Shown here: positions 1-64,000 of the stretch, in pieces
Layout of the letters: every line of letters starts with the position of its first letter
Position numbering within the stretch: position 1 is the first letter of the stretch
IMG/VR virus record: IMGVR_UViG_3300045988_162215
Direction: 5' to 3' (one strand)
Length of the DNA stretch: 64,000 bases
Source of the DNA: a virus
Notes under the pieces: model-generated
The model's input: the letters and a program-made list of their open reading frames with translations, nothing else
Told to the model about the DNA's origin: nothing
Database searches by the model: none
Program-made: the position numbers and the translations under genes

Positions 1-807
1 TTCACTTTGTAAATAAGAATATTCATAGAAAGCATCTACCTCACGTTCACCATCTTTTGAATTAAGATAAGCTTTATGAACATATCTATCTTCTTTTTTA
101 AGATAATGCGCATCACAACCAATTACATATTTTATTTTAAATAAATCTGCTATTGCAATAAGACCCTTATTTGCAATAATTTGTTCATTAGAACATCCTG
201 GAGCAAATTCAATATAGAAGTCTTTTCCAAAAATTGATTGCATATCTTGAATAAAATTAACTGTAGCCGCATATGCTTCCTGTCGTCCAGCCTCGTTACC
301 TATCTGCTCAGCCGCCTTAAATTTCAAAAGATTATTAGAAAGTTCTCCACCAATACATGCTGTTGTTGCGATAACATGTCCCGGATTTCTTCCAATAACC
401 TCTTTTAATTCAGACTTTAAAGTTGGAACTCTTTCACCTCTATCACTATATTCGTTTAACCAAGCAAGTGAAGATAATTCTCTTAACTGCTTATGTCCAA
501 TCGCATCTTTTGCTATAAGAATAAAGTGATAATATCTTTGTCCTTTTGTTCTTTCATCAACAAGATAAATTTCATTGCCCAATGCAATTTTAAAATCTGG
601 ATTTTCTTCTCTTATTTTATCTTGATATTTTTGCACACGAACATGACCACTAAGACATTCATGGTCTGTAATGGCTATTCCCTTTAGTCCTAGTTCGATT
701 GCTCTATCAATCAATAATTCCGGTTTATTGATTGAATCAACTAATCTAAGATTTGAATATTCTGTATGTGAGTGCAGTTCCATTCTTAAATTCATTTTTT
801 TCGACAT
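1..807 (-). CDS. DNA polymerase III alpha-like PHP domain protein, N-terminal part (gene continues beyond window start)
   Basis: Manual translation of minus strand gives MSKKMNLRMELHSHTEYSNLRLVDS...AITDHECL..., the PHP-domain signature of DnaE-type polymerases. RBS aggaaaagg precedes the ATG at 807. The ORF runs off the window edge. Confidence 0.55.
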   Translation of the reverse strand, partial: MSKKMNLRMELHSHTEYSNLRLVDSINKPELLIDRAIELGLKGIAITDHECLSGHVRVQKYQDKIREENPDFKIALGNEIYLVDERTKGQRYYHFILIAKDAIGHKQLRELSSLAWLNEYSDRGERVPTLKSELKEVIGRNPGHVIATTACIGGELSNNLLKFKAAEQIGNEAGRQEAYAATVNFIQDMQSIFGKDFYIEFAPGCSNEQIIANKGLIAIADLFKIKYVIGCDAHYLKKEDRYVHKAYLNSKDGEREVDAFYEYSYLQSE

Positions 808-853
808 CCTTTTCCTATATTATAATTTATTATAACATAAATTTAATATAAAG

Positions 854-1825
854 TCAACTTCTTGTTTTATAATATTTTTCTTCATTTTCAGGTGTTAATA
901 AAAATCTTGTTGTTTCTAATTTTAAATCATCTATTGTGTAATCTGTATCATAAGGGATACGAATAAGTGGAATTTTATTATCAAAACAATATTTGTTTTT
1001 GATTAAATCTGATTTATGAGTTCTTTCATAGTAATCTTTTGTATCCCATCCATATCCAGTAAAAAAGAAATGTTGTTGACCATCAAATTCTATAATATAT
1101 TTATTATTGATATAAAAATCAAATTCTTTAATTTTTAAATCATCAAATCTTTTTTGGTACTCAAAAGAAATATTATTTTTAGTAAGTAATTTAATAATAT
1201 TTTCTTCATTTTTTGAATGAGTACAACCACAAGATTGAGAAAAGCCTTGTCTAAGATTACCCATATCTATATCACATTCATTTCCACAATCACATTTACA
1301 ATGCCAAAGAGTATGCCCTCCATTTTCACTATAGATAGGAAATAAGGCAACTAATTTACCAAAACGTTGACCTGTTAAATCAATTCTTGTTGCTCTGCAT
1401 CTCTCAGCAGCGAGTTCTCTATTTAAACATCCGCAAGATTGAGACTCACCTCTACGTAATGTCTCTGCGGGGACGTCTTTTTCATTTCCACACTCGCACT
1501 TACAATGATAAATTTTTCCTCTTTTTTTTGTTCTTTCTTCAAGCAAGTATTGAACAGTCCATCTACCAATTTTTTGTCCTACTAAATCATAACGGCAATC
1601 ACACTCATTTTTAGCAGTTTTTTTAGTTAAATAGCTACCTTGTTTTATAAAATACTTTTTACATAAATTACATTGACATAGCCACCAAGCATGATCTGGA
1701 TTTTTCCCCTCTGGGCATTCTGTTCGATATAAAACTTGATAATCACCAAAAATACAACCTGTTAAATCTTTTGCTCTTGAATGAATATCAGTTTTAAAAA
1801 TTTTAAAATTTTCTATTTGTTTCAT
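854..1825 (-). CDS. putative homing endonuclease-like protein (three Zn-ribbon DNA-binding repeats plus C-terminal DUF559/Vsr-like PD-(D/E)xK domain)
   Basis: Three repeats of G..G.W.V.......W.C.C.CGN......L..G.SQSCGC. C-terminal IIEFDGQQH...RIPY resembles the Vsr/DUF559 endonuclease fold. Confidence 0.4.
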   Translation of the reverse strand: MKQIENFKIFKTDIHSRAKDLTGCIFGDYQVLYRTECPEGKNPDHAWWLCQCNLCKKYFIKQGSYLTKKTAKNECDCRYDLVGQKIGRWTVQYLLEERTKKRGKIYHCKCECGNEKDVPAETLRRGESQSCGCLNRELAAERCRATRIDLTGQRFGKLVALFPIYSENGGHTLWHCKCDCGNECDIDMGNLRQGFSQSCGCTHSKNEENIIKLLTKNNISFEYQKRFDDLKIKEFDFYINNKYIIEFDGQQHFFFTGYGWDTKDYYERTHKSDLIKNKYCFDNKIPLIRIPYDTDYTIDDLKLETTRFLLTPENEEKYYKTRS

Positions 1826-1914
1826 AATATATATATATTCTCCTTTGATTTTGTCCTCGTGCTATATATAAAAATTCGAACTAGAGCTTTTAACAAGTTT
1901 GATTAAAAAATTTT

Positions 1915-3096
1915 TTATCTTACTAAAACACATTTTTCGACACTTCTGCTAACCGCGGTATATAGCCATCTAGCATGTTCTGTTCTATCAAAAGGAAAAG
2001 CTTCTTCAACTACTGTTACCTTATCAAATTCACTACCTTGTGACTTATGACAAGTGATTGCGTATCCAAAAGCGAACTCCCTTGGAACAATATCTCCAAT
2101 TCTAGGAATTAACTTACCAAGAGCATAAGCTTCTTTCCAATCAATACACTTTTCTCCTGTTTCTATCATATGTTTATCCATTTCTACTTGCTCAAAGATT
2201 TCTCCTTCGTCAGTTTCAAATACACATGTAATATTTTCGAGATTGTGATTTTTCATATTTATATATCTAGGAGCAACCCTAAAAGATTCAAAAGGGTTAT
2301 GAATAATTCCTGTTAAACCATTTACGAGAACGCTTTCTCCATCTTCAGATGTGTCATCCCAATAATTTCTTAAACAAATCATTTTTTCGCCATCTTGCGG
2401 CAGTCCCTCAAACCCATATAAACCTCTTATTTGATTATTTAAAGCTTGACGAGTAGCATTTGTACCACAAATAACCTGATCTGCCCATGTTAAATGTCCA
2501 GTTACAAGTTCTTTTTTAGGAATAACAATAACTTCATTTCCTTTATTAAACTCTATGTTTTCATAATTTCTAATTTTCATTGTGGTTTGGATAATTTCGC
2601 TTTCTGCTGCTTGACGCATAACTTCATCTAAAAAAATATGCGGTTTGTCAAGTAGGGTATGCGCCTCTTTCTTATCAATCTGCGGCAGCTGGAATGGGTC
2701 TCCAAGGAAGATCACATATACTTTATGAGCCAAAAGCAAATCTATCATTGACTTAGGCACCATAGATACCTCATCTACTACAACGATAGTGTATTCTAGT
2801 TTAGTTTTTGGTTTTCTATAAAACCCACCTGCAGGTCTTGGAATACTATCATAAAGTAATCTATGTAAAGTCATTGCATTTGGATTGCCTTTTTTTCTTA
2901 GCACTTCCGCGGCTTTACCTGTATATGCTGCATATGCGACTTTAGATTCTTCTACATCTAAAGCTGAGATGATAAACTTAACCAAAGTTGATTTTCCCGT
3001 ACCAGCATATCCAGATATTGTAGTATATTTTTCTCCATTCTTATATCGCTCTAATGCTGTTTTTAATCCTTCTTCTTGTTTATTTGTTAATTCCAT
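1915..3096 (-). CDS. SF1 DNA helicase, Dda/RecD-like
   Basis: Walker A GYAGTGKST, motif II VVDEVSM, and GDPFQLPQI typical of the RecD/Dda/Pif1 family. Confidence 0.7.
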   Translation of the reverse strand: MELTNKQEEGLKTALERYKNGEKYTTISGYAGTGKSTLVKFIISALDVEESKVAYAAYTGKAAEVLRKKGNPNAMTLHRLLYDSIPRPAGGFYRKPKTKLEYTIVVVDEVSMVPKSMIDLLLAHKVYVIFLGDPFQLPQIDKKEAHTLLDKPHIFLDEVMRQAAESEIIQTTMKIRNYENIEFNKGNEVIVIPKKELVTGHLTWADQVICGTNATRQALNNQIRGLYGFEGLPQDGEKMICLRNYWDDTSEDGESVLVNGLTGIIHNPFESFRVAPRYINMKNHNLENITCVFETDEGEIFEQVEMDKHMIETGEKCIDWKEAYALGKLIPRIGDIVPREFAFGYAITCHKSQGSEFDKVTVVEEAFPFDRTEHARWLYTAVSRSVEKCVLVR

Positions 3097-3098
3097 AG

Positions 3099-3308
3099 TT
3101 AATCTTCTCCAATATATAAATTTAATTCTTTCATTGCATTTTTTATTCCAACTGCTTCTGCATAAGCAGCTAATTCAATATGTGCAAATTCTTTATTTTT
3201 AATTTTTTTATCTATTGACTTTTTTCTTTCATTTATTTCGGTATCGATAAAATTAGATAAAGCTTTTAATTTTTCATAGACAATATTCATTTTATAACCA
3301 ACCTCCAT
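3099..3308 (-). CDS. hypothetical protein
   Basis: ORF preceded by an RBS. No recognisable motif. Confidence 0.3.
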   Translation of the reverse strand: MEVGYKMNIVYEKLKALSNFIDTEINERKKSIDKKIKNKEFAHIELAAYAEAVGIKNAMKELNLYIGED

Positions 3309-3451
3309 TTTTTAATATTTCTTCTATATCTATTATTCTATCTTCTGGATAATCATAATATTCATTTTCAAAAATTTCTGCAATTTTATGAATATCATCC
3401 CAAGCTTCTAAAGATCTTTCTTTTTTCCATTCTTTATATTCATTACTCATA
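3293..3451 (-). CDS. small hypothetical protein (about 52 aa)
   Basis: Manually found ORF MSNEYKEWKKERSLEAWDDIH.... Good RBS, follows the promoter at 3477-3505, and overlaps the start of the next gene. Confidence 0.25.
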
Positions 3452-3476
3452 TCTCCACAACTCCTTTTATAAATTT

Positions 3477-3505
3477 ATTATACCATATTTTTATTAAAAA
3501 CACAA
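3477..3505 (-). promoter_or_regulatory. sigma-70-like promoter (TTGTGT-N17-TGGTATAAT)
   Basis: Conserved extended -10 family. Confidence 0.45.
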
Positions 3506-3530
3506 ATAAGGGTAGCAATAAAGCTACCCT
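3491..3530 (-). terminator. intrinsic terminator (9-bp GC hairpin plus U-tract)
   Basis: AAGGGTAGC-AATAA-GCTACCCTT followed on minus strand by a U-rich run. Confidence 0.5.
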
Positions 3531-3961
3531 TGTAAAATTGATTGTGGTAAATATAAAATTTCTCTATTTATTTGTTTTGCATATTCAATAGTATTATAAG
3601 TTCCACCAAATTCAATGCCATCCCAAATAGCTAATAAAATATCACAATTATCAACCATATATTTATCTCTAATAAAGTAATTTTCCTTATGATATTCTTC
3701 ACTTACCATATAAATCCAAGAATCTTCCATAAGATATTCTTCAAATGGATGGTATTTTTTTCTCTTATATGGTAAGCAACAAACAAGAGGAACATTAAAT
3801 TCTTTAGCTACTGAACCAAAAATCTGATCTGCTCCTTGAGCCATGCCGCAATACGCTTCAGAAAAATTGTATATCTGAAATTGCTCTTCTATCCACGCGC
3901 GGACCTCTGCTTCATGGCCCCTTAATCTTTCGGGTCTATGCCCTGTTAAAGCTACCTTCAT
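3524..3961 (-). CDS. SLOG-family protein (DUF1273/YpsA-like)
   Basis: N-terminal KVALTGHRP motif and overall pattern of YpsA/DUF1273. Confidence 0.45.
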   Translation of the reverse strand: MKVALTGHRPERLRGHEAEVRAWIEEQFQIYNFSEAYCGMAQGADQIFGSVAKEFNVPLVCCLPYKRKKYHPFEEYLMEDSWIYMVSEEYHKENYFIRDKYMVDNCDILLAIWDGIEFGGTYNTIEYAKQINREILYLPQSILQG

Positions 3962-3973
3962 ATATATATCCTC

Positions 3974-5758
3974 CTAAAATATAAAAGCTACACTATCTAC
4001 TACTTCATAGTCAACTAAAAGGAGCTGTGGATTGCGGCTGCCGCACCATTCATTAACTCTACATTGACAAACAGCATTTATTTCAACAAATCCATTTTCT
4101 GAATATAATTTATTAAACTCTTCTTCATCCGTTCCAAATTTTATAATTGAACAATTATTTGGTAAAGATATTTTTATAGTTGTGTTTTTAAGAAGTTGAA
4201 TCATGTCTTTTGTTATTTTTAGGTTTTTAATATATACAAACGGTTCATCAATATCCTTGCCCCATAAATAATCATGGTCAGCTATTGATATAATTGCATC
4301 AGTATCTATGTTATTTTCTTCAAAAATATAATCTACCCAATAAATAGGCTCATCAGATATATCTTTTAATGCTTCATTTGTTTTTTCAAGAAAAGCAAAA
4401 ATATCCTCTCCTTGAACCTCTTCTGCTCCTGGTTCAGAAAATCTAATACCTAAGCCAAAAGCTCCTTGGTGTCCCTCTTCGTAAAGCGTACAACCGGTTT
4501 CCGTGCATATATCTTTAAAATTATTAACTCCAGTTCTATCACATCCACGAGCCGAACCCTGATAAGATACAGCTCCATCTCCATCAACTACTTTTGTTAA
4601 TATACAACATGGTCGCTGATATTTTGCCATAAACTTATTTGCTATCAACCCAGCTATGTTTTTATCAATCTCTCCAGGATTAAGTAAAAAAAGTAAAACT
4701 TTGTCGTCTAACAAGTGTTTTTCTTCAATTAAACTTTCAAGATGTTCCATTCCTTTATCCTGAGCTTTTGTTTGTCTATTTTTAACATTAGTTACAGTTC
4801 TTAAAGCCTGATCAAGGATAGTTTCTTTTTCGCCAAAAGCATGTCCTCTTTTAGTCGAATCAACTTCTTTAAAAGCTTCAAATTTGAGCATTGATTTAAA
4901 CAAAAGATTTTTCTCTTCTTCGGTTCCACTTCTTACCATTGCATTAACAAAAGGTGCAATATAGAACGCGGCGCCCATTGGTGTAATCCTAGTACCCAGC
5001 TTAAAAGAATTCTTTTGCGCCATCCCATGTATAAATGGATTCTTTAAATTTAATGGCTCAAAGCCTTTATTTATAAGATGTTTAGTTTCTAAACTTTTTA
5101 AAGACATCATATCTGCTAAATTACCTAATGCAACTAAATCTAAATAATCATTAGCATTTTCTTTTTTAAGTAAGCTATCTAAATATCGACAAAATTGCCA
5201 GACTATTCCGACACCTGAAAAATCTTTATTTGGATAATTACTTAATTGATTGTTTATTATAATAGCATTTTCTGATATTTTATCTGCTTCATGGTGATCC
5301 AAAACTACAACCGGGATTCCTAAAGAATGAAGTTTTTCATGTTCTTCATAATCATTACTTGAGGAGTCTGGGCATATAACCAAACTAAAATCAGATGCAA
5401 GGTCGACACAATCACTTAAACCATGTTGCTTGCCAGAATGTATAAACCAAGATAAATGATTAGATACCCAATTTGGAAATGTATCATAAAGATAATTTAT
5501 TAAAAGAGCTGAAGATGTGTATCCATCACAGTCACTATCCACAACTATCAGTGCATTATCGTTCGCTCCAATGCAACTAACAACCGCGGTTGCCGCAGCT
5601 TTTAATCTATCTTCACCTAATGATAAAGGACTATTTATGTCATCATCTGTTGTATTTAAGTAGTGCTGCAACTCTGAAGATTTTATTCCTCTATTAACTA
5701 AGACCCTATTGATTGCAGGGGTTTCTTGATTAAAAGGATCATATAACTTAACTTTCAA
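3974..5758 (-). CDS. RecJ-like DHH-family single-strand exonuclease
   Basis: DHH motifs VVDSDCDGYTS and VVLDHHEAD, DHHA1-like region, then a C-terminal extension. Confidence 0.6.
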   Translation of the reverse strand: MKVKLYDPFNQETPAINRVLVNRGIKSSELQHYLNTTDDDINSPLSLGEDRLKAAATAVVSCIGANDNALIVVDSDCDGYTSSALLINYLYDTFPNWVSNHLSWFIHSGKQHGLSDCVDLASDFSLVICPDSSSNDYEEHEKLHSLGIPVVVLDHHEADKISENAIIINNQLSNYPNKDFSGVGIVWQFCRYLDSLLKKENANDYLDLVALGNLADMMSLKSLETKHLINKGFEPLNLKNPFIHGMAQKNSFKLGTRITPMGAAFYIAPFVNAMVRSGTEEEKNLLFKSMLKFEAFKEVDSTKRGHAFGEKETILDQALRTVTNVKNRQTKAQDKGMEHLESLIEEKHLLDDKVLLFLLNPGEIDKNIAGLIANKFMAKYQRPCCILTKVVDGDGAVSYQGSARGCDRTGVNNFKDICTETGCTLYEEGHQGAFGLGIRFSEPGAEEVQGEDIFAFLEKTNEALKDISDEPIYWVDYIFEENNIDTDAIISIADHDYLWGKDIDEPFVYIKNLKITKDMIQLLKNTTIKISLPNNCSIIKFGTDEEEFNKLYSENGFVEINAVCQCRVNEWCGSRNPQLLLVDYEVVDSVAFIF

Positions 5759-5950
5759 TTATCTAACAGCCTCCAATACTATAACATTACTGCATTGCGG
5801 ACATTTAATAGTTTTTCTCATAGAATTATATTCTTTATAAGGATGATAATTACCCATTATCTCTATATCCTCTTTCTCAAAACTAAAAATACATCCACAT
5901 TTTGAACATTGCGTTTTTTGTTTTGTTCCCTTTTCTATTATATGTATCAT
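5759..5950 (-). CDS. zinc-ribbon protein
   Basis: CSKCGC...CPQCSN four-cysteine ribbon. Confidence 0.35.
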   Translation of the reverse strand: MIHIIEKGTKQKTQCSKCGCIFSFEKEDIEIMGNYHPYKEYNSMRKTIKCPQCSNVIVLEAVR

Positions 5951-7083
5951 AATATTATCCTTTCTTTAAATAATTGCAGAAAAATATCTGGACCCCTATC
6001 TATAGGTGAGTCCTTATACCCAATTAAATTATTATTATCGAACAAAAAACTTAATTGTGTTTTACTTCCATATTTTTTTTGCATATTTAATAAATTCTTT
6101 GTCAATTTCTTATATTCATCATCATTAACCTCTTGAAACTGTTTATCCAAACTAACGCAGATTTCTTCTGCACCCGCTTCAACCAATAATTTATATTGAT
6201 ATCCAATAAATGCAGAACCACAGCAAGCTACTGATATATCATTTTCTTTTCCAAAATAACTTGCATATAATAGTGTGCTTTTTTCAGATTCAAAAAGAAA
6301 AGCTTTTTTTATTTTCGCTATATTATCTTTACTTTTATTTAAGTTATATAAGTTAAAAGATAAAGGATGATTATACATTATCCCATTTATAATAGCCGGT
6401 CTATATTTTCCTCTATCAACAAGAGATAAATCCAAAGTTCTTTCTCTAATACCAATTAAATTATTATCCTTATCATAGTGCGGAATTACAATACCATTAT
6501 TCTTTGGATCGTAGCATATTCCCGCGGCATTGAGGATTTCTTTTTTCATACCTTCTCGTTCCCATATACCTATATTTGGATGCGGCAGTCGCGTTAAGAT
6601 AGAATCATCATATACTTTTAGTTCCACGGTTTGAGACTCTTGTTGTATATCTTTTATTCTATCATAACTATTTAAAATTTTCCAATCCTCAAGCAACGAA
6701 ACTAGATTTTTATCATCTATTTTTTGTTTTGGAGAAAACCCAAATTTTTCTGCAATATATCGAATAGCATCTGGTAATTCCCAATCAGTAGTATATTCTT
6801 TTCCTTCTGGAGTGTATTTAATCTTTTTTTGAACTCTTGATTTAACTTTTCTTGTCAATTCAAAAATATCAAACGTATCGCCACAATCAGTATAACATCT
6901 AAAAAGTTTGGTGTTATCATAATAAAAAAGTTTATGCTGTTGACCACAATGGCAAACTGTTTTAGATATTATTTTATCTCCTTGTAATATTGGATCTGCA
7001 TCAAATTCAGATAAAACATCAATAATTTGTTCTATTGTTAAAGAATTTTTAATTAAGTCTTTATCATATTCATAAGTTTGCAT
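5947..7083 (-). CDS. DNA primase (DnaG/T7-gp4-like zinc-binding domain plus TOPRIM)
   Basis: CHCGQQH...FRCYTDCGDTFDIFEL zinc ribbon. TOPRIM region with FLFESEKS and acidic residues. Confidence 0.6.
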   Translation of the reverse strand: MQTYEYDKDLIKNSLTIEQIIDVLSEFDADPILQGDKIISKTVCHCGQQHKLFYYDNTKLFRCYTDCGDTFDIFELTRKVKSRVQKKIKYTPEGKEYTTDWELPDAIRYIAEKFGFSPKQKIDDKNLVSLLEDWKILNSYDRIKDIQQESQTVELKVYDDSILTRLPHPNIGIWEREGMKKEILNAAGICYDPKNNGIVIPHYDKDNNLIGIRERTLDLSLVDRGKYRPAIINGIMYNHPLSFNLYNLNKSKDNIAKIKKAFLFESEKSTLLYASYFGKENDISVACCGSAFIGYQYKLLVEAGAEEICVSLDKQFQEVNDDEYKKLTKNLLNMQKKYGSKTQLSFLFDNNNLIGYKDSPIDRGPDIFLQLFKERIIL

Positions 7084-7143
7084 CTTTATACCTCTTTTTA
7101 TTAGTTATAACTAATATATAATTAGTTGTAACTAATTATTTTA

Positions 7144-8679
7144 TTAAAAAATGCTGTCTTCTTCAACTTTTATTTTCAAATCTTCAATTTCACATAATTC
7201 ATAATCATATTTTGTAACAAACATTGGGTCAATTCTGCAAATACCTTTGTTTGATTTACACCACATCAAGACATCTTTCCATCTTCCACGTCTATTCTTA
7301 TACACTGAAATCTTGGTGTCTGGAGGTTCAAAACCGCCTTTTTCAAGAATTGGCTTTAAAGCTTCTAGATCCTCTTGGCTAACTTTTAGCATAATCATAC
7401 CTAGATCGATTTTATCGGCAATCGACTTCGCGCCACGGAGAAGATTCTGGTCATATTCTTTTGCATCTCGATAGTCTCCATTTAGCTGAGTTGCTGAAAG
7501 AATAAAAATTCCATACTGATTACATATATCTTTTAATGTAATGGAAATCATAAAAAGAATATTATCTTCTCTAAGACGAACGCCGCCACTTCGTTTAGTT
7601 ACCTCTTCCAAAATTTTCATTGAGGTATGCAGATAATCAAGGAAGCAATACTGAATATCATGCTCTCTGATATTTCTTTTTATTGTATTCTCGATATCTT
7701 TTAATGAAAAATCTGGTAATGCTTTAAAATAAATTTGACTTTGTTTTAACAATAGAGAAGCTTTAGCAACACGTTCCCATTCACCTGCAAAATAATCTGC
7801 ATTTAGAATATGTTCTTCATCCACTCCAGAAACAAAAGCCAACATCATAGTTTGAATTTCATCAATCGGCTGCTCTGTTGCAATATATAATACTTTCTGC
7901 GGCTTCCCTGTGGTAACCCATTGTCCAGATTTGAGATCATACATCTGACCGCATCCAATGTAGCAAGCATCTGCTACCATAGACCTAGTTTTACCGATAC
8001 CTGTAGCCGCGGACCGCAAATAGAACTTTTTAAGTCTTGCGCCTTTTGTTATAGTATTGACATAATGACCGAATAAAGGATATCCAATTTCAGGATTCTC
8101 TTTTAAATCTTCAAGTAATTCATCAATACCAAAACCAACTTGACATTCATCATTTGGAGTTTCATCCACATATGTACTTCTTATTTCATCAATTTTTTCA
8201 TCAATCGTATCTGCAATCTTTTCTATTGGAGTATTATCAAACCAATCTTCTTGTTCTGCTTTTTTCTTTGTGTCAAAAATATTATCTGGATCATATAACC
8301 AAGATAAATCCATGTGTGCTAATCGTTCATAACCTCTAAAAAGAGTCATTTTTTTAAGTCTGTTATAATAATAATTAAAAGTAGCTAATGATGCTACATC
8401 AGAACATTTTAATAAATATTCTCTTCCTTGATAGGCTTTATATATACCCATTTTTTTAGGACGCTGATTAAGATAATCTTCAATCGCTTCTATTGTTATA
8501 GTTTGAGCACCCATTTTGTATAAATTATAAATAGGTTCAAAAACTATTTTATGAAAATCATCATAAAAATCTTCTTCATCAAAAGAATATTTATCTTCTG
8601 CATCTAAAAGATTCGGATTATTAAAAACCGTCCCAATAACCTGAATCAGTGCAGATTTATCAACATATTTACTTGCCAT
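7144..8679 (-). CDS. replicative DNA helicase, DnaB/gp41-like
   Basis: Walker A SAATGIGKT. C-terminal RecA-like region SATQLNGDYRD...RGAKSIADKIDLGMIML. Confidence 0.75.
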   Translation of the reverse strand: MASKYVDKSALIQVIGTVFNNPNLLDAEDKYSFDEEDFYDDFHKIVFEPIYNLYKMGAQTITIEAIEDYLNQRPKKMGIYKAYQGREYLLKCSDVASLATFNYYYNRLKKMTLFRGYERLAHMDLSWLYDPDNIFDTKKKAEQEDWFDNTPIEKIADTIDEKIDEIRSTYVDETPNDECQVGFGIDELLEDLKENPEIGYPLFGHYVNTITKGARLKKFYLRSAATGIGKTRSMVADACYIGCGQMYDLKSGQWVTTGKPQKVLYIATEQPIDEIQTMMLAFVSGVDEEHILNADYFAGEWERVAKASLLLKQSQIYFKALPDFSLKDIENTIKRNIREHDIQYCFLDYLHTSMKILEEVTKRSGGVRLREDNILFMISITLKDICNQYGIFILSATQLNGDYRDAKEYDQNLLRGAKSIADKIDLGMIMLKVSQEDLEALKPILEKGGFEPPDTKISVYKNRRGRWKDVLMWCKSNKGICRIDPMFVTKYDYELCEIEDLKIKVEEDSIF

Positions 8680-9196
8680 CTATAGATTCTCCTTCTTCAA
8701 AATTAAAAAATTTTATTTTCTTTTTTATTTTTGGAGGTTTTATAGTTATCTCTTTTGTTTTTTGTGTTATTGAAACAACATTTTTATCTTGATTTTGTTG
8801 TTTTGCTAAAAACAAACTATAATAATAATCATATGCATTTTGATATACATATGGCACAATACCTATTGAACCATTTGCTTTTTCTATTGAGTTTCCTTTA
8901 ACTTCAAAAAAATACACTAATGATTTTAATATACCGCTATAACTATATCCGTTTTCATTGACAAATTTATTGATATATTTATTTGTCATAGCCCAATTAC
9001 AAGAATCTCCATATACTTGTTTAATATAATCTTTTAATTTTGTAAGTTCAGGGTCTTCTTTTACCGCTAAAGGTTCTAAATTAGTATTATTTGGATCGCA
9101 AGTCTGATGAGCATATCTTCTCGCACCTACTCTAACAGCTTGTACTTTATCGCGGTCAAATGACTGTCCGCATATAATACATTTTACTTTATGCAC
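8669..9196 (-). CDS. hypothetical protein with N-terminal zinc finger (GTG start)
   Basis: CIICGQ...AHQTC. Conserved promoter plus RBS upstream. Confidence 0.4.
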   Translation of the reverse strand: MHKVKCIICGQSFDRDKVQAVRVGARRYAHQTCDPNNTNLEPLAVKEDPELTKLKDYIKQVYGDSCNWAMTNKYINKFVNENGYSYSGILKSLVYFFEVKGNSIEKANGSIGIVPYVYQNAYDYYYSLFLAKQQNQDKNVVSITQKTKEITIKPPKIKKKIKFFNFEEGESIDGK

Positions 9197-9230
9197 TTAA
9201 CAACCCTCAATTCTTCTTTAATATAATTAT

Positions 9231-9259
9231 ATTATATCATATTTTTTATTAGAAATCAA
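9231..9259 (-). promoter_or_regulatory. promoter TTGATT-N17-TGATATAAT
   Basis: Consensus family member upstream of 8669..9196. Confidence 0.55.
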
Positions 9260-9286
9260 AAAAGAGTTGCCATATAGGCAACTCTT
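9250..9286 (-). terminator. intrinsic terminator
   Basis: AAGAGTTGCC-ATAT-AGGCAACTCTT plus TTTTTTGATTT on the minus strand. Confidence 0.55.
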
Positions 9287-9297
9287 AATTATTTATG

Positions 9298-10239
9298 TTA
9301 TTTATTAGCTTCAACGAGTTTTTTAAGGTCTAAAACAATTAAACTCAAAGCTTCTGCCTGATCTCTTGTTGCTTTAGCTACAGTTTTCCCTTTACCAAGA
9401 TATTTTTCAACAATCTGGCTAATGCGCGGAGCCCAGAAGCTTCTAAATTTCTGACCATCATCTGTTTCTCCACTTTGGTCTGAAGAACCTGGAATATTAG
9501 CGACAATACTATTAAACTCTGAATATAATTTATCAAAGTCTAAATCTGCGGAAGCTTGGTTAATATTTACTCTAACATCTGTAAAATATTCTTCACCATC
9601 TTCTTCCATCTGCTTATCAATAGCTTCTCCAATAGCATTAACTAAGTTCTGATAACTTAAATCAATGTAATCTGGAGTGTATTTAAAACGAGACCCAGCT
9701 TCATATCTTGAAGTACCTCTCATAAACATAACAACTTTTTCAGACGAGCCATCTTGGGTTGGTACTGAACGAGTATAGCCTATGATATCGCACATTCTAG
9801 CAATAACATTATTTGCACGCTTATCAAGAGTAGGTACAATCTTATTATACTGCTGTCCGCCTTCATTTGTAAAAGTCTTATCAGTTTCATGTGAAATGAC
9901 AACTAAACCATAATCTAACTGAACAATTTTTCTTAGACATTCATCAAATTCTTTTTCGATCATGCCATAACCTTTACCAAAAGGAATGTCTGATACGGTA
10001 TCTGCATCATTATTACTGCATACATACTTTGAGCAGTAATCATAAGCAATATCAGCAGTATCAATAATTATAGTTTCGAATCTTTTCTTCGCATCATCTG
10101 TATTTAACTGCGTTAAAACTTGGCGGAATTCACTCCAATTATTTATTGGCTGAGCCATTGCGCCAGGGATGGCAGAGTAACCTTTCTCAAAGGCTAGCAA
10201 AAGGTGACCAGGGAATTTGACTGCGGTAGTGGTTTTACC
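9298..10239 (-). CDS. AAA_24/Sak4-like recombination ATPase, exon 2
   Basis: Begins in-frame GKTTTAVKFPGHLL with no start codon of its own (the tracked ORF used TTG at 10200). Contains IIIDTADIA....VVISHETD, typical of AAA_24. Confidence 0.55.
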   Translation of the reverse strand, partial: GKTTTAVKFPGHLLLAFEKGYSAIPGAMAQPINNWSEFRQVLTQLNTDDAKKRFETIIIDTADIAYDYCSKYVCSNNDADTVSDIPFGKGYGMIEKEFDECLRKIVQLDYGLVVISHETDKTFTNEGGQQYNKIVPTLDKRANNVIARMCDIIGYTRSVPTQDGSSEKVVMFMRGTSRYEAGSRFKYTPDYIDLSYQNLVNAIGEAIDKQMEEDGEEYFTDVRVNINQASADLDFDKLYSEFNSIVANIPGSSDQSGETDDGQKFRSFWAPRISQIVEKYLGKGKTVAKATRDQAEALSLIVLDLKKLVEANK

Positions 10240-11288
10240 CAGATATGTTATCGCAAAGGCTTTTTATCCTTTGCTTCTTATGGTTTCCCATAAGTTCAGC
10301 GTACCCTCTTATCTCTACTTAAAGAGATATTAGACTCTCTTGGATTTATTATATTCTAAAAATTTGTTATGTTTTCTTTCTAAGTAAATGCTATCTAATG
10401 AATAAAGTTTTTCAAACAAAGGTACTGAATAAATTGTACTAATAGAAAATTCCCATAAACCTCTATTATCTTGGTTTAAACTACTAGGTACATTTAGAAA
10501 ATTTTTTATATCTTCTAATAATTCAGACCTATGCGCACATAATCTAAATCTACAATAATCTTTATCAATAGAAATAGTGCCATCACCATCAAAAAAACCT
10601 AAAATAAAAGCATATGTTAAGTTTTTATCTTCAAATAATGGTAAATGCATTTCTTTATAAGTTTTTCTATTTACAATACCAAATTTACTTAAAGCTTCTT
10701 TTTGCGGTCCGCTACTCCAGTTTAAACGAACAACAGAAAAACCGTTACCAGTTTCTCTTTCTATAATAGGATTTTCTATTTCAAGTTCTTTTTTTATTTT
10801 TTCTAGAATCTCTTTATCAACTGCGGATAATTCTATATTGATCCTATTCCTATCTTTTTCAACCCAACCATCTGCTGCAATAAAACCTAAAATCCAAGCT
10901 TGTGTGGGCGTTTTTATATCATTAAAATATGTATGATTAACACTTTTTGCTCTAGCAGCATTTGAAATTTGATTCTGTTGAGCTTTTGTTCTTATTTGAA
11001 CATTATTAGATTCTAATATTTTTTTGACTCTATATGGAGTAATATTAAAAATTCTTGACAGTTGAGCCATAGAAGCTCCATTTGTATATTGTAAAATTAA
11101 TTCGTTGATGTCCATATCTGTAAACATACTCCTTAACAATTTTTAGTTTCAAAATCCACGCGTTGCGCGTGTTGCTTATTTTACTAAACAACTTCCGCTA
11201 GGATTGGCATGAGATATATAATCTTTTAGCTTTCCCTCTTTTAGTCTAATGTTTGCTTTATAGTTACCTATAAAGAGACCAGTTATTT
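10240..11288 (-). mobile_element. group I intron (inferred) carrying a LAGLIDADG homing endonuclease gene, inserted in Walker A codons of the ATPase gene
   Basis: P1-like pairing of exon AGACU with intron GGUCU including a U.G wobble at the splice site. P2-like hairpin CTTTATAG-GTAA-CTATAAAG. The intron ends ...AUAUCUG before exon 2 GGUAAAACC. Splicing restores the P-loop YGGWKT|GKTTTA. Confidence 0.55.
10330..11139 (-). CDS. LAGLIDADG homing endonuclease (double-motif), intron-encoded
   Basis: Two LAGLIDADG motifs: LGFIAADGWV and LGFFDGDGTI. Confidence 0.8.
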   Translation of the reverse strand: MLRSMFTDMDINELILQYTNGASMAQLSRIFNITPYRVKKILESNNVQIRTKAQQNQISNAARAKSVNHTYFNDIKTPTQAWILGFIAADGWVEKDRNRINIELSAVDKEILEKIKKELEIENPIIERETGNGFSVVRLNWSSGPQKEALSKFGIVNRKTYKEMHLPLFEDKNLTYAFILGFFDGDGTISIDKDYCRFRLCAHRSELLEDIKNFLNVPSSLNQDNRGLWEFSISTIYSVPLFEKLYSLDSIYLERKHNKFLEYNKSKRV

Positions 11289-11375
11289 AGTCTTCCAACC
11301 ACCATACAAAAACACAGAATAGCCTCTCATATCTCTACTTACCTGATGTGGTTTAATATCCATAATATTTAACAT
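11289..11375 (-). CDS. AAA_24/Sak4-like recombination ATPase, exon 1 (29 codons, ends inside Walker A)
   Basis: RBS AAAGGAG, then ATG, then MLNIMDIKPHQVSRDMRGYSVFLYGGWKT. Stop codons follow immediately. The last exon nucleotide is U and pairs with an intron guide sequence (AGACU/GGUCU). Confidence 0.5.
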
Positions 11376-11519
11376 TTTATTTTCTCCTTTTATTAAAACC
11401 AAAATTCCGTTTCAAAAAGTTCTAAAGTGATTTTTGTTTTGCAAATATGGCTGTTTGCGCTCCAAGAATAGATTTAAACCTCCAATAATGGAGGTTTAAT
11501 CTTTATCTTTTATATTTAA

Positions 11520-12473
11520 TTAGAAGTTAAATCCACCTGCTGCGGCTGGCGCAGATGCAACTGCAAATCCATTAGCTGGAGCAGCATTCTTTGAAGCAAG
11601 ATACTCATCATTTCTCTTTTTAACTTCTGCCAAATGTACTTCTCTATCAGCCTGAGCTTTCTTCATTTCATCTGCTGTAATTCCATTATCTGGATCTCCA
11701 AGAACATACTCAACAGGCTTAGCACCTGTAATCTGCCATTCTCTTACATTTCTCTCTTCTCTCTCTACAGAAACTCCGCCAAAAGCATTCTCTTTCTGAA
11801 CTTCTCTTGTAAGAGTAGCATTTACAATATTTCCCCAAACACCAGTAAACAAAGGATTTTCTTTTGAAATATTCTTACTCAAGAAATACTTAATACCATT
11901 TTCATCCTTACAAACGAAATCAACTGGTAAAAGCGCACCTTTAAAGTTGAATACATATCCGCTTATCTGAAGATATGGCTTCTCAATGCCCTTCTCAGGA
12001 TTAGCTTCAATATCCTTTACCTTATTAATGTACATATCAACATCAAAGTAATTTCTCTTATCTGGCTCAAACTTAGAAAGAGTTGTAATAAAACCGCCCT
12101 CATTTCTCTTTGCAGCTACATAAGTTTCATTACCATCGCGGTTTGAAATAAAATCATTAACATCAAGTGAAGTATCACACTTAACGATAGTTGCATTCTC
12201 TTTTCCATCACTAAGAACAGTCTTACCGTTTTCAATAATGTTCTTTAATACGCCAAAACTAGCGTTCTTATTGCCCTTTGAAGTAAGCTCTTTTACAAAT
12301 GTATAATGTACTGTAATAACATTTGTACAATCTTCATCAGTTGCAATATCAATCGTTCCTGAAATATAAGGCTTACCAAAATTATCAGATTCTTTGTTCT
12401 GAACTGTCTTAATAGCTAACTTATGCTCATAAATATAACCTTTAATAATTTCTTGATTCTTTACTTTTCTCAT
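11520..12473 (-). CDS. hypothetical protein (possibly ssDNA-binding; Gly/Ala-rich C-terminus)
   Basis: No defining motif. Sits between the recombination ATPase and the nucleotide-metabolism genes. GC-rich 3' end. Confidence 0.35.
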   Translation of the reverse strand: MRKVKNQEIIKGYIYEHKLAIKTVQNKESDNFGKPYISGTIDIATDEDCTNVITVHYTFVKELTSKGNKNASFGVLKNIIENGKTVLSDGKENATIVKCDTSLDVNDFISNRDGNETYVAAKRNEGGFITTLSKFEPDKRNYFDVDMYINKVKDIEANPEKGIEKPYLQISGYVFNFKGALLPVDFVCKDENGIKYFLSKNISKENPLFTGVWGNIVNATLTREVQKENAFGGVSVEREERNVREWQITGAKPVEYVLGDPDNGITADEMKKAQADREVHLAEVKKRNDEYLASKNAAPANGFAVASAPAAAGGFNF

Positions 12474-12516
12474 TAACTTTTCTCCTTAATTTTGTTTATT
12501 TATTTACTATAATTAT

Positions 12517-12545
12517 ATTATACCAAAAATTTTGAAGTTAATCAA
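12517..12545 (-). promoter_or_regulatory. promoter TTGATT-N17-TGGTATAAT
   Basis: Upstream of 11520..12473. Confidence 0.55.
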
Positions 12546-12547
12546 TT

Positions 12548-12922
12548 TTATTCCACATCAAATTTAACTTTTTCGCCCATTGTAGAGAGCAAATATGTTA
12601 CAGGAGAACCTTCAATTTTTTCTACATAACCGTCATTAACTAATTTACGTAACGCGCCAGACGAGCCATGGGAACTTATAGCAAGACCTTCCGCGATAGA
12701 TTTCGCAGTAAACATGTTACTATAAGTGGCTTTATTCTCTTGCATAAAAGTTAAAACTCGTTTACCATTCTCAGTAAAAGTAGTTTCTTTTACTCCCATA
12801 TTTGATGCAACAAGAGCATTAAAAAATTCAAGCGCATCCTGTGATAAAGTAATCTTATTAGAATTTAATTGATTTTGAATTTCGTTAATAAAAATTTCCT
12901 TTTTACTCATTTTATTTTCCAT
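12548..12922 (-). CDS. small winged-helix-like DNA-binding protein (paralog family with 15448..15723 and 61536..61958)
   Basis: Shared pattern SIAEGL....G...LRKLV..GYV....G....Y.L with the other two proteins. Confidence 0.35.
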   Translation of the reverse strand: MENKMSKKEIFINEIQNQLNSNKITLSQDALEFFNALVASNMGVKETTFTENGKRVLTFMQENKATYSNMFTAKSIAEGLAISSHGSSGALRKLVNDGYVEKIEGSPVTYLLSTMGEKVKFDVE

Positions 12923-12942
12923 CCTTTTTTAGTATATTATAA

Positions 12943-12970
12943 TTATATCATATTTTTTAATTAAAGTCAA
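12943..12970 (-). promoter_or_regulatory. promoter TTGACT-N17-TGATATAAT
   Basis: Upstream of 12548..12922. Confidence 0.55.
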
Positions 12971-12974
12971 ATAA

Positions 12975-13760
12975 TTACAATCCCATAATTCTGATTATTT
13001 CATCAACAGATACTATGGAACTACCTGCTTCTTTTAACGCGTCCAACAATTTTTTATATTGTTTACCATAGAATAGTAATTGATCATGTTCATCCTTTGT
13101 AGGGCGGCGGCCGCAACATTTTTTCTCTGTACAGAAACCACATACATCGCACTTTGGTATAAAATATTCATCAACAATAGTCTCCCATTCTCCAGAATAT
13201 TTACAAAGTGCTTTCATAATATCTAACATTAACTGTCTAAATTCCCAATATGCTCTATTACATAATCTCTGATGAGACATATCAATTAAATGTCTAAGGT
13301 TTGTTCTTACTACTACTTTTGTTGTCATACCTATTGGAAGAATATTTGCAATATCTTCTCTTGGTATATTTTGTTCCTCTAACTCTTTATAAGTATCTGA
13401 TACAATAGTTATATAATTTTCATATGTATCTTTTACTTCTTTAGATTTTTTTATTGAAGGTGGAACAATAGATTCAACATTATTATAATCAATATATCTA
13501 GTGCTTGCTTGAAGTCGAGTCGGACCTCCTGCAATATGCGTATAAAATTCTCTAATAACTCTTGCAGAATATCCTTCTAAAATCATATATACTTGCGGGT
13601 ACTCCGCGGTCCGCATATGCCCAGAACTCAAGCAGTCTAGTCCTCTACGATAATTTTTTATTTGGTCTGTTGTATCTGCATTCCAACATATACCAGCTTC
13701 TTCGCCTATCATTGAGATAGGCGTTTCAGTGGTATATTTTTGAATAATAACTTTACCCAT
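12975..13760 (-). CDS. thyX: flavin-dependent thymidylate synthase ThyX-like
   Basis: THIAGGPTRLQASTRY resembles the ThyX RHRx7S motif region. Size and context fit. Confidence 0.5.
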   Translation of the reverse strand: MGKVIIQKYTTETPISMIGEEAGICWNADTTDQIKNYRRGLDCLSSGHMRTAEYPQVYMILEGYSARVIREFYTHIAGGPTRLQASTRYIDYNNVESIVPPSIKKSKEVKDTYENYITIVSDTYKELEEQNIPREDIANILPIGMTTKVVVRTNLRHLIDMSHQRLCNRAYWEFRQLMLDIMKALCKYSGEWETIVDEYFIPKCDVCGFCTEKKCCGRRPTKDEHDQLLFYGKQYKKLLDALKEAGSSIVSVDEIIRIMGL

Positions 13761-14389
13761 TAAATTAGCTCCTTTAATATTTCATCACAAACGCCCAAGT
13801 TAAGTGCTTCTGAAGCTAACATCCACCAATCATCGCGGCGATGCTTTTCATATAGTTCTTCATCAATGTTAGTATTAGAAATGGTAATTTGTTTTAATAC
13901 TTCTAATTGCTTATCATAAAACTCAGCAAAATTTCTAAACTTACCAGCGTCTCCACCATTTGCAGTTGAACCTTCATGGTACAAGAAAGTTGAATTTGGA
14001 TAACAATATCTCTTATGACCTGAAATAAAAATAAAGAAACCGCCACTATATGCACAACCAACACAAATAGTATAAACAGGAGTCTTAGAGAGTTTTATTG
14101 CATCAATTACAGTTAGAGTGTCTGTTAAACTACCGCCAGGAGAATCTATATAAATTCTAATCGGCTTTCTATCTGTAGGCTGAATATTATGATCTTCATC
14201 ATATCTATTCCAAAAACGAATTACTGTATCAACTGCAATACCAACACCTTCTGTAATATCTCCGATATAAAGTTGTCTATCAAGAGAATTGCTATAATCC
14301 AATATCTTTTCAAAATCTATTTTTGAACTATCCTCTTGCAAAACTGGGCTGTCACCAAGCAAATCATTTAAGTAGTCATTAAAATCCAT
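13760..14389 (-). CDS. ClpP-like serine protease
   Basis: IYIDSPGGS, GCAYSGG (catalytic Ser), LYHEGS (His), like the ClpP core. Confidence 0.7.
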   Translation of the reverse strand: MDFNDYLNDLLGDSPVLQEDSSKIDFEKILDYSNSLDRQLYIGDITEGVGIAVDTVIRFWNRYDEDHNIQPTDRKPIRIYIDSPGGSLTDTLTVIDAIKLSKTPVYTICVGCAYSGGFFIFISGHKRYCYPNSTFLYHEGSTANGGDAGKFRNFAEFYDKQLEVLKQITISNTNIDEELYEKHRRDDWWMLASEALNLGVCDEILKELI

Positions 14390-14401
14390 ATCCTAGCCTC
14401 C

Positions 14402-15391
14402 TTATTTATTTCCTTTTGTACTGTTGAAACCATAATTATAAGCATCATAAAGATTGATATAATATTTTTCTTTTTCATCAAGTTTTTCTCTTGGACATTC
14501 TTCTAATAATTCCCAAGAATAAGAATCTAATCCATATTCAAGCATATCTTTATAAAGTTTGTTTCCTTGCGGGGTGTCGATTCCGAGCCCGCATTTCGCG
14601 TGTTGCTTCCACCTAGAAGCCAGGTCTACGCTCTGACCAATATAGCACATATCTGTTTTTTGATTTGTGATTTTATAAATGCCTGTAACAATAGAGGTAC
14701 CTAGAACATTATTACATAATTCATTCATTCTTTTCTGATAAAAGGTTGACCAAATTAACATACTTAATACTCTAGGTTTATTTAATCGAGGTCGAATAGA
14801 TTCTAATGCTTGAATATCATTTTTTTCTGATTCTGGAATTGATAAACAATAGAAAGAAAGCTTCTCCTTTATCTCTTTTTCTTTAAGCGCGGCCGCGCGT
14901 GTGGCGTCCCTAGTTGACTTAATAGATGCTAGCTCATCCTGAACCCGCGACAACTCAGCTAAGCACTCTTTCTGTTGTTGTGAATATGATTCTTTTAAAA
15001 CTTCAATTCTTTTATCGTATTCTATTGTTTTCTTTTCATAATCATTATTAAGCAATTCAAAATATTGCTCAAAAGCTTTTTGAGATAATGCTTTTTGATT
15101 TGAAAAGGCTTTGTCTACTTTATCTTTTATATTTTCTAAACGATCTAGTGTTTCTTGTTCTTGTCTTTTAGAAGCAGTATTTAATGTTTCTAAATAATTA
15201 GCTTCTTCATTTAAGTTTAATAATTGTTTTTTTAATTCTTCGTTTTTACTTTCAATTATTCTATTTTCATTATCTGTTTTTTCATTTAATATATGTATAT
15301 TCTTATTATCTTTTTTTATTTTAATATAATTAAATAGAAGAATCAATAAGATAATTATTAAAATAAGAATAATATATATTATAAGTATCAA
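14402..15391 (-). CDS. GIY-YIG nuclease-domain protein with N-terminal transmembrane helix and long coiled coil
   Basis: N-terminal ILIIYIILILIIILLILLF. Central heptad-rich region. C-terminal GIYKITN...YIGQS...R..H GIY-YIG motif. Confidence 0.6.
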   Translation of the reverse strand: MILIIYIILILIIILLILLFNYIKIKKDNKNIHILNEKTDNENRIIESKNEELKKQLLNLNEEANYLETLNTASKRQEQETLDRLENIKDKVDKAFSNQKALSQKAFEQYFELLNNDYEKKTIEYDKRIEVLKESYSQQQKECLAELSRVQDELASIKSTRDATRAAALKEKEIKEKLSFYCLSIPESEKNDIQALESIRPRLNKPRVLSMLIWSTFYQKRMNELCNNVLGTSIVTGIYKITNQKTDMCYIGQSVDLASRWKQHAKCGLGIDTPQGNKLYKDMLEYGLDSYSWELLEECPREKLDEKEKYYINLYDAYNYGFNSTKGNK

Positions 15392-15447
15392 CTCCTATAA
15401 AAAAATAGGATTAGGATATTACTATCCTAATCCTTTAAATACATGAA

Positions 15448-15723
15448 TTACTCAGCAGCAACTTCTGCGTCTGGATCGAAAGCGTATCCTTCGTCTGTAA
15501 GCTTAATAAACTTAACTGGCTTATGTGAACCATCTGCATTCTCAATCTCAGCTGGAATTCTCTCAGCGAGACCCTTTCTCTGGAGACCTGCTGTTACGAT
15601 ACCGTCAACTGACTTCTTCGGAATATCAAGTGCCTCTGCGATGTCTGCGCTTGTAACATTATCGCTCTTGTCCAGTCCCTTCAAATAATCTAATACCTGT
15701 CTTGTCTTATCACTCATTGCCAT
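15448..15723 (-). CDS. small winged-helix-like DNA-binding protein (paralog family)
   Basis: SADIAEALDIPKKSVDGIV..L..KGL. Coding region markedly GC-richer than surroundings. Confidence 0.4.
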   Translation of the reverse strand: MAMSDKTRQVLDYLKGLDKSDNVTSADIAEALDIPKKSVDGIVTAGLQRKGLAERIPAEIENADGSHKPVKFIKLTDEGYAFDPDAEVAAE

Positions 15724-15783
15724 TTTCGTGTACTCCTTTTAAATAATTATTTTTTATTTAGTGCATTAACACTTTATATAATG

Positions 15784-15812
15784 ATTATACCAAAAAATTT
15801 TTAAGAAATCAA
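15784..15812 (-). promoter_or_regulatory. promoter TTGATT-N17-TGGTATAAT
   Basis: Upstream of 15448..15723. Confidence 0.5.
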
Positions 15813-15988
15813 ATCTTTGCTCTTATTAGCTCATCTATTTTATAGACATCTTCTTCATCTAAATCATTTACCAAGCTAGCCATCTTAGCTAAATTTTCTG
15901 ATACATTATTACCTTTTTGACACTCTTGCTCTAATTGAGCAATCTGATTAGCAATTTTTCTTAATTGCTTATTAGATAACTGTTTCAT
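15810..15988 (-). CDS. small hypothetical protein (about 59 aa)
   Basis: MKQLSNKQLRKIANQIAQLEQECQ.... Strong RBS taaggag, directly downstream of consensus promoter 16033-16061. Confidence 0.3.
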
Positions 15989-16032
15989 AATACTCCTTAA
16001 AATTATTTATGGTATTTCTTTTTTACAAGTAT

Positions 16033-16061
16033 ATTATATAAAAAATTTTATATTTTTTCAA
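16033..16061 (-). promoter_or_regulatory. promoter TTGAAA-N17-TATAAT
   Basis: Upstream of the small ORF 15810..15988. Confidence 0.5.
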
Positions 16062-16140
16062 CTTATAGATACCATAAACCCTGTTGTGCTTTTATTTTTT
16101 AGAAGGTATTATTACTTACAAAATTTTTTAATACGATTAA

Positions 16141-17220
16141 CTACTTTTGACCAAAGACGTCTACCAATCTACAATCTTTAGCATCTTTATCTTCTCGCAT
16201 AAATTTGAAAAAACCATGTCTAATTGTATGTTCATTCTTGTCTAATTCCATACATTGGATTGCACAAACCTTATTAAGATATTTTTCTGGATTCTTAGAC
16301 ATATCTTCTTTCATTTCATCAGATATACCTGAATGAATTGTTCCTATATTAACAATAGAACCATTCTCATTATAAACTCCAATTTTAATTCTCGAATTGC
16401 ACCATCCCATATAATATGGTTTTGTTACTGCAATCTCTTCTCCATTATCTCCAATTACCCAATATTGCCAACTCTCAATTTCTTTTCCATAATACTCTTT
16501 AGTTGGCTCTTCAAAACCAATAACAACAGCATCTATGAAATCAACTTTCTTTGCTTTAAGCATTGTAGTTGGGCGCTTACCAGGTTCATAAATACCATCT
16601 TTCTTTTTAATTACCATGCCTTCTTCTCCCGCGGCAAGGGCATCTCCAATCTGGCTATAGAGATCTTCTGTCTCGGCCGCCGCAAGTTCCAAAAAATCAT
16701 ATTTATCTAAGCCATGTAAATAATAGATTTTTTTAAGAATACTGTATCTTGTCCAATTATTAGTTTTACTCTCTACAAAATCTATATTTTTATACATCAA
16801 TATATCGTGAATATAGTAATGAATCTTACCATAAGAGCCATTCTGCCTTTCAATCGCTTTTGTTGGTAAACAACCCATAATGCTAGTTACATTTTTTGAA
16901 CTACCATTTGGATAATAGATCTCTCCAACTAGGATTGTTCCATCTGGAAGAGAACTAAGTGCATCTACGATATGTGGAACATTAGCACTCTTCTCAGATT
17001 GAAGTCCTGTTACTGTGCTTGCACTACGAGAAAAGAGATAAGAATTATGCTCATATTTTTCATATTGATACCAATAACCATCTTTTTTTAGTTCGCCAAA
17101 ATATTCTCCACTATTACAAGCGGATTTCAATAAACTCTCTGTTCCTTTTGAAATTTTTTGAGCTTCGTACATTTTTGCTCCTGGATATAATTCTTGTATT
17201 TTCTCTTTATTAAAACTCAT
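16141..17220 (-). CDS. ATP-dependent DNA ligase
   Basis: Nucleotidyltransferase motif I GELKKDGY (KxDG). EGMVIKKKDG motif. Confidence 0.6.
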   Translation of the reverse strand: MSFNKEKIQELYPGAKMYEAQKISKGTESLLKSACNSGEYFGELKKDGYWYQYEKYEHNSYLFSRSASTVTGLQSEKSANVPHIVDALSSLPDGTILVGEIYYPNGSSKNVTSIMGCLPTKAIERQNGSYGKIHYYIHDILMYKNIDFVESKTNNWTRYSILKKIYYLHGLDKYDFLELAAAETEDLYSQIGDALAAGEEGMVIKKKDGIYEPGKRPTTMLKAKKVDFIDAVVIGFEEPTKEYYGKEIESWQYWVIGDNGEEIAVTKPYYMGWCNSRIKIGVYNENGSIVNIGTIHSGISDEMKEDMSKNPEKYLNKVCAIQCMELDKNEHTIRHGFFKFMREDKDAKDCRLVDVFGQK

Positions 17221-17241
17221 TGTGCAAATCCTTTCTATATA

Positions 17242-17973
17242 TTACCAATCAACAGCAATATCAACTTGATTTGGATCGCTTGCTGCGAATCCACCAGTAT
17301 CTAAAACAATACCTGTACCTAGAGAAGTTTCTACTGTTGAACCTCTTGGGTGTGTATCAAGATTTGCTGCTACAATCACATAATCTCCATACATTTTAAC
17401 ACCATCTTCTCTAATCCAATATTCTCCTTGAATACCTTGCGCTTGTGCATTAGAAACAACGCCATTCATATCCAAATTATAATAAGTTTCTTTTCCAGTC
17501 GGTCCATAATATACGCCACCGCTTGGTGTTAAACAAGAACCATCATTTTGATAAGAATATGTTTGAACTGGCTCAGTTTGATAAGATATATTTGAATTTG
17601 AAGATGGCGCAGATTCCTGTACTACAGGCTCTTGTTCTTCTTCTTTATCCAAATTTTCTTTTTCTAATTCATCAAGGTTTTCTTGAAGTTCAGTTATTTT
17701 TTCTTCTAACTGCGTTTTTTCTTCACTAAGAGTGTCTAACTGCTTATTCAAATCAGTTAAAGACGCGTCCCTAGCTTCGACTGCATCTGTTAGTGTTGCA
17801 ATCTGCTCATTCATTATAGAGTTCTGACCTTCTAACTCTCTTGTTATAGTGATAGTACACATTGCAAATCCAAGACAATACATTGCAAAAAAAAGTATAA
17901 ACATCACTATATTCGATTTAGTAATAATTTTCATAATCTCCTCCTGTTTATGAGCAGGATTAAAAATGTACAT
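17242..17973 (-). CDS. 3D-domain (MltA/YuiC-like) cell-wall-binding or hydrolase protein with N-terminal TM helix and coiled coil
   Basis: C-terminal GGVYYGP...YVIVAANLDTHPRGSTV...GIVLDTGGF...DIAV 3D-domain pattern. Confidence 0.5.
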   Translation of the reverse strand: MYIFNPAHKQEEIMKIITKSNIVMFILFFAMYCLGFAMCTITITRELEGQNSIMNEQIATLTDAVEARDASLTDLNKQLDTLSEEKTQLEEKITELQENLDELEKENLDKEEEQEPVVQESAPSSNSNISYQTEPVQTYSYQNDGSCLTPSGGVYYGPTGKETYYNLDMNGVVSNAQAQGIQGEYWIREDGVKMYGDYVIVAANLDTHPRGSTVETSLGTGIVLDTGGFAASDPNQVDIAVDW

Positions 17974-18046
17974 TATATATGAAATCAGTTATTACATCAT
18001 TTAACAATTTTGTAATTAAAATGTAACAATTTCATTTCATATATAT

Positions 18047-18076
18047 ATTATATCAAAAATTTTTTAATTTTTCAAT
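18047..18076 (-). promoter_or_regulatory. promoter TTGAAA-N17-TGATATAAT
   Basis: Upstream of 17242..17973, just after the terminator of the topoisomerase operon. Confidence 0.55.
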
Positions 18077-18108
18077 AAATTAAAATAAAGCGCGGCTTCC
18101 GCCACGCT
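18077..18108 (-). terminator. intrinsic terminator after the topoisomerase genes
   Basis: AGCGTGGC-GGAA-GCCGCGCT plus TTTATTTTAATTT on the minus strand. Confidence 0.55.
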
Positions 18109-18113
18109 ATATC

Positions 18114-20444
18114 TTAAAGTTTAACTACTTTAGAGACATTTCCTTTTATTAGGATATTGCCTACTGCGGTTTTGCCTAACATTGGAATATCTTTTGTTGA
18201 AATACATAAAGTTTTATCTCCTACTAAAAGAAGATTATCTTCATCAGCAATCATTTCTGAACCAACAATATCTGCACCTTTATATATTATAATACCCTTT
18301 CCGCCACGACCTTGTAATGGAAAATCAGATAATTCCATCTTTTTACCTAAGCCATCTTTACCAATTATAGCGATTGAGTCTGTTGTTTTATGAACTGGAA
18401 GAATATTCTCTACTTCATCATTTTCAGAAAGCTTAATTCCCTTAACTCCAGAGGTTAATCTTCCAATAGGATTGATAGACTTGGTTTCAAAATGAATTGC
18501 ATATCCGCCCTTCGTAATAAGAATTACATCCTCTTCATCTAAGAAAGTTACTCCAACAACAGAATCTCCTTCTTTTAATTTGATTGCTGCAATTCCATTA
18601 TTTCTATTTGTTTTCATATATTCTTCAATATATGTTTTCTTAAACAAACCTTGTTTAGTTACAAAGACTACATATTTTGCATTTGTCTTTCTATACAAAG
18701 AACTCATTGCAATAACTCTTTCATCATTTTCAAGATTAACAATGGTATTGATTGCAATTCCTTTTGAAGCATTTGTTCCGGTTGGAATATTATCAACAAT
18801 AGTCCGATACATTTTTCCCTTATTTGTAAAGAACATCAATGTATCTACTGTATTTGTAGAAATCATTTCCATAATGCTTTCGTCTGCGGATTTCACACCC
18901 TTGCCGCCACGTCTCTGAACTTTAAAACTACTTGTAGGAACTTTTTTAATTAACCCATTTTGAGTTAATGTAACTACAACGTTCTCAGGAATTACCTCTG
19001 CAATTTCTTTTTCTTCTGGTTTTACAGAAATTTGAGCTAACTCTGTTCTACGATTATCGCCATACTTATTAACAATAGCAGATAAATTATCCTTTATCAT
19101 AGATAACTGTCTTGCATGATTTGTTAAAACATCCTTAATATCTGCAATTTTATCAACTAATTCTTTCTTTTCATTCTCTAATTCAACCTTCTCCATATGA
19201 GCTAAACTAGATAATCTCATAGCAAGAATAGATTTAGCTTGAATTTCACTAAGGCTATACTTTGTTATCAATGCTTCTTTAGCTTTTGCTGAATCAGAAG
19301 ATTTCTTAATTAAAGCAATTACGTTATCAATATCTTCAAGAGCAATCAATAACCCTTCAATAATATGAAGCCGATCTTCTGCTTTATGTAAATCAAAGTT
19401 TAATTCTTTTTTAAGACAATCTATATTATGGTCAACATAAATCTTACAACAGTCTTTAAGATTTAATTCAACAGGTGTCTTATCAACAAGAGCAATCTGA
19501 TTATAACTAATAGAAATTTGAAGTTTTGTTTTTGCAAATAATTTATTTATTAAACTACTTGGCTCAATTCCTTTTTGGCATTCAATAACTACTCTGATAC
19601 CTTTCTTGTTACTTTCATCTCTGATTTCACTAATTCCTTCAATTTCTTTATTATTACAAACCTCTGCAATATTTGCTAATAAATCTTCAATAGTAACTCC
19701 ATATGGAATTTCATAAAAAACAATTTTATTCTTTTCAATATTATATTTCCCACGAAGTTTAATGCTTCCATGTCCAGTTCTCATAATATTTGGAATATCA
19801 TTTTTGTTGATAACAATTCCACCAGTAGGGAAATCTGGTCCTGGTAACATTGGCTCTTTGCCATCAATATAATCATAAATTGCATTGGCTACTTCTTTAA
19901 GATTATGCGGCAACCAATTACACGCAATTGCAACACCAATTCCTGTATTTGGATTGCACAAAAGATTTGGAAAAACAGCTGGTAATGTAATTGGCTCTTC
20001 ATCAGCATCATCATATGTTGGGGTAAAATCAACATTTTTTTTCTTAATACCCGCCAGCATACCATCTTCTGTGATTTTCGCAAGTCTAGCTTCTGTATAA
20101 CGCATCGCGGCTGCGCCATCACCATTTTGATTTCCACATGAACCATGAAAATCAATAAGTGGATATCTCATAACCCATGGCTGCGCAAGTCTAACTAGAG
20201 CGCCGTATATACTCGAGTCTCCATGAGGATGGAGCGAGCCCATTACATCTCCAACAATTCTAGCGCACTTTACATGCGCTTTATTGCTTGTTCTTCCACC
20301 TACATATGAACCCCATAAGATTCTTCTTGCAACTGGTTTAAGTCCAGACTTAGATTCTGGGATTGCTCTATCTGTATTAACTGATACTGCATACTCAATA
20401 AAGTTAGTACCTAATTCATGTAAGATATCATTCTGCATTTCCAA
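18114..20444 (-). CDS. type II topoisomerase subunit A (GyrA/ParC-like)
   Basis: HPHGDSSIYGALVRLAQPW and active-site AAMRYTEARL. Confidence 0.85.
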   Translation of the reverse strand: MEMQNDILHELGTNFIEYAVSVNTDRAIPESKSGLKPVARRILWGSYVGGRTSNKAHVKCARIVGDVMGSLHPHGDSSIYGALVRLAQPWVMRYPLIDFHGSCGNQNGDGAAAMRYTEARLAKITEDGMLAGIKKKNVDFTPTYDDADEEPITLPAVFPNLLCNPNTGIGVAIACNWLPHNLKEVANAIYDYIDGKEPMLPGPDFPTGGIVINKNDIPNIMRTGHGSIKLRGKYNIEKNKIVFYEIPYGVTIEDLLANIAEVCNNKEIEGISEIRDESNKKGIRVVIECQKGIEPSSLINKLFAKTKLQISISYNQIALVDKTPVELNLKDCCKIYVDHNIDCLKKELNFDLHKAEDRLHIIEGLLIALEDIDNVIALIKKSSDSAKAKEALITKYSLSEIQAKSILAMRLSSLAHMEKVELENEKKELVDKIADIKDVLTNHARQLSMIKDNLSAIVNKYGDNRRTELAQISVKPEEKEIAEVIPENVVVTLTQNGLIKKVPTSSFKVQRRGGKGVKSADESIMEMISTNTVDTLMFFTNKGKMYRTIVDNIPTGTNASKGIAINTIVNLENDERVIAMSSLYRKTNAKYVVFVTKQGLFKKTYIEEYMKTNRNNGIAAIKLKEGDSVVGVTFLDEEDVILITKGGYAIHFETKSINPIGRLTSGVKGIKLSENDEVENILPVHKTTDSIAIIGKDGLGKKMELSDFPLQGRGGKGIIIYKGADIVGSEMIADEDNLLLVGDKTLCISTKDIPMLGKTAVGNILIKGNVSKVVKL

Positions 20445-22347
20445 CTGCCTCCTGACTGTGCGCCTTGATATACTCTTTTCTTGCTACAATGCCCGTTCCC
20501 ATAAGCTGTTCAAAAAGTACATTTGTTGCTGTTGTATCTTCAATAGTAATCTGTTTAATAATTCTTTTATCTGGGTCTGTAAGCGTTTCAGCTGTCTCAT
20601 CTACGTCCATCTCACCAAGACCCTTCATTCTTCCAACCTGATACTTCTTCCCCTTATTCTTTATACGATAGTCATCTAATGCTTCATCATTTTTAAGATA
20701 AATATATTTATCCTTACCTTCTGTAATTTTATAAAGAGGAGGTACGCCTGCATAGATATATCCATCTTCAATTAGCTGCGGACAGAAATTCCAGATAAAG
20801 GTATAAAACAGATTCTTTATGTGGCTTCCATCAACATCGGCATCACTCATTATAATAATCTTGCCATAACGCAAATCAGACTTTGAATACGTTACTTTCA
20901 TTGTCTTTGGATCAATAGTCAAACCAAAAGCATCAATCATTGTCATAATTTCTGCATTTTTTTGAATCTGTGCAAGTGTAGCCTTCTGACAATTAAGAAT
21001 TTTACCTCTTACAGGCATTACTGCTTGAAACTCATTATCTCTCGCGGTTTTGAGATTACCTGAAGCTGAATCTCCCTCTACTATGTAAATCTCACATTTG
21101 CTTCTATCCTTTGAGTAACAATCTGCAAGTTTACTATCAAATTTAAGAACCTTCTCTTTCTTCTTTTTGTCTCTATCACGAACAGCGTCTCTAGCTTTTT
21201 TCGCGGCTTCCCTTGCTTTGCGCGCGCTAATCGCCTTATCCGCAATTACCTTTATCTCTTTTTCATTTCCCACAAGCCAGGTCTGGAGATTCTCAACAAA
21301 TGCCGCGACTTCACTCTTACAATCCATAGACACAACTCTTGTTTTTACCTGTGAATCATATGCAACATTAGGACAAGTTGCATTGAACACAATAAACAGT
21401 CCTTCTTGAATATCATCACCAGATAAATTTTCTTCGCTATCTTTTATCCATTTCTTTTCTCTAAAGAACTTATTCATTTCTCTTGTTAATGATGCTTTTA
21501 ATTGAGTCTGAATTGGACTTTGCTCAACCAAACCCGCATTTACATAACTAACAAAAGTAGATGAATAATTAGATGTATAAGTTAAAATTAAATCTAATTT
21601 ATACTTACCATCTACAAACTTTACATTCATTCTATTGTTAATAATTTCTTTATTGCCAATCATATCATCGGCTAAATCATCAAGACCATTCTTTGAATAA
21701 AAAGTTGTTGTTACTCCATTATCTTTTAACACAATAGTCAAACCGGGACATAAACAAACAATAGTCTTAAACAAAGATTTCAATTTATTAACTTCTGGTT
21801 CTGGATGTGTAAAAAATTCTTTTGAAGCTTTCCATGAAACAATAGTTCCAGATTCTTTTGTCCAAGGACCATGAAATCTCTCTGAAAATTCACCTTCATT
21901 AAAAACTATTTTTTCATATTCATTATCTCTATGTGTCTCTACTACCAACCAATTACTAAGGAATGTAGTGATTTTAGAACCTATACCAAAGGAACCTAAT
22001 GAAGTTCCTTCATACGTTCCATCTTCTCTATATTTTCCAGATGTATTTAAAACGCTAAAAGCTGCTTCAAGAATAGTCTTTCCATCTTCTCTAAATGAAT
22101 TAGGAATAAAACCTTGACCGAAATCTCGAACAGTTACAACATCTTTATCAATTTCTACATCAATTTCATTACCATGTCCAAGTCTAAATTCATCAACTGC
22201 GTTTGACACAATCTCTACTACTAGTTGAGTTGAGTATGTAGTATCACCTGCATAGACTCCTGGACGAAGACGAGTAAACTCTAATGGAGTTAAGCTTTCG
22301 ATAGATTTATCATCATATAAATTACTCATCTGTATAACTCCTTTCAT
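20428..22347 (-). CDS. type II topoisomerase subunit B (GyrB/ParE-like ATPase plus TOPRIM)
   Basis: IVEGDSASGNLKTARD...VMPVRGKILN and PLYKITEGK. GHKL ATPase N-terminus. Confidence 0.85.
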   Translation of the reverse strand: MKGVIQMSNLYDDKSIESLTPLEFTRLRPGVYAGDTTYSTQLVVEIVSNAVDEFRLGHGNEIDVEIDKDVVTVRDFGQGFIPNSFREDGKTILEAAFSVLNTSGKYREDGTYEGTSLGSFGIGSKITTFLSNWLVVETHRDNEYEKIVFNEGEFSERFHGPWTKESGTIVSWKASKEFFTHPEPEVNKLKSLFKTIVCLCPGLTIVLKDNGVTTTFYSKNGLDDLADDMIGNKEIINNRMNVKFVDGKYKLDLILTYTSNYSSTFVSYVNAGLVEQSPIQTQLKASLTREMNKFFREKKWIKDSEENLSGDDIQEGLFIVFNATCPNVAYDSQVKTRVVSMDCKSEVAAFVENLQTWLVGNEKEIKVIADKAISARKAREAAKKARDAVRDRDKKKKEKVLKFDSKLADCYSKDRSKCEIYIVEGDSASGNLKTARDNEFQAVMPVRGKILNCQKATLAQIQKNAEIMTMIDAFGLTIDPKTMKVTYSKSDLRYGKIIIMSDADVDGSHIKNLFYTFIWNFCPQLIEDGYIYAGVPPLYKITEGKDKYIYLKNDEALDDYRIKNKGKKYQVGRMKGLGEMDVDETAETLTDPDKRIIKQITIEDTTATNVLFEQLMGTGIVARKEYIKAHSQEAVGNAE

Positions 22348-22365
22348 ATTATTTTTAATATATTT

Positions 22366-22394
22366 ATTATATCATATTTCTATTTATTTGTCAA
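22366..22394 (-). promoter_or_regulatory. promoter TTGACA-N17-TGATATAAT (perfect -35)
   Basis: Upstream of the gyrB-like gene. Confidence 0.6.
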
Positions 22395-22928
22395 TCTCAT
22401 TGCATAAAAGAACTTAAAATCTTTTTTATTAAGAAATTCGTTTTGATTTAATTTAGCACATTCTCTCATTGCTCTATCAATAAACCTCATTGTTTTTGGT
22501 GCAATAACAGCTACTTTCTTTTTTTCATTCCACCAATCAAGTTCTTTCTTATAAGAAAAACTCTTTCCATTATACGCTCGACCAGCGCCCATAAAATCAC
22601 AAAACATTTCTACTGCATATCTATATGGCATCTCAACAGGTTGAGTTCCCTTTTCAAAATTATCACACCAATATTCCCAATGATGTTTGTTGCGGCCTCG
22701 GTGATGGAACCACGCATTTGAATATCCTTTCTTCTTCTTACAAGCATCAATAGGAGAATAAGTTCCTTGATAATATCTTACACTTTCCCAAAATTCTGTT
22801 GGAGAGAATTTTGATAAATCATGTAAAATTCCTTGAATAGGTATTCCCGCTTTAAAACAATAATAACCTACCCAATATTTATGAATACAGATTTTTTTAA
22901 AATGTAAATAAATATTCTTCAATTTCAT
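22380..22928 (-). CDS. hypothetical His-rich protein
   Basis: HDLSKF...WFHHRGRNKHHWEYW. No confident family. Confidence 0.35.
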   Translation of the reverse strand: MKLKNIYLHFKKICIHKYWVGYYCFKAGIPIQGILHDLSKFSPTEFWESVRYYQGTYSPIDACKKKKGYSNAWFHHRGRNKHHWEYWCDNFEKGTQPVEMPYRYAVEMFCDFMGAGRAYNGKSFSYKKELDWWNEKKKVAVIAPKTMRFIDRAMRECAKLNQNEFLNKKDFKFFYAMRLTNK

Positions 22929-22980
22929 TTTTGTTTTATTTTTTTCTCCTTTAATAGTATAACCTAAAATTTTTTGGTTG

Positions 22981-23205
22981 TCAATATTTCTTCACAATTT
23001 GAAGTGCCATATCATTCATAGGCATTACTAAAATTTCATTTTTTGGGAAAAACTCTTGTACCGTTTTTGCATATTTTGTCCCATCAACAAAATCAATTTC
23101 ATCTAAATTAACATGAAGTACAACTACGTCTCCCGGATTAACTGATAAAGTATTCAAACTTAGCTTTAGAGAATTGTTATTGATTACTTCTATACTTTTT
23201 ACCAA
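22981..23205 (-). CDS. hypothetical protein
   Basis: ORF with promoter upstream. Confidence 0.35.
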   Translation of the reverse strand: MVKSIEVINNNSLKLSLNTLSVNPGDVVVLHVNLDEIDFVDGTKYAKTVQEFFPKNEILVMPMNDMALQIVKKY

Positions 23206-23268
23206 ATTTCTCTTCTCCTTTCAGATTTTTTATTTATCAGTAGAACCTTATTTTTTAATTCTATATAA

Positions 23269-23297
23269 ATTATATCATAAAATTTGATAATTTGCAA
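23269..23297 (-). promoter_or_regulatory. promoter TTGCAA-N17-TGATATAAT
   Basis: Upstream of 22981..23205. Confidence 0.5.
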
Positions 23298-23320
23298 GGG
23301 GTCTATTAAAAATTGGAGTT

Positions 23321-23353
23321 AAAACAAAAAAAATAAGGGAGCATAAAGCTCCC
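23321..23353 (-). terminator. intrinsic terminator after the endolysin gene
   Basis: GGGAGC-TTTAT-GCTCCC plus TTATTTTTTTTGTTTT. Confidence 0.55.
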
Positions 23354-23364
23354 ATTATTTTATA

Positions 23365-24435
23365 TTAAACTCTTTTTGTATAGTCCAGGCAAATCCATCC
23401 TGCACCTGACTTGAGTTTTCCCCAAGATCCAGATTGCTCAACAATAGTATAGATACCCTTATCCCTAATCACTGTCGTGACTTTGTAGCCTGCACTTGGA
23501 CCAGAACGAACATTTAATGCACCTGTCGTTACTTGAACTTTGAATTCAGTAGAAGATTTAGCTCCTATTAACTCATTTATTTTTGTAATAGTATGTTTAC
23601 CGGCTTTACCATCTACACCAAGTCCATATTTCTTTTGGAATGTAATAACAGTATTTTCAGTAGCTCCGCCAAAAACACCATCTGTTGCGATATTTGTTCC
23701 TAATATTTTATTTAAATCAGCCTGGAGAATCTTTACATTAGATCCTGAAGAGCCTTTCTTTAATAAAATATTTGTAGGAAGCGCGGCAACCAAGCTTGAT
23801 GGAGTAGGAGAAGCTGGCTGTGAAGGTGCTACAGAACCGCCAGCCGCGCCTAACAGCTTATTAACCTCATTTGCAATATATCCTTGCTTATTATATAAAT
23901 ATTCACCTGGACATGCTTTAGCTGAAAACCATCTGTGAACTGTCATATTCTGCTTATCGACCTGTCCAATTAAAGACTTGTCACCTTGCCATTTTAATTC
24001 TTTAATATTATTTCTTTTACAAATATCAGCACAAAGTTTTATTAAAGAAGCCATTGCAGCATCAGAAACATGATATTCAGGACCTGGGCCATCATTAGCT
24101 ACTTCTATTGTTATTGCTCTATGATCATTTGCTCTATTAGAAGATGCCCAACTTCTATCTTGTTCTTCTACGTACATTCCAATTCTACCATCTGAACCAA
24201 TACCATAGTTAGAACTTGCTTCAGATCTTTGGAATACTTTTCCTATTGTTTCGATACTTAAATTGCCATCTACAACATGGATAGTAATAGTATCAATAAT
24301 ATGATTTCTAGGTACAGTACGATGTGGGCTAATTAAGGTATAAGCAACTAAATTACTATTACTCATCGCTTTCATCTCCTTTATCATCTTCAAGATTTTT
24401 GAAAAAATCTTCTGGTAAATCATCAATGTTATCAA
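23365..24435 (-). CDS. endolysin: N-acetylmuramoyl-L-alanine amidase (Amidase_2/PGRP) plus PG_binding_1 plus SH3b
   Basis: TIHVVDG...SNYGIGSDG...HRAITIEVAND amidase_2. LKKGSSGSNVKILQADLNKILG...DGVFG PG-binding. C-terminal SH3b-like GYKVTT...GSWGKL. Confidence 0.85.
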   Translation of the reverse strand: MITLMIYQKIFSKILKMIKEMKAMSNSNLVAYTLISPHRTVPRNHIIDTITIHVVDGNLSIETIGKVFQRSEASSNYGIGSDGRIGMYVEEQDRSWASSNRANDHRAITIEVANDGPGPEYHVSDAAMASLIKLCADICKRNNIKELKWQGDKSLIGQVDKQNMTVHRWFSAKACPGEYLYNKQGYIANEVNKLLGAAGGSVAPSQPASPTPSSLVAALPTNILLKKGSSGSNVKILQADLNKILGTNIATDGVFGGATENTVITFQKKYGLGVDGKAGKHTITKINELIGAKSSTEFKVQVTTGALNVRSGPSAGYKVTTVIRDKGIYTIVEQSGSWGKLKSGAGWICLDYTKRV

Positions 24436-24490
24436 TTACTTGTAATGTTTCATTATCCATAATTCATTTTCCTCCTTGTAATTTATTACA

Positions 24491-24524
24491 ATAAAAAAGA
24501 AAGTAGATATAACTATCTACTTTC
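24491..24524 (-). terminator. intrinsic terminator after the phoH gene
   Basis: 11-bp hairpin GAAAGTAGATA/TATCTACTTTC plus TTTTTTTATT. Confidence 0.55.
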
Positions 24525-24535
24525 TTAAATATCTC

Positions 24536-25804
24536 TTACATATTTTGTGCTAATTCAGCAATTCTTGAACGGTGAATTTTATTTAATGTTATTTCAGAAT
24601 AGAAAGGTTGTCCTTTAAATACTTCTGATACCCTTCTCATTCCATTATTAGCGCCTGCATATAGTGCAGAATCAACTTGAGCATTAGAATCTCCATCAAG
24701 AATACAAATACTATCTTCTCCAATTCTTTGGAGTGCGAGCCGCATTAGTTCGATATCAAGATTTTGTGCTTCTGTTATATAAATACCGGCATGCATTCCT
24801 GTGGTATCAAAACCTCGGATATCAGACATAGGTAACAAAAGAATATCTCCTTCTGCAAGAAGTTTCTCTACATAAACCCTATCTCCTATTTTACTATTTA
24901 AAAAGTTGCCGATTTGAGAATCCATTAACTTTTCATCTCTCGAGCCTGGATAAAAACCTAATTTAGCTGAACCTTTTGTTGCTACAGTGTTACAGAAAAT
25001 AATTATTTTATCAATAATTCCTCTTTCATATAAGTCAAATAAATAAGCAAATGAGAGATATGATTTACCACTTCCTGCGGGACCGCGTAACATACAAAGC
25101 TGGCTGTGCTGTAGTGCATCCAAAGCCGCGACCTGATATGGATCTTTTCCGGTTACTTTACCAAACTGTCTTGTATTTAAAACTGGGAAATTAAATTTTT
25201 GATATTTATTATCTCTATAAACAAAACTATCAATAATTTCATCATTATCATTAGTAATAAATAAATATTCATTTTCTAATAAATTATATTTATTATCTCC
25301 TAATGTATAAACTTTACTATAAAATTCTGCTAGTTCTTCTTCGGTCATTTGAATCTTCTCATAACCGCAATACTCTTCTTCCTCTTCTACGATAGTGTTG
25401 ACTGTTAAACCTTGAGAACTTGCTAATAAAGAACAGTTTAAATCTTTAGTAGAGAATACTAAAGTTTCGTCTTTTTCAAGATAATGTTCTTTAGCATAAC
25501 ATGCAGAACAAATAATTTTTAAATCATTATTGATTGGAATACCTGTTTTTAACGCCAATTTCTCTATTATGCTATTATAAAGAATTGCAACATATTTATC
25601 AGTTTTTTCTGATAAAAGGCGAGTTACTATTCTAGCTTGATACTTTATATCTTCGTCTTTATTACTTGAAGTTTTTATATTTTCTAATTCTTCAAGTGTA
25701 ATAGAGGAAATAAAAAATTTTTCATCTTTATTAAAGATATTTTTTGCATCGTGTAATAATGCACAAGTATCATAAAACATTACTGTGGTCTTAATAATAC
25801 TCAC
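24536..25804 (-). CDS. phoH: PhoH-like ATPase with N-terminal PIN domain (YlaK-like)
   Basis: N-terminal FYDTCALLHD (PIN). Walker A GPAGSGKSYLS. Confidence 0.75.
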   Translation of the reverse strand: MSIIKTTVMFYDTCALLHDAKNIFNKDEKFFISSITLEELENIKTSSNKDEDIKYQARIVTRLLSEKTDKYVAILYNSIIEKLALKTGIPINNDLKIICSACYAKEHYLEKDETLVFSTKDLNCSLLASSQGLTVNTIVEEEEEYCGYEKIQMTEEELAEFYSKVYTLGDNKYNLLENEYLFITNDNDEIIDSFVYRDNKYQKFNFPVLNTRQFGKVTGKDPYQVAALDALQHSQLCMLRGPAGSGKSYLSFAYLFDLYERGIIDKIIIFCNTVATKGSAKLGFYPGSRDEKLMDSQIGNFLNSKIGDRVYVEKLLAEGDILLLPMSDIRGFDTTGMHAGIYITEAQNLDIELMRLALQRIGEDSICILDGDSNAQVDSALYAGANNGMRRVSEVFKGQPFYSEITLNKIHRSRIAELAQNM

Positions 25805-25861
25805 TCCTTTTGTATAAAATTATTCCTCACGAAATATAAAAAATCGTGAGGAATGATTAAC

Positions 25862-26350
25862 TTATTTTGTTTTATTCTGTTTCTTTTTTCTGTCAATAGC
25901 ATTAGTTACAATATCTCTCTGTTTAATAGAGAAGAAAATATCATCTTCAAGGTCAAGCTTTTCATTCTTTAAATTATTTAATTTTCTAGTAAGAATATTA
26001 AACTGTCGATAGAAAATCTTTGCGGATTTTTCTTTAGGATCCCAACCTTTTGTTGATTGGCAAGCTGCAAGTAGATTCTGGTATATCTTAAACTGCTTTT
26101 TTGTATCTGCAATTTCATAAATTAAAGCATTACGAACTGCCCGCTTATAAGCAATAGTCGCTCCAAAGAGATAACTTTTTTTCTTATTATCTTCTGGATG
26201 AACAAAGCACTTTCCTCTAAAAAGCTTATTCTTATAGCTAATTATAACATCTGTTCCATTAAAAGAATCGCTCCATCCTTCACTTACAATATGAAATTTT
26301 CGTTCAATAAACTTTTTCATTATATTATCTCCTTTATAAATAGTTTTCAC
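25862..26350 (-). CDS. hypothetical protein
   Basis: ORF only. Confidence 0.35.
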   Translation of the reverse strand: MKTIYKGDNIMKKFIERKFHIVSEGWSDSFNGTDVIISYKNKLFRGKCFVHPEDNKKKSYLFGATIAYKRAVRNALIYEIADTKKQFKIYQNLLAACQSTKGWDPKEKSAKIFYRQFNILTRKLNNLKNEKLDLEDDIFFSIKQRDIVTNAIDRKKKQNKTK

Positions 26351-26894
26351 ATTCTTTTACCTTTGTAAAAATTTCTTCAATAATATCATCCAATAAAATT
26401 GGAGTTGAATTATGTGAATCTACTCCTACATGATACATATATGGTCTATCTTCATAAAAGTTGGTCTGCTGGTGCGTGTGACCGAACAAATTGATCACAC
26501 ATTGTTTGATGCTTTTGTCACTAAGATTCGCGGTTAGGGTTGGAAAATGAGAAAGATAAAAATTCATTTTTTTATACTTAATCATAGTTGCCCACCCCTC
26601 CAAAGTTACATTAGGAAGGGTGTCATAAAGTTTCCATCTAGCATCTGTATCATGGTTTCCTCTAATAATATGGATATCTCCGTTTAATTTTTTAAGACAA
26701 TCCATACCATTTGTGCTATTTCCGAGCATAACATCGCCTAAATGATAAACAGTATCTTCTGTAGAAACTACTTCATTCCATTTCTTAATAATATCTGCAT
26801 CATTTTCCGCGGCACTGGCGTACCCGCGCGGACCCCAAATAAATTCTCTATCATGTCCAAAATGAGTATCGCTCGTAATCCAAATCTTTCCCAC
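26334..26894 (-). CDS. calcineurin-like metallophosphoesterase (phosphatase)
   Basis: SDTHFGHD, GDVMLGN, GNHD motifs. Confidence 0.7.
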   Translation of the reverse strand: MGKIWITSDTHFGHDREFIWGPRGYASAAENDADIIKKWNEVVSTEDTVYHLGDVMLGNSTNGMDCLKKLNGDIHIIRGNHDTDARWKLYDTLPNVTLEGWATMIKYKKMNFYLSHFPTLTANLSDKSIKQCVINLFGHTHQQTNFYEDRPYMYHVGVDSHNSTPILLDDIIEEIFTKVKECENYL

Positions 26895-27407
26895 TTAATT
26901 CCACCCACTTTCTAAAATATATCTCTTAATTTCGCCATCTTCTTCAACAATATTTATTGCATCAAATCCTTCTTCAAATTTTGGAATAGTGAAGTTATTA
27001 AACATATTTTTAATAGCATCTTCTGGAACTAACTCTCTTCCAATTCTATGAGAATTTCTTTCTAATGCTGTTTCAAGACTTGTTCTTAAAACAATAGCTT
27101 CAACCTTAACACCTCTAAGGTTCACACCTAAAGAATTAAGTAATTTAAGGCGACTGCCCTGATTCAGATGTGTAGCATCTGCAACTGTAACATCATAATC
27201 TTTAAGTCCTCTTACAATCTCTTCAATAAAAGTCTTAAAAACCTTTTTCTCCTTAGAAAAATACTCTTCGTCTTCTCTAACAATAGAAAAACGAACCTGA
27301 TCTCTAGATACAATTTTCCAATTACTCTGACAATGAGTGTTGATAAATGTAGATTTTCCAGATCCTGGAATGCCAACCATTACATATAATATTTTATTTT
27401 TTGTCAT
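26895..27407 (-). CDS. P-loop kinase, polynucleotide-kinase-like
   Basis: VGIPGSGKSTF Walker A. Size and order (kinase then phosphatase) resemble Pnkp kinase modules. Confidence 0.5.
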   Translation of the reverse strand: MTKNKILYVMVGIPGSGKSTFINTHCQSNWKIVSRDQVRFSIVREDEEYFSKEKKVFKTFIEEIVRGLKDYDVTVADATHLNQGSRLKLLNSLGVNLRGVKVEAIVLRTSLETALERNSHRIGRELVPEDAIKNMFNNFTIPKFEEGFDAINIVEEDGEIKRYILESGWN

Positions 27408-27669
27408 TATAAACCAACTCCTTTAATTGACCATATGTTCTTATACGATTACCATTTTCATCAAAATTATGATTTTCAAATTCAAATAGAAAATCATTAT
27501 AAGTATAAGAACCTTTACACTCTACATGATTAACTTCTTTTTGACACTTTAAGCAGAACAGCTTTTTTAAATGTCCACCTTCGCGTTCTGCGCCTTTCTT
27601 CCTAGGAATGGGAATCCCGCGGCTGCCGCACGCAGTACAATATAAATCTGATATTATTGTTTTTATCAT
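27394..27669 (-). CDS. zinc-ribbon protein
   Basis: CTACGS...CLKCQ. Confidence 0.35.
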   Translation of the reverse strand: MIKTIISDLYCTACGSRGIPIPRKKGAEREGGHLKKLFCLKCQKEVNHVECKGSYTYNDFLFEFENHNFDENGNRIRTYGQLKELVYNDKK

Positions 27670-27678
27670 TATATATAA

Positions 27679-27984
27679 TCAACTCCTTTGTATTTCATAT
27701 GTTAATCCTTTTATATGTATTACTTTTTTATCTTTTACATAGTGATTCCAAAATTTTGCACCCAAGCTATCTTTTGAAGTAAGAGTATATCTAAGTGATT
27801 TATTAGGAAAAGCCATTAAAATATCATCGACAATAGATTTTCCATATCCTTCACCTCTATGGTCTTTATTAACTTCAAAATATTTACAATAGACATAATT
27901 TTCATGTTCTACAATAGTAGCATAAGCTATTCTAGTGATATTTCTACGATTTACAAACTCATAAATATTAAAAGTTTTTTCCAT
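27679..27984 (-). CDS. small GNAT-family acetyltransferase
   Basis: HRGEGYGKSIV motif region. Confidence 0.45.
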   Translation of the reverse strand: MEKTFNIYEFVNRRNITRIAYATIVEHENYVYCKYFEVNKDHRGEGYGKSIVDDILMAFPNKSLRYTLTSKDSLGAKFWNHYVKDKKVIHIKGLTYEIQRS

Positions 27985-28024
27985 ATAATTTTATCAACCC
28001 TTTCTTTATTCATATTATGTATAT

Positions 28025-28053
28025 ATTATATCATAAAATTTATAAAAAATAAA
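28025..28053 (-). promoter_or_regulatory. extended -10 promoter (TGATATAAT, weak -35 inside terminator U-tract)
   Basis: Upstream of the GNAT gene. Confidence 0.4.
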
Positions 28054-28078
28054 GTGGCAGGAATTAACCTGCCACTTT
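28043..28078 (-). terminator. intrinsic terminator after the RNA ligase gene
   Basis: AAAGTGGCAGG-TTAATT-CCTGCCACTTT plus ATTTTTTAT. Confidence 0.55.
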
Positions 28079-28082
28079 AATC

Positions 28083-36317: not shown

Positions 36318-36593
36318 TTATGCTTCTGCTGCTGCTTTCTTGAGAGCCTTTGCCCTGCGAATAAGCTGCTTACTCTTTAACTTCTTAGCATCATATGCTT
36401 CTACAAGCTGCTTATCTTCGGCTTTCTTAATATTATCAATATCCTTGCAATGCTTAATTCGCTCCTTAGAATCTGTGGATACAGACGTGTTCTTAATCAT
36501 ATTAGAAGCCTTCTGCATTCTTCTGGTCTTTTCTGCTTCAGATTCATTAGAAGCAATACTGTTCGTAAATACTATTGTCCATGTCTTTCCCAT
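36318..36593 (-). CDS. Lys-rich small hypothetical protein
   Basis: ORF plus promoter 36636-36664. Confidence 0.35.
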   Translation of the reverse strand: MGKTWTIVFTNSIASNESEAEKTRRMQKASNMIKNTSVSTDSKERIKHCKDIDNIKKAEDKQLVEAYDAKKLKSKQLIRRAKALKKAAAEA

Positions 36594-36635
36594 AATAAAA
36601 TCTCCTTTACTTTCTATCCTTTATCTTATACATAT

Positions 36636-36664
36636 ATTATATCAAAAATTTTTTAAGTTTTCAA
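36636..36664 (-). promoter_or_regulatory. promoter TTGAAA-N17-TGATATAAT (copy 1 of a 50-bp direct repeat)
   Basis: Upstream of 36318..36593. Confidence 0.5.
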
Positions 36665-36677
36665 ATTTTTGACTAGC

Positions 36678-36747
36678 AGCCCCCACGGGACTCGGACCCG
36701 CGATGTCGCAGTCAAAGTGCGATGTGTTACCAACTACACCAAGGGGC
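36678..36747 (-). tRNA. tRNA-Gln (anticodon TTG)
   Basis: Cloverleaf: D stem GTGT/ACAC. Anticodon stem TCGCA/TGCGA with loop CTTTGAC. T arm GCGGG-TCCGAGT-CCCGT. Confidence 0.6.
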
Positions 36748-36756
36748 ATCAAAATA

Positions 36757-36790
36757 GCGTGGTGTGGGAGTCGAACCCACTATTTACATC
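36757..36790 (-). pseudogene. orphan tRNA 3' fragment (T arm GTGGG-TTCGACT-CCCAC plus acceptor 3' strand), no 5' half
   Basis: Sequence GTGGGTTCGACTCCCACACCACGCT with no matching 5' acceptor, D arm or anticodon arm upstream. Confidence 0.5.
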
Positions 36791-36820
36791 CCACTATTCA
36801 TCTCTTTATCTTATACATAT

Positions 36821-36849
36821 ATTATATCAAAAATTTTTTAATTTTTCAA
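36821..36849 (-). promoter_or_regulatory. promoter TTGAAA-N17-TGATATAAT (copy 2 of the direct repeat)
   Basis: Upstream of the tRNA fragment and tRNA-Gln. Confidence 0.5.
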
Positions 36850-36924
36850 CTCATACATCTATAAAAATAAAATTTTTAGTATTATAGAATATGCTTATTT
36901 TTCCTTTCTCAACTTTCTGTATAT

Positions 36925-36953
36925 ATTATAACAAAAAATTTTTAAAATTTCAA
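36925..36953 (-). promoter_or_regulatory. promoter TTGAAA-N17-TGTTATAAT
   Basis: In tandem with 36821-36849. Confidence 0.5.
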
Positions 36954-37000
36954 ATAAAAAAATGCGGCAGCCGATGGTGAGATCCCAAAGCGGCTGCCGC
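36951..37000 (-). terminator. intrinsic terminator after the holin-like gene
   Basis: 10-bp GC stem GCGGCAGCCG/CGGCTGCCGC with 16-nt loop plus ATTTTTTTATTT. Confidence 0.5.
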
Positions 37001-37005
37001 GCACT

Positions 37006-37392
37006 TTAATTCCTATGTTTCAAATCATATAATTTAGCTTGGATAATGCTATCAACCCATGTATCAAAATCTGCATTTGCTTTTGTTAATAATTGATAGC
37101 CTTCCATAGTCATAGATGCAATAGCTTTATCTATTGCTATTTTCTTTATTTCTTCTATTTTTTCTGGAGTCCAAGCATCAGTACCCTTAATATCTTTAAC
37201 CACAGTATCTTGAACATCTTTGACTACATTCTCGATTGCTGTATAAAGCATTTCAGTGTACTTACCAAGCTTTTTTGTTTCAAGATAACTTTTAACTTGT
37301 TTACCTATAAAAGTAAAGAATGGAATTATAATAATTGTCCAAATTGTTTGTAAGACTGTTGCCCAGTCTATTGTTGATAAAAATTGACTCAT
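37006..37392 (-). CDS. putative holin-like membrane protein
   Basis: N-terminal TM segment WTIIIIPFFTFIG, then a charged amphipathic C-terminus. Located before the tail-fibre module. Confidence 0.35.
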   Translation of the reverse strand: MSQFLSTIDWATVLQTIWTIIIIPFFTFIGKQVKSYLETKKLGKYTEMLYTAIENVVKDVQDTVVKDIKGTDAWTPEKIEEIKKIAIDKAIASMTMEGYQLLTKANADFDTWVDSIIQAKLYDLKHRN

Positions 37393-37600
37393 TTTTATTC
37401 CTCCTTATTGCCCCATATTAAAGAATCATTTACTTTAATATAGATATTGTTTAAATCAAATTTTGTATTTATAGCATAATTATACATTCCAATCTAAATC
37501 GCTTCTTCAAATTCTCATTAGTATTGTAACAGTTGCGTGTGATTCTATTTATTATATTTCTGGAAGTTTTGCTATATACCTTCGACTAGAATTATATTGA

Positions 37601-39604
37601 TTATTTTTCTGTCCACCCACTCCATGATTGAGTATCTGTATTGTAGACGTTGAGCCAGATGCGGCAAGGTTGTGGATATGCCTCATATAAGATGACTATT
37701 ATCTTACAACCATGTCTAGAACTCCCATCTTGGTTTATGTTTGGTATTTTTTTAACCTCTCGATAGGCATAAAATGTTCCACTTACAGGAGAATTATAAA
37801 CATTAGATCCTTCGCTTGCTACATATCCACTACAATCAGGAGATTTAAAATGCTTTAAATCTGTTGTTATATTCAAGCAATCACTTACCAAATTATTGAT
37901 TGCACCTTTTGGAGTAAACTTATTTATTTCGCTTAAATTCGAGTTTAGCGTAGATAATGCACCTGTAACAGTACCATTTCCTATTGATGAAATATCCGTT
38001 GTTCCTATCTTAGATAGTCTTGCATCATTACCTGCACATACTGTTCCAGCAGTAGTGCCTGTTTCCCAATTGTTAAATGAAATTGTTTGATCTACTTTTC
38101 CTGTAAAAGTTGATACAACTGTACTATTTTTTTCTCTCATATATATAGTTAATGCGCCAGTTCTAGCAGTAGCACCTTCTTCAATGCTATCTAATTTTGA
38201 TTTGTCGGACGAACTCATAAAGCCATTCAATGAAGTTGTAGCAGTTGTATGAGTATGAGATGCAGGTGTAAATGTGCTTGGTTTACTTGTAATTTCACTC
38301 CAAGAATAACTTGGCTTTTTACTAGCTTTTGCCCAAGCATATACGTCTGATGCTGGTGCTGAACCTGCTGTGTTAGCGTAGTTAACTGATTGAGAGCTGA
38401 TATTATTTGTTGTTATAAGCTCTGCGCTTCTAGTCCAAGAAGTTCTATCTGCATCGCTTCCCATAATAAACGCTTTCATTTCTTGTCTATCTACACCGAT
38501 AGCAGTAGCACCACCTACATCACTACCTGAATAACAATCCATAATAATCCAGTCTTTATAATGATTATCTCCATTTACAGTAGTGTTCATCATTAAGAAA
38601 CCAACTTTATTCACACCAAAATAATTTGGATTTTGTTGCCCTCCATTATTTGTATATGAACCTGTCACTGTCCCAGCTCTATTAGCATAATTAACACTAA
38701 AATTAATAGGATTGTACACATACATATTTGATGAATCGTTTCCACCCCAAATCCAAGTAGGTTGTCCACCTTGTCCTGACCAGTTGAAATGATGTCCGTC
38801 AACAGTATCGGCATTACCACCATTAGCAGGCAGAGATGTTGGAAAATCAGTTATTTGTGATTTTGTATGAGTGTGACTACTAGCAGCTTTTCCATCTACA
38901 AGACCTTTTAATACCTTACCTTGAGCAGCAGATAAAGAATCTGTTGTACTATTGCTTGTAAGATTATTTTGAATACCTCTCCATGTATTATTATCAGTTA
39001 ATTCAATAGTAGTATTACCACTCTGATTCATAGTAAATGTGCCTTTATTTGTACCAGCTTGCTTAATTGTAACAGTTCCATTGCCAACAGTAGGAATTGT
39101 AGGTTTATTTGTTAAATCATTATAAGAACCACTAAAACTACTTGTTCCAGCTCCAATATTTGCTCTTGCATTAGCTTTTTCAGTACTACTCAAACCTTGA
39201 TTTGCAACTGTAGATACAGCTTTAAAATTACCAACATTACCTAATCCAACTTCACTTGCAGTATATGTTGGTTTAGTTGATGCTTTAGCCCATGCATAAA
39301 CATCACTAGCAGGTCTAGCATTAGTTAATCTAGCATCTGTATTTTTAACATATCCTACATCATCTGTAAATTCACTTAATTTTGAATATGTTGTATCTGT
39401 GAATTTAGCGTTACTTGGTACATTAACACCTACTGTATGTCCACCAACAGTAGCAGCATTACCACCGTTGGCCGGCATAGAAGTAGGAAAATCTGTAATA
39501 TCAGATTTTAAATGAGTATGTCCTATTTTAGAAAATACTTTAGCTATTTTATCAGCAAAATTTTTAAATTGTGTAGAGAGATATGTTTTATTTACATAAC
39601 CCAT
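37601..39604 (-). CDS. tail fibre protein (paralog A)
   Basis: N-terminus MGYVNKTYLSTQFKNFADKI shared with the next gene. Repeated ITDFPTS(M/L)PANGGNA.TV.GH and SDVYAWAKASKKP(T/S)Y motifs. Ser/Thr/Gly/Asn-rich. Confidence 0.6.
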   Translation of the reverse strand: MGYVNKTYLSTQFKNFADKIAKVFSKIGHTHLKSDITDFPTSMPANGGNAATVGGHTVGVNVPSNAKFTDTTYSKLSEFTDDVGYVKNTDARLTNARPASDVYAWAKASTKPTYTASEVGLGNVGNFKAVSTVANQGLSSTEKANARANIGAGTSSFSGSYNDLTNKPTIPTVGNGTVTIKQAGTNKGTFTMNQSGNTTIELTDNNTWRGIQNNLTSNSTTDSLSAAQGKVLKGLVDGKAASSHTHTKSQITDFPTSLPANGGNADTVDGHHFNWSGQGGQPTWIWGGNDSSNMYVYNPINFSVNYANRAGTVTGSYTNNGGQQNPNYFGVNKVGFLMMNTTVNGDNHYKDWIIMDCYSGSDVGGATAIGVDRQEMKAFIMGSDADRTSWTRSAELITTNNISSQSVNYANTAGSAPASDVYAWAKASKKPSYSWSEITSKPSTFTPASHTHTTATTSLNGFMSSSDKSKLDSIEEGATARTGALTIYMREKNSTVVSTFTGKVDQTISFNNWETGTTAGTVCAGNDARLSKIGTTDISSIGNGTVTGALSTLNSNLSEINKFTPKGAINNLVSDCLNITTDLKHFKSPDCSGYVASEGSNVYNSPVSGTFYAYREVKKIPNINQDGSSRHGCKIIVILYEAYPQPCRIWLNVYNTDTQSWSGWTEK

Positions 39605-39617
39605 ATATTATCCCTCC

Positions 39618-40640
39618 TTATCCAAAATATGTTGAAAAATCTATATTTGAATTTTCTACTGCTAAAAGATCTGTGGATGTGCCGTTGGTATTCGCGGAAA
39701 GTGTCCCTGTGGATGCATTAACGCTAATACTTCTGACGCCAGTATTCGTAACCGTAATGGAACCAGAACTTGTGATTGGCCCTCCCGAAACGCCAATTCC
39801 GCCTCCAGCAGTTAAATTAACACTTGTAACAGTTCCACTTGGCTCATCACCAGATGGAATATAAATCCATTCAGTTCCATTAGAAATAAACATATCTCCC
39901 ACTTTAGCTGCGGCTCCCGCGTAGGTGCCAGCTGTGATAACCTTATATGCCCAACCATCATTATCAGAAGATGCGGCTGGTAACGCAGTAATAGTACCAT
40001 CAGTACCTAAACTACCTTGGAATGTCATAGGAGCTTTTGTCATTTTATCTAATTTAGCCTTATCTTCTTTTGATAAAAGACCATCACTTGTAGAAGTAGC
40101 TTTTTCATAAGTAGTATCTGTAAATTTAGCATTTTGTGGAACAGATGTACCAATAGTAAAACCACTGTCTGCAACAGTATATCCATCTGCACCCCATGTT
40201 ACTACGTGTCCTGCGGTTGTGCCGCTTGGTAATCCTTTAACCTGGGCATCGTTTGTTACATTATCTAAACCTAAAGATTCTTTTGTAACTGAATCTATAG
40301 CTTCTTTTACAGCAGTACCTGATTGCGGGTTGCTAGACTTAGGATCGTAACTCTGGTCTGCTTGAAGACTAGACGAGCCCGCGCCGATATTTGCTCTAGC
40401 TTGTGCCTTCTCTTCTTCTGTAAGAGATTGAGCTGTTGTTAAAACAACATTATCAATATTGGCTTCTACATCTGAAGCTGAGTTTGCGCTAAATGAAGCG
40501 ACTGTTGTTCCATTTTGCTTAAGTGTTAATTTACCTTCATTTACTGTAGGTAAATCTGTTTTCTTTGCAAATATTGTTGAAATTCTAGTTGCAAAATTTT
40601 TAAACTGAGTTTCAAGAAACTCTTTATTTATATAACCCAT
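39618..40640 (-). CDS. tail fibre protein (paralog B)
   Basis: N-terminus MGYINKEFLETQFKNFATRI. LT(L/I)KQNG..V.SFS repeat motif. Confidence 0.6.
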   Translation of the reverse strand: MGYINKEFLETQFKNFATRISTIFAKKTDLPTVNEGKLTLKQNGTTVASFSANSASDVEANIDNVVLTTAQSLTEEEKAQARANIGAGSSSLQADQSYDPKSSNPQSGTAVKEAIDSVTKESLGLDNVTNDAQVKGLPSGTTAGHVVTWGADGYTVADSGFTIGTSVPQNAKFTDTTYEKATSTSDGLLSKEDKAKLDKMTKAPMTFQGSLGTDGTITALPAASSDNDGWAYKVITAGTYAGAAAKVGDMFISNGTEWIYIPSGDEPSGTVTSVNLTAGGGIGVSGGPITSSGSITVTNTGVRSISVNASTGTLSANTNGTSTDLLAVENSNIDFSTYFG

Positions 40641-40649
40641 TTTGACCTC

Positions 40650-41084
40650 CTAATTAAAATATTCTGAAAAATCTATATCAATATTTTCTTTTTCATTTTC
40701 TGAAATGTAATTAGAATCATTATCTAATTCACTCACTTTCGTCGGTGTAATCAGCTCTATATCAGCATCAAGGGCTTGATTAAGGGAGAACGAACCGACG
40801 GCCGCGCCATTTTGGAAAACTGTAATTAAACCGTCTCCCACATGCGCTTGTGAAAAATTTAATAAATCATATTTTTTAGTTTGTGTATTCCATACATATA
40901 AATCTTTATTATTTATAACATATAAAATAACTTTAGAGCCTATTGTTGGTAATTCTCCTATACTGTTTGCTCTATAAATTGCTTCTTTTGATAAGAAATT
41001 AGCAACTTCAACATTTAAGTTTTCACTTGTAGATAAATTTGTATCAAAAAGCAAGTCTGGGCAAACCATTTCTACATCTAGCAT
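40650..41084 (-). CDS. tail-associated protein sharing fibre repeat motif and C-terminal IDFSxYF tail
   Basis: GDGLITVFQNGAAVGSFSLNQALDADIEL. C-terminus NIDIDFSEYFN vs. NSNIDFSTYFG in paralog B. Confidence 0.4.
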   Translation of the reverse strand: MLDVEMVCPDLLFDTNLSTSENLNVEVANFLSKEAIYRANSIGELPTIGSKVILYVINNKDLYVWNTQTKKYDLLNFSQAHVGDGLITVFQNGAAVGSFSLNQALDADIELITPTKVSELDNDSNYISENEKENIDIDFSEYFN

Positions 41085-41420
41085 TTAATCACCTACTTCT
41101 GTATTTTCCATTAACTTTGGATTTAAAATATCATCAACAGATACATCAAAAATAGGAGAAGCACAAACTGTTCCATCTACAAGCAAGATTTTTAATTGTG
41201 CTTTAACTAAAGGCATAGAAAATTTTAAAGTCTCTTCTTGAGTAAATCCAGCTGAAATAGTCATCTTATCTTCATCTAAATCTACTTCTTTATTTAAATA
41301 AGATTTATTTAATAAAGAATAATTTTTATTTTTAATTGAGATCCATACATCTTTAATTTCAGAAAAATCTTCTAAATTATTTATTTTGAAAATAATTCTA
41401 GGAGTTGTTCCTCTTATCAC
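41085..41420 (-). CDS. hypothetical tail-module protein
   Basis: ORF only. Confidence 0.35.
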   Translation of the reverse strand: MIRGTTPRIIFKINNLEDFSEIKDVWISIKNKNYSLLNKSYLNKEVDLDEDKMTISAGFTQEETLKFSMPLVKAQLKILLVDGTVCASPIFDVSVDDILNPKLMENTEVGD

Positions 41421-41707
41421 TCTTCCTTTACCTCCTTTTTTTTAAAATAGTGGAAGTGGGTAACCACTTCCACTTATATTTATTAGATACGGAAGCAGAC
41501 GGGCGCCGCCACCCAGTCATAAGTAGCAATTCCCGCTGCCAAAATAGAACAGAAGAGTAGTGACTACTCCTCATACTCCTTGCCAACAATACTAGCGTAT
41601 TCTTCTTCTGTAATAATACCTTTTACGACCATATTTCTAACTCTGACTTCACTCCAAAGACCAGAATCATAATATGACTTAATTTTATTATACATTTTGC
41701 TCATACA

Positions 41708-41989
41708 TTATACCTCCAAATCTATCCCAGACATCAATGCTATATAATCAATATCTGCACGTTGTTTCTGAATATCTATAATCTCCAATTCTTTCAAATA
41801 TTCTTGATATTCTGCTTTAGTCAACTTAGCTTCTTCATATTCATAAAAAATAGTTTCTTTTCCAGACATTTCATCTGTCTTTATGTTTTCTACAATATTC
41901 TGTCTTATATATACAGTCGTTTTAGAAGAAGTAGTGTCAACTAAATCAGGCTTTACAGAAGATTGTGATTTTATATATTTTAATTTCAT
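41708..41989 (-). CDS. hypothetical protein
   Basis: ORF only. A 45-aa ORF (about 41570-41704) follows with an ATG overlapping the stop. Confidence 0.35.
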   Translation of the reverse strand: MKLKYIKSQSSVKPDLVDTTSSKTTVYIRQNIVENIKTDEMSGKETIFYEYEEAKLTKAEYQEYLKELEIIDIQKQRADIDYIALMSGIDLEV

Positions 41990-42004
41990 AACTAATACCT
42001 CCTA

Positions 42005-44206
42005 TTAAGTTGTTGCAAGTGGTTTGCAAGAAATGGCAGCGCCGGACCACCAGCCCGCAATAGAAGGCGCCATGTCCAAAATCGAGGACAACGCACCCAC
42101 AAGAGAAGCGGAGCCAATAGCGCCCCTCGCACACGCATAATTAACTTGCGAATTATTAAACCATAATCCATCACAATAATAAGTTGTTGCACTTCCACTA
42201 GCAATAGTAGGTATTAAACCATTGTCAGTAATTAGCATCTTACTAAGGTATCCACTATGTGTACCGCTAGGTGTAGCACCACTAATAGTAATATATCCAC
42301 TACCAGTTTCATTGTATCCATCAGTTGTTGAACCGTCAGTCTGTCCATAAGTCATCTTGATTTTCTGTGTTCCTTTATCATTGATCCAACCGCCAATACG
42401 GCTATTTATATTTCCATACCAATGTTCTATACCAAATACTTTAACACCACTGACATTATCTTGATTTCCCCAGAACAATCCTTTTGTATTCATAGTACCT
42501 GTATTCTTAATATCTCTAGTAGAACCAGAATTAGTGCCTGCTCCGAATACAGTCTGCGTATCAGTTGATTTACCAATAAGCAATAATAGAAGATTGATTA
42601 ACACTCTGTCATTAAACAATTCTGTATACCAGATTATATCTGAACTTGTATTATTTGCTTTTGCATAAGTGATTTCAGTAGTAGCAGTCTGATTTGTCAT
42701 AGGTGCTTTGCCTGAAATACTTCTTAGTACGCTATTGACATTACTTCCGTTGTAGATTGGCATATAACAATATTCTATCTCATTGCCATTATTGTCAATA
42801 TGCGACCAACAAACAAAATCATCAAGTTTTTTATCACAGAAATAAATATTTGCAGTATTATCACCATTATTTACGATCTTCCAATATACCTTCGGAATAC
42901 CAACCATAGCATTTCCACCATAGGAATCATTAGCAACATCAGAATCAGTACCGTCAAGTTTCTTGGTATAATCATTTGGATTTAATTCATAATCAACTGT
43001 ACCGTCATATTTAAGCATACAAGGCTTCAATTTTTTGATAAACCAAGCATCACCCCAGTCCCCGTAATCAAACGTATTTGTCGAATAATTCATATGCGCA
43101 GATTTATATATGGCATTATCACAATCAGAAAGATATGTAATCATACTTGCCGGGTTAGACTCATTCTGGTCAAGTTTGAATCCATACAAATTATAGTCTT
43201 TACACTTAATACCAACAGTTTCATTAAGAGTAGAGGTATTATAGAAACCTGTTGTGCTTACGGGGAATGCCTTGTAATAATACACATCGTCAATATTAGC
43301 AGAAAGTGAAGTATCAACATAAAATTTATTCTTATGCTGTCCAAACTCGTTGCGCTTTACTTCAACGACTAAATCACCGTCTGTTTCATTGACAGGTGCA
43401 GAACCAAGTTTTCTTCGAATAATTACTTTATCTACAATACAAGCAACCTGACCGTCAATAATTGTATCGGCAGGTTCTTCCCATTTCAGCTTGTATTTTG
43501 CAAGTTCTGTGTCATATACCCCGTTAATAGATACCATAGGTTGTGGCATCATATTCATTATATAAACATTGTCAGGTGTAATAGATGTATCTACCCAAGT
43601 AGAAGTAGCAGTATCATAATATTGAAAATGCCCATTATAATATCTCAAATTTCCAAATCCATTAGAAGTTAAGAAATCAGCTTGAATATCAACAGACAAT
43701 TTTCCAATATTCTGTGTTGAACCATCTGTAAAGGTGACAATTATACTATTATCCTCATCTTTTGTGATTGATTGGATGGATTTTCCATCTTTACCATTTG
43801 TTCCTTGTGCTAATATTCCAGTATCAGTATCACCAATGAACCAATTCTTTGTGATTGGATCAATATGTGGAGTAATGCCATTATCACCATCTGGACCTTT
43901 TAATGATTCCAGCCATTCAGTTTCAGTACCGACAAATCCATTATCAACTGCAATTTCGTATGCGGATTTTCCAGCAGTTCCACCGCCTGAACCTTCTAAA
44001 ACTCTCCATTTACCAAGAACGGGGTCAATATCGTTATTTATATTATATACATACATCTTACCTGTTTCTTCACACATTGCATGGAAGATATTTGGTAAGT
44101 AGTTAGGAGAGTATGAAACCATATCAAGAATAGTTGCGAAACTGTCACGCTCAACATTTTGCTTTTTATTTTGAATTTTAAGATTATCAATCAAGCTAAT
44201 AGCCAT
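42005..44206 (-). CDS. tail fibre / receptor-binding protein
   Basis: Gly/Ser/Thr/Asn-rich beta-type composition. Located in the fibre module. Confidence 0.5.
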   Translation of the reverse strand: MAISLIDNLKIQNKKQNVERDSFATILDMVSYSPNYLPNIFHAMCEETGKMYVYNINNDIDPVLGKWRVLEGSGGGTAGKSAYEIAVDNGFVGTETEWLESLKGPDGDNGITPHIDPITKNWFIGDTDTGILAQGTNGKDGKSIQSITKDEDNSIIVTFTDGSTQNIGKLSVDIQADFLTSNGFGNLRYYNGHFQYYDTATSTWVDTSITPDNVYIMNMMPQPMVSINGVYDTELAKYKLKWEEPADTIIDGQVACIVDKVIIRRKLGSAPVNETDGDLVVEVKRNEFGQHKNKFYVDTSLSANIDDVYYYKAFPVSTTGFYNTSTLNETVGIKCKDYNLYGFKLDQNESNPASMITYLSDCDNAIYKSAHMNYSTNTFDYGDWGDAWFIKKLKPCMLKYDGTVDYELNPNDYTKKLDGTDSDVANDSYGGNAMVGIPKVYWKIVNNGDNTANIYFCDKKLDDFVCWSHIDNNGNEIEYCYMPIYNGSNVNSVLRSISGKAPMTNQTATTEITYAKANNTSSDIIWYTELFNDRVLINLLLLLIGKSTDTQTVFGAGTNSGSTRDIKNTGTMNTKGLFWGNQDNVSGVKVFGIEHWYGNINSRIGGWINDKGTQKIKMTYGQTDGSTTDGYNETGSGYITISGATPSGTHSGYLSKMLITDNGLIPTIASGSATTYYCDGLWFNNSQVNYACARGAIGSASLVGALSSILDMAPSIAGWWSGAAISCKPLATT

Positions 44207-44224
44207 GTTTTATCTCTCCTTTCT

Positions 44225-45295
44225 TTATGCGAATATCATTGTTACACCGTCAAATCCGGCTGGATCAATTAAGTAGTAGCAAATATAAATAATACCATCA
44301 ACAGTTACTTCCTGTTTTGCATATGAATCAAAAACACTCCAACCTGTTCCTTGGTCTTTAATAGAAGTTAATTCTCCACCAGTAGGCAAGTTCTTTGGAT
44401 ACGCATATACAATTCGTCCAAATGTTGCGTTAATATTTCCATATGTAAGTGCCTTTTTAATTTTCAGAGAAGTTTCTGATAATCCTTTGATTAAAGTTTC
44501 TGTGATAGTAAAATCAGAACCATCATCCTCAATAACGCCATAATAAGACTGTCCAACAAAATACACATTCGTATTTGCACTAATCTTTGAACTCGTTCCT
44601 TTAATATCTTCACACTCAATCTTTACATTGAATGTCTTATTAGTAGCAGGAGAGAATGTATGTGTATAACTTACCAATCCACCAGTAGGATGAGTTGTAT
44701 CTGTTTTTACTAATACATTATCTACATAGAATCTGACTTCTTTAATATTTTCTGACTTTTTCGTTACATTAGCATTGATAGTAATACTTGATAATGTTTC
44801 ACTAACTGTGTCATAAATAGTCTTCACAGGATTGATACCTAAAGTCATTGTAGGTTTCTCATAAGGATGGAGCAACATATCAATAACATCTGGTAATGGT
44901 GTTTTATCAAATACTTGATTGTTCTTAATTCCACCTAAGTTAACAGCAGATGTTCCTGTGTAGGTATCTCCACCAGAACCACCTTGACCGTCTGCTCCTC
45001 TAAGGTTTGGAGTAGTAAATGTTCCGTCAGCAGTTGTTACATCTAATTTATAAATCTCATCTGTGTTGTTTTCATTTTCTGTGATAGTAGGGGAAAAACC
45101 ATCTTCTGGCTTCTTAATAGTTAATTCGCTTGTTTGAGATGCACCACTTGTATCTGTCCACTCGAAAGTGATGATATAAGAATCATCTGTCTCTGTCTGT
45201 GACTTGATAGTACAAGGTGCACCTTTGAGTGCTCCAACTCCTAAAAGAGCTTTATCAGTATAACTCTTTGCCAATGCATATGTTAAAATATCCAT
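44225..45295 (-). CDS. tail fibre protein (N-terminal domain paralogous to 49453..51201)
   Basis: LAKSYTDKALLGVGALKGAPCTIKS.TETDDSYIITFEW vs. LAKKFTEQSMSGTGSVAGAPCTIKSITKEGTTNTVTFEW. Confidence 0.5.
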   Translation of the reverse strand: MDILTYALAKSYTDKALLGVGALKGAPCTIKSQTETDDSYIITFEWTDTSGASQTSELTIKKPEDGFSPTITENENNTDEIYKLDVTTADGTFTTPNLRGADGQGGSGGDTYTGTSAVNLGGIKNNQVFDKTPLPDVIDMLLHPYEKPTMTLGINPVKTIYDTVSETLSSITINANVTKKSENIKEVRFYVDNVLVKTDTTHPTGGLVSYTHTFSPATNKTFNVKIECEDIKGTSSKISANTNVYFVGQSYYGVIEDDGSDFTITETLIKGLSETSLKIKKALTYGNINATFGRIVYAYPKNLPTGGELTSIKDQGTGWSVFDSYAKQEVTVDGIIYICYYLIDPAGFDGVTMIFA

Positions 45296-45311
45296 TTATT
45301 TTCTCCTTTCT

Positions 45312-45506
45312 TTAAATCTGTTTCCATTCTCCTTCAGAGTTCAACATATAAACATTAGAAGTAGAAATATCAAGAATCGTGCTTCCTGGGCTTGCATAGT
45401 CATACTCTTCAGCTACTTTAGCTACATCAGAGGCGGAATCCGCGACTAAAGAAAGTATGTTATATTCAACAGTATTACCTTGTTGTATTATATTTATCAT
45501 ATCCAA
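45312..45506 (-). CDS. small hypothetical protein
   Basis: ORF only. Confidence 0.3.
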   Translation of the reverse strand: MDMINIIQQGNTVEYNILSLVADSASDVAKVAEEYDYASPGSTILDISTSNVYMLNSEGEWKQI

Positions 45507-45558
45507 TATCTCCTTTCATTCATTCCTAATTTACATAAAAAAAATAAGGTCAGGATTT

Positions 45559-46695
45559 TTATATCCTGACCTCATCAATAGTATAGATATAGCCTTCATC
45601 ACCTAGCACACCAGATTTTTTATCTAATTCATTTACCCAATCTGGAAGTTCTTTTCTAATTAAATCAAATTCTTCTTTTCCTTTATAATCGCTCTTTTTT
45701 ATTTCATCCATAAAATCAAAGAAAGTAATTTTAGGAATAATGCCTATCATATCTTGAGCATGAGCTGCATATTGAATAGTGTACATATCTTGAAGAACTT
45801 TTTTATCAATTTGATTTTCTATTTCTTTATAACAAGAGAAATAGAATCTTTGTGCATTGAAGAAATTCTGACGCGCGAAGAGCGGTTTGCGCTCCAAACA
45901 CTGGACATATGTGAAGTATTGACCTATCATCATTTCTACAGTGAATCTAGTTATATTACCATTAAATGGATTGTGCTTTTTGCAAAATTTAATTGCATTT
46001 ATAGACGCGGCGGTCGCGCCTACTTGGCATAGATCCCAGTTATAGAGTGGCTCACCATCATTTTCTTCTATTCCAATTCTAGTTATAGAATGCTCAGACC
46101 CAGTTCTCCAAAAATAAATTGGATCATCTATAATGTTAATCTTAAATGGACTTCCTTCTACGGTCATTCGTATCCTCCAGTTGAACTCTCCATCCTCCAT
46201 GGCTCTAAGTTCTGAGAACTCAATATCGTGCTCCCGCAAGAATTTGACATTGTACAAGCGCCCGAATAGCCACGGGTGCGTAGCATCATTGCGGGGAAGT
46301 AATCTAATACCTTGCGGATTTGGATCTCTTATCTCCTGAAAGAAAGGTCCTTGAACCTCAACGCAGTTAGGAGTCACGCTGCTAATCAACCGCTCTAGCG
46401 CGAGTGGTCCCATAAATACATCATCTGCATCTATGAAAGTAACCCAAGGGGTACTACATTTCTCAAGTCCTCGCTGCCTTGCAACGCCCGGCCCGCGGTT
46501 CTTTTCACATTCTACTATTGTTATATCTAAATCTGGATAATTTGAAACAATATCAGAGTAATTATCTCCAGGATTGTCCATAGAGATAATTACTGAGACA
46601 TTATCTTTAATAGTTTGAATTTGAATAGATGCAAGACAATCTGCTATATGCTTTTCTGCTTTATAAGCTGGAATTACAACAGTTATATCTTTCAT
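45559..46695 (-). CDS. family 2 glycosyltransferase
   Basis: VVIPAYKAEKHIADCLASIQ...DADD (GT2 DxD). Confidence 0.7.
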   Translation of the reverse strand: MKDITVVIPAYKAEKHIADCLASIQIQTIKDNVSVIISMDNPGDNYSDIVSNYPDLDITIVECEKNRGPGVARQRGLEKCSTPWVTFIDADDVFMGPLALERLISSVTPNCVEVQGPFFQEIRDPNPQGIRLLPRNDATHPWLFGRLYNVKFLREHDIEFSELRAMEDGEFNWRIRMTVEGSPFKINIIDDPIYFWRTGSEHSITRIGIEENDGEPLYNWDLCQVGATAASINAIKFCKKHNPFNGNITRFTVEMMIGQYFTYVQCLERKPLFARQNFFNAQRFYFSCYKEIENQIDKKVLQDMYTIQYAAHAQDMIGIIPKITFFDFMDEIKKSDYKGKEEFDLIRKELPDWVNELDKKSGVLGDEGYIYTIDEVRI

Positions 46696-46752
46696 TTATT
46701 TAAGCTCCTATTGTTTTTCTTTTATTATAGCAAATTTTTATAAAATTGTCAA

Positions 46753-49452
46753 TTAAACAGTACAGTATAAATAAACATTATGCTCTAAGTTATAACAATA
46801 TCTTACTACACTAATATCTTCTCCTTCAACTTCTATTGTTGAATAATCTGGAGTTGTACTTTCATTTCCAAATATAGAATTACAAATTATATTGCCATAA
46901 TTTTTATAAGAATTATATGCACCCAAATAGTTTACTATAATATTTTGTCTAACATCATAATTTGTTCTATAAAAAGAATTAAAAGAGTATTTATAAGATA
47001 CTGAAATATTTGGAATATAAATAGTTTGTAATTTATCACATCCATAAAAGCATCCATTCATTCTATTATAAATATTTGGACTTAATTTAATAGAACCTGT
47101 TATATTATTACAGCCATTATAGGCATTTCTAAAAATGCTAACGTTTTGACCACATACAGCTTTACTTAAATTAGTACATCCTGCATAACAATTTTCCATA
47201 TCTGTAACTAAAGGCCCGCATGTTGCTTCTATCAAATTAAAACAATTTCGATATGCATTGTCTAATTTAGTTACATTATTTCCACATACTGCATTTTTTA
47301 AACTATAACAATTTTCGTATGTATGATTTAGATATTGAACATTATTTCCACAAACAGCATTTTTTAAATTATGGCATCCTAAATATGCATATGCCATTGA
47401 AGTTACATTAGGCCCAGATACAGCTTCTTCAAGAGAAAAACAATTTGTATAAGCATAGTCCATGTTTTGTACAAGATTACCACAAGCTGCTCTACCTGTT
47501 ATATTAGAACATCCATAATAAGATTGATACATATAATTAACATTATCTGGACAAAAAGGTTCTCCATAAACATTTTGACAATTTTGAAAAGTGTTCCAAA
47601 ATCTATTTGTTTCAGTCCAACTATACCCATTTCCCCACAATTCTGAAAGATTTAATACTAAGTTATAACAATTTAAAAACATGCTGTTACAATTATAATT
47701 CCATTTATATAAACCAGCATACATTTCAATAATATAATTGTTTGCTTCCCATCTTCTAACAGCTGGTTCTATACTAGTTGAAGAAAATTGATTACCATTT
47801 AACTCTCTTAATTGAGTTTTTATTGTAATACTGTCTATATTACTAAAGGTAAATGTTGGAAGATATACGATTCCTGTTGCTTGATATACATACATATTAT
47901 ATAAATTATTATAATAACCACTTTTTACGAAAGAATATTTATTATCTGGAATATTATTTGGTAAATCATTATAGTTTATATTTTCCCAAGTAATAGGTTT
48001 TCCTAAAATAGAATATGAATTCGTATTTCTTTTAAAAGTGTTATCCCATGCTCTATTGTGTAAAACAAAAAAGTTTAATCTATTATTTGTATTAAAATTA
48101 TATAGTGCATTGGTAAAAGACTGATAACTGCCTATTTTATTTTGCATTAAATAAACATTTCCACCAGATAACTTTTGACAATTATAATAACAATTTGATA
48201 TGTTACTTAAATCATTATTATTGCTAAAAACAGGAGTTCCTGTTAAATTAGTACAATTATAATATGTCTGATACATAGAAGTAATATTATTAGAACTTAC
48301 TGGACTTCCTGTTAAATTTGTACAATTCCAATATGTAGATTGTAATTGCGATACGTTGGGACTTACTTTTGGACTACCAGATATTTTATAACAATTAAAA
48401 TATGTTTGATACATATCGGTAACTTTAGATCCACATACCGGTTCACCAGTTAAATTATAACAGTTATAATATGTTTGATACATATTGGTAACTTCAAGTC
48501 CACAAACAGGGTTACCTGTAATATTGTAGCACCCTAAATATGTTCCACTCATATTAGTAACTTTATCTCCACATATTGGAGGTCCTGTTAAATTAGAACA
48601 GTTTTGATAACAATTTTCAAAATATAAAACTTCTGGTCCACATACAGGATTACCAGACAATTTGGTACAATTATTATAAGTATAAAAGAAATGAGTAGTA
48701 TTTGGTCCACACACAGGTTCACTATTTAGATTTTGACAATTATAATAAGCATATTGCATTTCAAGTACATTGTTATTTGTTACTGCATTTTTAATATTTT
48801 TACAATATGAAAAAGCATATCCCATATATTTTACATTTGGTCCTACATAAGCTTCACTTAGATTATAACAACTTGAATATGCATTATCATAATAAATAAC
48901 TTTATTACCACAAGCAGCAGTGCCACTTATATTATAACATAAATTATATGTATCTGTCATATCAACAATAGTGTCACTACATTGAGGCTGCCCTTTTAAG
49001 GCAGTACATGACTTATAGGCATTCCTCATATTTGTAATTGCATTGCTTGTATAAATTCCTTGTTTTAAATAATTACAATAGCTAAAAGCATTATCCATGC
49101 TTCCATAAAAAGAATAATTGCAATTTTTATCTGGATATATATAAAAATTATTTCCATTTTGATATGACCAGGCTCTTTCTCCACCTGGTAAACTAAATAA
49201 TGTTTTTGAATTTTTTAATTCATTTGTTGGTTCTTCAGATAAGAAAAATATATTTTCTATTTTGTTTCCCATATTAAAGCCTGAAGCTGGAAGTATAGCA
49301 TAGTCAATAGCAGAAGAACCTCCTTGAATACTATTTATCGCATTTGGCATTTCTGCTAATTTATATTTATTATCTGTAGATAATTTATATCTAATTGCAT
49401 CTGCAATATTTGTTAGTAAATGAGGATTTACTAAACCTCTATTTGTTGGCAT
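46753..49452 (-). CDS. BspA-type leucine-rich-repeat (LRR_5-like) Cys-rich tail/receptor-binding protein
   Basis: More than 20 degenerate 22-23 aa repeats of form Y.NC.NL.G.PVCG..VT.M..TY. Confidence 0.55.
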   Translation of the reverse strand: MPTNRGLVNPHLLTNIADAIRYKLSTDNKYKLAEMPNAINSIQGGSSAIDYAILPASGFNMGNKIENIFFLSEEPTNELKNSKTLFSLPGGERAWSYQNGNNFYIYPDKNCNYSFYGSMDNAFSYCNYLKQGIYTSNAITNMRNAYKSCTALKGQPQCSDTIVDMTDTYNLCYNISGTAACGNKVIYYDNAYSSCYNLSEAYVGPNVKYMGYAFSYCKNIKNAVTNNNVLEMQYAYYNCQNLNSEPVCGPNTTHFFYTYNNCTKLSGNPVCGPEVLYFENCYQNCSNLTGPPICGDKVTNMSGTYLGCYNITGNPVCGLEVTNMYQTYYNCYNLTGEPVCGSKVTDMYQTYFNCYKISGSPKVSPNVSQLQSTYWNCTNLTGSPVSSNNITSMYQTYYNCTNLTGTPVFSNNNDLSNISNCYYNCQKLSGGNVYLMQNKIGSYQSFTNALYNFNTNNRLNFFVLHNRAWDNTFKRNTNSYSILGKPITWENINYNDLPNNIPDNKYSFVKSGYYNNLYNMYVYQATGIVYLPTFTFSNIDSITIKTQLRELNGNQFSSTSIEPAVRRWEANNYIIEMYAGLYKWNYNCNSMFLNCYNLVLNLSELWGNGYSWTETNRFWNTFQNCQNVYGEPFCPDNVNYMYQSYYGCSNITGRAACGNLVQNMDYAYTNCFSLEEAVSGPNVTSMAYAYLGCHNLKNAVCGNNVQYLNHTYENCYSLKNAVCGNNVTKLDNAYRNCFNLIEATCGPLVTDMENCYAGCTNLSKAVCGQNVSIFRNAYNGCNNITGSIKLSPNIYNRMNGCFYGCDKLQTIYIPNISVSYKYSFNSFYRTNYDVRQNIIVNYLGAYNSYKNYGNIICNSIFGNESTTPDYSTIEVEGEDISVVRYCYNLEHNVYLYCTV

Positions 49453-51201
49453 TTAAAATTCCTCCTCATCTAATACAATTAAATTATTTAAAGCATTATA
49501 GACCGCGGAAGCCGCTATGGGATTATTAGACTCGGCTGAGAGCTCCTTATCAACAGCCGCGCTTAATATACCTTCATCAGTAATATTAAGATAATTTCCA
49601 ACTTTAATTCCACCTAAAATTTCATTTGTTGCTATTGGTATCTCAGATATACCAGTTCCTAGTTTGATGCCATAGATTTGATCAATATAGGTATCTGGTG
49701 GATTAGTTGTTTCAACATAATAGTCTATTTTAGTAAAATCATTATTTATTTTATAAACTAAATTTGTTTGTATATTTATACAAATATCTTCATTATTACC
49801 TTTTGCAGTTTGTAACGCTTCTACTGAATATACACAACTTACTTGATGAACTTTTTGTGAAGTTAAATTATATGTTGTAAATAAAACTAAATCATAATTT
49901 AGCATAGAAGTAGATAATGTAATTGTATCAGCTGGAGTGGTTTCCGTAAGATGATATAATAATTCTACTTTTCCAGTTGGTCCTCCTCCATTTGAAATAG
50001 TTTTATTTGTCCACTTGTTTAAAATTTCATCCCAAACAAGAGCCTGACTATTTTTTAAATCTACTAACTCAACATCTTTTAAGCTAGAAATCGCGGACGC
50101 CTGATCAGCCCAAGCCCAGCCCCCTTCGCCGTCAGCAGTTGGAACTTGATCGACAGTTGCAGTAGACGCATCTAAATCAGCTTTTATAATTTTTGAATTA
50201 TAAACTAAGTTTCCTGTATCTGGATCTTCGCCTAATTTTTCAAGTACGTCTTGATTTTCAAAAATATAACCAACTTGAGCATTTTTATATAAAAGTTCAC
50301 CCGCGGTTCCCTCGCTTAGTTCCTCCAGTACTCTAGAGTTTGAGAACGTTTGACCGACGTCCGCGTCTTTATAGGTAAGTTTTCCATCTAGATTTTCACC
50401 TAATTTATCAAGAATAGTTTTATTAGAAAAATGTTCTCCATTAACTTTAACTGTATTATAATATAAATTATTATCATTATCAGCAGAAATTTTATTTAAA
50501 ATATCTTTATTTTTAATATCATCATCATACATTAGTTTATTATCTTTATAAACTAATTTTCCGTCCAGTGATTCTGATAATTGTAATAAGATATCTTGAT
50601 TCATAAAAATAAAATCAATAAGAGTATTATCATAAGCCAATTTTCCATTTATAACAGACAATTTTTTTAAAATATCTTCATTATCAAAAGTAATAGATTT
50701 ATTATTAAAATATATATTTCCAGATGCATCAGAAGCAAACTTATCCAATACATCTTTATTATTAAATTCTTGCCCTTTAACTACTCTGCCATTATATACT
50801 AAATCATCATTTTCATTTGCTGATAATTTTTCAAGAATATTAGCATTATCAAAACTTTCAGCTTTACCATCTTTAAGAATTGCAGTATGTTTACCATTTT
50901 TATCTTGAATAACAATAGTAACAATACCTTGCTCTTCATCTCTAACCATCGCGGCAGTCGGTGAGTAACCCTCAGGACCTGTATCTCCTTGTGCGCCCTT
51001 AGGACCTTGCTCTCCATCTTCTACCTGCATCTCTGACGTCATCACAGTGCCATCCCGCATCTGCCACTCAAAGGTTACCGTATTAGTAGTTCCTTCTTTT
51101 GTTATACTTTTTATAGTACAAGGCGCGCCCGCAACAGAACCAGTTCCAGACATAGATTGCTCTGTAAATTTCTTGGCTAAATTAAGAGTATCTAAATCCA
51201 T
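49453..51201 (-). CDS. tail fibre with collagen-like Gly-X-Y stretch and eight tandem 22-aa repeats
   Basis: GEQGPKGAQGDTGPEG. Repeats D(I/V)L(E/D)KLSE..DGKL.Y....(V/I)..F.N. Confidence 0.55.
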   Translation of the reverse strand: MDLDTLNLAKKFTEQSMSGTGSVAGAPCTIKSITKEGTTNTVTFEWQMRDGTVMTSEMQVEDGEQGPKGAQGDTGPEGYSPTAAMVRDEEQGIVTIVIQDKNGKHTAILKDGKAESFDNANILEKLSANENDDLVYNGRVVKGQEFNNKDVLDKFASDASGNIYFNNKSITFDNEDILKKLSVINGKLAYDNTLIDFIFMNQDILLQLSESLDGKLVYKDNKLMYDDDIKNKDILNKISADNDNNLYYNTVKVNGEHFSNKTILDKLGENLDGKLTYKDADVGQTFSNSRVLEELSEGTAGELLYKNAQVGYIFENQDVLEKLGEDPDTGNLVYNSKIIKADLDASTATVDQVPTADGEGGWAWADQASAISSLKDVELVDLKNSQALVWDEILNKWTNKTISNGGGPTGKVELLYHLTETTPADTITLSTSMLNYDLVLFTTYNLTSQKVHQVSCVYSVEALQTAKGNNEDICINIQTNLVYKINNDFTKIDYYVETTNPPDTYIDQIYGIKLGTGISEIPIATNEILGGIKVGNYLNITDEGILSAAVDKELSAESNNPIAASAVYNALNNLIVLDEEEF

Positions 51202-51370
51202 TCCTTTACCTCCTTTATTTCAAATTCTTCTAAGTAAATATGAAAATTAGGGACATAAAAATATAGGTAATTACCCAAACCTATTTTTGGATTAAAAAAG
51301 TTCAAACATCCATTTTGGTTCAGGTGTACGAGTGTCTGCGCTCCGAGCAGATTCTGCACTCTTGTTATCT

Positions 51371-51408
51371 AAATAAAAAAAATGGAGTTTCTTAGTCAAA
51401 GAAACTCC
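51371..51408 (-). terminator. intrinsic terminator closing the tRNA array
   Basis: GGAGTTTCTT-TGACT-AAGAAACTCC plus ATTTTTTTTATTT. Confidence 0.6.
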
Positions 51409-51436
51409 ATAATAGTAAAACGGCTTGTTCAAGAAA

Positions 51437-51510
51437 TTGAGGAGGAGAGACTCGGACTCTCGGTCTTTCGCGTATCAGACGAATGCTTTAACCATCTAAG
51501 CTACTCCTCA
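51437..51510 (-). tRNA. tRNA-Ile (anticodon GAT)
   Basis: Acceptor TGAGGAG/CTCCTCA. Anticodon stem TTCGT/GCGAA with loop CTGATAC. T arm GAGAG-TCCGAGT-CTCTC. Confidence 0.55.
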
Positions 51511-51511
51511 G

Positions 51512-51573
51512 CGCTGCACACAGGATTCGAACCTGCAAAGCCTTTCAGCTCCCTCACCACCCGGACATACAGC
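51512..51573 (-). pseudogene. degenerate tRNA-like element (62 nt; intact T arm and acceptor, defective D and anticodon arms)
   Basis: T arm GCAGG-TTCGAAT-CCTGT and acceptor GCTGTAT/GTGCAGC. Anticodon region GGAGC-TGAAAG-GCTTT has a 6-nt loop. Confidence 0.4.
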
Positions 51574-52356
51574 ATACATTTTAGAATTAAAAATTTTATT
51601 TTAATTTCCTTACTTAACGCCTAGACATTGTTAAGGGGTCTGCGTTGCCGCACCATCTTCCTTTATTTCCTCATTCCATAAAAATAAAATTTTAATTCTT
51701 CAACTCGGTACTTTTCATCTCAACTTCTAATTTGCCTAGATAGTAACCGATAATTCTTATTAAGACCTGAGATAGTCGATCAAATATTTTAATCTAAAAC
51801 CGGCAATAGTTAAAAGATTAAGTCCGTTATAGTTACGAACCCACAACTCGAAATTTCATTTCCTACCTCTTATTAGCGTGGGTGGGCGTCGCCGCACATA
51901 AAGTTATGTTTAATGGAAACTTTATGTTATAAACCATATAATATGGAACTGCATTGGGTGTAAGTTATCCTACTTTAGACTCTTACTCGACTCAAGGTCA
52001 ACGCCATTCTTCATGGATGCTTTTGCAGCGGCTCTCGTCGCTATATTCCATATACTACACTTATTTTTAGCAGTAGTCGCATAGCTTTCTTTTATAGTCT
52101 GTTTGGCTGCCGACTTTCTATCGCGTTTTTGTTCGCATCACCCTGGGTACTGATAGACATTTCGCGCTCCCATTGAACCAGCTTTGAATTTAAGACCTAC
52201 ACTGTGTGGCGAGATCTATGGTCTTTAGTTTATTCAACTAATGAGCGTTATGCACTCTGCTCTCGCTTTTCAGTCTTATTTATATCTAACGGGCTTCCTG
52301 CACCTAACAGGATAATTAAGTAGGAGATCTTTTAGACTAACACCCGTTAGAAATAA

Positions 52357-52439
52357 CGCCAGCACTAGGATTCGAACCTAGATATCCAGATGGATAGAAA
52401 ACTTAGCAAGTTTCTGCGATGCCCTTACGCCATACTGGC
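52357..52439 (-). tRNA. tRNA-Ser (anticodon GCT), type II with long variable arm
   Basis: Acceptor GCCAGTA/TGCTGGC. Anticodon loop TTGCTAA. Variable hairpin ATCCA-TCT-GGAT. T arm CTAGG-TTCGAAT-CCTAG. Confidence 0.7.
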
Positions 52440-52443
52440 AAGA

Positions 52444-52516
52444 AGCCCGTAACGGGAATCGAACCCGTATCAACTGCTTGGAAGGCAGCTATGCTAGCCG
52501 TTACACCACACGGACA
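52444..52516 (-). tRNA. tRNA-Gly (anticodon TCC)
   Basis: Acceptor GTCCGTG/TACGGGC. Anticodon stem GCTGC/GCAGT with loop CTTCCAA. T arm ACGGG-TTCGATT-CCCGT. Confidence 0.65.
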
Positions 52517-52520
52517 TAAA

Positions 52521-52566
52521 TCTGGGCAGTAGGATTCGAACCTACAACGTCTTGCGTGCCTTAGCA
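52521..52566 (-). pseudogene. orphan tRNA 3' fragment (T arm GTAGG-TTCGAAT-CCTAC plus acceptor 3' strand TGCCCAG-A) immediately downstream of ORF 52568..53002
   Basis: No complementary CTGGGCA 5' strand or D/anticodon arms found upstream. Confidence 0.45.
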
Positions 52567-52567
52567 A

Positions 52568-53002
52568 TCATAATGTAGATAGAATATCTTCGGCTTTAAA
52601 ATCTTTAGCCTGCTTTTGTGTAGAAAGTCTTGTGCCAACAGTCCAAAATTTTGTCTCATAAGTTCCAAATACAGGGAACATATAAAACTTTCCATTGAAC
52701 TCTGTCATAAAATAGTCCACATCTTCAGTAGAGTAAGTTACTTTTTTTGTTTTTCCATTGTCACGCACTTCATATTTAGTACGAACAAGGAAGCCTGTTT
52801 CATCTACTGGCATAGCGTGTTTTACTTGTATCTTGTAAAACTTTCCGTTTTTTTCAATTACTAAGTCATACTTTTGATGATTTCCGATTGGAATAAGAAC
52901 ATTCCAGCCTTGTTCAATCAAATATACCTGACATTTTAATTCTGTAATATCTCCAATTTGAGATGGATTAAGGTTTTCCAATACTATCAATCCTTTCTCC
53001 AA
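52568..53002 (-). CDS. PD-(D/E)xK-like nuclease-fold protein inserted in tRNA array (paralog of 54716..55129), candidate homing endonuclease
   Basis: Shared QIG.I.E...L.EQGW.V..PI.....YDLV.EK.GKFY..Q.K with the paralog. D...EK.GK resembles a PD-(D/E)xK core. Confidence 0.4.
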   Translation of the reverse strand: MEKGLIVLENLNPSQIGDITELKCQVYLIEQGWNVLIPIGNHQKYDLVIEKNGKFYKIQVKHAMPVDETGFLVRTKYEVRDNGKTKKVTYSTEDVDYFMTEFNGKFYMFPVFGTYETKFWTVGTRLSTQKQAKDFKAEDILSTL

Positions 53003-53068
53003 AGATATTCTTTATGAATTTCCAAGACAAGCAAGCGTTTATCCTAGCTGAGTTAAACCAGCTAAAAA

Positions 53069-53142
53069 TGGACATGGGGAGAATCGAACTCCAAACACCC
53101 TTGTGGGTTCTCCACGGTGACGGCATCCAGCACTACATGCCC
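53069..53142 (-). ncRNA. tRNA-like gene with non-canonical anticodon loop (identity unresolved)
   Basis: Acceptor GGGCATG/CATGTCC, D stem GTG/CAC, T arm GGAG-TTCGATT-CTCC. Anticodon region GTGG-AGAAC-CCAC gives a 5-nt loop. Confidence 0.35.
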
Positions 53143-53146
53143 ATAA

Positions 53147-53219
53147 TGTGCCTAGAGGGGCTCGAACCCTCGACTCTCAAATTAAAAGTTTGATACTCTG
53201 CCAGCTGAGTTATAGGCAC
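53147..53219 (-). tRNA. tRNA-Lys (anticodon TTT)
   Basis: Acceptor GTGCCTA/TAGGCAC. Anticodon stem TCAAA/TTTGA with loop CTTTTAA. T arm GAGGG-TTCGAGC-CCCTC. Confidence 0.7.
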
Positions 53220-53443
53220 TTAATTTGGCATTGGATAGCTTATCTTCCCCGGCTATCAACGGCGAGTTATTTATAGTCTACTCTTAGACTAAGTGATGCC
53301 AACTCACTTTTCTTATAGACACATAAGCGTGATTTCAGTACCGACTTCCATCTGAAATTCATACTCTTTCTGCTACGCACCGCTATTGCGTTAACACAGA
53401 TACCCTTTGTTTAATTAGCGATTTTATTCTCGTCGGAGTTTAA

Positions 53444-53515
53444 TTCTTCAGGTTAGATTTGAACTAACAGCTTTGGTTCTGTAAACCAATGTTTTATCCA
53501 TTAAACTACTGAAAA
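53444..53515 (-). tRNA. tRNA with anticodon ACA (Cys-decoding position; unusual A34)
   Basis: D stem GTTT/AAAC. Anticodon stem TTGGT/ACCAA with loop TTACAGA. T arm GTTAG-TTCAAAT-CTAAC. AT-rich acceptor TTTTCAG/CTGAAGA. Confidence 0.45.
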
Positions 53516-53815
53516 TTATTTACAATATTTATCTATAAATGAATCACAACCAAGATCGCAACAAAGCTTATCTAATTCTTTTGTTGGCATTGACTGAAAT
53601 TCATCTTTAATTACATAAACATCCCAACAACAGCTTTCCAAAAGTTCTTCGTCACTAATATCATCAAAACAATCATATGATTCAGTAACCTCTAGAGCCA
53701 TGTCAAGTCCAATTTCATCTGCTTCTGCTAATGTACTAACATCATAAACAGCTAATGTGTTAATACCATGCATTCCACCGTATGTACTTTCATAAGCATA
53801 AATAAAAACCTTCAT
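53516..53815 (-). CDS. acidic Cys-rich hypothetical protein
   Basis: ORF with promoter cassette 53849-53877 upstream. Confidence 0.35.
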   Translation of the reverse strand: MKVFIYAYESTYGGMHGINTLAVYDVSTLAEADEIGLDMALEVTESYDCFDDISDEELLESCCWDVYVIKDEFQSMPTKELDKLCCDLGCDSFIDKYCK

Positions 53816-53848
53816 ATAATTATCAGCCCTTTCTTTAACTTTCTATAA

Positions 53849-53877
53849 TAATTATATCAAAAATTTTATTATTTTTC
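53849..53877 (-). promoter_or_regulatory. promoter TTGAAA-N17-TGATATAAT plus RBS cassette
   Basis: Upstream of 53516..53815 and the downstream tRNA. Confidence 0.55.
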
Positions 53878-53879
53878 AA

Positions 53880-53950
53880 ATATGTGCATTAGGATTCGAA
53901 CCTAAACAAAAAGCTCCAAATGCTTTCGTGCTACCATTACACCATACACA
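53880..53950 (-). tRNA. tRNA-Gln (anticodon TTG), second copy
   Basis: Acceptor ATGTGTA/TGCACAT, D stem GTG/CAC. Anticodon stem AAAGC/GCTTT with loop ATTTGGA. T arm TTAGG-TTCGAAT-CCTAA. Confidence 0.55.
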
Positions 53951-54082
53951 TCTTCAATTATTATATAATTGAATAAATTTAATTTAACGCGCGTTCTGTA
54001 TATTAGGTCATTACATTAAAGCAGTTCTATGGTTGAACTTTTACCAGAATGGGATTCCAAACCCTCGACTTTCTTGTAATGA

Positions 54083-54153
54083 AGCATGAAGTTGGAGTCG
54101 AACCAACCTATGAGGTTTTGCAGACCTCCTCCTAGCCGCCCGGACCTCCATGC
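54083..54153 (-). tRNA. tRNA-Cys (anticodon GCA)
   Basis: Acceptor GCATGGA/TTCATGC. Anticodon stem GAGGT/ACCTC with loop CTGCAAA. T arm GTTGG-TTCGACT-CCAAC. Confidence 0.65.
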
Positions 54154-54231
54154 AAAATATAAACTAGACACTAATATTTAATAATTGATTTGTCTTTTAA
54201 TTCTTTAATATTATAGCTGTATGTATCTAAA

Positions 54232-54303
54232 TACTCCCGACAGGATTTGAACCTGCATAGCGTGCCTTAGAAGGACACTGCCTATCCATTAGGCTACGGA
54301 AGC
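54232..54303 (-). tRNA. tRNA-Arg (anticodon TCT)
   Basis: Acceptor GCTTCCG/CGGGAGT, D arm GCC-TAATGGATA-GGC. Anticodon stem GTGTC/GGCAC with loop CTTCTAA. T arm GCAGG-TTCAAAT-CCTGT. Confidence 0.65.
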
Positions 54304-54307
54304 AAAA

Positions 54308-54380
54308 TACGGGTGGTGAGATTCGAACCCACACTTGACGAGGCTTAAACTCGTTGTCTCTGCCGTTGGACTACACCCGC
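54308..54380 (-). tRNA. tRNA-Leu (anticodon TAA) with atypically short variable region
   Basis: Acceptor GCGGGTG/CACCCGT. Anticodon stem ACGAG/CTCGT with loop TTTAAGC. T arm GTGGG-TTCGAAT-CTCAC. Variable region only 5 nt. Confidence 0.5.
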
Positions 54381-54668
54381 TTATCAGGCTAGCTGCAGTG
54401 GTATCGAGGAATTGCACCCCGGTTTCCTCTTTATAAGGAAGGCGACTTATCTAGTTAGTCGAATACCCTAGCCTATAAAAATGGCAGTCCACTCTTCTGC
54501 CGATTTAATGAGTTTCTTGCTTCTCCTGCGCAAGGCTTAATTAAATGCTTTATTCTAGGTGTTGTCGCGACACGTCACTAGAAAGAGTGTTATAATAAAA
54601 CTAAGCACATAAAATTTTTAGATTTACAATCCAAACCATCTTCTTTAAAATTGCTGTTTGTGCTTAAA

Positions 54669-54743
54669 TGGGCGGAGAGGGAATCGAACCCACTCGGGAC
54701 ATAAAGCCTTCGGTTTTATTCCTCGTCCGAGATTTGAACTCGG
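54669..54743 (-). pseudogene. two tandem tRNA 3' fragments (T arm plus acceptor 3' strands) at the 3' end of ORF 54716..55129
   Basis: CCGAG-TTCAAAT-CTCGG-ACGAGGA (overlaps the ORF's last codons) and GTGGG-TTCGATT-CCCTC-TCCGCCC-A. Confidence 0.5.
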
Positions 54744-55129
54744 TATTTATATGTTTGAAACCCTTGATTATTTGCATTTGGCTCTGTTCTTAATCTTATA
54801 GATTTTCGATTTTGCTGAATATCTTTTATTGGTATTAGCCACATATTCAAATCTTTGTTTACACAAAATAAATAATCAAGCTCAGAATGGTTTAAAAGAT
54901 TATCATAAACACCGCCATTTGTACCTCCAGTGGAACGAAAATCAATATCTCCATTTTCAGTTTGAGTAGCCTTACATTGGACAGTATAAAATTTTCCATC
55001 TTTTTCAACCACTAAATCATACCACTGAGTGTCATTTATTGGAAGAGATATTGTATATCCTTGACAAGTGAAATAATTTATTGCCATACTTAAACCAATT
55101 CTTCCAATTTGTTTTCTGTTAGTTTTCAA
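54716..55129 (-). CDS. PD-(D/E)xK-like nuclease-fold protein (TTG start) inserted between halves of a tRNA-like gene
   Basis: Paralog of 52568..53002. RBS AAAGGAG. Flanked by complementary acceptor strands GGGCGGG (upstream) and TCCGCCC-A (downstream). Confidence 0.45.
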   Translation of the reverse strand: MKTNRKQIGRIGLSMAINYFTCQGYTISLPINDTQWYDLVVEKDGKFYTVQCKATQTENGDIDFRSTGGTNGGVYDNLLNHSELDYLFCVNKDLNMWLIPIKDIQQNRKSIRLRTEPNANNQGFQTYKYRVQISDEE

Positions 55130-55149
55130 AATTATATAAAAACTCCTTT

Positions 55150-55191
55150 CGAGACCAGACCGATGTGTCTACCTTATCACGCTACCCGCCC
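55150..55191 (-). other. tRNA 5' half (acceptor GGGCGGG, D-like arm, start of anticodon region) transcribed from promoter 55214-55242
   Basis: GGGCGGGTAGCGTGATAAGGTAGACACATCGG.... Its acceptor strand is complementary to the 3' fragment at 54669-54676, about 480 nt downstream. Confidence 0.45.
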
Positions 55192-55213
55192 TTAATTTTT
55201 ACTTTCTATAAAT

Positions 55214-55242
55214 ATTATATCAAAAATATTTATGAAAATCAA
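55214..55242 (-). promoter_or_regulatory. promoter TTGATT-N17-TGATATAAT
   Basis: Drives the tRNA 5' half plus PD-(D/E)xK ORF transcript. Confidence 0.55.
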
Positions 55243-55244
55243 TT

Positions 55245-55284
55245 TGATATTTAAAGCGGCAACCGGTTTGAGATCTCAAACCGG
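55245..55284 (-). terminator. palindromic hairpin (possible terminator) between tRNA-Met and promoter 55214-55242
   Basis: CCGGTTTGAGATCTCAAACCGG perfect palindrome flanked by GC-rich arms. Moderately U-rich tail. Confidence 0.35.
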
Positions 55285-55383
55285 GCAACCGCGTTGCAAA
55301 GAAAGGTTTTATATGAACCAAGTTTTTTAACAGAACTTGGAAAACTGGGAAAGGAAGGAAGGTCAATCATGAATCTGACCTAA

Positions 55384-55454
55384 TGGCGGAAGCAGGACTC
55401 GAACCTGCGTCTCTAGCCTATGAAGCTAGCAAGGAGCCACTCCTCTATTCCGCG
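55384..55454 (-). tRNA. tRNA-Met/Ile2 (anticodon CAT; C1xC72 mismatch suggests possible initiator type)
   Basis: Acceptor CGCGGAA/TTCCGCC. Anticodon stem CTAGC/GCTAG with loop TTCATAG. T arm GCAGG-TTCGAGT-CCTGC. Confidence 0.6.
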
Positions 55455-56115
55455 ATATTATCATTTACTAATTTAATATTCTCAATAAAAACAAAATAAA
55501 ATAGTTCTTCAACTTACTAAACATATCTTCAAAATTATTACTCTACATAGGAGATAAAGGCTGAGCAAGGCTAGCTAATTCCTTACTTCTTTACCCCAGC
55601 ATAATTGCCATGTCTATGACAGGATTGATTACCTATACCTTTCACTTAAACCATTCAGCATATATAATTTTATAAAAAATTCTTCATTCTTTAATCTTTT
55701 AATGAAATTAAATATCTGCACTTTGCATTAAGCTACTTAGAGTTGCATACAGTTCTTATATCAACATTTCTGTTGTTTCATTGCAAAACGGATTATTGGT
55801 ATTTCCTAGGATTGACTTTGAGTACCACCTCGCCGCCCTAACTAGGAGAGGAAAGCATTTCTGCTAACTTTCTATTGCTCCGCCGAACCGCGTCCTGAGC
55901 TATTTTGCGATATATCTAGTGCCATGACTTTACTTTGGGTTTCCAACCTCTTCATTTCAGTATCACTACTTTCAATGCGGACCACTATCCACAAGTATCC
56001 TTGTTTCGTTCGTGCCGAGCTCTTTTCGCCATGCCTTAGCTGTGTGGTTAGCACATCTACACTAAGATATTCATTTTGTTTTTATTCAGAATATTAAATT
56101 TTCAATGAACATAAA

Positions 56116-56188
56116 TGCTGCCCCTAGGAGTCGAACCCAGTGTCATCGGATATAAGCCGATTCCCCAAAACCGTCGAGGACAAGCAGC
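56116..56188 (-). tRNA. tRNA-Ile (anticodon TAT, AUA-decoding)
   Basis: Acceptor GCTGCTT/GGGCAGC. Anticodon stem ATCGG/CCGAT with loop CTTATAT. T arm CTGGG-TTCGACT-CCTAG. Confidence 0.5.
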
Positions 56189-56579
56189 TAGTTGCATTAC
56201 TGCTCCATTACGCGCACCTGTCTACGCAACTTCCGCACTACGCCTGGACACTTGATATTCTTAGGATTTTCTTCAAGTGTTGCCAATCTATTCTTTAAAA
56301 TTGCTAATTTCTGTTCTCTTGTCATAATATCCAATCCCTTTCTATTGTTATATAATAGATCCAATCCTGCTGGTTATTAGCAAGTAAACATCGTTCACAA
56401 ACCAGCTGGATCTATACCACATTTTAGACAGTAGCCGCCTGTACGCTTCACCACTCACGTACCTAGGAGAATTTCTGCATTTTGCTTTCAATCTAACAAA
56501 ACAACTCTAAAACTAAAACAACTTTACTTACTGTTTAAGTTGAATCAGAGGCTAATTTGATTAACTTGCATATAAGTAG

Positions 56580-56655
56580 TGATCCCGGCGGGACTTGAAC
56601 CCAAGCGCATCTCGACCTTGAAAGGGTCGAATCCTAGCCTTTAGAAGACGGGACC
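56580..56655 (-). tRNA. tRNA-Glu (anticodon TTC)
   Basis: Acceptor GGTCCCG/CGGGATC, D stem TTCT/AGGA. Anticodon stem CGACC/GGTCG with loop CTTTCAA. T loop TTCAAGT. Confidence 0.55.
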
Positions 56656-56658
56656 AGA

Positions 56659-56731
56659 TGACTCCAGATAGATTTGAACTATCATCCCCTGACTGAGAAT
56701 CAGGAATCCTGAACCATTAGACGATGGAGCC
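56659..56731 (-). tRNA. tRNA-Glu (anticodon CTC)
   Basis: Acceptor GGCTCCA/TGGAGTC. Anticodon stem CCTGA/TCAGG with loop TTCTCAG. T arm GATAG-TTCAAAT-CTATC. Confidence 0.55.
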
Positions 56732-56857
56732 TTGAATTAGGAATTTTGGCAAGATTCCTTTAACTTGGAGCCCTTATCATCCTCGAACCCTAGGAGGTTT
56801 TGTTACTTTTTATTAACGAGAGTTAGAACAAATTTTCCTTTCGCAGTTTCTCTCAAA

Positions 56858-56930
56858 TGGATTGTATTGGTGTCGAACCAATTCCTCTTGGGCTTCAACC
56901 AAGCGCTTCTACCGAGTTAGCTTACAATCC
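56858..56930 (-). tRNA. tRNA-Phe (anticodon GAA)
   Basis: Perfect acceptor GGATTGT/ACAATCC. Anticodon stem CTTGG/CCAAG with loop TTGAAGC. T arm ATTGG-TTCGACA-CCAAT. Confidence 0.7.
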
Positions 56931-56979
56931 TTTCTAAAGTGACTAAAGTCGCCTTCCATAATTACATCTCCTTTTCATT

Positions 56980-57008
56980 TACTATAATAATTATATCAAA
57001 AATTTTTA
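56980..57008 (-). promoter_or_regulatory. promoter TTGATT-N17-TGATATAAT plus RBS cassette
   Basis: Upstream of tRNA-Phe, tRNA-Glu and further tRNAs. Confidence 0.55.
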
Positions 57009-57186
57009 TGAAAATCAATTAAATTGCTTTTTGTCTATGTATTCAAGAAGCATAACTTGGATACATAAGGTGAGCTAGTACGTCAACTCCACACATCTCA
57101 ATCTAACGGCATATCTTAGACATCTTTATTCATCATTTCGTATGATAGGAGTGAGGGAAAGCTATACTCGACAATCTCTCCTATAA

Positions 57187-57260
57187 CGTCTTGATATTTA
57201 TCCCCTCAAGCGGGTGAGGCGACATCGAAAGATTCGAACTTTCAACCTTCCTTCCATACG
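57187..57260 (-). pseudogene. degenerate tRNA-like element (canonical T arm GAAAG-TTCGAAT-CTTTC, acceptor pairs, no anticodon arm)
   Basis: CGGCATT...GATGTCG acceptor with wobble pairs. The central region cannot form a 5-bp stem and 7-nt loop. Confidence 0.3.
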
Positions 57261-57413
57261 GACGGTTATGCTTCCTTTTACACCAATGCCGCAAATGTAC
57301 TTATTGCAGTAAGTACACCGAGTTATTTTGGCTTTTTCGTATAATATACTGCAATATATCATTGACTAATATCAACCAAACAAGTCCTTCGACTAGTACT
57401 CCGCACGCAGACC

Positions 57414-57485
57414 TTAATTCGGTCCGGAGGGAATCGAACCCTCATAATCTTCTCTTATAACTCTACCAAACTCCTCGTCGTTGGC
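57414..57485 (-). pseudogene. degenerate tRNA-like element (T arm GAGGG-TTCGATT-CCCTC, acceptor TGGTCTG/CGGACCG, no foldable anticodon arm)
   Basis: As described. The anticodon region TAGAG-TTATAAG-AGAAG does not pair. Confidence 0.3.
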
Positions 57486-57619
57486 AGACCACACTTGCTT
57501 TACACCAGAGGTTTAGTGATGCCCCTCTATCATCAATGGCTAACTTTGTTTTTTACACCGGAAGGTTCCGCCGCACCCACCATCAACACTCATTAACAGC
57601 GAAGTTCACCTAGAGTAAA

Positions 57620-57692
57620 CTCCCACAACAGGGCTCGAACCTGTGACCCACGGTTTAACAGACCGTTGCTCTACCAACTGAGCTATATGGGA
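57620..57692 (-). tRNA. tRNA-Asn (anticodon GTT)
   Basis: Canonical D arm GCTC-AGTTGGTA-GAGC. Anticodon stem ACGGT/ACCGT with loop CTGTTAA. T arm ACAGG-TTCGAGC-CCTGT. Acceptor TCCCATA/TGTGGGA. Confidence 0.75.
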
Positions 57693-57916
57693 ATATTAAA
57701 GAGAGCAACCACGAAGGGATAGTCTAGGAAGATTTCACGCTCTCACGCGATAATTATTTCTCAGATTTTTTATATTGCGATCACTGAGAAATGAACAAAT
57801 TATCAACGATTTTTTCTCGCCCACTAAAAAGACCGCGATTTATTACTACAACTTATTGTCGCTTTTGCCCAGATAGGTTAGTAAGTTGCAACTACGTACG
57901 CCCTATCAAACGTTAA

Positions 57917-57988
57917 TTCCGATTATGTGAATCGAACACATATTACCGGGTTACAAAGCCGGGGTTCTAGCCTTTGAACTAAATCGGA
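57917..57988 (-). tRNA. tRNA-Thr (anticodon TGT)
   Basis: Perfect acceptor TCCGATT/AATCGGA, D arm GTTC-AAAGGCTA-GAAC. Anticodon stem CCGGC/CCCGG with loop TTTGTAA. T arm ATGTG-TTCGATT-CACAT. Confidence 0.65.
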
Positions 57989-58005
57989 TTATTTTCTCTA
58001 TAATT

Positions 58006-58034
58006 ATTATATCATAAATTTTTTATTTTTTCAA
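58006..58034 (-). promoter_or_regulatory. promoter TTGAAA-N17-TGATATAAT
   Basis: Upstream of tRNA-Thr, at the start of the tRNA array. Confidence 0.55.
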
Positions 58035-58099
58035 GTAGGTATTTTATTATCAAAAAACTTTTATTTTCTTTAATAACTCTTTACCAACTTTCTATAATA

Positions 58100-58128
58100 A
58101 TTATATCAAAAATTTTATTATTTTTCAA
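58100..58128 (-). promoter_or_regulatory. promoter TTGAAA-N17-TGATATAAT (tandem with 58006-58034)
   Basis: Second copy about 95 bp upstream of the first. Also carries the RBS cassette. Confidence 0.5.
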
Positions 58129-58134
58129 ATGATT

Positions 58135-58302
58135 TTATTTTGCTCCAATAGAGCCATCTTTATATAAGCGATATGTTAAAATGTCTCCGCCTATACAACC
58201 TACAATTTCAATGTAGTCTGGAGTAAGATGCCTTTCAATCTCATAATCAAAGCGATTAAGAGAAAATTCATTTGCATGAACTCTTAACTCTGCATCTGTC
58301 AT
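58135..58302 (-). CDS. small hypothetical protein (55 aa)
   Basis: Strong RBS ggaggt. ATGA overlap with the stop of the upstream gene. MTDAELRVHANEFSLNRFDYEIER.... Confidence 0.35.
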   Translation of the reverse strand: MTDAELRVHANEFSLNRFDYEIERHLTPDYIEIVGCIGGDILTYRLYKDGSIGAK

Positions 58303-58592
58303 ACTTGATAGTTAACCTCCCTTGCCTTAGCATTGATAAAATTCTTATATAATCTCATTTTTGCTTGAGATTTCCATGCCCAACCAACAAAAGAACCATC
58401 TTCTTTACCATAAACTTTATCTGGCTTAAATTCTGCAATCAAAAATTTAATAAACTCTGCTGGTGTCATATTTAGTATGCGGGCTGGCACTACCCAGAGC
58501 TGAGTATCCCAATTATGTGAACCTAAATGTTCGCAATACCACATGATACCATTTGTCCATTCTTCACATCTGTATAGTGCCATACCTTTCAC
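58299..58592 (-). CDS. hypothetical protein
   Basis: ORF only. Confidence 0.4.
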   Translation of the reverse strand: MKGMALYRCEEWTNGIMWYCEHLGSHNWDTQLWVVPARILNMTPAEFIKFLIAEFKPDKVYGKEDGSFVGWAWKSQAKMRLYKNFINAKAREVNYQV

Positions 58593-58598
58593 TCCTTA

Positions 58599-58940
58599 CT
58601 ACATTGTAATAGCAATTCCTAGTTCACTAAGCAAATTTGCCACATCCTTCTGCTCTGTCGCGGAAGCCTGTGTTACTGGCACATCTGCCTTAGATACACT
58701 TCCACCACTAGGCTGCGTTGCCGCGACCGTATCAAAAGCATTTGTTGGAAGAGCATCTTCATCACCACTTGTAACCGCAGTCTTTGCACATGTTAATGTC
58801 AACTTAATCTGAACCGGCTCACCATTCTCTACTGTATTTACTCTAACCTCTTTACCATCATTATAGAGAAATGCATTATCGCCAAATGCTTCAATAATCT
58901 TTGCTGCTACTTCCAGCTTTGCAATCTGTCCCTTTGCCAT
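58599..58940 (-). CDS. hypothetical protein (GC-rich coding region)
   Basis: ORF with promoter cassette 58973-59001. Confidence 0.4.
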   Translation of the reverse strand: MAKGQIAKLEVAAKIIEAFGDNAFLYNDGKEVRVNTVENGEPVQIKLTLTCAKTAVTSGDEDALPTNAFDTVAATQPSGGSVSKADVPVTQASATEQKDVANLLSELGIAITM

Positions 58941-58972
58941 TTTCTTTCCACCTTTCTTAACTTTCTATAATA

Positions 58973-59001
58973 ATTATATCAAAAATTATTATTAAAATCA
59001 A
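58973..59001 (-). promoter_or_regulatory. promoter TTGATT-N17-TGATATAAT plus RBS cassette
   Basis: Upstream of 58599..58940. Confidence 0.55.
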
Positions 59002-59005
59002 TATA

Positions 59006-59188
59006 TTATTTTTCTTCTAATGTGTCATTTCTCTGCATCCTATTAAAGCAATTTTTACATACTAAATAGGTGCCTTTTACTGTGAAAACTCGATATCTAC
59101 AATCGCGCCCTTTCCATCTACGGACATCAATTCTTCTGCCACACCATTCACAATAAACAGTTTTAATTATATCCGTTGAACGCTTCAT
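59006..59188 (-). CDS. zinc-ribbon protein
   Basis: CEWCGRR...CKNCF. Confidence 0.35.
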   Translation of the reverse strand: MKRSTDIIKTVYCEWCGRRIDVRRWKGRDCRYRVFTVKGTYLVCKNCFNRMQRNDTLEEK

Positions 59189-59219
59189 AAATATCTTCCT
59201 TTCTTAACTTTCTATAAAT

Positions 59220-59248
59220 ATTATATCAAAAATATTTATGAAAATCAA
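59220..59248 (-). promoter_or_regulatory. promoter TTGATT-N17-TGATATAAT plus RBS cassette
   Basis: Upstream of 59006..59188. Confidence 0.55.
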
Positions 59249-59249
59249 T

Positions 59250-59720
59250 TTAACAAATATGATTTAACTTATAAAATCTCATAATTGCTTTCTGAAGTTT
59301 CTCCCAGAATTTTGCTAAAATAGCAGTGTGGGATTCTGCATACTGTACCGCCCAACCGGTTGCCGCGCGTTCATCTGGACACTCATAATAAAGCTCTTCA
59401 GATACGCCGCCATTAGAAACAAAAAATTTAATAATTTCAGAATCAGCTAAATCGGCATCAGAGAGTTCGTCTATTGTTTCATGATGTCCAATTTCGTGCA
59501 AAATACTCCACAAAAAGATATCACACTTAACCTTAGGTTTGAAAAACTCAACCGACCGCATAAAATCAGCATTATTCTTCTCTGAAACAACAAGAGAATA
59601 AGTAATTTTATTACTCAAGGGATAATATGCAAAGTCACTATCTTCTTCAATAGACAATTCTTCATCTATTGTTTTAACAAAATCATTTAATAATTTAGTT
59701 ATCTTTGATAAACCTTTCAT
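59250..59720 (-). CDS. putative Zn-metallopeptidase-like protein (HExxH)
   Basis: ILHEIGHHE motif. Confidence 0.35.
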   Translation of the reverse strand: MKGLSKITKLLNDFVKTIDEELSIEEDSDFAYYPLSNKITYSLVVSEKNNADFMRSVEFFKPKVKCDIFLWSILHEIGHHETIDELSDADLADSEIIKFFVSNGGVSEELYYECPDERAATGWAVQYAESHTAILAKFWEKLQKAIMRFYKLNHIC

Positions 59721-59753
59721 ATTTATTCCTTCCTCTCTTAACTTTCTATATAT

Positions 59754-59782
59754 ATTATATCAAAAAAATTAAAAATAATCAA
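59754..59782 (-). promoter_or_regulatory. promoter TTGATT-N17-TGATATAAT plus RBS cassette
   Basis: Upstream of 59250..59720. Confidence 0.55.
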
Positions 59783-60641
59783 TTTGATCAATATCTTCTT
59801 CATGAAGTTTTTTACAAGAATGGCATACATTATATGTAAAAGGTATCTTTGTTGATCCATATGTTGAAGTAATTTGATCATATTCTCCAGGATAGCACAA
59901 TTTTCCACAAAAGCATCTAATTATTCTATTGTCTTTTGTTGCCGGAACATACATATAAGTATTATTATTTTTTGAACGCAAGATATTGATAACCTTAGTT
60001 ATAGTATCATCTGCTTCAAAGAGATCCCAATATTCAGCTTTTGTATGCTCATTGTAATAACCAACAGATAAATTTACTGCGGCAATATTCCAATTTCGAC
60101 CTAAAATACAAATATCTGTAAAGCTACCTTCCTCAAAAGTAAAACCAAAACTACAAATATAGTCAATGAAAGAAAGATTCATACAATTATAGAATACCGC
60201 GTCTTCACTTCCACACCTATCTAATTCAATCATAAAATCAATATTAAAAGGTGCTTCACTATAATTTTCTACTAATTTATTTGTTCCAATGCCGCCATGT
60301 TCTTCTCCTGTTGTAAAAATAAGGTGTGGTCTATATCCTTCAGTTAAAATTGATAAAATAAGAATTACGCCAGCTCTATCATCTGCACCTAAACCTTGCG
60401 GCGACCACATAACCATTTCTTTTTCATCATAAAAAAACTGAAAAGGCTCTACTGAATGAACTGTATCTAAATGAGCAACAAGAGCAATAGGTATATCACC
60501 TTCTGCCATAAGATAATTTTTATCATCAGTTATTTTATTTTTATAACCAAATTGTGATAATAACATTTTCAAATATTGAAGTAAAGCTGCTCCACTTGTC
60601 TTTTTTTGAAAAATTGTTTGCATAAAACTTCTATCTATCAT
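59769..60641 (-). CDS. M28/M42-like metallopeptidase domain protein with C-terminal Cys cluster
   Basis: AHLDTVH and GADDRAG metal-ligand motifs. CFCGKLC...CHSCKK. Confidence 0.35.
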   Translation of the reverse strand: MIDRSFMQTIFQKKTSGAALLQYLKMLLSQFGYKNKITDDKNYLMAEGDIPIALVAHLDTVHSVEPFQFFYDEKEMVMWSPQGLGADDRAGVILILSILTEGYRPHLIFTTGEEHGGIGTNKLVENYSEAPFNIDFMIELDRCGSEDAVFYNCMNLSFIDYICSFGFTFEEGSFTDICILGRNWNIAAVNLSVGYYNEHTKAEYWDLFEADDTITKVINILRSKNNNTYMYVPATKDNRIIRCFCGKLCYPGEYDQITSTYGSTKIPFTYNVCHSCKKLHEEDIDQIDYF

Positions 60642-61449
60642 TCGGCGGTACCTCCTTTATGGTAACCTCGATCCCAGACTTTTCTAACGCTTTAGCTAAA
60701 GTCATATGATGCTCACAAGAGTCGCACAAACCTAAGTCGCAACGTCTTTGACAATCAATTCTAAATTTTGCAAATGATGGAGCGATAGTGGTATTTAAAA
60801 CATCCTCTGTATATCCATCAATAATATCACTTAATTTGCCTTCCCATTTACCACTATTATAAATCTTATAAAGAATATTCTGTTTTTCTAATAATTCATA
60901 ATAATCATCCTTATAAAATTCAATGGTATCAATATAATCTTCATAGAATGAAACATCTTCTGGTCTAATGAAGAACTTTTCATCTGGCGGAATTGTATTA
61001 TATTTATCCTCTTCAATATAGTTAGCAATGCAACGAATCTTAATATTTCTATTATTACAATAAGTTCGTAATTTTTTAAGGTCAAAGCATAAATAATCTC
61101 TAATAAGAATTTCTGAAATACCAATTTTTGATAATTCTCTTACATCACGCCAGCAAGATATTGGTTCTGCATATAAGAAATTTAATTTATTATTATTCTT
61201 ATAAATAAAATCTATATCAGTTGTCTTAAAAAGAATATTCGGATGTACCGCGGCTGCCGCCTTAAAAATCTCTATCTCGTCATCTGAGATCTCTTCATCA
61301 ATAATATTTACAACTAATTTCTGAGATTCCTTTAATACGTTTTTACAAAAATCAAGCAATCTGTTGTTTGATGTGTACATAATTTCAATTTCAACATTGT
61401 CATTATCAAAATAACGAAACTTATTTGTATATTTAATACAATAATTCAT
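60631..61449 (-). CDS. hypothetical Cys-containing protein
   Basis: CDLGLCDSCEHH. No family assigned. Confidence 0.3.
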   Translation of the reverse strand: MNYCIKYTNKFRYFDNDNVEIEIMYTSNNRLLDFCKNVLKESQKLVVNIIDEEISDDEIEIFKAAAAVHPNILFKTTDIDFIYKNNNKLNFLYAEPISCWRDVRELSKIGISEILIRDYLCFDLKKLRTYCNNRNIKIRCIANYIEEDKYNTIPPDEKFFIRPEDVSFYEDYIDTIEFYKDDYYELLEKQNILYKIYNSGKWEGKLSDIIDGYTEDVLNTTIAPSFAKFRIDCQRRCDLGLCDSCEHHMTLAKALEKSGIEVTIKEVPPNDR

Positions 61450-61492
61450 AATTTAACAACTCCTTTTCTATTTTTCTATTGTTATTATATCA

Positions 61493-61523
61493 TAAAAAAA
61501 ATAGGAAGTCAATTCGACTTCCT
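61493..61523 (-). terminator. intrinsic terminator after 61536..61958
   Basis: AGGAAGTC-GAATT-GACTTCCT plus ATTTTTTTTATG. A -10 element TGATATAAT immediately follows. Confidence 0.55.
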
Positions 61524-61535
61524 ATTTTAGTCTAA

Positions 61536-61958
61536 TTACTCTGGTGAGCCATCCTCTGTAACCTCATTCTCATCCACCGTAGCCAAACGGTATCCCTTAA
61601 CCTTACGCTTACCATCTTCAACGTCATCCTTAATAGCAACTCCAGCCTTTACAAGCTGTGACAGTCTAGCCTGTACCTTTGCTCTTGTAATCTCCTCGCC
61701 CTCAATCTGAGAAGTGATGGCATCAATAGTCTGAAGTTCATCAGTAAGAACAGCCTCTACCTGAGCTCTGAGTTCGTCACCAGCCGCGCGCTTCTTTGCT
61801 GCACTCTTCTTCGCGGACTCCGCCTTCTTATCCAGCTCTGCGATTCTTGCGTCAATGAATGCCTGAACATCAGCAACTGCAACTCCATCAACAGACTCCA
61901 TTGATGCGATAGCATTTGAAATTGCGTTAAAATAGTCTCTCTTAGTCATCTTTTCCAT
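61536..61958 (-). CDS. small winged-helix-like protein (paralog family, GC-rich)
   Basis: EITRAKVQARLSQLVKAGVAIKDDVEDGKRKVKGYRLA pattern. Confidence 0.4.
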   Translation of the reverse strand: MEKMTKRDYFNAISNAIASMESVDGVAVADVQAFIDARIAELDKKAESAKKSAAKKRAAGDELRAQVEAVLTDELQTIDAITSQIEGEEITRAKVQARLSQLVKAGVAIKDDVEDGKRKVKGYRLATVDENEVTEDGSPE

Positions 61959-62013
61959 AGTATTTTCTCCTTTTTCTTTTTTGTTTTGTTTTTTATCTCT
62001 TTTGTATGTATAT

Positions 62014-62042
62014 ATTATACTACTAATTTTTTAGAAAATCAA
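62014..62042 (-). promoter_or_regulatory. promoter TTGATT-N17-TATAAT
   Basis: Upstream of 61536..61958. Confidence 0.5.
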
Positions 62043-62053
62043 CTGTTTGGTAA

Positions 62054-64000: not shown

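Follow-up and report, generated by a model that had tools for sequence, protein, structure and literature searches.

A promoter-like sequence recurs upstream of genes along one strand of a 64-kb stretch of DNA (the window) from an uncultured gut or rumen phage of about 140 kb, most of whose genome lies outside the window. The question raised by this locus is whether the copies form a real promoter family, which RNA polymerase would read them and which genes they would serve. A preliminary description gave the pattern as TTGAWW and TGn separated by 17 nt; in this form it has no match, since 17 bp is the spacer between the two hexamers, and 14 nt therefore precede TGn. When 13 to 15 nt are allowed, TTGAWW and TGnTATAAT are found together 16 times (0.10 expected), always at 14 nt and on the minus strand. 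The strict pattern TTGnnn-N14-TGnTATAAT has 24 matches, all on the minus strand, where 0.23 are expected and shuffled sequences give at most 2 each. TGnTATAAT by itself occurs 36 times where 8.7 are expected, and the minus strand carries 29 of these.

A weight matrix of 51 columns, trained on the 24 strict sites, retrieves 31 minus-strand sites, scoring 20–52 bits. The scores are bimodal: the interval between 6.2 and 20 bits is empty, and 6.2 is the plus-strand maximum. The same repeat family was recovered independently by a repeat finder. The hexamer spacer is 17 bp in all 31 sites, TATAAT and TTG are each present in 30, while TGn is missing in 6; the -35 is mostly TTGATT or TTGAAA instead of TTGACA. 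All 31 -10 elements fall outside coding and RNA features, which cover 87% of the window. Orientation strictly follows that of the genes, and at most sites 20–57 nt separate the predicted start from the start codon or tRNA. The range first proposed, 3477–62042, holds all sites except one further copy at 829–857. The sites are listed below; where no other evidence is named, they were found by motif and weight matrix.

62014–62042, minus strand: P62042, TTGATT-N17-TATAAT, no TG, before a 140-aa ORF (61958–61536); weight matrix (22.7 bits), consensus scan.
61484–61528, minus strand: terminator hairpin 61528–61498 (dG -15.8), whose descending arm is the -35 TTGACT of P61512 (TGATATAAT), with a 272-aa ORF and a 290-aa peptidase-like ORF downstream; motif and hairpin scan.
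59729–59782, minus strand: P59782, full cassette, TTGATT-N14-TGATATAAT-atatatAGAAAGTTAAGAGAGG, then the ATG (59720) of a 156-aa ORF; motif, weight matrix, repeat finder.
59195–59248, minus strand: P59248, full cassette with leader AGAAAGTTAAGAAAGG, before a 60-aa ORF (59188–59006); partner in the chimeric deletion of relative L007.
58948–59001, minus strand: P59001, full cassette before a 113-aa ORF (58940–58599), then 94-aa and 55-aa ORFs; other partner in the L007 deletion.
58080–58128, minus strand: P58128, orphan truncated cassette with leader AGAAAGTTGGTAAAG, followed by the next promoter and no ORF.
58006–58034, minus strand: P58034, tRNA-Thr (57988) 11 nt downstream.
56990–57018, minus strand: P57018, variant leader TATAGTAAATGAAAAGGAG, heading tRNA-Phe, two tRNA-Glu, tRNA-Ile, ROOL RNA and tRNA-Met.
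55198–55242, minus strand: P55242, cassette truncated after AGAAAGT, running into a split tRNA-like gene with a PD-(D/E)XK endonuclease ORF.
53826–53879, minus strand: P53879, full cassette, AGAAAGTTAAAGAAAGG, before a 99-aa ORF (53815–53516) and downstream tRNAs.
46724–46752, minus strand: P46752, TTGACA-N14-TGCTATAAT, hexamers 12/12 consensus, before a GtrB-like 378-aa ORF.
36900–36953, minus strand: P36953, orphan full cassette, AGAAAGTTGAGAAAGG, behind a terminator, no ORF after it.
36821–36849, minus strand: P36849, before tRNA remnants and tRNA-Gln (36748–36676).
36636–36664, minus strand: P36664, before a 91-aa ORF (36593–36318).
36016–36081, minus strand: terminator hairpin 36081–36045 adjoining P36044, before a DUF2828/DUF7788 489-aa ORF; motif and hairpin scan.
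34440–34492, minus strand: terminator 34492–34472, then P34468 (TTGATT-N17-TATAAT, no TG), before a 236-aa phosphatase-like ORF; weight matrix and hairpin.
33378–33429, minus strand: P33429, full cassette, TTG instead of TGn before the -10, leader AGAAAGTTAAAGAAAGG, before a 57-aa ORF, then an MVP-like 831-aa ORF; weight matrix.
30636–30689, minus strand: terminator 30689–30664, whose T-tract is the -35 (TTGTTT) of P30664, before the PTH2 ORF; motif and hairpin.
30140–30168, minus strand: P30168, no TG, before an HNH ORF, an 85-aa ORF and RNA ligase; weight matrix.
28025–28079, minus strand: terminator 28079–28050 overlapping P28053 (-35 TTTATT, TGATATAAT), with 101-aa, 91-aa, kinase, phosphoesterase and 162-aa ORFs downstream; weight matrix and hairpin.
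23269–23297, minus strand: P23297, before a 74-aa ORF.
22956–22984, minus strand: P22984, the weakest candidate (20.0 bits), TTGACA-N17-TATACT, no TG, before a DUF5662 ORF (Pfam match); weight matrix.
22366–22394, minus strand: P22394, before two topoisomerase II subunit genes.
18047–18108, minus strand: terminator 18108–18089, then P18075, before a 230-aa ORF and DNA ligase; motif and hairpin.
16033–16061, minus strand: P16061, no TG, before a 59-aa ORF; weight matrix.
15784–15812, minus strand: P15812, before a 91-aa ORF.
12942–12970, minus strand: P12970, before a 120-aa ORF with weak winged-helix Pfam matches.
12517–12545, minus strand: P12545, before a 317-aa ORF and an interrupted Sak4-like gene.
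9231–9286, minus strand: terminator 9286–9262, then P9259, before a 175-aa ORF and DnaB-like, primase and RecJ-like genes; motif and hairpin.
3477–3531, minus strand: terminator 3531–3508, then P3505, before two small ORFs and a Dda-like helicase; motif and hairpin.
829–857, minus strand: P857, before an ORF that continues past the left end of the window.

The repeats are a real family, as first described, here of 31 near-identical, putative host-type (sigma-A/sigma-70) promoter elements before non-structural genes and tRNAs. Firmicute sigma-A promoters often carry a TG one base upstream of the -10, where it matters for function, and extended -10 promoters of Gram-positive bacteria, with their "-16 region" (TRTGn), were reportedly described by Voskuil and Chambliss in 1998. 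The window is alike in this respect, with TGn in 25 of the 31 sites; the fit to TRTG is only partial, because the base before TG is usually T (TTTG or TATG).

In some sites the element continues into a conserved leader, AGAAAGTT(A)AGAAAGG. It is full at six of them (59782, 59248, 59001, 53879, 36953, 33429) and truncated at two (58128, 55242); cassettes 36953 and 58128 have no gene behind them. The long promoter and ribosome binding site cassettes of about 60 bp exist, but "9 or more" was slightly generous, one proposed example, at 56960–57010, having a different leader. Promoters starting with AGAAAG make up about 8% of those of the clade, and the cassette is best seen as a subclass, not a trait of the whole predicted promoter class. 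The leader is short, C-free, purine-rich and, by computation, essentially unfolded. Two stretches in it, arranged in tandem, are complementary to the 3' end of 16S rRNA: the first, UAGAAAG, at the predicted 5' end, pairs with -6.1 kcal/mol, and AAGAAAGGAAG pairs with the Firmicute anti-Shine-Dalgarno with -11.0 kcal/mol, both computed on an assumed host 16S rRNA sequence.

Conservation was evaluated in 74 related loci (1.26 Mb), fetched by protein homology, where 302 matches to the strict motif lie on the gene strand and 11 on the other. Promoter cores are 98.4% identical to those of relatives, against about 95% for aligned flanks and about 93% overall; core and leader of P59782 are 100% conserved in relatives L006 and L007. 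For the MVP-like ortholog, 32 of 43 loci feature a promoter-like site upstream, usually 33–62 nt from the start codon and farther in 7. Their leaders are varied, though purine-rich, and the exact leader is therefore not required for the class. That exact sequence is present in at least 120 metagenome stretches. In 135 unique metagenomic copies, conservation extends from about 3 nt before the -35 to the start codon, most often located 11 nt past AAAGG; the 126 ORFs that follow group into 61 unrelated families, mostly small (median about 65 aa). Matching contigs are binned with Clostridia MAGs, the only host clue, and no GenBank phage has DNA-level similarity to this phage. The promoter and leader design, as judged from these copies, is not specific to this phage. 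Identity of 19–21 nt across distant phages exceeds the known needs of RNA polymerase and ribosome, and may reflect an added function or recombinational spread.

Strong hairpins end between -15 and +13 nt from a -35 in eight cases (61528, 36081, 34492, 30689, 28079, 18108, 9286, 3531), with two more close by (8–10 in total), which bears out the reported adjacency of terminators and promoters. Promoter-bearing units include replication, nucleotide-metabolism, topoisomerase, ligase, RNA-repair, PTH2, MVP-like, small ORFan and tRNA/ncRNA genes; the 31 sites fit the distribution originally noted on the minus strand, before replication, metabolism, vault/PTH2 and tRNA modules. The element is missing, as had been reported for most of them, before endolysin, holin, phoH and tail-fibre genes. 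The exception is consensus site P46752, before the GtrB-like (glycosyltransferase-like) gene inside the tail-fibre block, because of which an "early only" assignment is not strict. Late-type genes lie directly behind terminators, with almost no space left for a promoter, so that they may be reached by read-through or antitermination just as well as from a late promoter of their own. A different late system had been proposed alongside a host sigma-A class: housekeeping consensus, co-orientation and gene classes speak for the latter, while the scan of the window found neither an alternative (late) promoter motif nor, among about 60 ORFs, a sigma factor.

Comparable arrangements are known. In T5-like phages (Demerecviridae), as predicted here, strong early promoters of the host sigma-70 type feature TGnTATAAT, their spacer and discriminator are rich in A/T, and the leader is short and purine-rich, with a Shine-Dalgarno sequence at its end; often, a terminator lies directly before the promoter. 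In the T5-like phage My1, terminator and -35 are followed by TGATATAAT and then atgtatataaatttgagaaaggaacatattATG, the sequence reading ...gggttttcttttaCTTGCTaaacagctaaaattTTGATATAATatgtatataaatttgagaaaggaacatattATG. The 38-nt -10 and leader of the window match hundreds of T5-like records at 85–89%. T5-like phages, however, form an unrelated family with Gram-negative hosts, their leader departs from that of the window at about 4 of 36 positions, and T5 temporal classes were mapped experimentally, whereas those proposed here are predicted from the sequence; the similarity may be convergence. In T5, host sigma-70 serves all gene classes, and early promoters share a class-specific discriminator, proposed as a handle for temporal control (PMC7472727).

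Arrays of small early genes, in which every gene has its own consensus sigma-A promoter and strong Shine-Dalgarno sequence, also occur in Herelleviridae (SPO1 host-takeover module, kayvirus LTR, sepunavirus Tre region, Enterococcus VRE9), for which a separate late promoter class is reported (PMC6445280; PMC13401047). In kayvirus 812, promoters for the host sigma lie in the long terminal repeats and the early regions, while late promoters form a class of their own (PMC6445280). Among cultured phages, Staphylococcus phage Twillingate and Enterococcus phage VRE9 have the same tatagaaagttaagaaaggaa leader as the window, in Twillingate together with the -10; the Twillingate match lies among CDSs, two of them annotated Tre/TreN in the record, a region expressed early in related kayviruses (PMC6445280). 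The exact leader, however, is found there in only 1–4 places per genome, and in Herelleviridae the late genes depend on phage-encoded sigma factors and their defined motifs, neither of which turned up in this window, where about 60 ORFs were scanned for such a factor.

Alternative readings differ in what they make of the cassettes. They might, tentatively, be mainly mobile modules like the promoter-early stem-loops (PeSLs) of T4-type phages, for which definition and mechanism are published (Arbiol et al. 2010, PMC2839356; Comeau et al. 2014, PMC4122927): through about 50 bp of shared sequence, the cassettes would serve the excision, insertion and exchange of the ORFans they flank, with promoter activity as the payload making modules self-sufficient. 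PeSLs, too, join stop codon, terminator hairpin, sigma-70-like early promoter, Shine-Dalgarno sequence and start codon in many copies, concentrated before small ORFans in plastic regions, where two copies can recombine so that the ORF between them is lost or gained and a chimeric element stays behind. Three such recombinants with chimeric promoters were verified here, in three lineages: L007/L227 have lost the 60-aa ORF 59188–59006 between cassettes, L227 does not have 2,425 nt (eight ORFs) present in L226, and L181 does not have about 320 nt present in L106. Relative L043 retains a 169-aa ORF behind the cassette orphaned at 36953, L006 retains full leader and ORF at the ortholog of P55242, and synteny with L006 breaks at 55198, inside the leader, and at 53879, exactly at the -35; 58128 is likewise an orphan, and one cassette precedes all 61 metagenomic families. 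The recombinants show that cassettes can be used for recombination, like T4 PeSLs. They are, however, a minor indel route by census. Of 46 indel events in a first census, 12 touch a cassette (16% of breakpoints, against 3.5% of all positions and 8.1% of non-ORF positions), but only 3 of 28 outside the window's own lineage; in a second, of pairwise indels at cassette-rich loci, 30 of 262 do (11.5%), above a uniform null of 8.8% but below an intergenic null of 19.7%. Most indels are clean insertions with 2–13 nt overlap, and many consist of an endonuclease gene or an intron; relatives also feature a two-ORF insertion inside the P30664 leader. Unlike in T4-type phages, which differ in phage group and host phylum, the hairpin accompanies only about one third of copies (30% of 141 metagenomic ones, an excess over the 4–11% of controls that favours the module reading), always upstream of or overlapping the -35, and is not G4...C4-rich.

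It is rather unlikely that the invariant transcribed AGAAAG-TTA-AGAAAGG is itself an early-class RNA signal. The 5'-terminal AGAAAG could bind the 16S rRNA 3' end and block 5'-exonuclease, in the style of STAB-SD or the polypurine stabiliser of phage SP82; a phage factor could recognise the shared leader and shut off early mRNAs, in the manner of T4 RegB and RegA; or a polymerase-binding protein could recognise the discriminator, a role proposed for T5 gpT5.026. The tandem pairing stretches, the first at the predicted 5' end, the spread of the same 19–21 nt before unrelated genes, also in Staphylococcus and Enterococcus phages, the T5 discriminator (PMC7472727) and the stabilisers cited in PMC3997798 agree with this. 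The pairing, however, depends on the assumed 16S rRNA, only about 8% of clade promoters start with AGAAAG, MVP-like leaders vary, and recombinational copying or a narrow optimum could also produce the identity; no candidate regulator appears among the window ORFs scanned. Recognition by a phage-encoded sigma factor or RNA polymerase is highly improbable. Large Firmicute phages such as SPO1 and kayviruses do encode sigma factors (PMC6445280; PMC13401047), which could also lie in the rest of the genome. The motif is nevertheless the canonical housekeeping consensus (-35 TTGnnn, 17 bp, TGnTATAAT), whereas kayvirus phage-sigma late promoters have no -35 (PMC6445280), and elements of this type are host-polymerase promoters in T5-like phages. 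Chance matches, or a repeat unrelated to transcription (replication iterons, packaging signals), have a negligible probability: loose matches are cheap in a genome of 68% A+T, where a generic consensus scan of 20 kb gives 137 promoter-like sites against 92 in shuffles, but the strict-site counts, with none on the other strand, placement in the 13% of the window without features, at a fixed distance from start codons, and conservation above flank level and across the clade contradict this reading.

Very probably, then, the repeats are strong extended -10 promoters of early and middle genes, with a short leader and a reused cassette subset, read by host RNA polymerase with its housekeeping sigma (sigma-A in Firmicutes); polymerase usage, start site, timing and strength we infer from the pattern and its statistics, position and strand, conservation and recombinant junctions. 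Each element would consist of a -35 (TTGATT, TTGAAA or TTGACx), an A/T-rich spacer always 17 bp long, TGnTATAAT and an A/T-only discriminator. The first transcribed nucleotide would be the A or G in TATAG|AAAG, 7–8 nt past the -10, and the resulting leader of about 20–30 nt would be unstructured, C-free and purine-rich, its end, AGAAAGGA, pairing with the 16S rRNA 3' end some 11 nt upstream of the start codon. In this way the phage would turn on its replication and RNA-repair genes, the tRNA/ROOL RNA array and small ORFans, each unit insulated by an upstream terminator hairpin, whose T-tract may double as -35. The identical 55–65-bp promoter and leader subset would be a portable expression cassette, reused before many unrelated small genes and occasionally, as a by-product, a site of homologous recombination deleting or inserting the gene between two copies. 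The family is a clean instance of a well-known kind of phage early promoter, and not a new system.

A repeated promoter, with a 17-bp spacer between the hexamers, is present in the window as previously described: TTGAWW-N14-TGnTATAAT occurs 16 times, against 0.10 expected, and the looser TTGnnn-N14-TGnTATAAT 24 times, against 0.23 expected and on the minus strand only. Taken literally, with N17 between TTGAWW and TGn, the pattern of the preliminary description has no match, its spacing notation being off. A weight matrix built from the strict sites retrieves 31 minus-strand sites, scoring 20-52 bits, and none on the plus strand of the window; on neither strand does any other position exceed 6.2 bits. 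The same family was recovered by an independent repeat finder. The sites recur, as reported, throughout 3477-62042, but one further site, 829-857, falls outside this range.

All 31 sites are intergenic, within the 13% of the window not occupied by CDS, tRNA or ROOL RNA, and for most of them the predicted start lies 20-57 nt before a start codon or tRNA. The -10 is TATAAT in 30 of the 31 sites and the -35 is TTGnnn in 30, with a 17-bp spacer in every case; TGn is found at -15/-14 in 25, the remaining six carrying TTA, TAG, TTG or GGT. Spacer and discriminator contain only A and T, in a position-specific pattern of T-run, A-run and T-run. Hexamers, spacing within 17 +/- 1 bp, TG and co-orientation with the units above chance are those of sigma-70/sigma-A extended -10 promoters. 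The adjacency to terminators also holds: eight strong hairpins end within a few nt of a promoter, with the -35 formed by the T-tract or an arm of the hairpin, and two more are close by. An inverted repeat between spacer and discriminator, considered as a possible operator, was rejected: it is found in 42 promoters, against 29.2 +/- 4.6 in shuffled pairings (maximum 43), a weak excess explained by paralogous copies.

The window has a G+C content of 32%, with all substantial ORFs on the minus strand and 17 tRNA genes. The gene map, drawn from PHROG and Pfam scans, is as follows.

62-58 kb, minus strand: small ORFan array
58-51.4 kb, minus strand: tRNA/ncRNA region
51.2-37.6 kb, minus strand: tail-fibre block; the holin comes next leftward
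Leftward of the holin: DUF2828/TROVE-like protein, phosphatase, MVP-like 831-aa protein, PTH2
Then leftward: RNA ligase, kinase/phosphoesterase, PhoH, endolysin
Then leftward: topoisomerase II, DNA ligase, ClpP-like protease, thymidylate-synthase-like protein
Left end of the map: Sak4-like, DnaB-like, primase, RecJ-like and Dda-like proteins

An RNA-related cluster (26334-35977, minus strand) groups the MVP-shoulder/Vault_3 protein of 831 aa, PTH2, DUF2828/DUF7788 (TROVE-like), RNA ligase, a polynucleotide kinase-like protein and a phosphoesterase; its MVP-like gene is kept in 45 IMG/VR loci, mostly at 54-69% identity, and at 99% in both close relatives. An 899-aa gene (46753-49452) holds 69-nt periodic repeats at 47472-48951 (minus strand); they are coding, the product being a putative fibre or adhesin.

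A near-identity search found no near DNA match among GenBank phages, and the phage is, as judged from this comparison, previously undescribed. Two IMG/VR contigs, 140 and 122 kb long, share about 92-96% identity with the window, and dozens of others, of 130-195 kb, have orthologs whose amino-acid identity is 54-71%. The 130-195-kb gut and rumen phage group also bears the ROOL RNA, tRNA arrays and the MVP-like/RNA-repair cluster. The contigs of the relatives come from gut and rumen and were binned with Clostridia. Exact matches to the cassette, the promoter plus a short conserved leader found at some of the sites, occur in genome assemblies on MAG contigs labelled Oscillospiraceae, Eubacterium, Lachnospiraceae, Acutalibacteraceae and others, many of them 140-185 kb long. 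The source is therefore taken to be a large, uncultured lytic phage infecting Firmicutes of the gut or rumen.

Promoter cores are 98.4% identical to those of relatives about 93% identical overall, the aligned flanks being about 95% identical. Related DNA totalling 1.26 Mb was gathered by way of two proteins and hence without selection for the motif; in it the strict motif occurs 302 times on the gene strand versus 11 on the opposite one. Of 43 loci with the MVP-like ortholog, 32 have a promoter-like site ahead of it, mostly 33-62 nt from the start codon and farther in 7; the leaders there vary in sequence, yet remain purine-rich and C-free.

The units behind the promoters are ORFan, tRNA/ROOL, RNA-repair, nucleotide-metabolism and replication units. 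The promoter is absent from the holin and, as anticipated, from endolysin, phoH and tail-fibre genes, the exception being P46752, which precedes a GtrB-like gene within the tail-fibre block. From consensus, position and conservation, we conclude that these elements are probably functional promoters for the host RNA polymerase, and we infer their start sites, timing and strength: transcripts would start at the A/G where TATAG meets AAAG, 7-8 nt past each -10, the expected RNA start being AGAAAGUUAAGAAAGG. The genes served fit an early or middle temporal class, an assignment that also leans on analogy with the Tre/LTR regions of Herelleviridae. In kayvirus 812, of 63 predicted promoters some are of a host-sigma class, in the long terminal repeat and early regions, and the others of a late, phage-sigma class (PMC6445280).

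The early or middle host-sigma-A reading first proposed is plausible and in part supported, by housekeeping consensus and gene content; for the separate late system that completed that proposal, neither a sigma factor nor a motif emerged from the ORFs and upstream regions scanned. Among about 60 window ORFs scanned against PHROGs and Pfam no phage sigma factor is detected, and k-mer enrichment in 284 promoter-less upstream regions of the clade gives no coherent late-gene motif. The gene starts concerned are the following.

51201, 45506, 25804, 24366/24435 and 15391, minus strand: late-type and some homing-endonuclease gene starts, behind strong terminators, without a sigma-A-type promoter

Downstream of the terminators only a T-tract and an SD are found, or more -35-less extended -10 sites; the terminator-to-SD gap at late-type genes is 10-25 nt, and about 180 nt for the first tail-fibre gene. 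This layout, terminator then SD, recurs in relatives. Late-type genes may be expressed by read-through or antitermination, or from an unrecognised promoter.

A conserved non-coding element of about 100 nt (51282-51381, minus strand) directly follows the terminator at 51410-51382, upstream of the first tail-fibre gene. It is found once per locus in about 17 relatives, and RNAalifold predicts no consensus RNA fold for it. In 5 relatives it is followed by a promoter-like site, TTGAAA-N17-TA(T/A)AAT, and by an ORF of about 126 aa, putatively CodY-HTH-like by eye.

At a subset of the 31 sites the promoter continues into a conserved leader. The cassette is real, but of the nine or more long copies first proposed only six have full leaders, with two truncated ones; at 56960-57010, cited as an example, the leader differs from the conserved type.

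59782, 59248, 59001, 53879, 36953 and 33429, minus strand: six full leaders, of type AGAAAGTT(A)AG(A)AAGG
58128 and 55242, minus strand: two truncated leaders

Only about 8% of the clade promoters begin with AGAAAG, and the cassette is therefore a subclass. Its 31-nt version is matched by 12 IMG/VR stretches, while TATAAT-N3-TATAGAAAGTTAAGAAAGG is found in 18 stretches of genome assemblies and in no fewer than 120 of metagenomes, the samples being from human gut and from rumen. Among the matches listed, 135 unique copies are conserved from about 3 nt before the -35 to the start codon, which most often lies 11 nt past AAAGG, and the 126 ORFs downstream, whose median length is about 65 aa, form 61 unrelated families. 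Promoter and leader thus make up a portable unit that has been put to use repeatedly, ahead of many different small genes. The leader is unstructured. With the anti-SD assumed to be the Firmicute sequence, its AAGAAAGGAAG pairs with the 16S rRNA 3' end at -11.0 kcal/mol, and UAGAAAG, at the predicted 5' end, pairs too, at -6.1 kcal/mol. The latter is a candidate counterpart of the STAB-SD/polypurine 5' stabiliser, an SD-like stretch near the mRNA 5' end which prolongs half-life and does not serve initiation. The cassette is a compact and probably very strong promoter and leader, and could serve as a Firmicute expression part.

One exact copy lies in a bacterial isolate genome, Dysosmobacter sp. 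Sow4_B12 contig00004 (locus L021, 1-1200). It precedes an 88-aa ORF in a low-G+C islet of about 0.9 kb, within a genome of 58-65% G+C, and the islet apparently adjoins a disrupted gene. This bacterial chromosome has thus received a cassette of phage type.

The composite features of the cassette resemble the promoter-early stem-loops (PeSLs) of T4-type phages. In both, a sigma-70-like early promoter carries an SD and start codon at its 3' end, and the setting is plastic and rich in ORFans: the dense cluster at 53.8-62 kb precedes ORFs without Pfam or PHROG match, in a region rich in indels. A stem-loop is found at 8-10 of the 31 window sites and in 42 of 141 metagenomic copies among the matches listed, versus 4-11% in controls; it is enriched, yet absent from most. 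PeSLs belong to T4-like myoviruses of Gram-negative hosts, whereas here no GenBank phage is a near match and the relatives are Clostridia-binned. As the phage group is different and the stem-loop not obligatory, the cassette is an analogue, not a member of the PeSL family. The 38-nt stretch of -10 and leader has 85-97% matches in 563 GenBank phage records, from T5-like phages of many Gram-negative genera, Lactococcus skunaviruses, Staphylococcus sepunaviruses and Enterococcus phages. T5-like phage My1 has the full architecture: terminator, -35, TGATATAAT, A/T-rich discriminator, aaatttgagaaaggaac and ATG. T5 early promoters share a class-specific discriminator, by which, it has been proposed, a protein that binds RNA polymerase would recognise them (PMC7472727). 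An identical tatagaaagttaagaaaggaa leader is present in Twillingate, a Staphylococcus phage, and in the Enterococcus phage VRE9; the Twillingate match sits among CDSs, two of which are noted as Tre/TreN in the record.

Three chimeric cassettes were verified. In L007/L227, loci related to the window, the upstream half of P59248 is joined to the downstream half of P59001, and the intervening 60-aa ORF is missing; in L227, two promoters of locus L226 are joined, with loss of 2,425 nt and eight ORFs; in L181, from an unrelated lineage, two cassettes of L106 are joined. These recombinants match the mechanism described for T4-type PeSLs (PMC2839356). Two cassettes in the window are orphans, for one of which the relative L043 retains a 169-aa ORF. 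Such events could suggest that cassettes are the main driver of indels. In 17 close pairs, 12 of 46 indel events touch a cassette, and 16% of the breakpoints fall at one, although cassettes take up 3.5% of all positions, or 8.1% of those outside ORFs. The loci rich in cassettes gave 262 pairwise events, of which 30 (11.5%) touch one; a uniform null predicts 8.8% and an intergenic null 19.7%. Over both censuses the cassette-linked share is about 11-25% and not above the intergenic null, which speaks against a main role, the individual events being real. Most indels are clean insertions with a few nt of overlap, and among these are endonuclease genes, in several cases, or an intron. Shuffling through cassettes does take place, then, but as a minor route.

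Other insertions are present as well. In L043 (12596-13322), two extra ORFs, one of them putatively pyrimidine-dimer glycosylase-like by eye, are placed inside the leader of the P30664 ortholog and so share the PTH2 promoter. This two-ORF insertion in relatives was rejected as a cassette event, featuring microhomology only and no second cassette. A free-standing HNH endonuclease gene (854-1825, minus strand) is replaced by 273 nt in both close relatives, its boundary falling exactly at the -35 of P857. The Sak4-like gene is split by a 1,051-nt insertion (10239-11290, minus strand) with a 265-aa endonuclease ORF (10330-11127); being absent from relative L076, it is likely a group I intron or homing-endonuclease insertion.

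The tRNA/ncRNA region has features of its own. A full-length ROOL RNA (55483-56090, minus strand; Rfam RF03087, 274 bits versus a gathering score of 99) sits in the tRNA array between tRNA-Ile(TAT) and tRNA-Met, with P57018 as nearest upstream promoter. A tRNA with anticodon CTA (amber-suppressor type, labelled 'Pyl' by ARAGORN) is located at 54231-54304 (minus strand), and unusual tRNA-Cys(ACA) and tRNA-Ile(TAT) are also present, with additional coordinates 53444-53515 and 56116-56188; stop codons in the window are ordinary (TAA 43, TAG 10, TGA 9), so there is no sign of recoding. P55242 runs directly into an apparent split tRNA gene (about 55190 to about 54650, minus strand), with 5' half GGGCGGGTAGCG... 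and 3' half ...GGTTCGATTCCCTCTCCGCCCA; the approximately 480 nt between them encode a 137-aa PD-(D/E)XK_5 endonuclease (54716-55129). It is probably an intron-containing tRNA; no intron model in Rfam matches there, and in relative L006 another ORF takes this place. Between tRNAs there are long non-coding gaps, relatively rich in G+C, at 51510-52356, 54380-54716, 56325-56579, 57362-57619 and 57693-57917 (minus strand), the largest of 845 nt. At E<=0.01 they have no Rfam match but a borderline tRNA-like one at 54400-54467 (28.9 bits, gathering 29); they could hold further structured RNAs or decayed tRNAs, in a region highly plastic between close relatives.

As a whole, the promoters belong to a long-known kind, the strong host-type early promoters of lytic phages, and leave knowledge of phage transcription unchanged. 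The leader string was not found in the literature searched. Added by this analysis are the wide occurrence of the exact cassette among uncultured phages of gut and rumen and its use before 61 unrelated, mostly small ORF families, together with the verified cassette-to-cassette recombinants and the close resemblance to T5-like and Herelleviridae early promoter-leaders. It is conceivable, if rather unlikely, that the promoter and leader, about 60 bp, form a shared 'expression adaptor' circulating among the large lytic phages that infect Firmicutes of gut and rumen, and carried in copies as far as phages of Staphylococcus and Enterococcus, new small genes being plugged in by homologous recombination and the invariant transcribed part marking mRNAs for common post-transcriptional control (stabilisation or shut-off). 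If true, T4 PeSLs would have a Gram-positive counterpart that acts at the RNA level as well. The 31 start signals and the unit boundaries set by terminators provide a ready-made transcription map of this genome, clearly split between promoter-bearing genes and late-type genes without promoter; in the uncultured gut and rumen phages of 130-195 kb, early regions, the orientation of genes and ORFan cassettes can be annotated cheaply by means of the motif.

Follow-up and report, generated by a model that had tools for sequence, protein, structure and literature searches.

Architecture of the interrupted ATPase gene

The 64,000-nt stretch of viral DNA analyzed here (the window) carries, on its minus strand, a Sak4-like/AAA_24 ATPase gene whose coding sequence is divided by an insert with an open reading frame of its own. 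The following features were assigned.

11474..11499, minus strand: terminator-like hairpin after the upstream gene (consensus scan only)
11289..11375, minus strand: exon 1 of the ATPase gene, 29 codons (MLNIM...YGGWKT)
10240..11288, minus strand: probable group I intron of IA-like architecture, 1,049 nt, judged by in-frame excision that restores the gene and by covariation
10330..11127, minus strand: putative LAGLIDADG homing endonuclease ORF, 261-265 aa, judged by Pfam and PHROG matches
9298..10239, minus strand: exon 2 of the ATPase gene, 313 codons plus stop, beginning GGU AAA ACC, the GKT of Walker A
9286-9262: second terminator-like hairpin, after the ATPase gene (consensus scan only)

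The ATPase gene sits in a conserved replication and recombination module. Exon 1 starts at the ATG at 11375, behind a GGAG ribosome-binding site (11387-11384) with 8-nt spacing, and encodes the peptide MLNIMDIKPHQVSRDMRGYSVFLYGGWKT. An earlier sequence-only reading had described it as a 29-codon ORF with a strong ribosome-binding site that then stops; the ribosome-binding site was recovered, but past 11289 the frame reads AAA before it reaches TAA (11285-11283), and both of these codons belong to the insert. The same reading had noted that the ORF at 10200-9298 (minus strand) begins with TTG and lacks a P-loop, and that its frame, extended upstream, has no start codon. Both statements checked out, the extended frame reading ...AITYLGKTTTAVKF. 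Joining 11289 to 10239 yields a protein of 342 amino acids in which Walker A is restored as GGWKT|GKT. The junction predicted for the spliced RNA is ...UGGAAGACU|GGUAAAACC..., with the peptide ...GGWKTGKTTTAVK... across it.

The joined product matches Pfam AAA_24 (PF13479) with 141.5 bits (cut-off 27; E 3.8e-41) over profile positions 2-195 of 195 and PHROG 124 'Sak4-like' with an E of 1.2e-52, and Enterococcus phage proteins that carry the Sak4-like annotation share 47-49% identity with it. The Walker A motif GGWKTGKT spans the junction, a Walker B sequence (IIIDT) is also present, and the alignment with uninterrupted homologues has no gap at the junction; the split Walker A and the joined YGGWKT|GKT P-loop proposed earlier are thus borne out. 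By profile and motif, the host gene product is an AAA_24/Sak4-like ATPase with a putative role in ssDNA annealing. The gene is bracketed by the two terminator-like hairpins listed above.

The insert (11288-10240) measures exactly 1,049 nt, as first counted. It starts with AAAUAACUGGUCU, ends in a G (10240), and contains about 240 nt of non-coding sequence on the two sides of the endonuclease ORF. This ORF is preceded by an AAGGAG ribosome-binding site (11134-11129); its likely start is the ATG at 11127 or a conserved ATG at 11115 rather than the TTG at 11139, and its stop is the TAA at 10332-10330. Two motifs, WILGFIAADGW and FILGFFDGDGT, each with its acidic residue, lie in one chain of an intact ORF. 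Matches above the cut-offs were obtained for LAGLIDADG_3 (E 1.4e-14, in two stretches) and LAGLIDADG_1 (3.7e-5), together with PHROG 4645 'endonuclease' (7.9e-38), a weak helix-turn-helix match at the N-terminus and marginal LAGLIDADG matches only among solved structures. The product is therefore a putative homing endonuclease of the double-motif, monomeric type, in agreement with the sequence-only reading. A promoter scan inside the intron gave nothing convincing.

RNA fold of the insert and its comparative support

On the minus strand, the elements of the proposed fold run in the order P1-P2-P3-P4-P5-P6/P6a-P7-P7.1(ORF)-P3'-P8-P7'-P9-P9.1, with omega-G at 10240. The assigned elements are as follows, all on the minus strand.

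11276..11283: internal guide sequence ACU-GGUCU, pairing with both exons
11256..11275: P2 hairpin, CUUUAUAG-GUAA-CUAUAAAG, with compensatory changes in three pairs
11243..11249: 5' strand of P3, UUAGACU; partner AGUCUAA at 10336-10330, about 900 nt away beyond the ORF
11167..11237: P4-P6 domain, from RNAalifold (P4, P6) and covariation (P6a)
11237-11234 with 11203-11200: P4, AGGG:UCCU
11224-11221 with 11215-11212: P5, AGAU:AUCU, variable between copies
11198-11196 with 11169-11167: P6, GCG:CGC, from RNAalifold; breaks in the L021 copy
11192-11185 with 11178-11171: P6a, GUUGUUUA:UAAGCAAC, 100% paired, four compensatory pairs
11157..11161: 5' strand of P7, GCGUG, the expected guanosine-binding helix; partner UACGC at 10303-10299
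11152..11156: 5' strand of P7.1, GAUUU; partner AAAUC at 10347-10343
10253..10336: 3' half of the core, from similarity to a Streptococcus thermophilus phage terminase intron and from covariation
10336-10330: P3', AGUCUAA
10328-10323 with 10316-10311: P8, AUCUCU/AGAGAU
between P8 and P7': J8/7, AAGAGGG
10303-10299: P7', UACGC
10294-10277: P9, CUUAUGG-GAAA-CCAUAAG
10274-10268 with 10259-10253: P9.1, GCAAAGG/CCUUUGC

The guide sequence pairs at both predicted splice sites. In P1, exon AGACU (11293-11289) pairs with guide GGUCU (11280-11276), and the wobble U11289.G11280 falls at the 5' splice site, as the sequence-only reading had proposed. P1 is kept in five same-site copies, where a C-G to G-C switch follows the exon (AGACU:GGUCU in the window versus AGAGU:GCUCU in L021, L033 and L034), and in L020 it takes the form GGGU:GCCC at a shifted site. 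P10, in which guide ACU (11283-11281) pairs with the first three nucleotides of exon 2, GGU (10239-10237), has just 3 bp and covaries across copies (ACU:GGU, UCU:GGA, ACC:GGU). The terminal G before exon 2 and the P2-like hairpin had likewise been recognized at the outset; the former (G10240) recurs in every copy readable to its 3' end, and the latter carries the compensatory changes listed above.

P3 and P7 form a pseudoknot. All seven pairs of P3 hold in six of six copies, five of the seven with compensatory changes, and its 5' strand varies among UUAGACU, UCAUACU, UUGCAGA and UCGCAGA. P7 forms its five pairs in every one of the six copies, the window having GCGUG:UACGC and the others GCAUA:UAUGC; only one of these pairs is fully compensatory. 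J6/7, GCAAC (11166-11162), lies just before the 5' strand of P7. Subgroup IA introns have extra helices (P7.1/P7.2) after the 5' strand of P7 and before the 3' strand of P3, and at exactly this position the window has one candidate helix, P7.1 (GAUUU:AAAUC). It covaries through a U-A to A-U switch, is 100% paired and forms the base of a loop containing the endonuclease ORF, whose last six or so codons overlap the 3' strands of P7.1 and P3. P4 covaries by eye (AGGG:UCCU, CAGA:UCUG, CGGA:UCCG), and P5 and P9 are unlike between the two intron subfamilies. Two competing structures were discarded: a local RNAalifold hairpin in place of P7.1 breaks in two of the six copies, and a CGCG-CAA-CGCG hairpin replacing P6/P7 in the single-sequence fold is not conserved in the other copies.

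Covariation was counted formally for 54 pairs of P1, P2, P3, P6a, P7, P7.1, P8, P9.1 and P10 in six homologous copies; P4 was kept out because MAFFT shifted it one column out of register. Of the cells in this set, 95.0% were paired, compared with 35-48% when the partners were slid, and both sides had changed in 25 of the 54 pairs as against 1-5 in the slid controls. P3, P6a, P7 and P7.1 were 100% paired and P8 86%. None of 500 shuffles matched the observed cells paired, the both-side changed pairs or cells, or the covariation score, and the 'further pair types' measure was not clearly above shuffles (45 of 500); the copies represent about five independent lineages and their relatedness inflates the shuffle statistic, so the slid controls are the safer comparison. 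RNAalifold independently recovered P1, P2, P3, P4, P6, P6a, P8 and P9.1. The RNA with the ORF deleted (282 nt: 258 nt of intron and 24 exon nt) folds at -71.5 kcal/mol (z = -5.95), a value reached by none of 200 shuffles. A 5-bp P1 by itself is at chance level, and it is the comparative data that lift the intron nature of the insert above chance.

The sequence-only reading had proposed an Infernal scan with the Rfam group I model RF00028 and had taken the absence of a group I core (P3-P7) as the sign of a disrupted pseudogene. The scan was negative throughout: no match at E<=1 was found in 9000-11700, the 5' half gave a 9-bit P5 fragment only and the 3' half nothing, and the whole window held no match at the gathering threshold (50 bits), the formal Rfam criterion. 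The core itself, in the form of P3, P4, P6/P6a, P7, P7.1, P8 and P9.1, is kept across the six copies. RF00028 also misses three other ORF-bearing introns of this site, including L022, which has textbook P/Q/R/S elements. We therefore attribute the miss to a limitation of the model, given that an ORF of about 800 nt lies within the core and that related ORF-bearing introns are missed as well.

A link to a validated intron came from the 3' end. Window positions 10246-10326 (about 80 nt) share 86% identity with the 3'-terminal part of the terminase intron found in S. thermophilus Brussowvirus phages such as CHPC1042 (MH937494, about nt 1189-1494). That intron reaches 51 bits on RF00028 (E 5.4e-12), against a gathering score of 50, and its host gene is annotated in the record as two 'terminase large subunit' CDSs. 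P7 and J8/7 of the window are in register with it, the CHPC1042 P7 being GACUA:UAGUC. When the ORF-deleted intron was compared with phage records by BLAST, the 3' module alone was matched and the 5' half was not. A covariance model built from the 5' half of the family picked up the corresponding end of the CHPC1042 intron and placed the splice site in register, a weak match of 21 bits (rough E ~1e-3).

Empty sites, neighboring introns and a divergent exon tract

The insert is sporadically distributed: 23 of the 27 related loci are uninterrupted. A search of viral contigs for an ORF-less copy with the pattern CATGCCAATCCTAGCGGAAG found none, and a second pattern scan, over viral and metagenome contigs, returned 12 copies of the insert at this P-loop, 12 of 12 with an ORF. 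Both exons are intact in each copy that could be read through. Recent horizontal transfer would be expected to leave the endonuclease more conserved than the host gene, but it is not (43-62% versus 61-68%). The uninterrupted locus L003 represents an empty-site allele; it aligns with the joined exons without a gap, at 96% identity for the protein and 87.8% for the nucleotide sequence. As candidate targets of the endonuclease we consider the empty sites of L009 (GGTGGTTGGAAAACTGGTAAAACCACT), which differs from the joined exons of the window at one of 27 positions, and of L003 (GGAGGTTGGAAAACAGGAAAGACAACA), with about eight differences.

The comparison with L003 revealed one further feature.

9640..10239 and 11310-11289 (the last ~22 nt of exon 1), minus strand: exon tract that diverges more strongly from L003, the empty-site relative

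Identity to L003 is 80.5% in this tract versus 96.5% in the flanks. Divergence jumps at the insertion point, where about 2% gives way to about 20%, and the rise sets in within about 22 nt of it; over some 360 nt downstream of the site, each 60 nt hold 9-19 differences, where 60 nt of flank hold 0-4, and the excess decays by about 600-650 nt downstream. Such a tract is what co-conversion during homing would be expected to leave. A donor was sought among all the loci compared, and none was closer to the tract than L003; an origin of the tract in homing, and any direction of transfer, are therefore tentative.

Other introns occupy adjacent positions in the same P-loop. In L020 and L043, an intron 8 nt upstream, in a Trp codon, is clearly homologous to that of the window, as is its endonuclease, and the guide sequence is retargeted to UCU-GCCC from the ACU-GGUCU of the window. 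L022 and L028 carry an unrelated, HNH-encoding group I intron 3 nt downstream of the window's site.

It is conceivable, though in our estimation rather unlikely, that in this family of phage ATPases the P-loop codons form a contested landing pad where introns change address. If this were true, the family would offer a system in which to test mutual exclusion of neighboring introns, and also the part of the endonuclease in phage-against-phage competition, a role reported for an endonuclease in PhiPA3 (PMC11620839). If the 8-nt move came about by reverse splicing via a mutated guide sequence, or by drift of endonuclease specificity, it would be a natural, datable case of a group I intron switching sites.

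Interpretation and relation to known introns and inteins

Overall, we consider it very probable that 11288-10240 is a mobile group I intron of IA-like type, inserted between the ...K-T and G-K-T codons of Walker A in a Sak4-like ATPase gene. The sequence evidence for this reading comprises the boundaries, the restored gene, the covarying fold, the validated homologue, the presence/absence polymorphism and the divergence tract. Splicing, the activity and target of the endonuclease and the direction of transfer are proposed on this basis, and a regulatory role of the intron would be speculation.

In the putative mechanism, transcription of the ATPase gene would run through the intron, and a ribosome on exon 1 would halt at the TAA formed by nucleotides four to six of the intron. 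As the RNA folds, the guide ACU-GGUCU would align exon 1 (through P1, with the U.G wobble at U11289) and exon 2 (through P10). An external guanosine bound in P7 would attack the 5' splice site, and the terminal G10240 would then take the place of this guanosine for exon ligation, releasing an mRNA for the 342-aa ATPase with the P-loop GGWKTGKT intact. The LAGLIDADG endonuclease, whose gene lies in the P7.1 loop, would be expected to cut intron-less alleles in the P-loop codons during mixed infections. Repair from an intron-bearing copy would copy the intron and some flanking exon sequence into the cut genome, a process known as homing.

The main competitor of this model, itself improbable, is a decayed group I intron that no longer splices, or splices too poorly, leaving the ATPase gene effectively a pseudogene. 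The lack of an RF00028 score would fit such decay, which does occur in the family, the second LAGLIDADG motif of L021 reading FDGNG. In the window, however, every helix pairs perfectly, both exons are open, no disruption is seen in the endonuclease ORF, which retains both catalytic Asp residues, and the gene belongs to a conserved replication and recombination module; moreover, the helices are maintained across copies by compensatory changes, which implies selection for folding. The negative Rfam scans would also be compatible with the fallback of the sequence-only reading, a free-standing homing endonuclease or other mobile cassette without a ribozyme in a split or dead gene. We give this account very little weight. 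The ~240 nt of non-coding flanks form P3, P7 and P7.1, long-range helices that span the ORF and show compensatory changes; the insert has in-frame boundaries, a U.G pair at its 5' boundary, a terminal G at its 3' boundary and a guide sequence that pairs with both exons; and a validated group I intron has a homologous 3' end.

Least probable, to a degree that makes it nearly negligible, is an arrangement in which the two segments act at the protein level, either as separate polypeptides (29-30 aa N-terminal and 300-313 aa C-terminal) or through removal of an intein. LAGLIDADG enzymes are common in inteins, and inteins are often found in P-loops (a theme of PMC2814812 and PMC10643990). Nevertheless, an intein would need one reading frame running through the insert, and there is none: a TAA six bases in closes the exon-1 frame, and the LAGLIDADG ORF has a ribosome-binding site and a start codon of its own. 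As for two polypeptides, exon 2 has neither a start codon nor a ribosome-binding site at GKT, and its first start, a TTG 13 codons downstream, would cost the protein its Walker A. A group II intron was rejected, as there is no reverse transcriptase and no domain structure.

Under the preferred reading, that of a mobile group I intron, what is new is the location of the element, which is of a well-known selfish kind; no new kind of element and no new mechanism are involved. For annotation, one intact recombination gene would take the place of three apparent items: an ATPase that is truncated and lacks its P-loop, a 29-codon ORF standing alone, and an unconnected endonuclease. For methods, a standard Rfam scan gave a false negative for a probable ORF-bearing group I intron whose full core was recovered by comparison. 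For biology, a Sak4-like annealing ATPase would join the phage DNA-metabolism genes colonized by homing introns, with LAGLIDADG as a less usual endonuclease type for a phage intron. Homing and site-switching become directly testable here, since an empty-site relative, two neighboring insertion sites and a sharp tract resembling co-conversion are all available.

Among the closest known counterparts is the CHPC1042 terminase intron, which shares with the window the P8 3' strand, J8/7, P7', P9 with a GAAA loop, the terminal hairpin and GAUAAC, has P7 and P3 in the same register, and likewise carries an extension between P7 and P3' (a ~95-nt insertion in CHPC1042). Its P1, GGGU|AAAC...GCCC, has the same form as that of L020. 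In contrast to the window's intron, it has no ORF, measures about 300 nt, resides in another host gene of another phage family, and passes RF00028.

SPO1 and Bastille have different introns at nearby sites of one gene, a situation like that of the neighboring insertion sites described above. The classical phage group I introns (T4 td/I-TevI, nrdB and sunY; the SPO1/Bastille DNA polymerase introns; Bastillevirinae, PMC11878797; reviewed in PMC3984707) serve as the wider comparison set, and with them the window's intron has in common a conserved DNA-metabolism host gene, an endonuclease ORF in a peripheral loop, an early in-frame stop, a sporadic distribution, insertion in catalytic-motif codons and, by our reading of the divergent tract, flanking exon co-conversion. 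A Sak4-like AAA_24 ATPase was not found among the hosts reported in the literature searched. Phage introns most often carry GIY-YIG, HNH, PD-(D/E)xK or EDxHD enzymes (PMC3984707), whereas the enzyme here is of the LAGLIDADG type, for which one case, a Bastillevirinae DNA polymerase intron, is listed in the literature. A further parallel is offered by the P-loop inteins with LAGLIDADG enzymes (DnaB, RecA, terminase, MCM), which show the same targeting of the most conserved ATPase codons and, like the family of sites around the window's intron, several elements competing for neighboring positions (PMC10643990, PMC2814812). Unlike an intein, the insert in the window lies out of frame and brings translation signals of its own, so that its removal would have to take place at the RNA level.

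The split ATPase gene and its predicted joined product

The Sak4-like ATPase gene of the window and the insert that divides it carry the following reading frames.

11375-11283, minus strand: exon-1 ORF, from the ATG at 11375 to a TAA stop at 11285-11283, encoding MLNIMDIKPHQVSRDMRGYSVFLYGGWKT and one further codon, AAA
11139, 11127 or 11115 (possible starts) to 10330, minus strand: LAGLIDADG endonuclease ORF of the insert, with LAGLIDADG_3 and LAGLIDADG_1 matches
10200-9298, minus strand: exon-2 ORF from mechanical ORF-calling, beginning at a TTG, without a P-loop

On re-reading, the sequence-only reading was correct that the TTG-started ORF has no P-loop and that its frame, extended upstream, gives ...LGKTTTAVKF without a start codon. 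The separate 29-codon ORF with a ribosome-binding site is also present (GGAG lies 8 nt 5′ of the ATG), but it does not stop at 11289, as had been stated; the frame ends six bases into the insert. Exactly 1,049 nt lie between 11289 and 10239, and joining the exons at 11289|10239 yields a 342-aa protein in which the Walker A motif GGWKT|GKT straddles the junction. This protein matches the whole Pfam AAA_24 profile (positions 2-195 of 195, E 3.8e-41) and PHROG 124, "Sak4-like ssDNA annealing protein" (E 1.2e-52). Aligned with its counterpart in Enterococcus phage VRE9_4, an uninterrupted gene carrying a Sak4-like annotation, it shows no gap at the junction (49% identity; FLYGGWKT|GKTTTAVKFP in the window, MFYGEPKS-GKTTTATRFP in VRE9_4). 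The full profile match and the gap-free alignment bear out the claim that joining restores an AAA_24 P-loop.

A scan of viral contigs provided 29 related loci; the P-loop is uninterrupted in 23 and interrupted in 4 of the 27 that cover it. An empty-site relative on a 140-kb contig (L003) has an uninterrupted allele whose identity to the joined gene is 96% at the protein level and 87.8% at the nucleotide level; its sequence ...GGTTGGAAAACAGGAAAGACA... is continuous across the insertion point, and the two share 98% identity over the 325 nt that precede the gene. In the window, the gene is bracketed by terminator-like hairpins and belongs to a replication and recombination module (PHROG 2367, Sak4-like, PHROG 4680, DnaB-like helicase, with thymidylate synthase nearby) whose gene order is that of Enterococcus phages. 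Judged from these sequence comparisons, the exon junction is real.

Anatomy and covariation of the insert

The elements of the insert follow the order P1 with the guide sequence, P2, P3, P4-P5, P6/P6a, J6/7, P7, P7.1, P3′, P8, J8/7, P7′, P9, P9.1 and omega-G. In every copy, a stop closes the exon-1 frame two to nine codons after the 5′ splice site. Such an early stop is usual in phage introns such as T4 td and keeps ribosomes out of the intron core. The endonuclease gene sits in the P7.1 loop, between P7 and P3′, an IA-like placement; introns of subgroup IA are recognized by an additional helix at this position (PMC3984707).

The double-motif LAGLIDADG ORF proposed from sequence alone was confirmed by the two profile matches and by retention of both acidic residues (AADG, DGDG), and it also matches PHROG 4645, "endonuclease". 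In the window and L020, a relative with a homologous intron, the P7.1 and P3 3′ strands lie within the ORF, whose TAA stop in the window is part of AGUCUAA; in the other subfamily, the ORF ends just 5′ of the conserved P7.1/P3 3′-strand block. In the relative L021 (2032-2856), the second motif reads FDGNG, with Asn replacing the catalytic Asp, and this enzyme may be inactive or a nickase. Endonuclease identities (window-L020 62%, window-L021 43%) are not above those of the host gene (61-68%), and we therefore see no sign of very recent spread between distant lineages.

For the fold, the ORF loop was removed from the window and five related copies (L020, L021, L033, L034 and L035), the six were aligned with MAFFT, and helices defined on the window were mapped to the alignment. 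L020 is inserted 8 nt upstream; the other four share the window's site. Seven more copies came from metagenomes, and all 12 copies besides the window's lie in the same gene and carry a LAGLIDADG ORF.

Pairings of three helices in the window and related copies
P1: window AGACU:GGUCU; L020 GGGU:GCCC (shifted site); L021 and L033/L034 AGAGU:GCUCU
P3: window UUAGACU:AGUCUAA; L020 UCAUACU:AGUAUGA; L021 UUGCAGA:UCUGCAA; L033/L034 UCGCAGA:UCUGCGA
P7: window GCGUG:UACGC; L020, L021 and L033/L034 GCAUA:UAUGC

The P1 pairing of exon AGACU with intron GGUCU, claimed earlier, thus gains from covariation with the exon in other copies, and in P10 the guide changes along with the opening bases of exon 2 (ACU:GGU, UCU:GGA, ACC:GGU). 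Pairing was then counted formally over 54 pairs in P1, P2, P3, P6a, P7, P7.1, P8, P9.1 and P10; P4 was omitted, as MAFFT had aligned it one column off. Of all cells, 95.0% were paired, compared with 35-48% when the 3′ partners were slid by 1-3 columns, and 25 of 54 pairs changed on both sides, compared with 1-5 after sliding. The covariation score was 0.440. In 500 shuffles, over about five independent lineages, the percentage paired, the numbers of pairs and of cells with two-sided change, and the covariation score always stayed below the observed values; further pair types were not clearly above the shuffles (45/500). P3, P6a, P7 and P7.1 were 100% paired in the six copies. The P3-P7 core, the lack of which would have pointed to a pseudogene disrupted by a free-standing endonuclease, was therefore recovered comparatively.

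Run blind on the same alignment, RNAalifold recovered P1, P2, P3, P4, P6, P6a, P8 and P9.1; it is unable to draw the P7 pseudoknot. It placed a local hairpin instead of P7.1, where covariation favors the long-range P7.1 (U-A to A-U versus a broken A.A). The ORF-deleted window RNA folded singly at -71.5 kcal/mol (z = -5.95) with P1, P2, P4, P5, P6a, P7.1, P8, P9 and P9.1. The two subfamilies have different P5 and P9 helices, and P6 fails in L021. At 11157-11171, a palindromic hairpin, CACGCG-CAA-CGCGUG, can arise from the 3′ strand of P6, J6/7 and the 5′ strand of P7, and the single-sequence fold picks it; found in the window only and not kept in other copies, it may be a competing misfold or meaningless.

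Rfam scan and homology to a terminase intron

The Infernal scan with the Rfam group I model RF00028 that had been proposed as a check gave no group I match on the region, its halves or the whole window: none at E<=1 on 9000-11700 with the ORF included, a 9-bit fragment on the 5′ half, nothing on the 3′ half, and none at the gathering threshold on the whole window. The insert thus fell short of the RF00028 score when scanned with the ~800-nt ORF inside its core. We do not take this as a refutation, because the inserts of L020, L021 and L022, which also hold an ~800-nt ORF within the core, gave no group I match either, yet that of L022 holds the textbook elements AAATTGCGGGGA, AATCCGCAGCC, GGTTCAACGACTAG and GAAGATATAGTCTG. 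A natural ORF-less copy of the insert was not found in the viral and metagenome contig collections searched. The scan of the window also detected features unrelated to the intron, with the ROOL RNA embedded in an array of about 15 tRNA genes.

55483-56090, minus strand: ROOL RNA (RF03087, 274 bits, E 1e-61)
51437-57988 and 36677-36748, minus strand: tRNA genes

A validated relative came from megablast against phage records, in which the sole segment to match was 10246-10326, the insert's 3′ end; it is shared with 61 Streptococcus thermophilus phages at 84-87% identity. In phage CHPC1042, the match lies at the 3′ end of a ~290-nt gap separating two CDSs that each bear the annotation "terminase large subunit", and this gap scores 51 bits against RF00028 (gathering score 50, E 5.4e-12). 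The two introns share the P8 3′ strand, J8/7, the P7 3′ strand, P9 with a GAAA loop, the terminal hairpin and GAUAAC 5′ of the 3′ splice site, whereas the terminase intron lacks an ORF. When the CHPC1042 locus was searched with a covariance model of ten 5′ halves from the window's family, the best match fell on the 5′ end of the validated intron, and the splice sites lined up (21.1 bits, rough E about 1e-3). In the window, the model found a single copy.

The stretch between the two terminase CDSs is unannotated in CHPC1042 (MH937494, 1172-1494) and in some 60 further records of S. thermophilus phages, and the literature examined on these phages mentioned lysin-gene introns only, not a terminase intron. 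A more sensitive search found the 3′ module (~60 nt: P9 hairpin with GAAA loop, AUAAAAA-loop hairpin, GAUAAC) widespread in Firmicute phages, including those of Staphylococcus, Clostridium, Enterococcus and Arcanobacterium, at mostly unannotated positions. Examples are Arcanobacterium phage TPWB06 22349-22407, Staphylococcus phage 6ec 22661-22725, Clostridium phage phiCP39-O 5765-5823 and Clostridioides phage pCD1602_4 89433-89490. In a few records, it lies within genes annotated as continuous, such as "tapemeasure" in 6ec. This recurrence suggests further unannotated introns of the lineage.

Probable mobility and standing against known introns

Co-conversion of flanking exon sequence is a general feature of endonuclease-driven homing (PMC3984707, PMC3943268), and homing from a diverged donor would leave a tract of divergence at the site. 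We compared the intron-removed window with L003 across the gene and 3 kb of flank at either end. The background was 0-4 differences per 60 nt. Exon 1 had 7 in its final 60 nt, all within about 22 nt of the site, and the first 360 nt of exon 2 had 17, 9, 19, 11, 9 and 13 per 60 nt, with the background level reached again by about 600-650 nt. Identity is 80.5% over the first 420 nt of exon 2 and 96.5% over the rest of it; given the protein identity, most differences are synonymous. Such a distribution is as expected from co-conversion. The donor of the divergent tract was not found among the sampled sequences, and so the direction of transfer is one that we infer.

Three insertion points fall within 11 nt of P-loop codons among the relatives. 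In L020 (~1864-2998, on the same contig as L032 and L041) and L043, a clear homologue of the window's intron and endonuclease lies 8 nt upstream of the window's site, inside a Trp codon, GGG T|GG AAA ACA. Its guide is retargeted to UCU-GCCC, and P1 (GGGU:GCCC) and P10 (UCU:GGA) still form. The window's site is the one used by the more distant subfamily. A switch of the intron between sites within one target is possible, though of low probability. The same P-loop is also split 3 nt downstream, at YGEPKSG|KTT, in L022 (~2005-2999) and L028; the group I intron there is unrelated, has the textbook P/Q/R/S elements and carries an HNH-type ORF of 264 aa.

The restored gene, the covariation and the homology to a validated intron support the overall claim of a LAGLIDADG-bearing intron splitting the Walker A motif of a Sak4/AAA_24 gene. 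The element is very probably a group I intron, and we predict, with somewhat less confidence, that it currently splices. It has long been established that homing group I introns occupy conserved DNA-metabolism genes of phages (PMC3984707, PMC2988022, PMC11878797), and the targeting of the most conserved codons and the use of neighboring sites by different elements are known themes (PMC2814812, PMC10643990). A literature search combining "group I intron" with Sak4 returned no relevant paper, and a Bastillevirinae intron survey lists no Sak4-like host gene. Phage introns mostly carry GIY-YIG, HNH, PD-(D/E)xK or EDxHD enzymes (PMC3984707), with one LAGLIDADG case listed (PMC11878797). Particular to the present intron are the Sak4-like host gene, the LAGLIDADG endonuclease and the crowding of the insertion points.

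Follow-up and report, generated by a model that had tools for sequence, protein, structure and literature searches.

A phage tRNA and non-coding-RNA island with a tRNA-Tyr gene split by a homing endonuclease cassette whose ends resemble a tRNA minihelix

The stretch of DNA analysed here, called the window, comprises 64,000 nucleotides of an uncultivated virus (IMGVR_UViG_3300045988_162215). It encodes tail proteins, a topoisomerase II, an endolysin, helicases and ligases, and minus-strand open reading frames (ORFs) of at least 120 amino acids under genetic code 11 cover about 75% of it, their 44 stops being TAA in 30 cases, TAG in nine and TGA in five. Positions 51437-57988 hold a genuine and largely ordinary phage tRNA gene cluster on the minus strand. 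ARAGORN called 16 tRNA genes in this interval, filling about 1.2 kb of the 6.5 kb (about 18%); 14 of them exceed the gathering score of Rfam RF00005, and Ile(TAT) and Cys(GCA) are ARAGORN calls with cleanly drawn cloverleaves. The 16 anticodons listed in a preliminary description of this DNA were all correct according to ARAGORN, or to the covariance model in the case of Arg(TCT), the one gene whose anticodon ARAGORN read differently. The tRNA-Gln that it placed outside the array was also found, and the genes are as follows.

57917-57988, minus: tRNA-Thr(TGT) (ARAGORN; Rfam 59.5 bits)
57619-57693, minus: tRNA-Asn(GTT) (ARAGORN; Rfam 70.1 bits)
56858-56930, minus: tRNA-Phe(GAA), one of two alleles at its locus (ARAGORN, Rfam, allele alignment)
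56659-56731, minus: tRNA-Glu(CTC) (ARAGORN, Rfam)
56579-56655, minus: tRNA-Glu(TTC) (ARAGORN; Rfam 38.9 bits; cloverleaf drawn)
56116-56188, minus: tRNA-Ile(TAT) (ARAGORN and cloverleaf; under the Rfam gathering score)
55383-55455, minus: tRNA(CAT) with 1:72 mismatch and A11:U24 (ARAGORN, Rfam; almost identical in L002 and L003)
54308-54380, minus: tRNA(TAA), class I form with 5-nt variable loop (covariance-model alignment)
54231-54304, minus: tRNA-Arg(TCT) (covariance-model register and stem covariation)
54083-54153, minus: tRNA-Cys(GCA), U73 (ARAGORN and cloverleaf)
53881-53951, minus: tRNA-Gln(TTG) (ARAGORN and covariance model); its ortholog in relatives has a UUUUAAA-type loop
53444-53515, minus: tRNA(ACA), Arg(ACG)-type body with G36A and C32U (Rfam 60.7 bits)
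53147-53219, minus: tRNA-Lys(TTT) (ARAGORN, Rfam)
52444-52515, minus: tRNA-Gly(TCC) (ARAGORN, Rfam)
52356-52440, minus: tRNA-Ser(GCT) (ARAGORN, Rfam)
51437-51510, minus: tRNA-Ile(GAT) (ARAGORN, Rfam)
36676-36748, minus: lone tRNA-Gln(TTG) outside the island (ARAGORN, Rfam)

The bias of these anticodons towards A/U-ending codons fits the codon usage of the phage, whose third positions are T at 0.44 and A at 0.34 (78% A/T), and on an argument from phage codon usage alone the island tRNAs would mainly supply such codons. The C1xC72 mismatch ascribed to the CAT tRNA is present (Rfam register 55454-55384, read from the sequence), and the label initiator-like holds for two of three hallmarks, the 1:72 mismatch and A11:U24, but not for the anticodon stem, which lacks the three G:C pairs. 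The TAA tRNA does have the short variable arm reported for it; the same form occurs in the relative L003, a long-arm allele occupies the same locus in L002 and L143, and from this comparison the locus has two alleles, of which the "Leu(TAA)" of the window is the short-arm one. At 54231-54304 ARAGORN read the anticodon as CTA ('Pyl'), and the covariance-model alignment sets the loop as CUUCUAA, hence UCU, with high posterior probability. The Arg(TCT) call is right because the orthologs keep this loop while their anticodon stem covaries (GTGTC/GGCAC versus AGGTC/GACTT), and CTA was rejected as a register slip of ARAGORN.

The co-orientation of the array, its tandem promoters at 58100 and 58006, the internal promoters and the terminator at its end could all be confirmed in the sequence. 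The promoter motif TTGAAA-17-(TG)TATAAT is present in five copies, two tandem and three internal, which are the only spacer sequences in common with distant phages. These signals and the other features between the tRNA genes are listed below.

58100-58128, minus: promoter copy 1, TTGAAA-17-TGnTATAAT (11/12 matches and extended -10; motif common to distant phage contigs)
58006-58034, minus: promoter copy 2 (same motif, also in distant phage contigs)
56990-57018, minus: promoter copy 3, internal (same motif)
56197-56364, minus: conserved 55-aa ORF (same peptide encoded in L003)
55483-56090, minus: full-length ROOL RNA (RF03087, 274.3 bits, gathering score 99.1, model 1-574)
55254-55381, minus: two hairpins (stem at 55381-55360; MFE z about -4, both strands)
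55214-55242, minus: promoter copy 4, internal (same motif)
53851-53879, minus: promoter copy 5, internal (same motif)
53516-53815, minus: 99-aa ORF (segment inside the stretch aligned to L143)
51372-51410, minus: intrinsic terminator closing the island (12-bp stem 51410-51382, then T-run TTTTTTTATT)

The two hairpins directly precede the 55242 promoter and are probably a second, internal terminator or a processing site. Minus-strand transcription would run from the five sigma-70-type promoter copies to the terminator, probably with one internal stop, and host RNase P and 3'-processing enzymes would cut the transcripts into the 16 tRNAs and the ROOL RNA. The latter is syntenic in three relatives (L002, L003 and L143), and ROOL RNAs close to phage tRNA islands have been documented (PMC12286853, PMC5737381). 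A Pfam search with the 55-aa ORF gave 0 matches, and the segment of the 99-aa ORF is without a match in L002 and L003. The ROOL RNA, both small ORFs, two endonuclease ORFs and several degenerate tRNA-like pieces had escaped the preliminary description. The whole is best explained as an island of tRNA and non-coding-RNA genes in a tailed phage that is large, uncultivated and rich in AT (about 31% GC).

That description counted 17 tRNAs and named 16; a seventeenth does exist, as a tRNA-Tyr(GTA) gene (55191-54669) in which a 437-nt insert separates G34 from U35.

55156-55191, minus: tRNA-Tyr(GTA) exon 1, last base G34 (relaxed ARAGORN, ortholog alignment, splice)
54719-55155, minus: 437-nt mobile cassette with PDDEXK_5 ORF (Pfam PF11645 E=2e-18; PDB 2OST profile E=5.9e-16)
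55155-55149, minus: 5' acceptor-like strand of the cassette (minihelix alignment)
55148-55143, minus: ribosome-binding site of the cassette
55129-54716, minus: PDDEXK_5 ORF of the cassette (Pfam PF11645)
54743-54727, minus: T-arm-like hairpin of the cassette
54726-54720, minus: 3' acceptor-like strand of the cassette, with discriminator A at 54719
54669-54718, minus: tRNA-Tyr(GTA) exon 2, first base U35 (ortholog alignment, splice)

The orthologs in L002 and L003 are intact and thereby define a unique junction. Splicing the window exons in silico yields an 86-nt Tyr(GTA) that ARAGORN accepts at default stringency, and the same operation gave Tyr(GTA) in 11 of the 12 members of the cassette family, the twelfth (L117) having been spliced at a mis-set junction. 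U35-A36-A37 of exon 2 doubles as the TAA stop codon of the endonuclease ORF. By its profile matches the cassette is a mobile element encoding a PD-(D/E)XK homing endonuclease of the I-Ssp6803I family.

The first 7 nt of the cassette pair with the 7 nt preceding its last base, beside the T-arm-like hairpin, and the resulting structure adjoins both exon junctions exactly, giving the cassette RNA the look of a minihelix, made of a tRNA acceptor stem and T-arm, that carries an ORF. Across the family 93.8% of the minihelix cells are paired, and nine of the 12 pairs show compensatory changes. Shuffled alignments gave 74%, none of 500 attaining the observed value, and sliding the register lowered the figure to 22-45%. 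The conservation of the U2.G71 wobble speaks for pairing in RNA rather than for inverted repeats in DNA. Unconstrained MFE folding recovered 5-7 of the 7 pairs of this stem, which has a range of roughly 430 nt, in six of 11 precursors. The acceptor-like stem of the window is the weakest of the family (5/7 pairs, G1.A72 mismatch) and is absent from its MFE fold. In all 13 distinct members the minihelix has or lacks CCA as the host tRNA-Tyr gene does (6 with, 7 without).

The island also contains a second cassette and several tRNA-like pieces in different states of decay.

57420-57511, minus: TL1, degenerate tRNA-like, T-arm and acceptor-like 3' strand (relaxed ARAGORN only)
57218-57291, minus: TL2, degenerate tRNA-like, acceptor, D-arm, T-arm and aberrant anticodon region (relaxed ARAGORN)
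54397-54469, minus: TL3, degenerate tRNA-like with UAU loop (Rfam 28.9 bits, gathering score 29)
53068-53143, minus: B1, tRNA-like, acceptor and T-arm with aberrant anticodon arm (relaxed ARAGORN)
52521-53052, minus: second cassette and degenerate Asp-like tRNA (PDDEXK_5, Pfam E=6e-23)
53025-52558, minus: 468-nt insert of the second cassette in the GTC loop of the Asp-like tRNA, PDDEXK_5 ORF at 53002-52568
51518-51592, minus: tRNA-Ser(TGA) remnant (alignment with intact Ser(TGA) of L002 and L003)

Once spliced, the Asp-like tRNA is without a D-arm and has two acceptor mismatches, and in L003 the tRNA interrupted by the homologous insert is an intact Asp(GTC). The Asp-type cassette shows no T-arm or minihelix, only 4-5 bp of terminal pairing by eye. 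TL1 is found in L143 and L003 and is deleted in L002; TL2 gave no default ARAGORN call in L001-L003 or L143; TL3 is 99% conserved in relatives and scores 32.3 bits there. B1, which has a weak Rfam match to tmRNA ends, is without a homolog in any fetched locus. The Ser(TGA) remnant has lost its anticodon stem-loop through a 20-nt deletion between GAGCTGA repeats. Array maps and allele alignments indicate that, among relatives sharing 92-96% identity, tRNA alleles have been swapped whole, genes deleted or truncated and anticodons changed, and rapid flux of the island, with homing endonucleases as at least one of its drivers, appears to be the best explanation.

The minihelix probably undergoes tRNA-type processing, in which RNase P would cut at the junction of exon 1 and cassette and RNase Z, or a CCA-type 3' pathway, at that of cassette and exon 2. 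The predicted products are an endonuclease mRNA shaped like a tRNA and the two halves of tRNA-Tyr, whose ends at the cuts would be 3'-OH and 5'-phosphate. For the CCA-bearing minihelices, an exact cut directly after CCA does not belong to the standard bacterial 3' pathway. A phage RNA ligase might then reseal the halves, a step that we hold tentatively and would sooner bet against. The window encodes a candidate, homologous to the Naegleria gruberi RNA ligase (PDB 5COT, E=6.6e-28).

28083-29306, minus: RNA ligase, candidate for rejoining the tRNA halves (PF09414 E=1.3e-20 and PF21189 OB domain)

A homolog is also carried by the L006 contig, which has a split Tyr; the presence of the ligase is nevertheless not specific, because it is common in this phage group, including a relative with intact tRNA-Tyr.

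The chances are even that the cassette simply kills tRNA-Tyr, being a selfish endonuclease gene whose homing target was a tRNA gene that the phage can spare. Under such an explanation the minihelix would serve the cassette alone, by releasing or stabilising its mRNA or by enabling translation from a tRNA precursor, and TAT and TAC codons would be covered by the tRNA-Tyr of the host. The same cassette occurs in tRNA-Tyr genes with differing acceptor stems (L128 versus L132), that is, it moves between alleles, so that intact exons can reflect recent homing instead of selection for splicing. The exons of one family member (L135) are degenerate, dead tRNAs are tolerated in the island of the window (the truncated Ser(TGA), the Asp-like remnant and TL1-TL3), and relatives of the endonuclease are often free-standing genes directly adjacent to a tRNA-Tyr gene that is whole (about 20 loci) or occur in T5-like tRNA arrays; nor is the RNA ligase limited to phages with a split Tyr. 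Mere loss of tRNA-Tyr does not explain why, in every member, the cassette begins exactly at position 1 of the minihelix and stops exactly at its discriminator (or CCA). Moreover, TAT is among the most used codons of the phage (43.8 per 1000), and ARAGORN saw no second tRNA-Tyr in the 64-kb window. A further argument against the killing of tRNA-Tyr comes from group I introns and inteins, where an endonuclease gene that lasts within another gene usually comes with a device for splicing (PMC3943268).

The tRNA-type processing of the minihelix forms, with the identity of the island and the origins of its odd tRNAs, a joint reading to which we assign a probability of about 0.75, religation excluded. 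Among the odd tRNAs, the A34 noted in the ACA tRNA is borne out by covariance-model alignment. This tRNA is 89% identical to the Arg(ACG) of relatives and, by ortholog alignment, is their ortholog with G36A and C32U, one anticodon change within the flux of the island; a Cys-type identity was rejected on the same alignment. The sites edited by bacterial TadA retain G36 within a UACG or UAMG core (PMC11472039), which makes the suggested inosine at position 34 unlikely, and an unmodified ACA anticodon reads UGU as its only codon in vivo, and weakly (PMC11066159). Most likely A34 stays unmodified and the tRNA is poorly charged or a weak reader of UGU. We consider it improbable that it is adaptive, either as an ICA tRNA reading UGU, UGC and UGA and inserting Arg (opal suppression) or as an evader or decoy of a host nuclease against tRNA-Arg(ICG). 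In favour of adaptation, two distant bodies of the Arg(ACG) type acquired G36A independently of each other (an identical copy of the window tRNA lies in the independent contig L143, and a separate ACA tRNA in the distant L166), changes in the T-stem are compensated so that the fold is kept, a further body of this type (L009) has a UUA-like loop, and the Arg determinants A73, C35 and, by eye, A20 are retained (PMC9976931). Besides the constancy of G36 at TadA sites and the weak reading of UGU alone, it is opposed by the harm expected from Arg at Cys codons, by the listed ORFs, which are intact under code 11 with five TGA stops and give no sign of needing UGA read-through, and by the clear decay of other tRNAs of the island.

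The reading of the Tyr insert as a group I intron of the usual self-splicing sort is effectively refuted, in spite of an endonuclease family (PF11645, 2OST) shared with the intron bearing I-Ssp6803I and of an insertion site that is again a tRNA anticodon loop. On the transcribed strand of 51200-58300 no Rfam intron family appears at E<=1, the matches being to the tRNA clan and ROOL only, and ten family loci searched at gathering score gave tRNA, ROOL, one tmRNA and nothing else; the non-ORF part of the insert is 26 nt of 437, the last base of the 5' exon is G and not U, and that of the insert is A and not G. Least credible of all, and refuted for the window, is an amber-suppressor tRNA (CUA) at 54231-54304 through which the phage would recode TAG, since neither the ARAGORN 'Pyl' call nor the CUCUAAA-loop (CUA) tRNAs of other endonuclease-bearing phage contigs outweighs the UCU register, the stem covariation behind it and the long, intact code-11 ORFs, in which TAG terminates nine of 44.

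The tRNA-Tyr cassette, with its minihelix probably processed as a tRNA, may instead represent a type of tRNA intron that is new and lacks a ribozyme. A known system for comparison is the cyanobacterial tRNA-fMet gene, whose anticodon-loop intron bears I-Ssp6803I, and in the window an endonuclease of the same family is found in an anticodon loop once more.

The tRNA island of this phage is ordinary large-phage biology, with a ROOL RNA beside its tRNAs in a known association, and its novel content is a minihelix-bounded endonuclease cassette inside tRNA-Tyr. With introns allowed and at default stringency, ARAGORN called a class II tRNA with a 437-nt insert at 55191..54669, a position that is occupied in the relatives by an intact tRNA-Tyr(GTA). 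Alignment with the intact orthologs yields a unique junction, in which exon 1 ends at G34 (55156), the insert runs from 55155 to 54719 and exon 2 starts at U35 (54718), the TAA stop codon of the ORF being U35-A36-A37 of exon 2. In-silico removal of the insert gives an 86-nt Tyr(GTA), and the intact orthologs together with A73 led us to reject the Ser(GGA) that ARAGORN read in the split gene. The island holds two endonuclease ORFs, both sitting within tRNA anticodon loops:

54716-55129: PF11645 PD-(D/E)XK endonuclease ORF, first (Pfam E=2e-18)
52568-53002: PF11645 PD-(D/E)XK endonuclease ORF, second (Pfam E=6e-23)

A profile built from the two ORFs matches PDB 2OST (E=5.9e-16), which we take to be I-Ssp6803I; in Synechocystis this homing endonuclease belongs to a group I intron that interrupts the anticodon loop of tRNA-fMet. 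The PF11645 matches and this profile match place both enzymes in the I-Ssp6803I family (PDDEXK_5).

Scanning IMG/VR with the endonuclease alignment returned 80 loci. The ORF lies within a split tRNA call (ARAGORN intron mode) at 15 of the 80, at least two of these calls being clearly spurious, and it directly adjoins an intact tRNA-Tyr, in a free-standing layout, at about 20 further loci. More members were retrieved from metagenomes by the DNA motif of the cassette 3' end, and the spread of the cassette comes to at least 14 metagenome lineages and one member on a contig binned with a Muribaculaceae genome. Another contig bearing a split-Tyr cassette (L137) has a tmRNA at 1503-1850 (RF00023, 82 bits). 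In the T5-like cultured Vibrio phage Chester (L004, 1477-1934) a 72-nt 'tRNA-Tyr' of the GenBank record overlaps gp100, the PDDEXK_5 gene, at its 3' end and receives no ARAGORN call; it may be another interrupted or mis-annotated tRNA-Tyr.

All resolved members share a common layout, the junction of one of them (L031) falling one base later. Exon 1 ends ...C-U-G34 and is followed by G1' and 6 nt, an RBS and the ORF, and then by a T-arm-like hairpin (5 bp, loop TTCAAWT), 7 nt, the discriminator, an optional CCA and exon 2 beginning U35-A-A-A... The discriminator is A, and U in one member (L100) that was examined by hand together with L117. The first 7 nt of the cassette pair with the 7 nt preceding the discriminator, some 430 nt apart, with G1:C72 and the U2.G71 wobble conserved and positions 3-7 covarying. 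Across 12 members, 93.8% of the cells of this minihelix are paired, compared with 74% in shuffles (0/500 as high) and 22-45% in slid registers, and compensatory changes are found in 9/12 minihelix pairs. Because wobble pairs occur in it, we would argue for pairing of the RNA rather than for DNA terminal repeats at the cassette ends. Comparison of the members shows that the ends of the predicted cassette RNA mimic the acceptor/T-arm minihelix of a tRNA, and that this predicted minihelix abuts both exon junctions without a spare nucleotide and follows the local format of tRNA 3' ends, its CCA tracking that of the host tRNA-Tyr gene (6 with, 7 without, 0 discordant among 13 distinct members). In unconstrained folds of the ~520-nt precursors the long-range stem formed with 5-7 of its 7 pairs in 6/11 cases. 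The cassette of the window is the weakest, with 5/7 pairs and a G1.A72 mismatch, and the stem is absent from its unconstrained fold. Splicing in silico produced a default-stringency Tyr(GTA) in 11 of the 12 members, in very different tRNA-Tyr backgrounds; the twelfth (L117) had been run with a mis-set junction, since corrected.

Judged from its structure, the minihelix is likely to be processed as a tRNA would be. RNase P would cut before G1', that is, at the junction of exon 1 and the cassette. In CCA-less precursors RNase Z cleaves after the discriminator, and in CCA-containing precursors E. coli RNase BN/Z cleaves after CCA; the former cut, in CCA-less members, would coincide with the junction of the cassette and exon 2, and the latter would fit the CCA-bearing members. 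Such cuts would leave a 3'-OH on exon 1 and a 5'-phosphate on exon 2, with the two exons held by the tRNA's own stems, and a phage RNA ligase could then reseal the anticodon loop, G34 to U35. An RNA ligase is encoded in the window:

28083-29306, minus strand: RNA ligase (PF09414 with an N-terminal OB domain)

Among solved structures this protein is closest to 5COT, the RNA ligase of Naegleria gruberi (E=6.6e-28), an enzyme that seals 3'-OH/5'-phosphate nicks, and homologs are present in at least 101 IMG/VR contigs.

In such a scenario the cassette would be a third kind of tRNA intron, ribozyme-free and carried by bacterial viruses, excised with nucleotide precision by the host's RNase P and RNase Z owing to its mimicry of an acceptor/T-arm, resealed by a Naegleria-type ligase and phenotypically silent, a reading to which we assign a probability of roughly 0.3. 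The alternative is that the cassette simply inactivates tRNA-Tyr. The RNA ligase is widespread in the phage group, occurring also where tRNA-Tyr is intact, which tells against religation and leaves the co-occurrence of ligase and cassette uninformative for testing splicing. Movement of the cassette between tRNA-Tyr alleles is demonstrable, so that intact exons are perhaps just recent and exon integrity was rejected as decisive proof of splicing, and one member has decayed exons. Because of these three observations, we consider religation of the tRNA-Tyr halves doubtful and put the inactivation of the gene at about even odds. That the insert is a group I intron can be dismissed, because it lacks a ribozyme core, has only 26 nt outside the ORF, follows an exon ending in G34 and itself ends in A, whereas group I introns are preceded by U and terminate in G, and because intron families are absent among the window's Rfam matches at E<=1; at gathering score, the matches in ten cassette-family loci were confined to tRNA, ROOL and one tmRNA.

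The second endonuclease is homologous to the split-Tyr enzyme but distinct from it (~30% identical). An endonuclease of this second type splits an otherwise perfect tRNA-Asp(GTC) in the close relative L003, and the second cassette of the window has the same loop context, TTGTC before the insert and AC after it, with a degenerate tRNA 5' half. Its locus (53143-52516) is absent from the relatives L143, L002 and L003, and it carries no T-arm mimic, short terminal pairing being all that is seen by eye. The window's copy looks like a decaying insertion.

The array around the cassettes comprises 16 tRNA genes according to ARAGORN, all on the minus strand in 51437-57988 (6.5 kb), and these co-oriented, clustered genes with flanking phage proteins form a phage tRNA island. 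The gathering score of the Rfam tRNA model is exceeded by 14 of the 16, and the two below it, Ile(TAT) and Cys(GCA), yet give clean cloverleaves when drawn, the latter with the U73 expected for Cys. The tRNA-Gln that the preliminary description had placed outside the array was recovered as a lone tRNA-Gln(TTG) at 36676-36748. All the anticodons listed in that description proved right and, as it had claimed of codon bias, the set fits the phage codon usage; ARAGORN supported the array, with a sole conflict at 54231-54304, called CTA ('Pyl') by ARAGORN and Arg(TCT) previously. Covariance-model alignment gives this gene the loop CUUCUAA with high posterior probability, and among its orthologs the loop is constant while the anticodon stem covaries (GTGTC/GGCAC vs AGGTC/GACTT); the anticodon is therefore UCU, and ARAGORN is off by one base. 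An amber suppressor (CUA) at this gene is ruled out by the canonical 7-nt loop register, with which the covariation agrees. Recoding of TAG or another stop codon in the window was likewise rejected, since long ORFs tile it under the standard bacterial code and TAG ends 9/44 ORFs. In contrast to the window's TCT tRNA, tRNAs of other endonuclease-bearing phage contigs (L009, L031, L034, L036, L039, L059, L061, L062 and L117) have the loop CUCUAAA (anticodon CUA), and with the register read from their sequences amber suppression or TAG recoding is likely in those contigs. We do not claim ochre suppression by the 'Stop(TTA)' tRNA of the relatives, which ARAGORN reads as UUA and the covariance model as UUU with an A.A mismatch, the register being ambiguous.

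The tandem promoters previously placed at 58100 and 58006, and internal copies of them, were found by a promoter scan. TTGAAA-17-TATAAT with an extended -10 lies at 58128-58100, 58034-58006 and 53879-53851, and near-identical copies lie at 57018-56990 and 55242-55214. In a comparison of the island with ~250 loci of other phages, these five sites were the sole spacer sequences to find a match; the island promoter is a conserved one of the phage group. Directly upstream of the 55242 promoter, a hairpin pair (55381-55254) with a folding z-score near -4 is probably a second, internal stop. The array does end in a terminator, as described before:

51410-51382: closing terminator (12-bp stem and T-run)

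The observation and basic interpretation made in the preliminary description are thus confirmed as sound. Its unusual anticodons are present as listed, but they have mostly mundane origins in a fast-evolving island. In the case of the ACA tRNA, the A34 was borne out by covariance-model alignment. The gene shares 89% identity with tRNA-Arg(ACG) of the relatives; the CUACGGA loop of theirs has become UUACAGA, and substitutions in the T-stem are compensated. Its copy in the relative L143 is identical, so that a sequencing error is not the explanation. An independent Arg(ACG)-type body with the loop CUACAAA occurs in a distant contig (L166), and contig L009 has at 3332-3406 a body like that of the L166 ACA tRNA, but with a UUUUAAG loop. 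The Arg(ACG)-type tRNA family seems prone to anticodon change. With A73 and A34, the window's tRNA departs from the tRNA-Cys determinants U73 and G34-C35-A36 (PMC9976931). Compared with those of tRNA-Arg, A20, C35, G/U36 and A/G73 (PMC9976931), it keeps C35, A73 and, by eye, A20, and its Arg(ACG) orthology is clear; position 36 is A and not G/U, which makes charging by ArgRS uncertain. TadA editing sites keep G36, as UACG or UAMG (PMC11472039), so I34 is unlikely, and in E. coli the ACA anticodon decoded UGU only, and weakly (PMC11066159). Adopting a conservative view, we regard this gene as an Arg tRNA that has mutated and whose activity is uncertain; its recurrence leaves room for a function. 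The recurrent change from Arg(ACG) to ACA provides natural examples of A34 tRNAs, probably unmodified, and A34 tRNAs that stay unmodified are to our knowledge otherwise extremely rare. The 96%-identical relative L143 has at 911-981 a tRNA-Phe with anticodon AAA, the G34A form of the L003-type allele and this lineage's second A34 tRNA.

The short variable arm noted earlier for the Leu(TAA) tRNA is real (5 nt) and differs from the long arm of class II tRNA-Leu. The form is common to L003, and in the relatives L002 and L143 the allele is of the classical long-arm type, agreeing with it in the acceptor and T arms. E. coli LeuRS requires A73 and core tertiary contacts, the variable arm being dispensable (PMC9976931), and since the enzyme can do without the arm, leucylation of the short form is possible. 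The CAT tRNA had been called initiator-like. It does have the 1:72 mismatch, C1 x C72 in the Rfam register (55454-55384; shifted to 2:71 in that of ARAGORN), and A11:U24, but not the three consecutive G:C pairs 29-31:39-41 of initiators, its anticodon stem being CUAGC/GCUAG.

The window is phage DNA, with genes for tail proteins, topoisomerase II, helicases, endolysin and DNA and RNA ligases, and its topoisomerase reaches at most ~40% identity to GenBank phages (tblastn), in which the island matches isolated tRNAs only (megablast, blastn). At 92-96% identity, the island recurs in two contigs from IMG/VR (L001-L003) and in one from a metagenome (L143). Between the window and these relatives the Phe and 'Leu(TAA)' loci have two alleles each in mosaic distribution, and tRNAs for His and Asp and a second CAT tRNA are found in some relatives only. 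The segment 51592-51518 is the relatives' tRNA-Ser(TGA) without its anticodon stem-loop, through a 20-nt deletion between GAGCTGA repeats, and among several degenerate tRNA-like pieces in the island TL1 (57420..57511) and TL2 (57218..57291) are further tRNA remnants. This comparison shows a rapid turnover of the island. In L002 (17375-17445) and L003 (17283-17353), the gene orthologous to the window's Gln(TTG) is altered around the anticodon (AGUUUUAAA).

The tRNAs account for ~1.2 kb of the 6.5-kb island. The other content includes:

55483-56090: ROOL RNA (RF03087), 274.3 bits vs threshold 99.1, model positions 1-574 of 574
53516-53815, minus strand: 99-aa ORF between Gln(TTG) and the ACA tRNA, with its own island promoter copy
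56197-56364, minus strand: 55-aa ORF (MTREQKLAILKNRLATLEENPKNIKCPGVVRKLRRQVRVMEQ), upstream of Ile(TAT) and ROOL, conserved in L003

The ROOL RNA lies between Ile(TAT) and the CAT tRNA, with identical placement in three relatives whose orthologs score 273-275 bits, and no unusual feature was detected in it. A full-length, above-threshold match in a phage and within a tRNA island is in keeping with its family, for which the position beside phage tRNA islands is described (PMC12286853, PMC5737381) and assembly into homo-oligomeric nanocages is reported (PMC12286853). Neither small ORF has a family match, the 99-aa one in Pfam and PHROG; its segment is unmatched in L002/L003 and falls inside the stretch that aligns with L143. 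As candidates for new structured RNAs, the unassigned spacers (~3 kb) have unremarkable folding z-scores (-2.3 to +1), except at the putative internal terminator. Elsewhere in the window, an 831-aa ORF (30702-33197, minus strand) combines a Vault_3 repeat with the shoulder domain of the Major Vault Protein (PF11978, E=6e-22), and near it is a 489-aa DUF7788+DUF2828 protein (34508-35977, minus strand) with the lone tRNA-Gln just beyond; an MVP-like protein and a cage-forming ROOL RNA in one phage are a curious pair. A PIN+PhoH fusion protein is encoded at 24536-25804 (minus strand), and the 329-aa product of 14402-15391 (minus strand), which has a GIY-YIG nuclease domain at its C-terminus, may be another homing endonuclease.

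What distinguishes the cassette is that a homing endonuclease gene sits in the tRNA-Tyr anticodon and that a covarying, tRNA-like minihelix takes the place of a ribozyme. We found no equivalent minihelix-bounded cassette in the literature searched, an absence that is not proof of novelty. If excision and religation were true, a protein-dependent route of tRNA splicing would exist in bacteria and their viruses, added to group I self-splicing and to the endonuclease-ligase splicing of archaea and eukaryotes, and phage RNA ligases would gain a role beyond the repair of nuclease damage. Even with the tRNA killed, the cassette would represent a novel route by which a selfish gene gains expression within a tRNA operon.

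Phage tRNA clusters such as those of T4 and T5-like phages hold free-standing homing endonucleases (T4 SegB, the T5 F-Tfl enzymes). The island resembles the clusters of T4, T5-like Demerecviridae and large phages in its co-oriented tRNAs interspersed with small ORFs and endonuclease genes, and two T5-like phages, Chester and SelmaRatti, have PDDEXK_5 homologs in their tRNA arrays; it differs in having no DNA similarity to GenBank phages beyond single tRNAs. Whereas free-standing phage endonucleases lie between genes, near their target, that of the window lies within a tRNA gene. With the Synechocystis tRNA-fMet group I intron the cassette shares the endonuclease family and the target, the anticodon-loop DNA of a tRNA gene, but it has a tRNA-like minihelix instead of a ribozyme core and U(-1)/omega-G. 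Archaeal BHB introns can carry homing endonuclease ORFs, rRNA introns with LAGLIDADG enzymes being an example. They are protein-spliced and ribozyme-free, with little besides the endonuclease ORF and a helix formed from their ends (tRNA introns are reviewed in PMC4090602), all of which the cassette resembles, its splicing being putative. Unlike the BHB 3-4-3 motif, inspection of the junctions places the splice sites in an internal loop of ~3 x 5 nt between the anticodon stem and the 7-bp acceptor-like stem; the host, moreover, is bacterial, and no EndA-type splicing endonuclease was found among 30 window ORFs scanned (the window being 64 kb, the relatives' contigs 122-140 kb). As in tmRNA, an ORF separates the 5' and 3' ends of the cassette, which pair as an acceptor stem next to a T-arm; unlike tmRNA, the cassette has C:G, U:A or U.G at 3:70 in place of the G3.U70 alanine identity pair, finds no match to the Rfam tmRNA model (RF00023), encodes an enzyme of 137 aa and is located within another tRNA. 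The mascRNA at the 3' end of MALAT1 is a tRNA-like element processed by RNase P and RNase Z. The cassette, with its presumed processing, would share with mascRNA and tmRNA the use of a tRNA-like module to set RNA ends through the tRNA-processing enzymes.

Follow-up and report, generated by a model that had tools for sequence, protein, structure and literature searches.

GOLLD is a large non-coding RNA of phages and prophages, located within or next to tRNA islands; its 3′ region is conserved and its 5′ region varies (Weinberg 2009; PMC12286853). ROOL RNA (RF03087) is also a large non-coding RNA, located between the tRNAs of phage tRNA arrays. Recent work has shown that both GOLLD and ROOL assemble into RNA-only nanocages. 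From phage intergenic regions, large comparative screens have given a further 10,006 and 224 candidate structured RNAs (PMC10690425, PMC5737381); the evidence is, as in our case, conservation and covariation, and the phages are gut and rumen phages from IMG/VR.

Here we considered a tract at 51575-52356 of a 64,000 nt stretch of viral DNA (IMG/VR record IMGVR_UViG_3300045988_162215), hereafter called the window. The tract occupies the entire space from tRNA-Ser(gct) to a truncated tRNA-Ser(tga), and a sequence-only reading had pointed to it as an ORF-free, GC-elevated block that could hold one or more structured non-coding RNAs. We divided it into modules named H0, A, B, C1 and C2 (Table 1). 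The tract is like GOLLD in that it is phage-borne, it lies in a tRNA array on the tRNA strand, and its last module, C2, recurs across lineages whose 5′ parts are not the same; it is unlike GOLLD in that it has no sequence or structure match to the GOLLD model and its conserved 3′ part is only about 115 nt long. Like ROOL it lies between the tRNAs of a phage array, but it fails the ROOL model. Since the tract fails both models, we considered it a member of neither family, and its likeness to GOLLD is one of layout only. C2 also recalls the Y RNA/YrlA (RF02553) and vault RNA type, in that its two ends pair into a long stem around a large internal loop; unlike these, the tract has no model match and no tRNA-like module. 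A further family in the niche of GOLLD and ROOL would be an independent handle on what such RNAs do.

Table 1. Features of the tract and its surroundings (positions are those of the window)
Feature	Positions	Strand	Remarks
tRNA-Ser(gct)	52356-52440	-	5′ boundary of the tract; ARAGORN and Rfam
H0 hairpin	52290-52355	-	directly 3′ of tRNA-Ser(gct); 9-bp stem UCUAACGGG/CCCGUUAGA
Module A, ~230 nt	52050-52278	-	predicted multi-helix RNA; RNAalifold structure
Module B, ~250 nt	51799-52051	-	optional insertion replacing the linker
Module C1	51700-51798	-	conserved segment; hairpin at 51707-51751
Module C2, ~116 nt	51584-51699	-	stem-enclosed domain; last module of the tract
Pseudo-tRNA-Ser(tga), 63 nt	51511-51573	-	3′ boundary of the tract; aligned with the intact gene of L001
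Terminator-like hairpin (intrinsic)	51382-51410	-	12-bp stem, then U run; just past the last tRNA
Strong promoter-like sites	58128, 58034, 57018, 55242, 53879	-	TTGAAA or TTGATT, 17 nt, TATAAT, with TG
ORFs of at least 30 aa touching the tract	51382-51624 (80 aa), 51954-52070 (38 aa), 52204-52323 (39 aa)	+	
Gene content of the window			gyrase A and B, DnaB-like helicase, RecJ-like protein, tail-fibre repeats, endolysin

Genomic setting and comparison with Rfam

The window looks like a part of a large phage genome, and all its long ORFs are on the - strand. On the same strand ARAGORN found 16 tRNA genes, at 51437-57988. Small PD-(D/E)XK (PDDEXK_5) ORFs are also present in the array, as are T-arm-like remnants at other places in it. 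The nearest strong promoter-like site upstream of the tract on its strand is the one at 53879-53851 (TTGAAA, 17 nt, TATAAT, with TG), and no strong promoter-like site was found within the tract. This site and the terminator-like hairpin at 51410-51382 bracket the tract, which thus belongs to the final transcription unit of the array. Relative to the intact tRNA-Ser(tga) of the related contig L001 (at 9608-9690), the pseudo-tRNA-Ser(tga) of the window carries a 20-nt deletion by which the anticodon arm is gone, and with Rfam it gave only a tRNA-type match of 20.5 bits. The GenBank phages were searched with the tract and with the neighbouring protein, and no match was obtained.

Rfam 15 was run on the window at gathering thresholds and, with permissive filters (E ≤ 10), on the regions 51300-58200 and 51560-52360 (801 nt). 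At gathering thresholds the window contained tRNAs and one ROOL RNA. The latter is located 3 kb upstream of the tract, between tRNA-Ile(tat) and tRNA-Met, hence this operon already carries a large tRNA-flanked non-coding RNA. In the region 51560-52360 the ROOL model (RF03087, threshold 99.1 bits) had no match at E ≤ 10, and ROOL was absent from the C2-bearing loci of other lineages in the parts examined. The GOLLD model matched neither the window at the gathering threshold, nor 51300-58200 and 51560-52360 at E ≤ 10, nor the C2-bearing contigs L100-L102, L034, L107 or L104. For YrlA (RF02553) there was no match in the tract, and its sole matches (17-19 bits) overlapped real tRNAs. RAGATH-32 (RF02922) was considered and rejected, as its sole match in the tract had 16.3 bits (E = 0.43, with 41.8 bits needed) and was not reproduced in the C2 sites of L100, L101 and L102. 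The tmRNA-, RNase P- or Y RNA-like identities that had been proposed for the tract thus had no Rfam match at E ≤ 10, and no family of Rfam gave a credible match for it even at this level. In particular, C2 is absent from Rfam 15, and it is relative to this database that it is new.

Conserved modules of the tract

The gene (-) strand of the tract has no ORF of at least 30 aa, which confirms the ORF-free block, and among the stretches of the window that lack a - strand ORF of at least 60 aa, 51202-52567 ranks second in length. On the + strand, the 80-aa ORF is antisense to the tRNAs and clips only the edge of the tract. The GC content is raised, as had been noticed, yet mildly (0.371 vs 0.329 in the window), and as a signal this is weak, at the 83rd percentile of the 782-nt windows; module C2 is AT-rich (GC 0.30). 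Many local hairpins had also been described. Both of those named fall in C2, but the minimum free energy of the whole tract was no better than that of shuffled sequences (z = -0.85 for the - strand and -0.77 for the + strand), so that energy alone shows nothing; for C2 alone, in the window sequence, z was -1.2. Precisely, the named hairpin CTTAAC/GTTAAG competes with the covarying helix S1 of C2 and is missing in other lineages, and the named GNRA hairpin UGCG-GCAA-CGCA is not conserved beyond the window clade. It is true that no cloverleaf is present within 51574-52355 (ARAGORN and the Rfam tRNA models). Decayed tRNAs and intron remnants had been suggested as sources of the block: within 51574-52355 there was no detectable tRNA remnant, the decayed tRNA adjoining the tract on its outside, and no intron signature was found.

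Relatives were gathered by means of homologues of the adjacent 582-aa protein. They are contigs of about 140-146 kb, from gut metagenomes where the source is named. Their usual order is tRNA-Ser(gct), H0 or a short leader, A, a linker, C, tRNA-Ser(tga) and tRNA-Ile(gat). The linker between A and C is about 75-85 nt long in most of them, and many have a pair of ORFs (ORF61 and ORF116) ahead of module A; in relatives of the L082 type the pair comes after H0. The window and four relatives (L103, L090, L091 and L096) lack the ORF pair and have module B in place of the linker, L088 has neither the pair nor B, and in L053 module A is reduced to a minimal form of about 150 nt. Compared with L001, the window has about 97-99% identity in modules A and C, and 84% in the neighbouring protein. 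By this comparison the tract was shown to be a chain of separately conserved modules, all on the tRNA strand, in the order H0, A, B, C1 and C2.

For module A we aligned 13 distinct variants and curated a structure of eight helices. In this structure the helix P1 closes a junction of P2, P3 and P4; past the junction come the stems UGGG/CCCA, CGC-AUAG/CUAUGCG and AGUC/GACU, and then a hairpin at the 3′ end. With this curated structure, paired cells made up 94.7%, and 9 pairs were changed on both sides. The covariation score was 0.180, vs 0.109 for shuffles (a value of this size was reached by 0 of 500) and 0.04-0.06 for slid controls, the structure having been tested on the same sequences that yielded it. 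P1 occurs as AAGAC/GUCUU in one type, as AAGAAC/GUUCUU in the L073 type and as AAGAGC/GCUCUU in L053 and L092; P2 occurs as GCGAG/CUCGC, as GCAAG/CUUGC in L082 and, in a second type, as ACGA/UCGU. In the 3′ hairpin C-G, U-A and U-G are exchanged among the variants, and several invariant G-U pairs of the module are compatible with the - strand only. The sequences of the clade are closely related, therefore the compensatory changes represent few independent events. Two relatives have deletions within A (L088 is without the 3′ strand of P1 and L090 without the 5′ strand of P3). Module A was not detected outside the window clade, either with its nhmmer profile or with the family profile described below.

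Module B is predicted to form a domain closed by UAUGGAA/UUCCAUA, with a GCG[GCGA]CGC hairpin and a GUUCG...CGGAC hairpin. It was found only in the window and in the four relatives listed above, and in L090, L091 and L096 it is about 80 nt longer. The two length forms differ by a compensatory change from GUUCG/CGGAC to GUUUG/CAAAC, and by a wobble in which GCG/CGC is replaced with GCG/UGC. Judging from its distribution, B is clearly dispensable. In the hairpin of C1 the outer stem CGGUUAC/GUACCG is invariant, and the inner stem varies, with UCUAG/UUAGA in the window type vs CUUGG/UCAAG in the L001 type and 3 pairs changed on both sides. H0 is 96-100% identical in L082, L088, L090 and L091; being invariant, its stem cannot be assessed for covariation.

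On this alignment evidence, the helices of A and C1, and those of C2 presented in the next section, are shown to be maintained through compensatory substitutions. Covariation against related phages had been named as one of the checks, and its outcome supports the general reading of the block as structured non-coding RNA, with the G-U pairs assigning it to the tRNA strand.

The C2 domain in divergent phages

In the window C2 consists of an AU-rich closing helix of about 18 bp, a 5′ GAGG, the purine-rich segment GGAAGAUGGUGCGG, the helix S1 (AACGC/GCGUU), a hairpin of 4 bp (AGAC/GUCU) with the loop CCCUUAACAAU, and a 3′ AGUAA. We considered as a C2 member any sequence with a closing helix formed by its ends, a 5′ GAGG, a purine strand of the GGWGUGG type, S1, a 4-bp hairpin with a loop of 11-13 nt and a 3′ AGUAA. 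All these elements are present in the window.

Scans with the core pattern revealed C2 in five further lineages (L034, L102, L100/L104/L099, L101 and L107). These have no other similarity to the window, and in all of them C2 is within tRNA arrays and on the tRNA strand. The members found in this way share the 5′ GAGG, a purine run like GGAWGAGGUGUGG, S1, the AGAC/GUCU hairpin and the 3′ AGUAA, the search pattern itself being responsible for a part of the apparent invariance of the core across these first six lineages. A covariance model of the core (R1) gave one copy per locus examined. It scored 75.6 bits at 51608-51654 of the window, which is in its seed alignment, and 24.8-58.8 bits in six members outside the seed (L128, L198, L193, L196, L119 and L195). 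The diverged members have different loops, and two of them have AAAC/GUUU for AGAC/GUCU. A family profile built without the window matched it at 51603-51682 with E = 1.7e-12. Altogether C2 occurs in at least 10 divergent phage lineages from gut and rumen, almost always between tRNA genes. The core pattern had no match in 185,579 species genomes.

The helix S1 was found as AACGC/GCGUU, CUC-CGC/GCG-A-GAG, CC-CGC/GCG-A-GG, CCCCGC/GCGGG and, in L128, GAUGC/GCAUC. Three of its pairs are changed on both sides, and one pair occurs with four pair types. Its covariation score was 0.247 vs 0.067 for shuffles, and 0 of 500 shuffles reached it. The closing helix ranges from 12 to 30 bp and has a distinct sequence in each lineage. 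When the flanks were shuffled in five lineages, the observed number of enclosing pairs was reached in 17, 28, 14, 0 and 0 of 400 shuffles, respectively. These comparisons show that the C2 family, absent from Rfam, is present in many divergent large phages.

In L034 the whole inter-tRNA tract is only about 225 nt. In L100, L104, L107 and L099, about 330 nt upstream of C2 are conserved and covarying, with no ORF of at least 40 aa on that strand, and a profile of this upstream region had further matches in L101 and L119. We also ran a scan seeded only with the 5′-domain motif TGTGAATATAGGCGG ... TCGTTAGG, which gave seven new loci. C2 was present 385-423 nt downstream of the motif in five of the seven (L193, L195, L196, L198 and L194); L194 is the L119 contig again, thus the new contigs are four. 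In L192 and L197 the 5′ domain is present and C2 was not detectable. Wherever both flanks were available, the unit of about 500 nt lies directly between two tRNA genes. It has 20 pairs changed on both sides among 4 diverged members, and among 8 members the strands of the long helices are visibly swapped wholesale. No match to it was found in Rfam or in the GenBank phages. In this group of phages the covariation shows C2 as the 3′-terminal domain of a strongly covarying RNA of about 500 nt bounded by tRNA genes. The family profile matches the window only over C2, so that the window clade shares with this group the 3′ domain and not the 5′ domain.

RNAalifold twice gave a long-range pairing of the 5′ segment CCUGUACGUUAAACAGGGG with the C2 core, but 8 sequences show that the segment forms a local covarying hairpin, with the stem variants CCUGU/ACAGG, CCUAU/AUAGG, CCAAU/AUUGG and CAGAU/AUCUG; a loop-loop contact is also unsupported by the variants. 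The 15-mer GGCAACGCAGACCCC has matches in about 10 IMG/VR contigs, where it belongs to a GC-rich conserved element that is unrelated to C2, because the model R1 does not match it.

Alternative explanations and proposed mechanism

In our reading, 51574-52355 (-) is probably the untranslated middle of the last unit of the tRNA operon and, instead of decayed genes, holds one or more structured non-coding RNAs. The opposite explanation sees the tract as debris without function, left in a recombination-prone tRNA array by the traffic of homing endonucleases, by gene loss and by decaying tRNAs, and conserved only through recent divergence. The mosaic layout (ORF61 and ORF116 present or absent, B or the linker, the deletions inside A) is in its favour, as are the folding energies, which are not significant, and the PDDEXK_5 ORFs, the truncated tRNA-Ser(tga) and the T-arm-like remnants of the array. 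However, debris would not be expected to keep the helices of A, C1 and C2 through compensatory changes, to be better conserved than the adjacent protein gene, or to retain C2 in lineages without other detectable similarity at the loci compared, and we considered this explanation quite unlikely. The coding alternative is more improbable still. It takes the C2 core as a gene for the micro-peptide M-V-R-Q-R-R-P-L-N-N-V-stop (as it reads in the window), for instance a leader peptide that senses the tRNA supply. In its favour, the frame opens with an AUG in L102, L107 and the window clade and with a UUG in L100, the predicted peptide ends in RRPLNNV-stop in each of them, and the one base of the core that varies among the pattern-selected members (C or U) is at a third codon position where the change is synonymous. 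On the other hand, there is no start codon in L034 and the AUG is out of frame in L101, the spacing of 12-15 nt between GAGG and AUG in three lineages is poor, and the diverged members L119, L198 and L195 have lost the UAG. Moreover, one codon reads as Q, L or P owing to the changes in S1, whose compensating bases lie past the stop codon; this indicates a constraint on the RNA. Taken together, we gave the micro-peptide very little probability.

Less improbable than these two, although still unlikely, is that C2 is not a stable RNA but a cis-acting element of the tRNA operon, such as a stalk for RNase III-type processing, a 5′ protection of the downstream tRNA, or a boxA-like site of anti-termination against Rho. 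C2 usually ends close to the next tRNA (about 4 nt in L034, 5 in L101, 10 in the window clade, 37 in L102 and 30-42 in L193, L196, L198 and L195), and a closing helix of 12-30 bp would suit such a stalk, but a processing stalk would need neither the covarying 5′ domains nor the purine-rich internal loop that C2 conserves. As for boxA, it is found in rrn operons and CRISPR arrays as a short single-stranded CUUUAACAA-like sequence within a long untranslated array, and besides rrn operons it is known to protect other long non-coding arrays (PMC7665894). The window loop CCCCTTAACA (ACCCCTTAACA) fits 8 of the 11 positions of GYTCTTTAANA (PMC5725501), a gamma-proteobacterial consensus that may not be that of the host. 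The three mismatches are at positions 1, 3 and 5, and, unlike boxA, the C2 sequence is shown in a hairpin loop and is variable: it reads CACUUUAAUAAU, CAACUAAUAGU or CCAUAAAUGAAU among members and differs in L119, L128, L193, L195 and L198. This variation makes it a poor fit to one fixed protein site of the boxA type. Nor is C2 promoter-proximal, since in the window it is followed only by the pseudo-tRNA, one tRNA and the terminator, and elsewhere it lies in the middle of the array.

Returning to the reading of the tract as structured non-coding RNA, we propose that it would be the counterpart of the RNA of about 500 nt described above, with a lineage-specific modular 5′ region (A, B or the linker, and C1) and the shared 3′ domain C2. 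Given the deletions in the helices of A (L088, L090), the dispensability of B and the restriction of A to the clade, the tract could be one molecule of 780 nt or several. Also against the reading are the folding energies of the whole tract, the short inter-tRNA tract of L034, and the 5′ domain with no detectable C2 in L192 and L197. The enzymes of tRNA processing could release the RNA from the polycistronic precursor. On its 5′ side the 3′ end of tRNA-Ser(gct) would be made by RNase Z or exonucleases, and on its 3′ side RNase P would generate the 5′ end of the tRNA that follows, some 10 nt past the closing helix of C2. This long helix may serve as a processing or stabilising stalk, and the near-constant hairpin with the purine-rich internal loop could be the surface that binds a conserved partner. 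The putative partner is most probably a component of the translation or RNA-processing machinery of the host, given that the phages sharing C2 lack mutual similarity in the flanking DNA compared. A search of the window for a target complementary to the C2 loop gave no more than expected by chance.

Going further, the tract could tentatively be considered the local form of a third class, after GOLLD and ROOL, of large RNAs of phage tRNA arrays. Such RNAs, of about 0.2-0.8 kb, would combine the shared 3′ C2 domain with 5′ domains that are rich in structure and can be exchanged; tRNA processing would cut the RNAs out, and their target would be a conserved host machine. This wider proposal is possible but considerably less secure than the non-coding reading of the tract. 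By analogy with the nanocages, RNAs of this class might assemble into higher-order RNA particles. C2 offers some advantages for the study of these RNAs, being a short and well-defined conserved domain with interchangeable 5′ domains, which in this phage shares its operon with a ROOL RNA. The shared domain can be used as a bait for a common partner, and natural swaps reveal which parts are dispensable (B present or absent, the minimal A of L053, the 5′ domain without C2 in L192 and L197). For annotation, the empty stretches of phage tRNA arrays should not be dismissed as decayed tRNAs.

The phage also has a gene set of the RNA-repair type, which includes a DUF2828+vWA-like protein (gene at 34508-35977, 16 kb from the tract) and a protein with the shoulder domain of the major vault protein. 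YrlA RNAs are encoded beside a protein of the Ro/TROVE type. DUF2828 may be TROVE-like; a search of the PDB sequences gave no match to Ro60. A link of C2 with these DUF2828/vault-like RNA-repair genes was looked for and not demonstrated: the protein occurs far more widely than C2 seems to, and C2 is within 3 kb of a DUF2828 gene at only 2 of 80 IMG/VR loci (L119 and L128).

Three more blocks of the array had been described as similar to the tract. The one at 55455-56115 contains the ROOL RNA (RF03087, 55483-56090, full length, 274.3 bits), and it is already explained by this match. The block at 53220-53443 is 91-100% conserved in relatives and remains unclassified. In the block at 54381-54668 there is a weak tRNA-like element at 54400-54467, with 28.9 bits against a threshold of 29, and its homologue in L001 is above the threshold, with 32.3 bits.

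Structured RNAs in the tRNA arrays

The ORF-free block at 55455-56115 had been likened, in the sequence-only reading, to the tract that carries C2, the stem-enclosed RNA domain that recurs in tRNA arrays of divergent phage lineages. We confirmed that it holds a structured non-coding RNA, and the block is no longer unexplained, being a full-length ROOL RNA, which is present in the relative L001 as well (5320-5920).

In other C2-bearing contigs a 5′ domain and C2 together form an RNA of ~500 nt with strong covariation and with tRNAs on both flanks; it had no match in Rfam or among GenBank phages. Two further contigs (L192 and L197) carry the 5′ domain but no C2 that could be detected, and there the tract between the tRNAs is shorter (~345 nt).

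A GC-rich conserved element (…GGAGGGGAC…GUCGGGCAACGCAGACCCCARUGAAACGCGAACCAAGC…) was seen in ~10 IMG/VR contigs; it surfaced only because it has a 15-mer in common with C2, and R1, the covariance model of the C2 core, gave no match to it.

Coordinates of features in the window and in the contigs compared (L-numbers)
Feature	Location	Strand	Details
Suppressor-type tRNA	window 54231-54304	-	anticodon CUA, reads UAG
Suppressor-type tRNAs, related arrays	L001 7423-7493; L100 1150-1223; L104 2123-2191		anticodons UUA or UCA across related arrays
ROOL RNA, full-length	window 55483-56090	-	RF03087, 274 bits; tRNA-Ile(tat) and tRNA-Met either side
~500-nt RNA	L100 3900-4390 (-); L101 751-1236; L119 1762-2253; L193 ~10600-11095; L196 ~2080-2608; L198 1-545; L195 ~5540-6043		
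GC-rich conserved element	L010, L011, L014, L018, L020, L021, L030, L044, L045, L059		
tRNA-Ser(tga) pseudogene	window 51511-51573	-	anticodon arm removed by 20-nt deletion
tRNA-like element	window 54400-54467	-	28.9 bits, just below Rfam threshold; missed by ARAGORN
Paralogous small ORFs (two)	window 52568-53002; 54716-55129	-	phrog_5018; inside tRNA array
Further inter-tRNA spacers	window 53220-53443, 53952-54082, 56189-56578	-	91-100% conserved across clade
Promoter-like motif AAAAATTTTTGATATAAT	window 58128, 58034, 57018, 55242, 53879	-	
Promoter-like motif, further sites	window 35978-36675; L100 about 4400-4440 (-)		
RNA-repair-type gene cluster	window 24536-35977	-	

Unusual tRNAs, small ORFs and spacers

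Suppressor-type tRNAs are encoded in the window and in related arrays; recoding is not evident in the window, where long ORFs are intact under code 11. The tRNA-Ser(tga) gene, a pseudogene in the window, is intact in four relatives (L001, L053, L082 and L093). The 688 nt at 56931-57618 (- strand), which lack any - strand ORF of at least 60 aa, include two sequences that resemble a T arm, GAGGGUUCGAUUCCCUC and GAAAGUUCGAAUCUUUC; these and the tRNA-like element may be decayed or unusual tRNAs. In L034, just upstream of its C2 tract, there is what appears by eye to be a tRNA-like gene with halves ~290 nt apart (~1921-2290, - strand), possibly an intron-containing tRNA.

The two phrog_5018 ORFs, whose homologues in relatives carry PDDEXK_5, some of them together with NUMOD1, look like homing endonucleases, a reading that would agree with the mosaic pattern of insertions and deletions among relatives. 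The further spacers had no match in Rfam; the one at 56189-56578 may include a small ORF, with GGGAUUGGAUAUU before its AUG.

Promoter-like motif and RNA-repair-type genes

A recurrent promoter-like motif (TTGAAA, 17 nt, extended -10) has many sites in the array and turns up also in unrelated phages that bear C2; one such predicted promoter lies directly upstream of the ~500-nt RNA in both L100 and L104.

The RNA-repair-type cluster encodes a PhoH-PIN protein, two metallophosphoesterases, a P-loop kinase (AAA_33), an RNA ligase, the peptidyl-tRNA hydrolase PTH2 and a protein of 831 aa that contains Vault_3 and major-vault-protein shoulder domains. It also includes a DUF2828 + vWA-like protein whose distribution is very wide, with at least 8000 matches in databases and 710 cultured-phage records.
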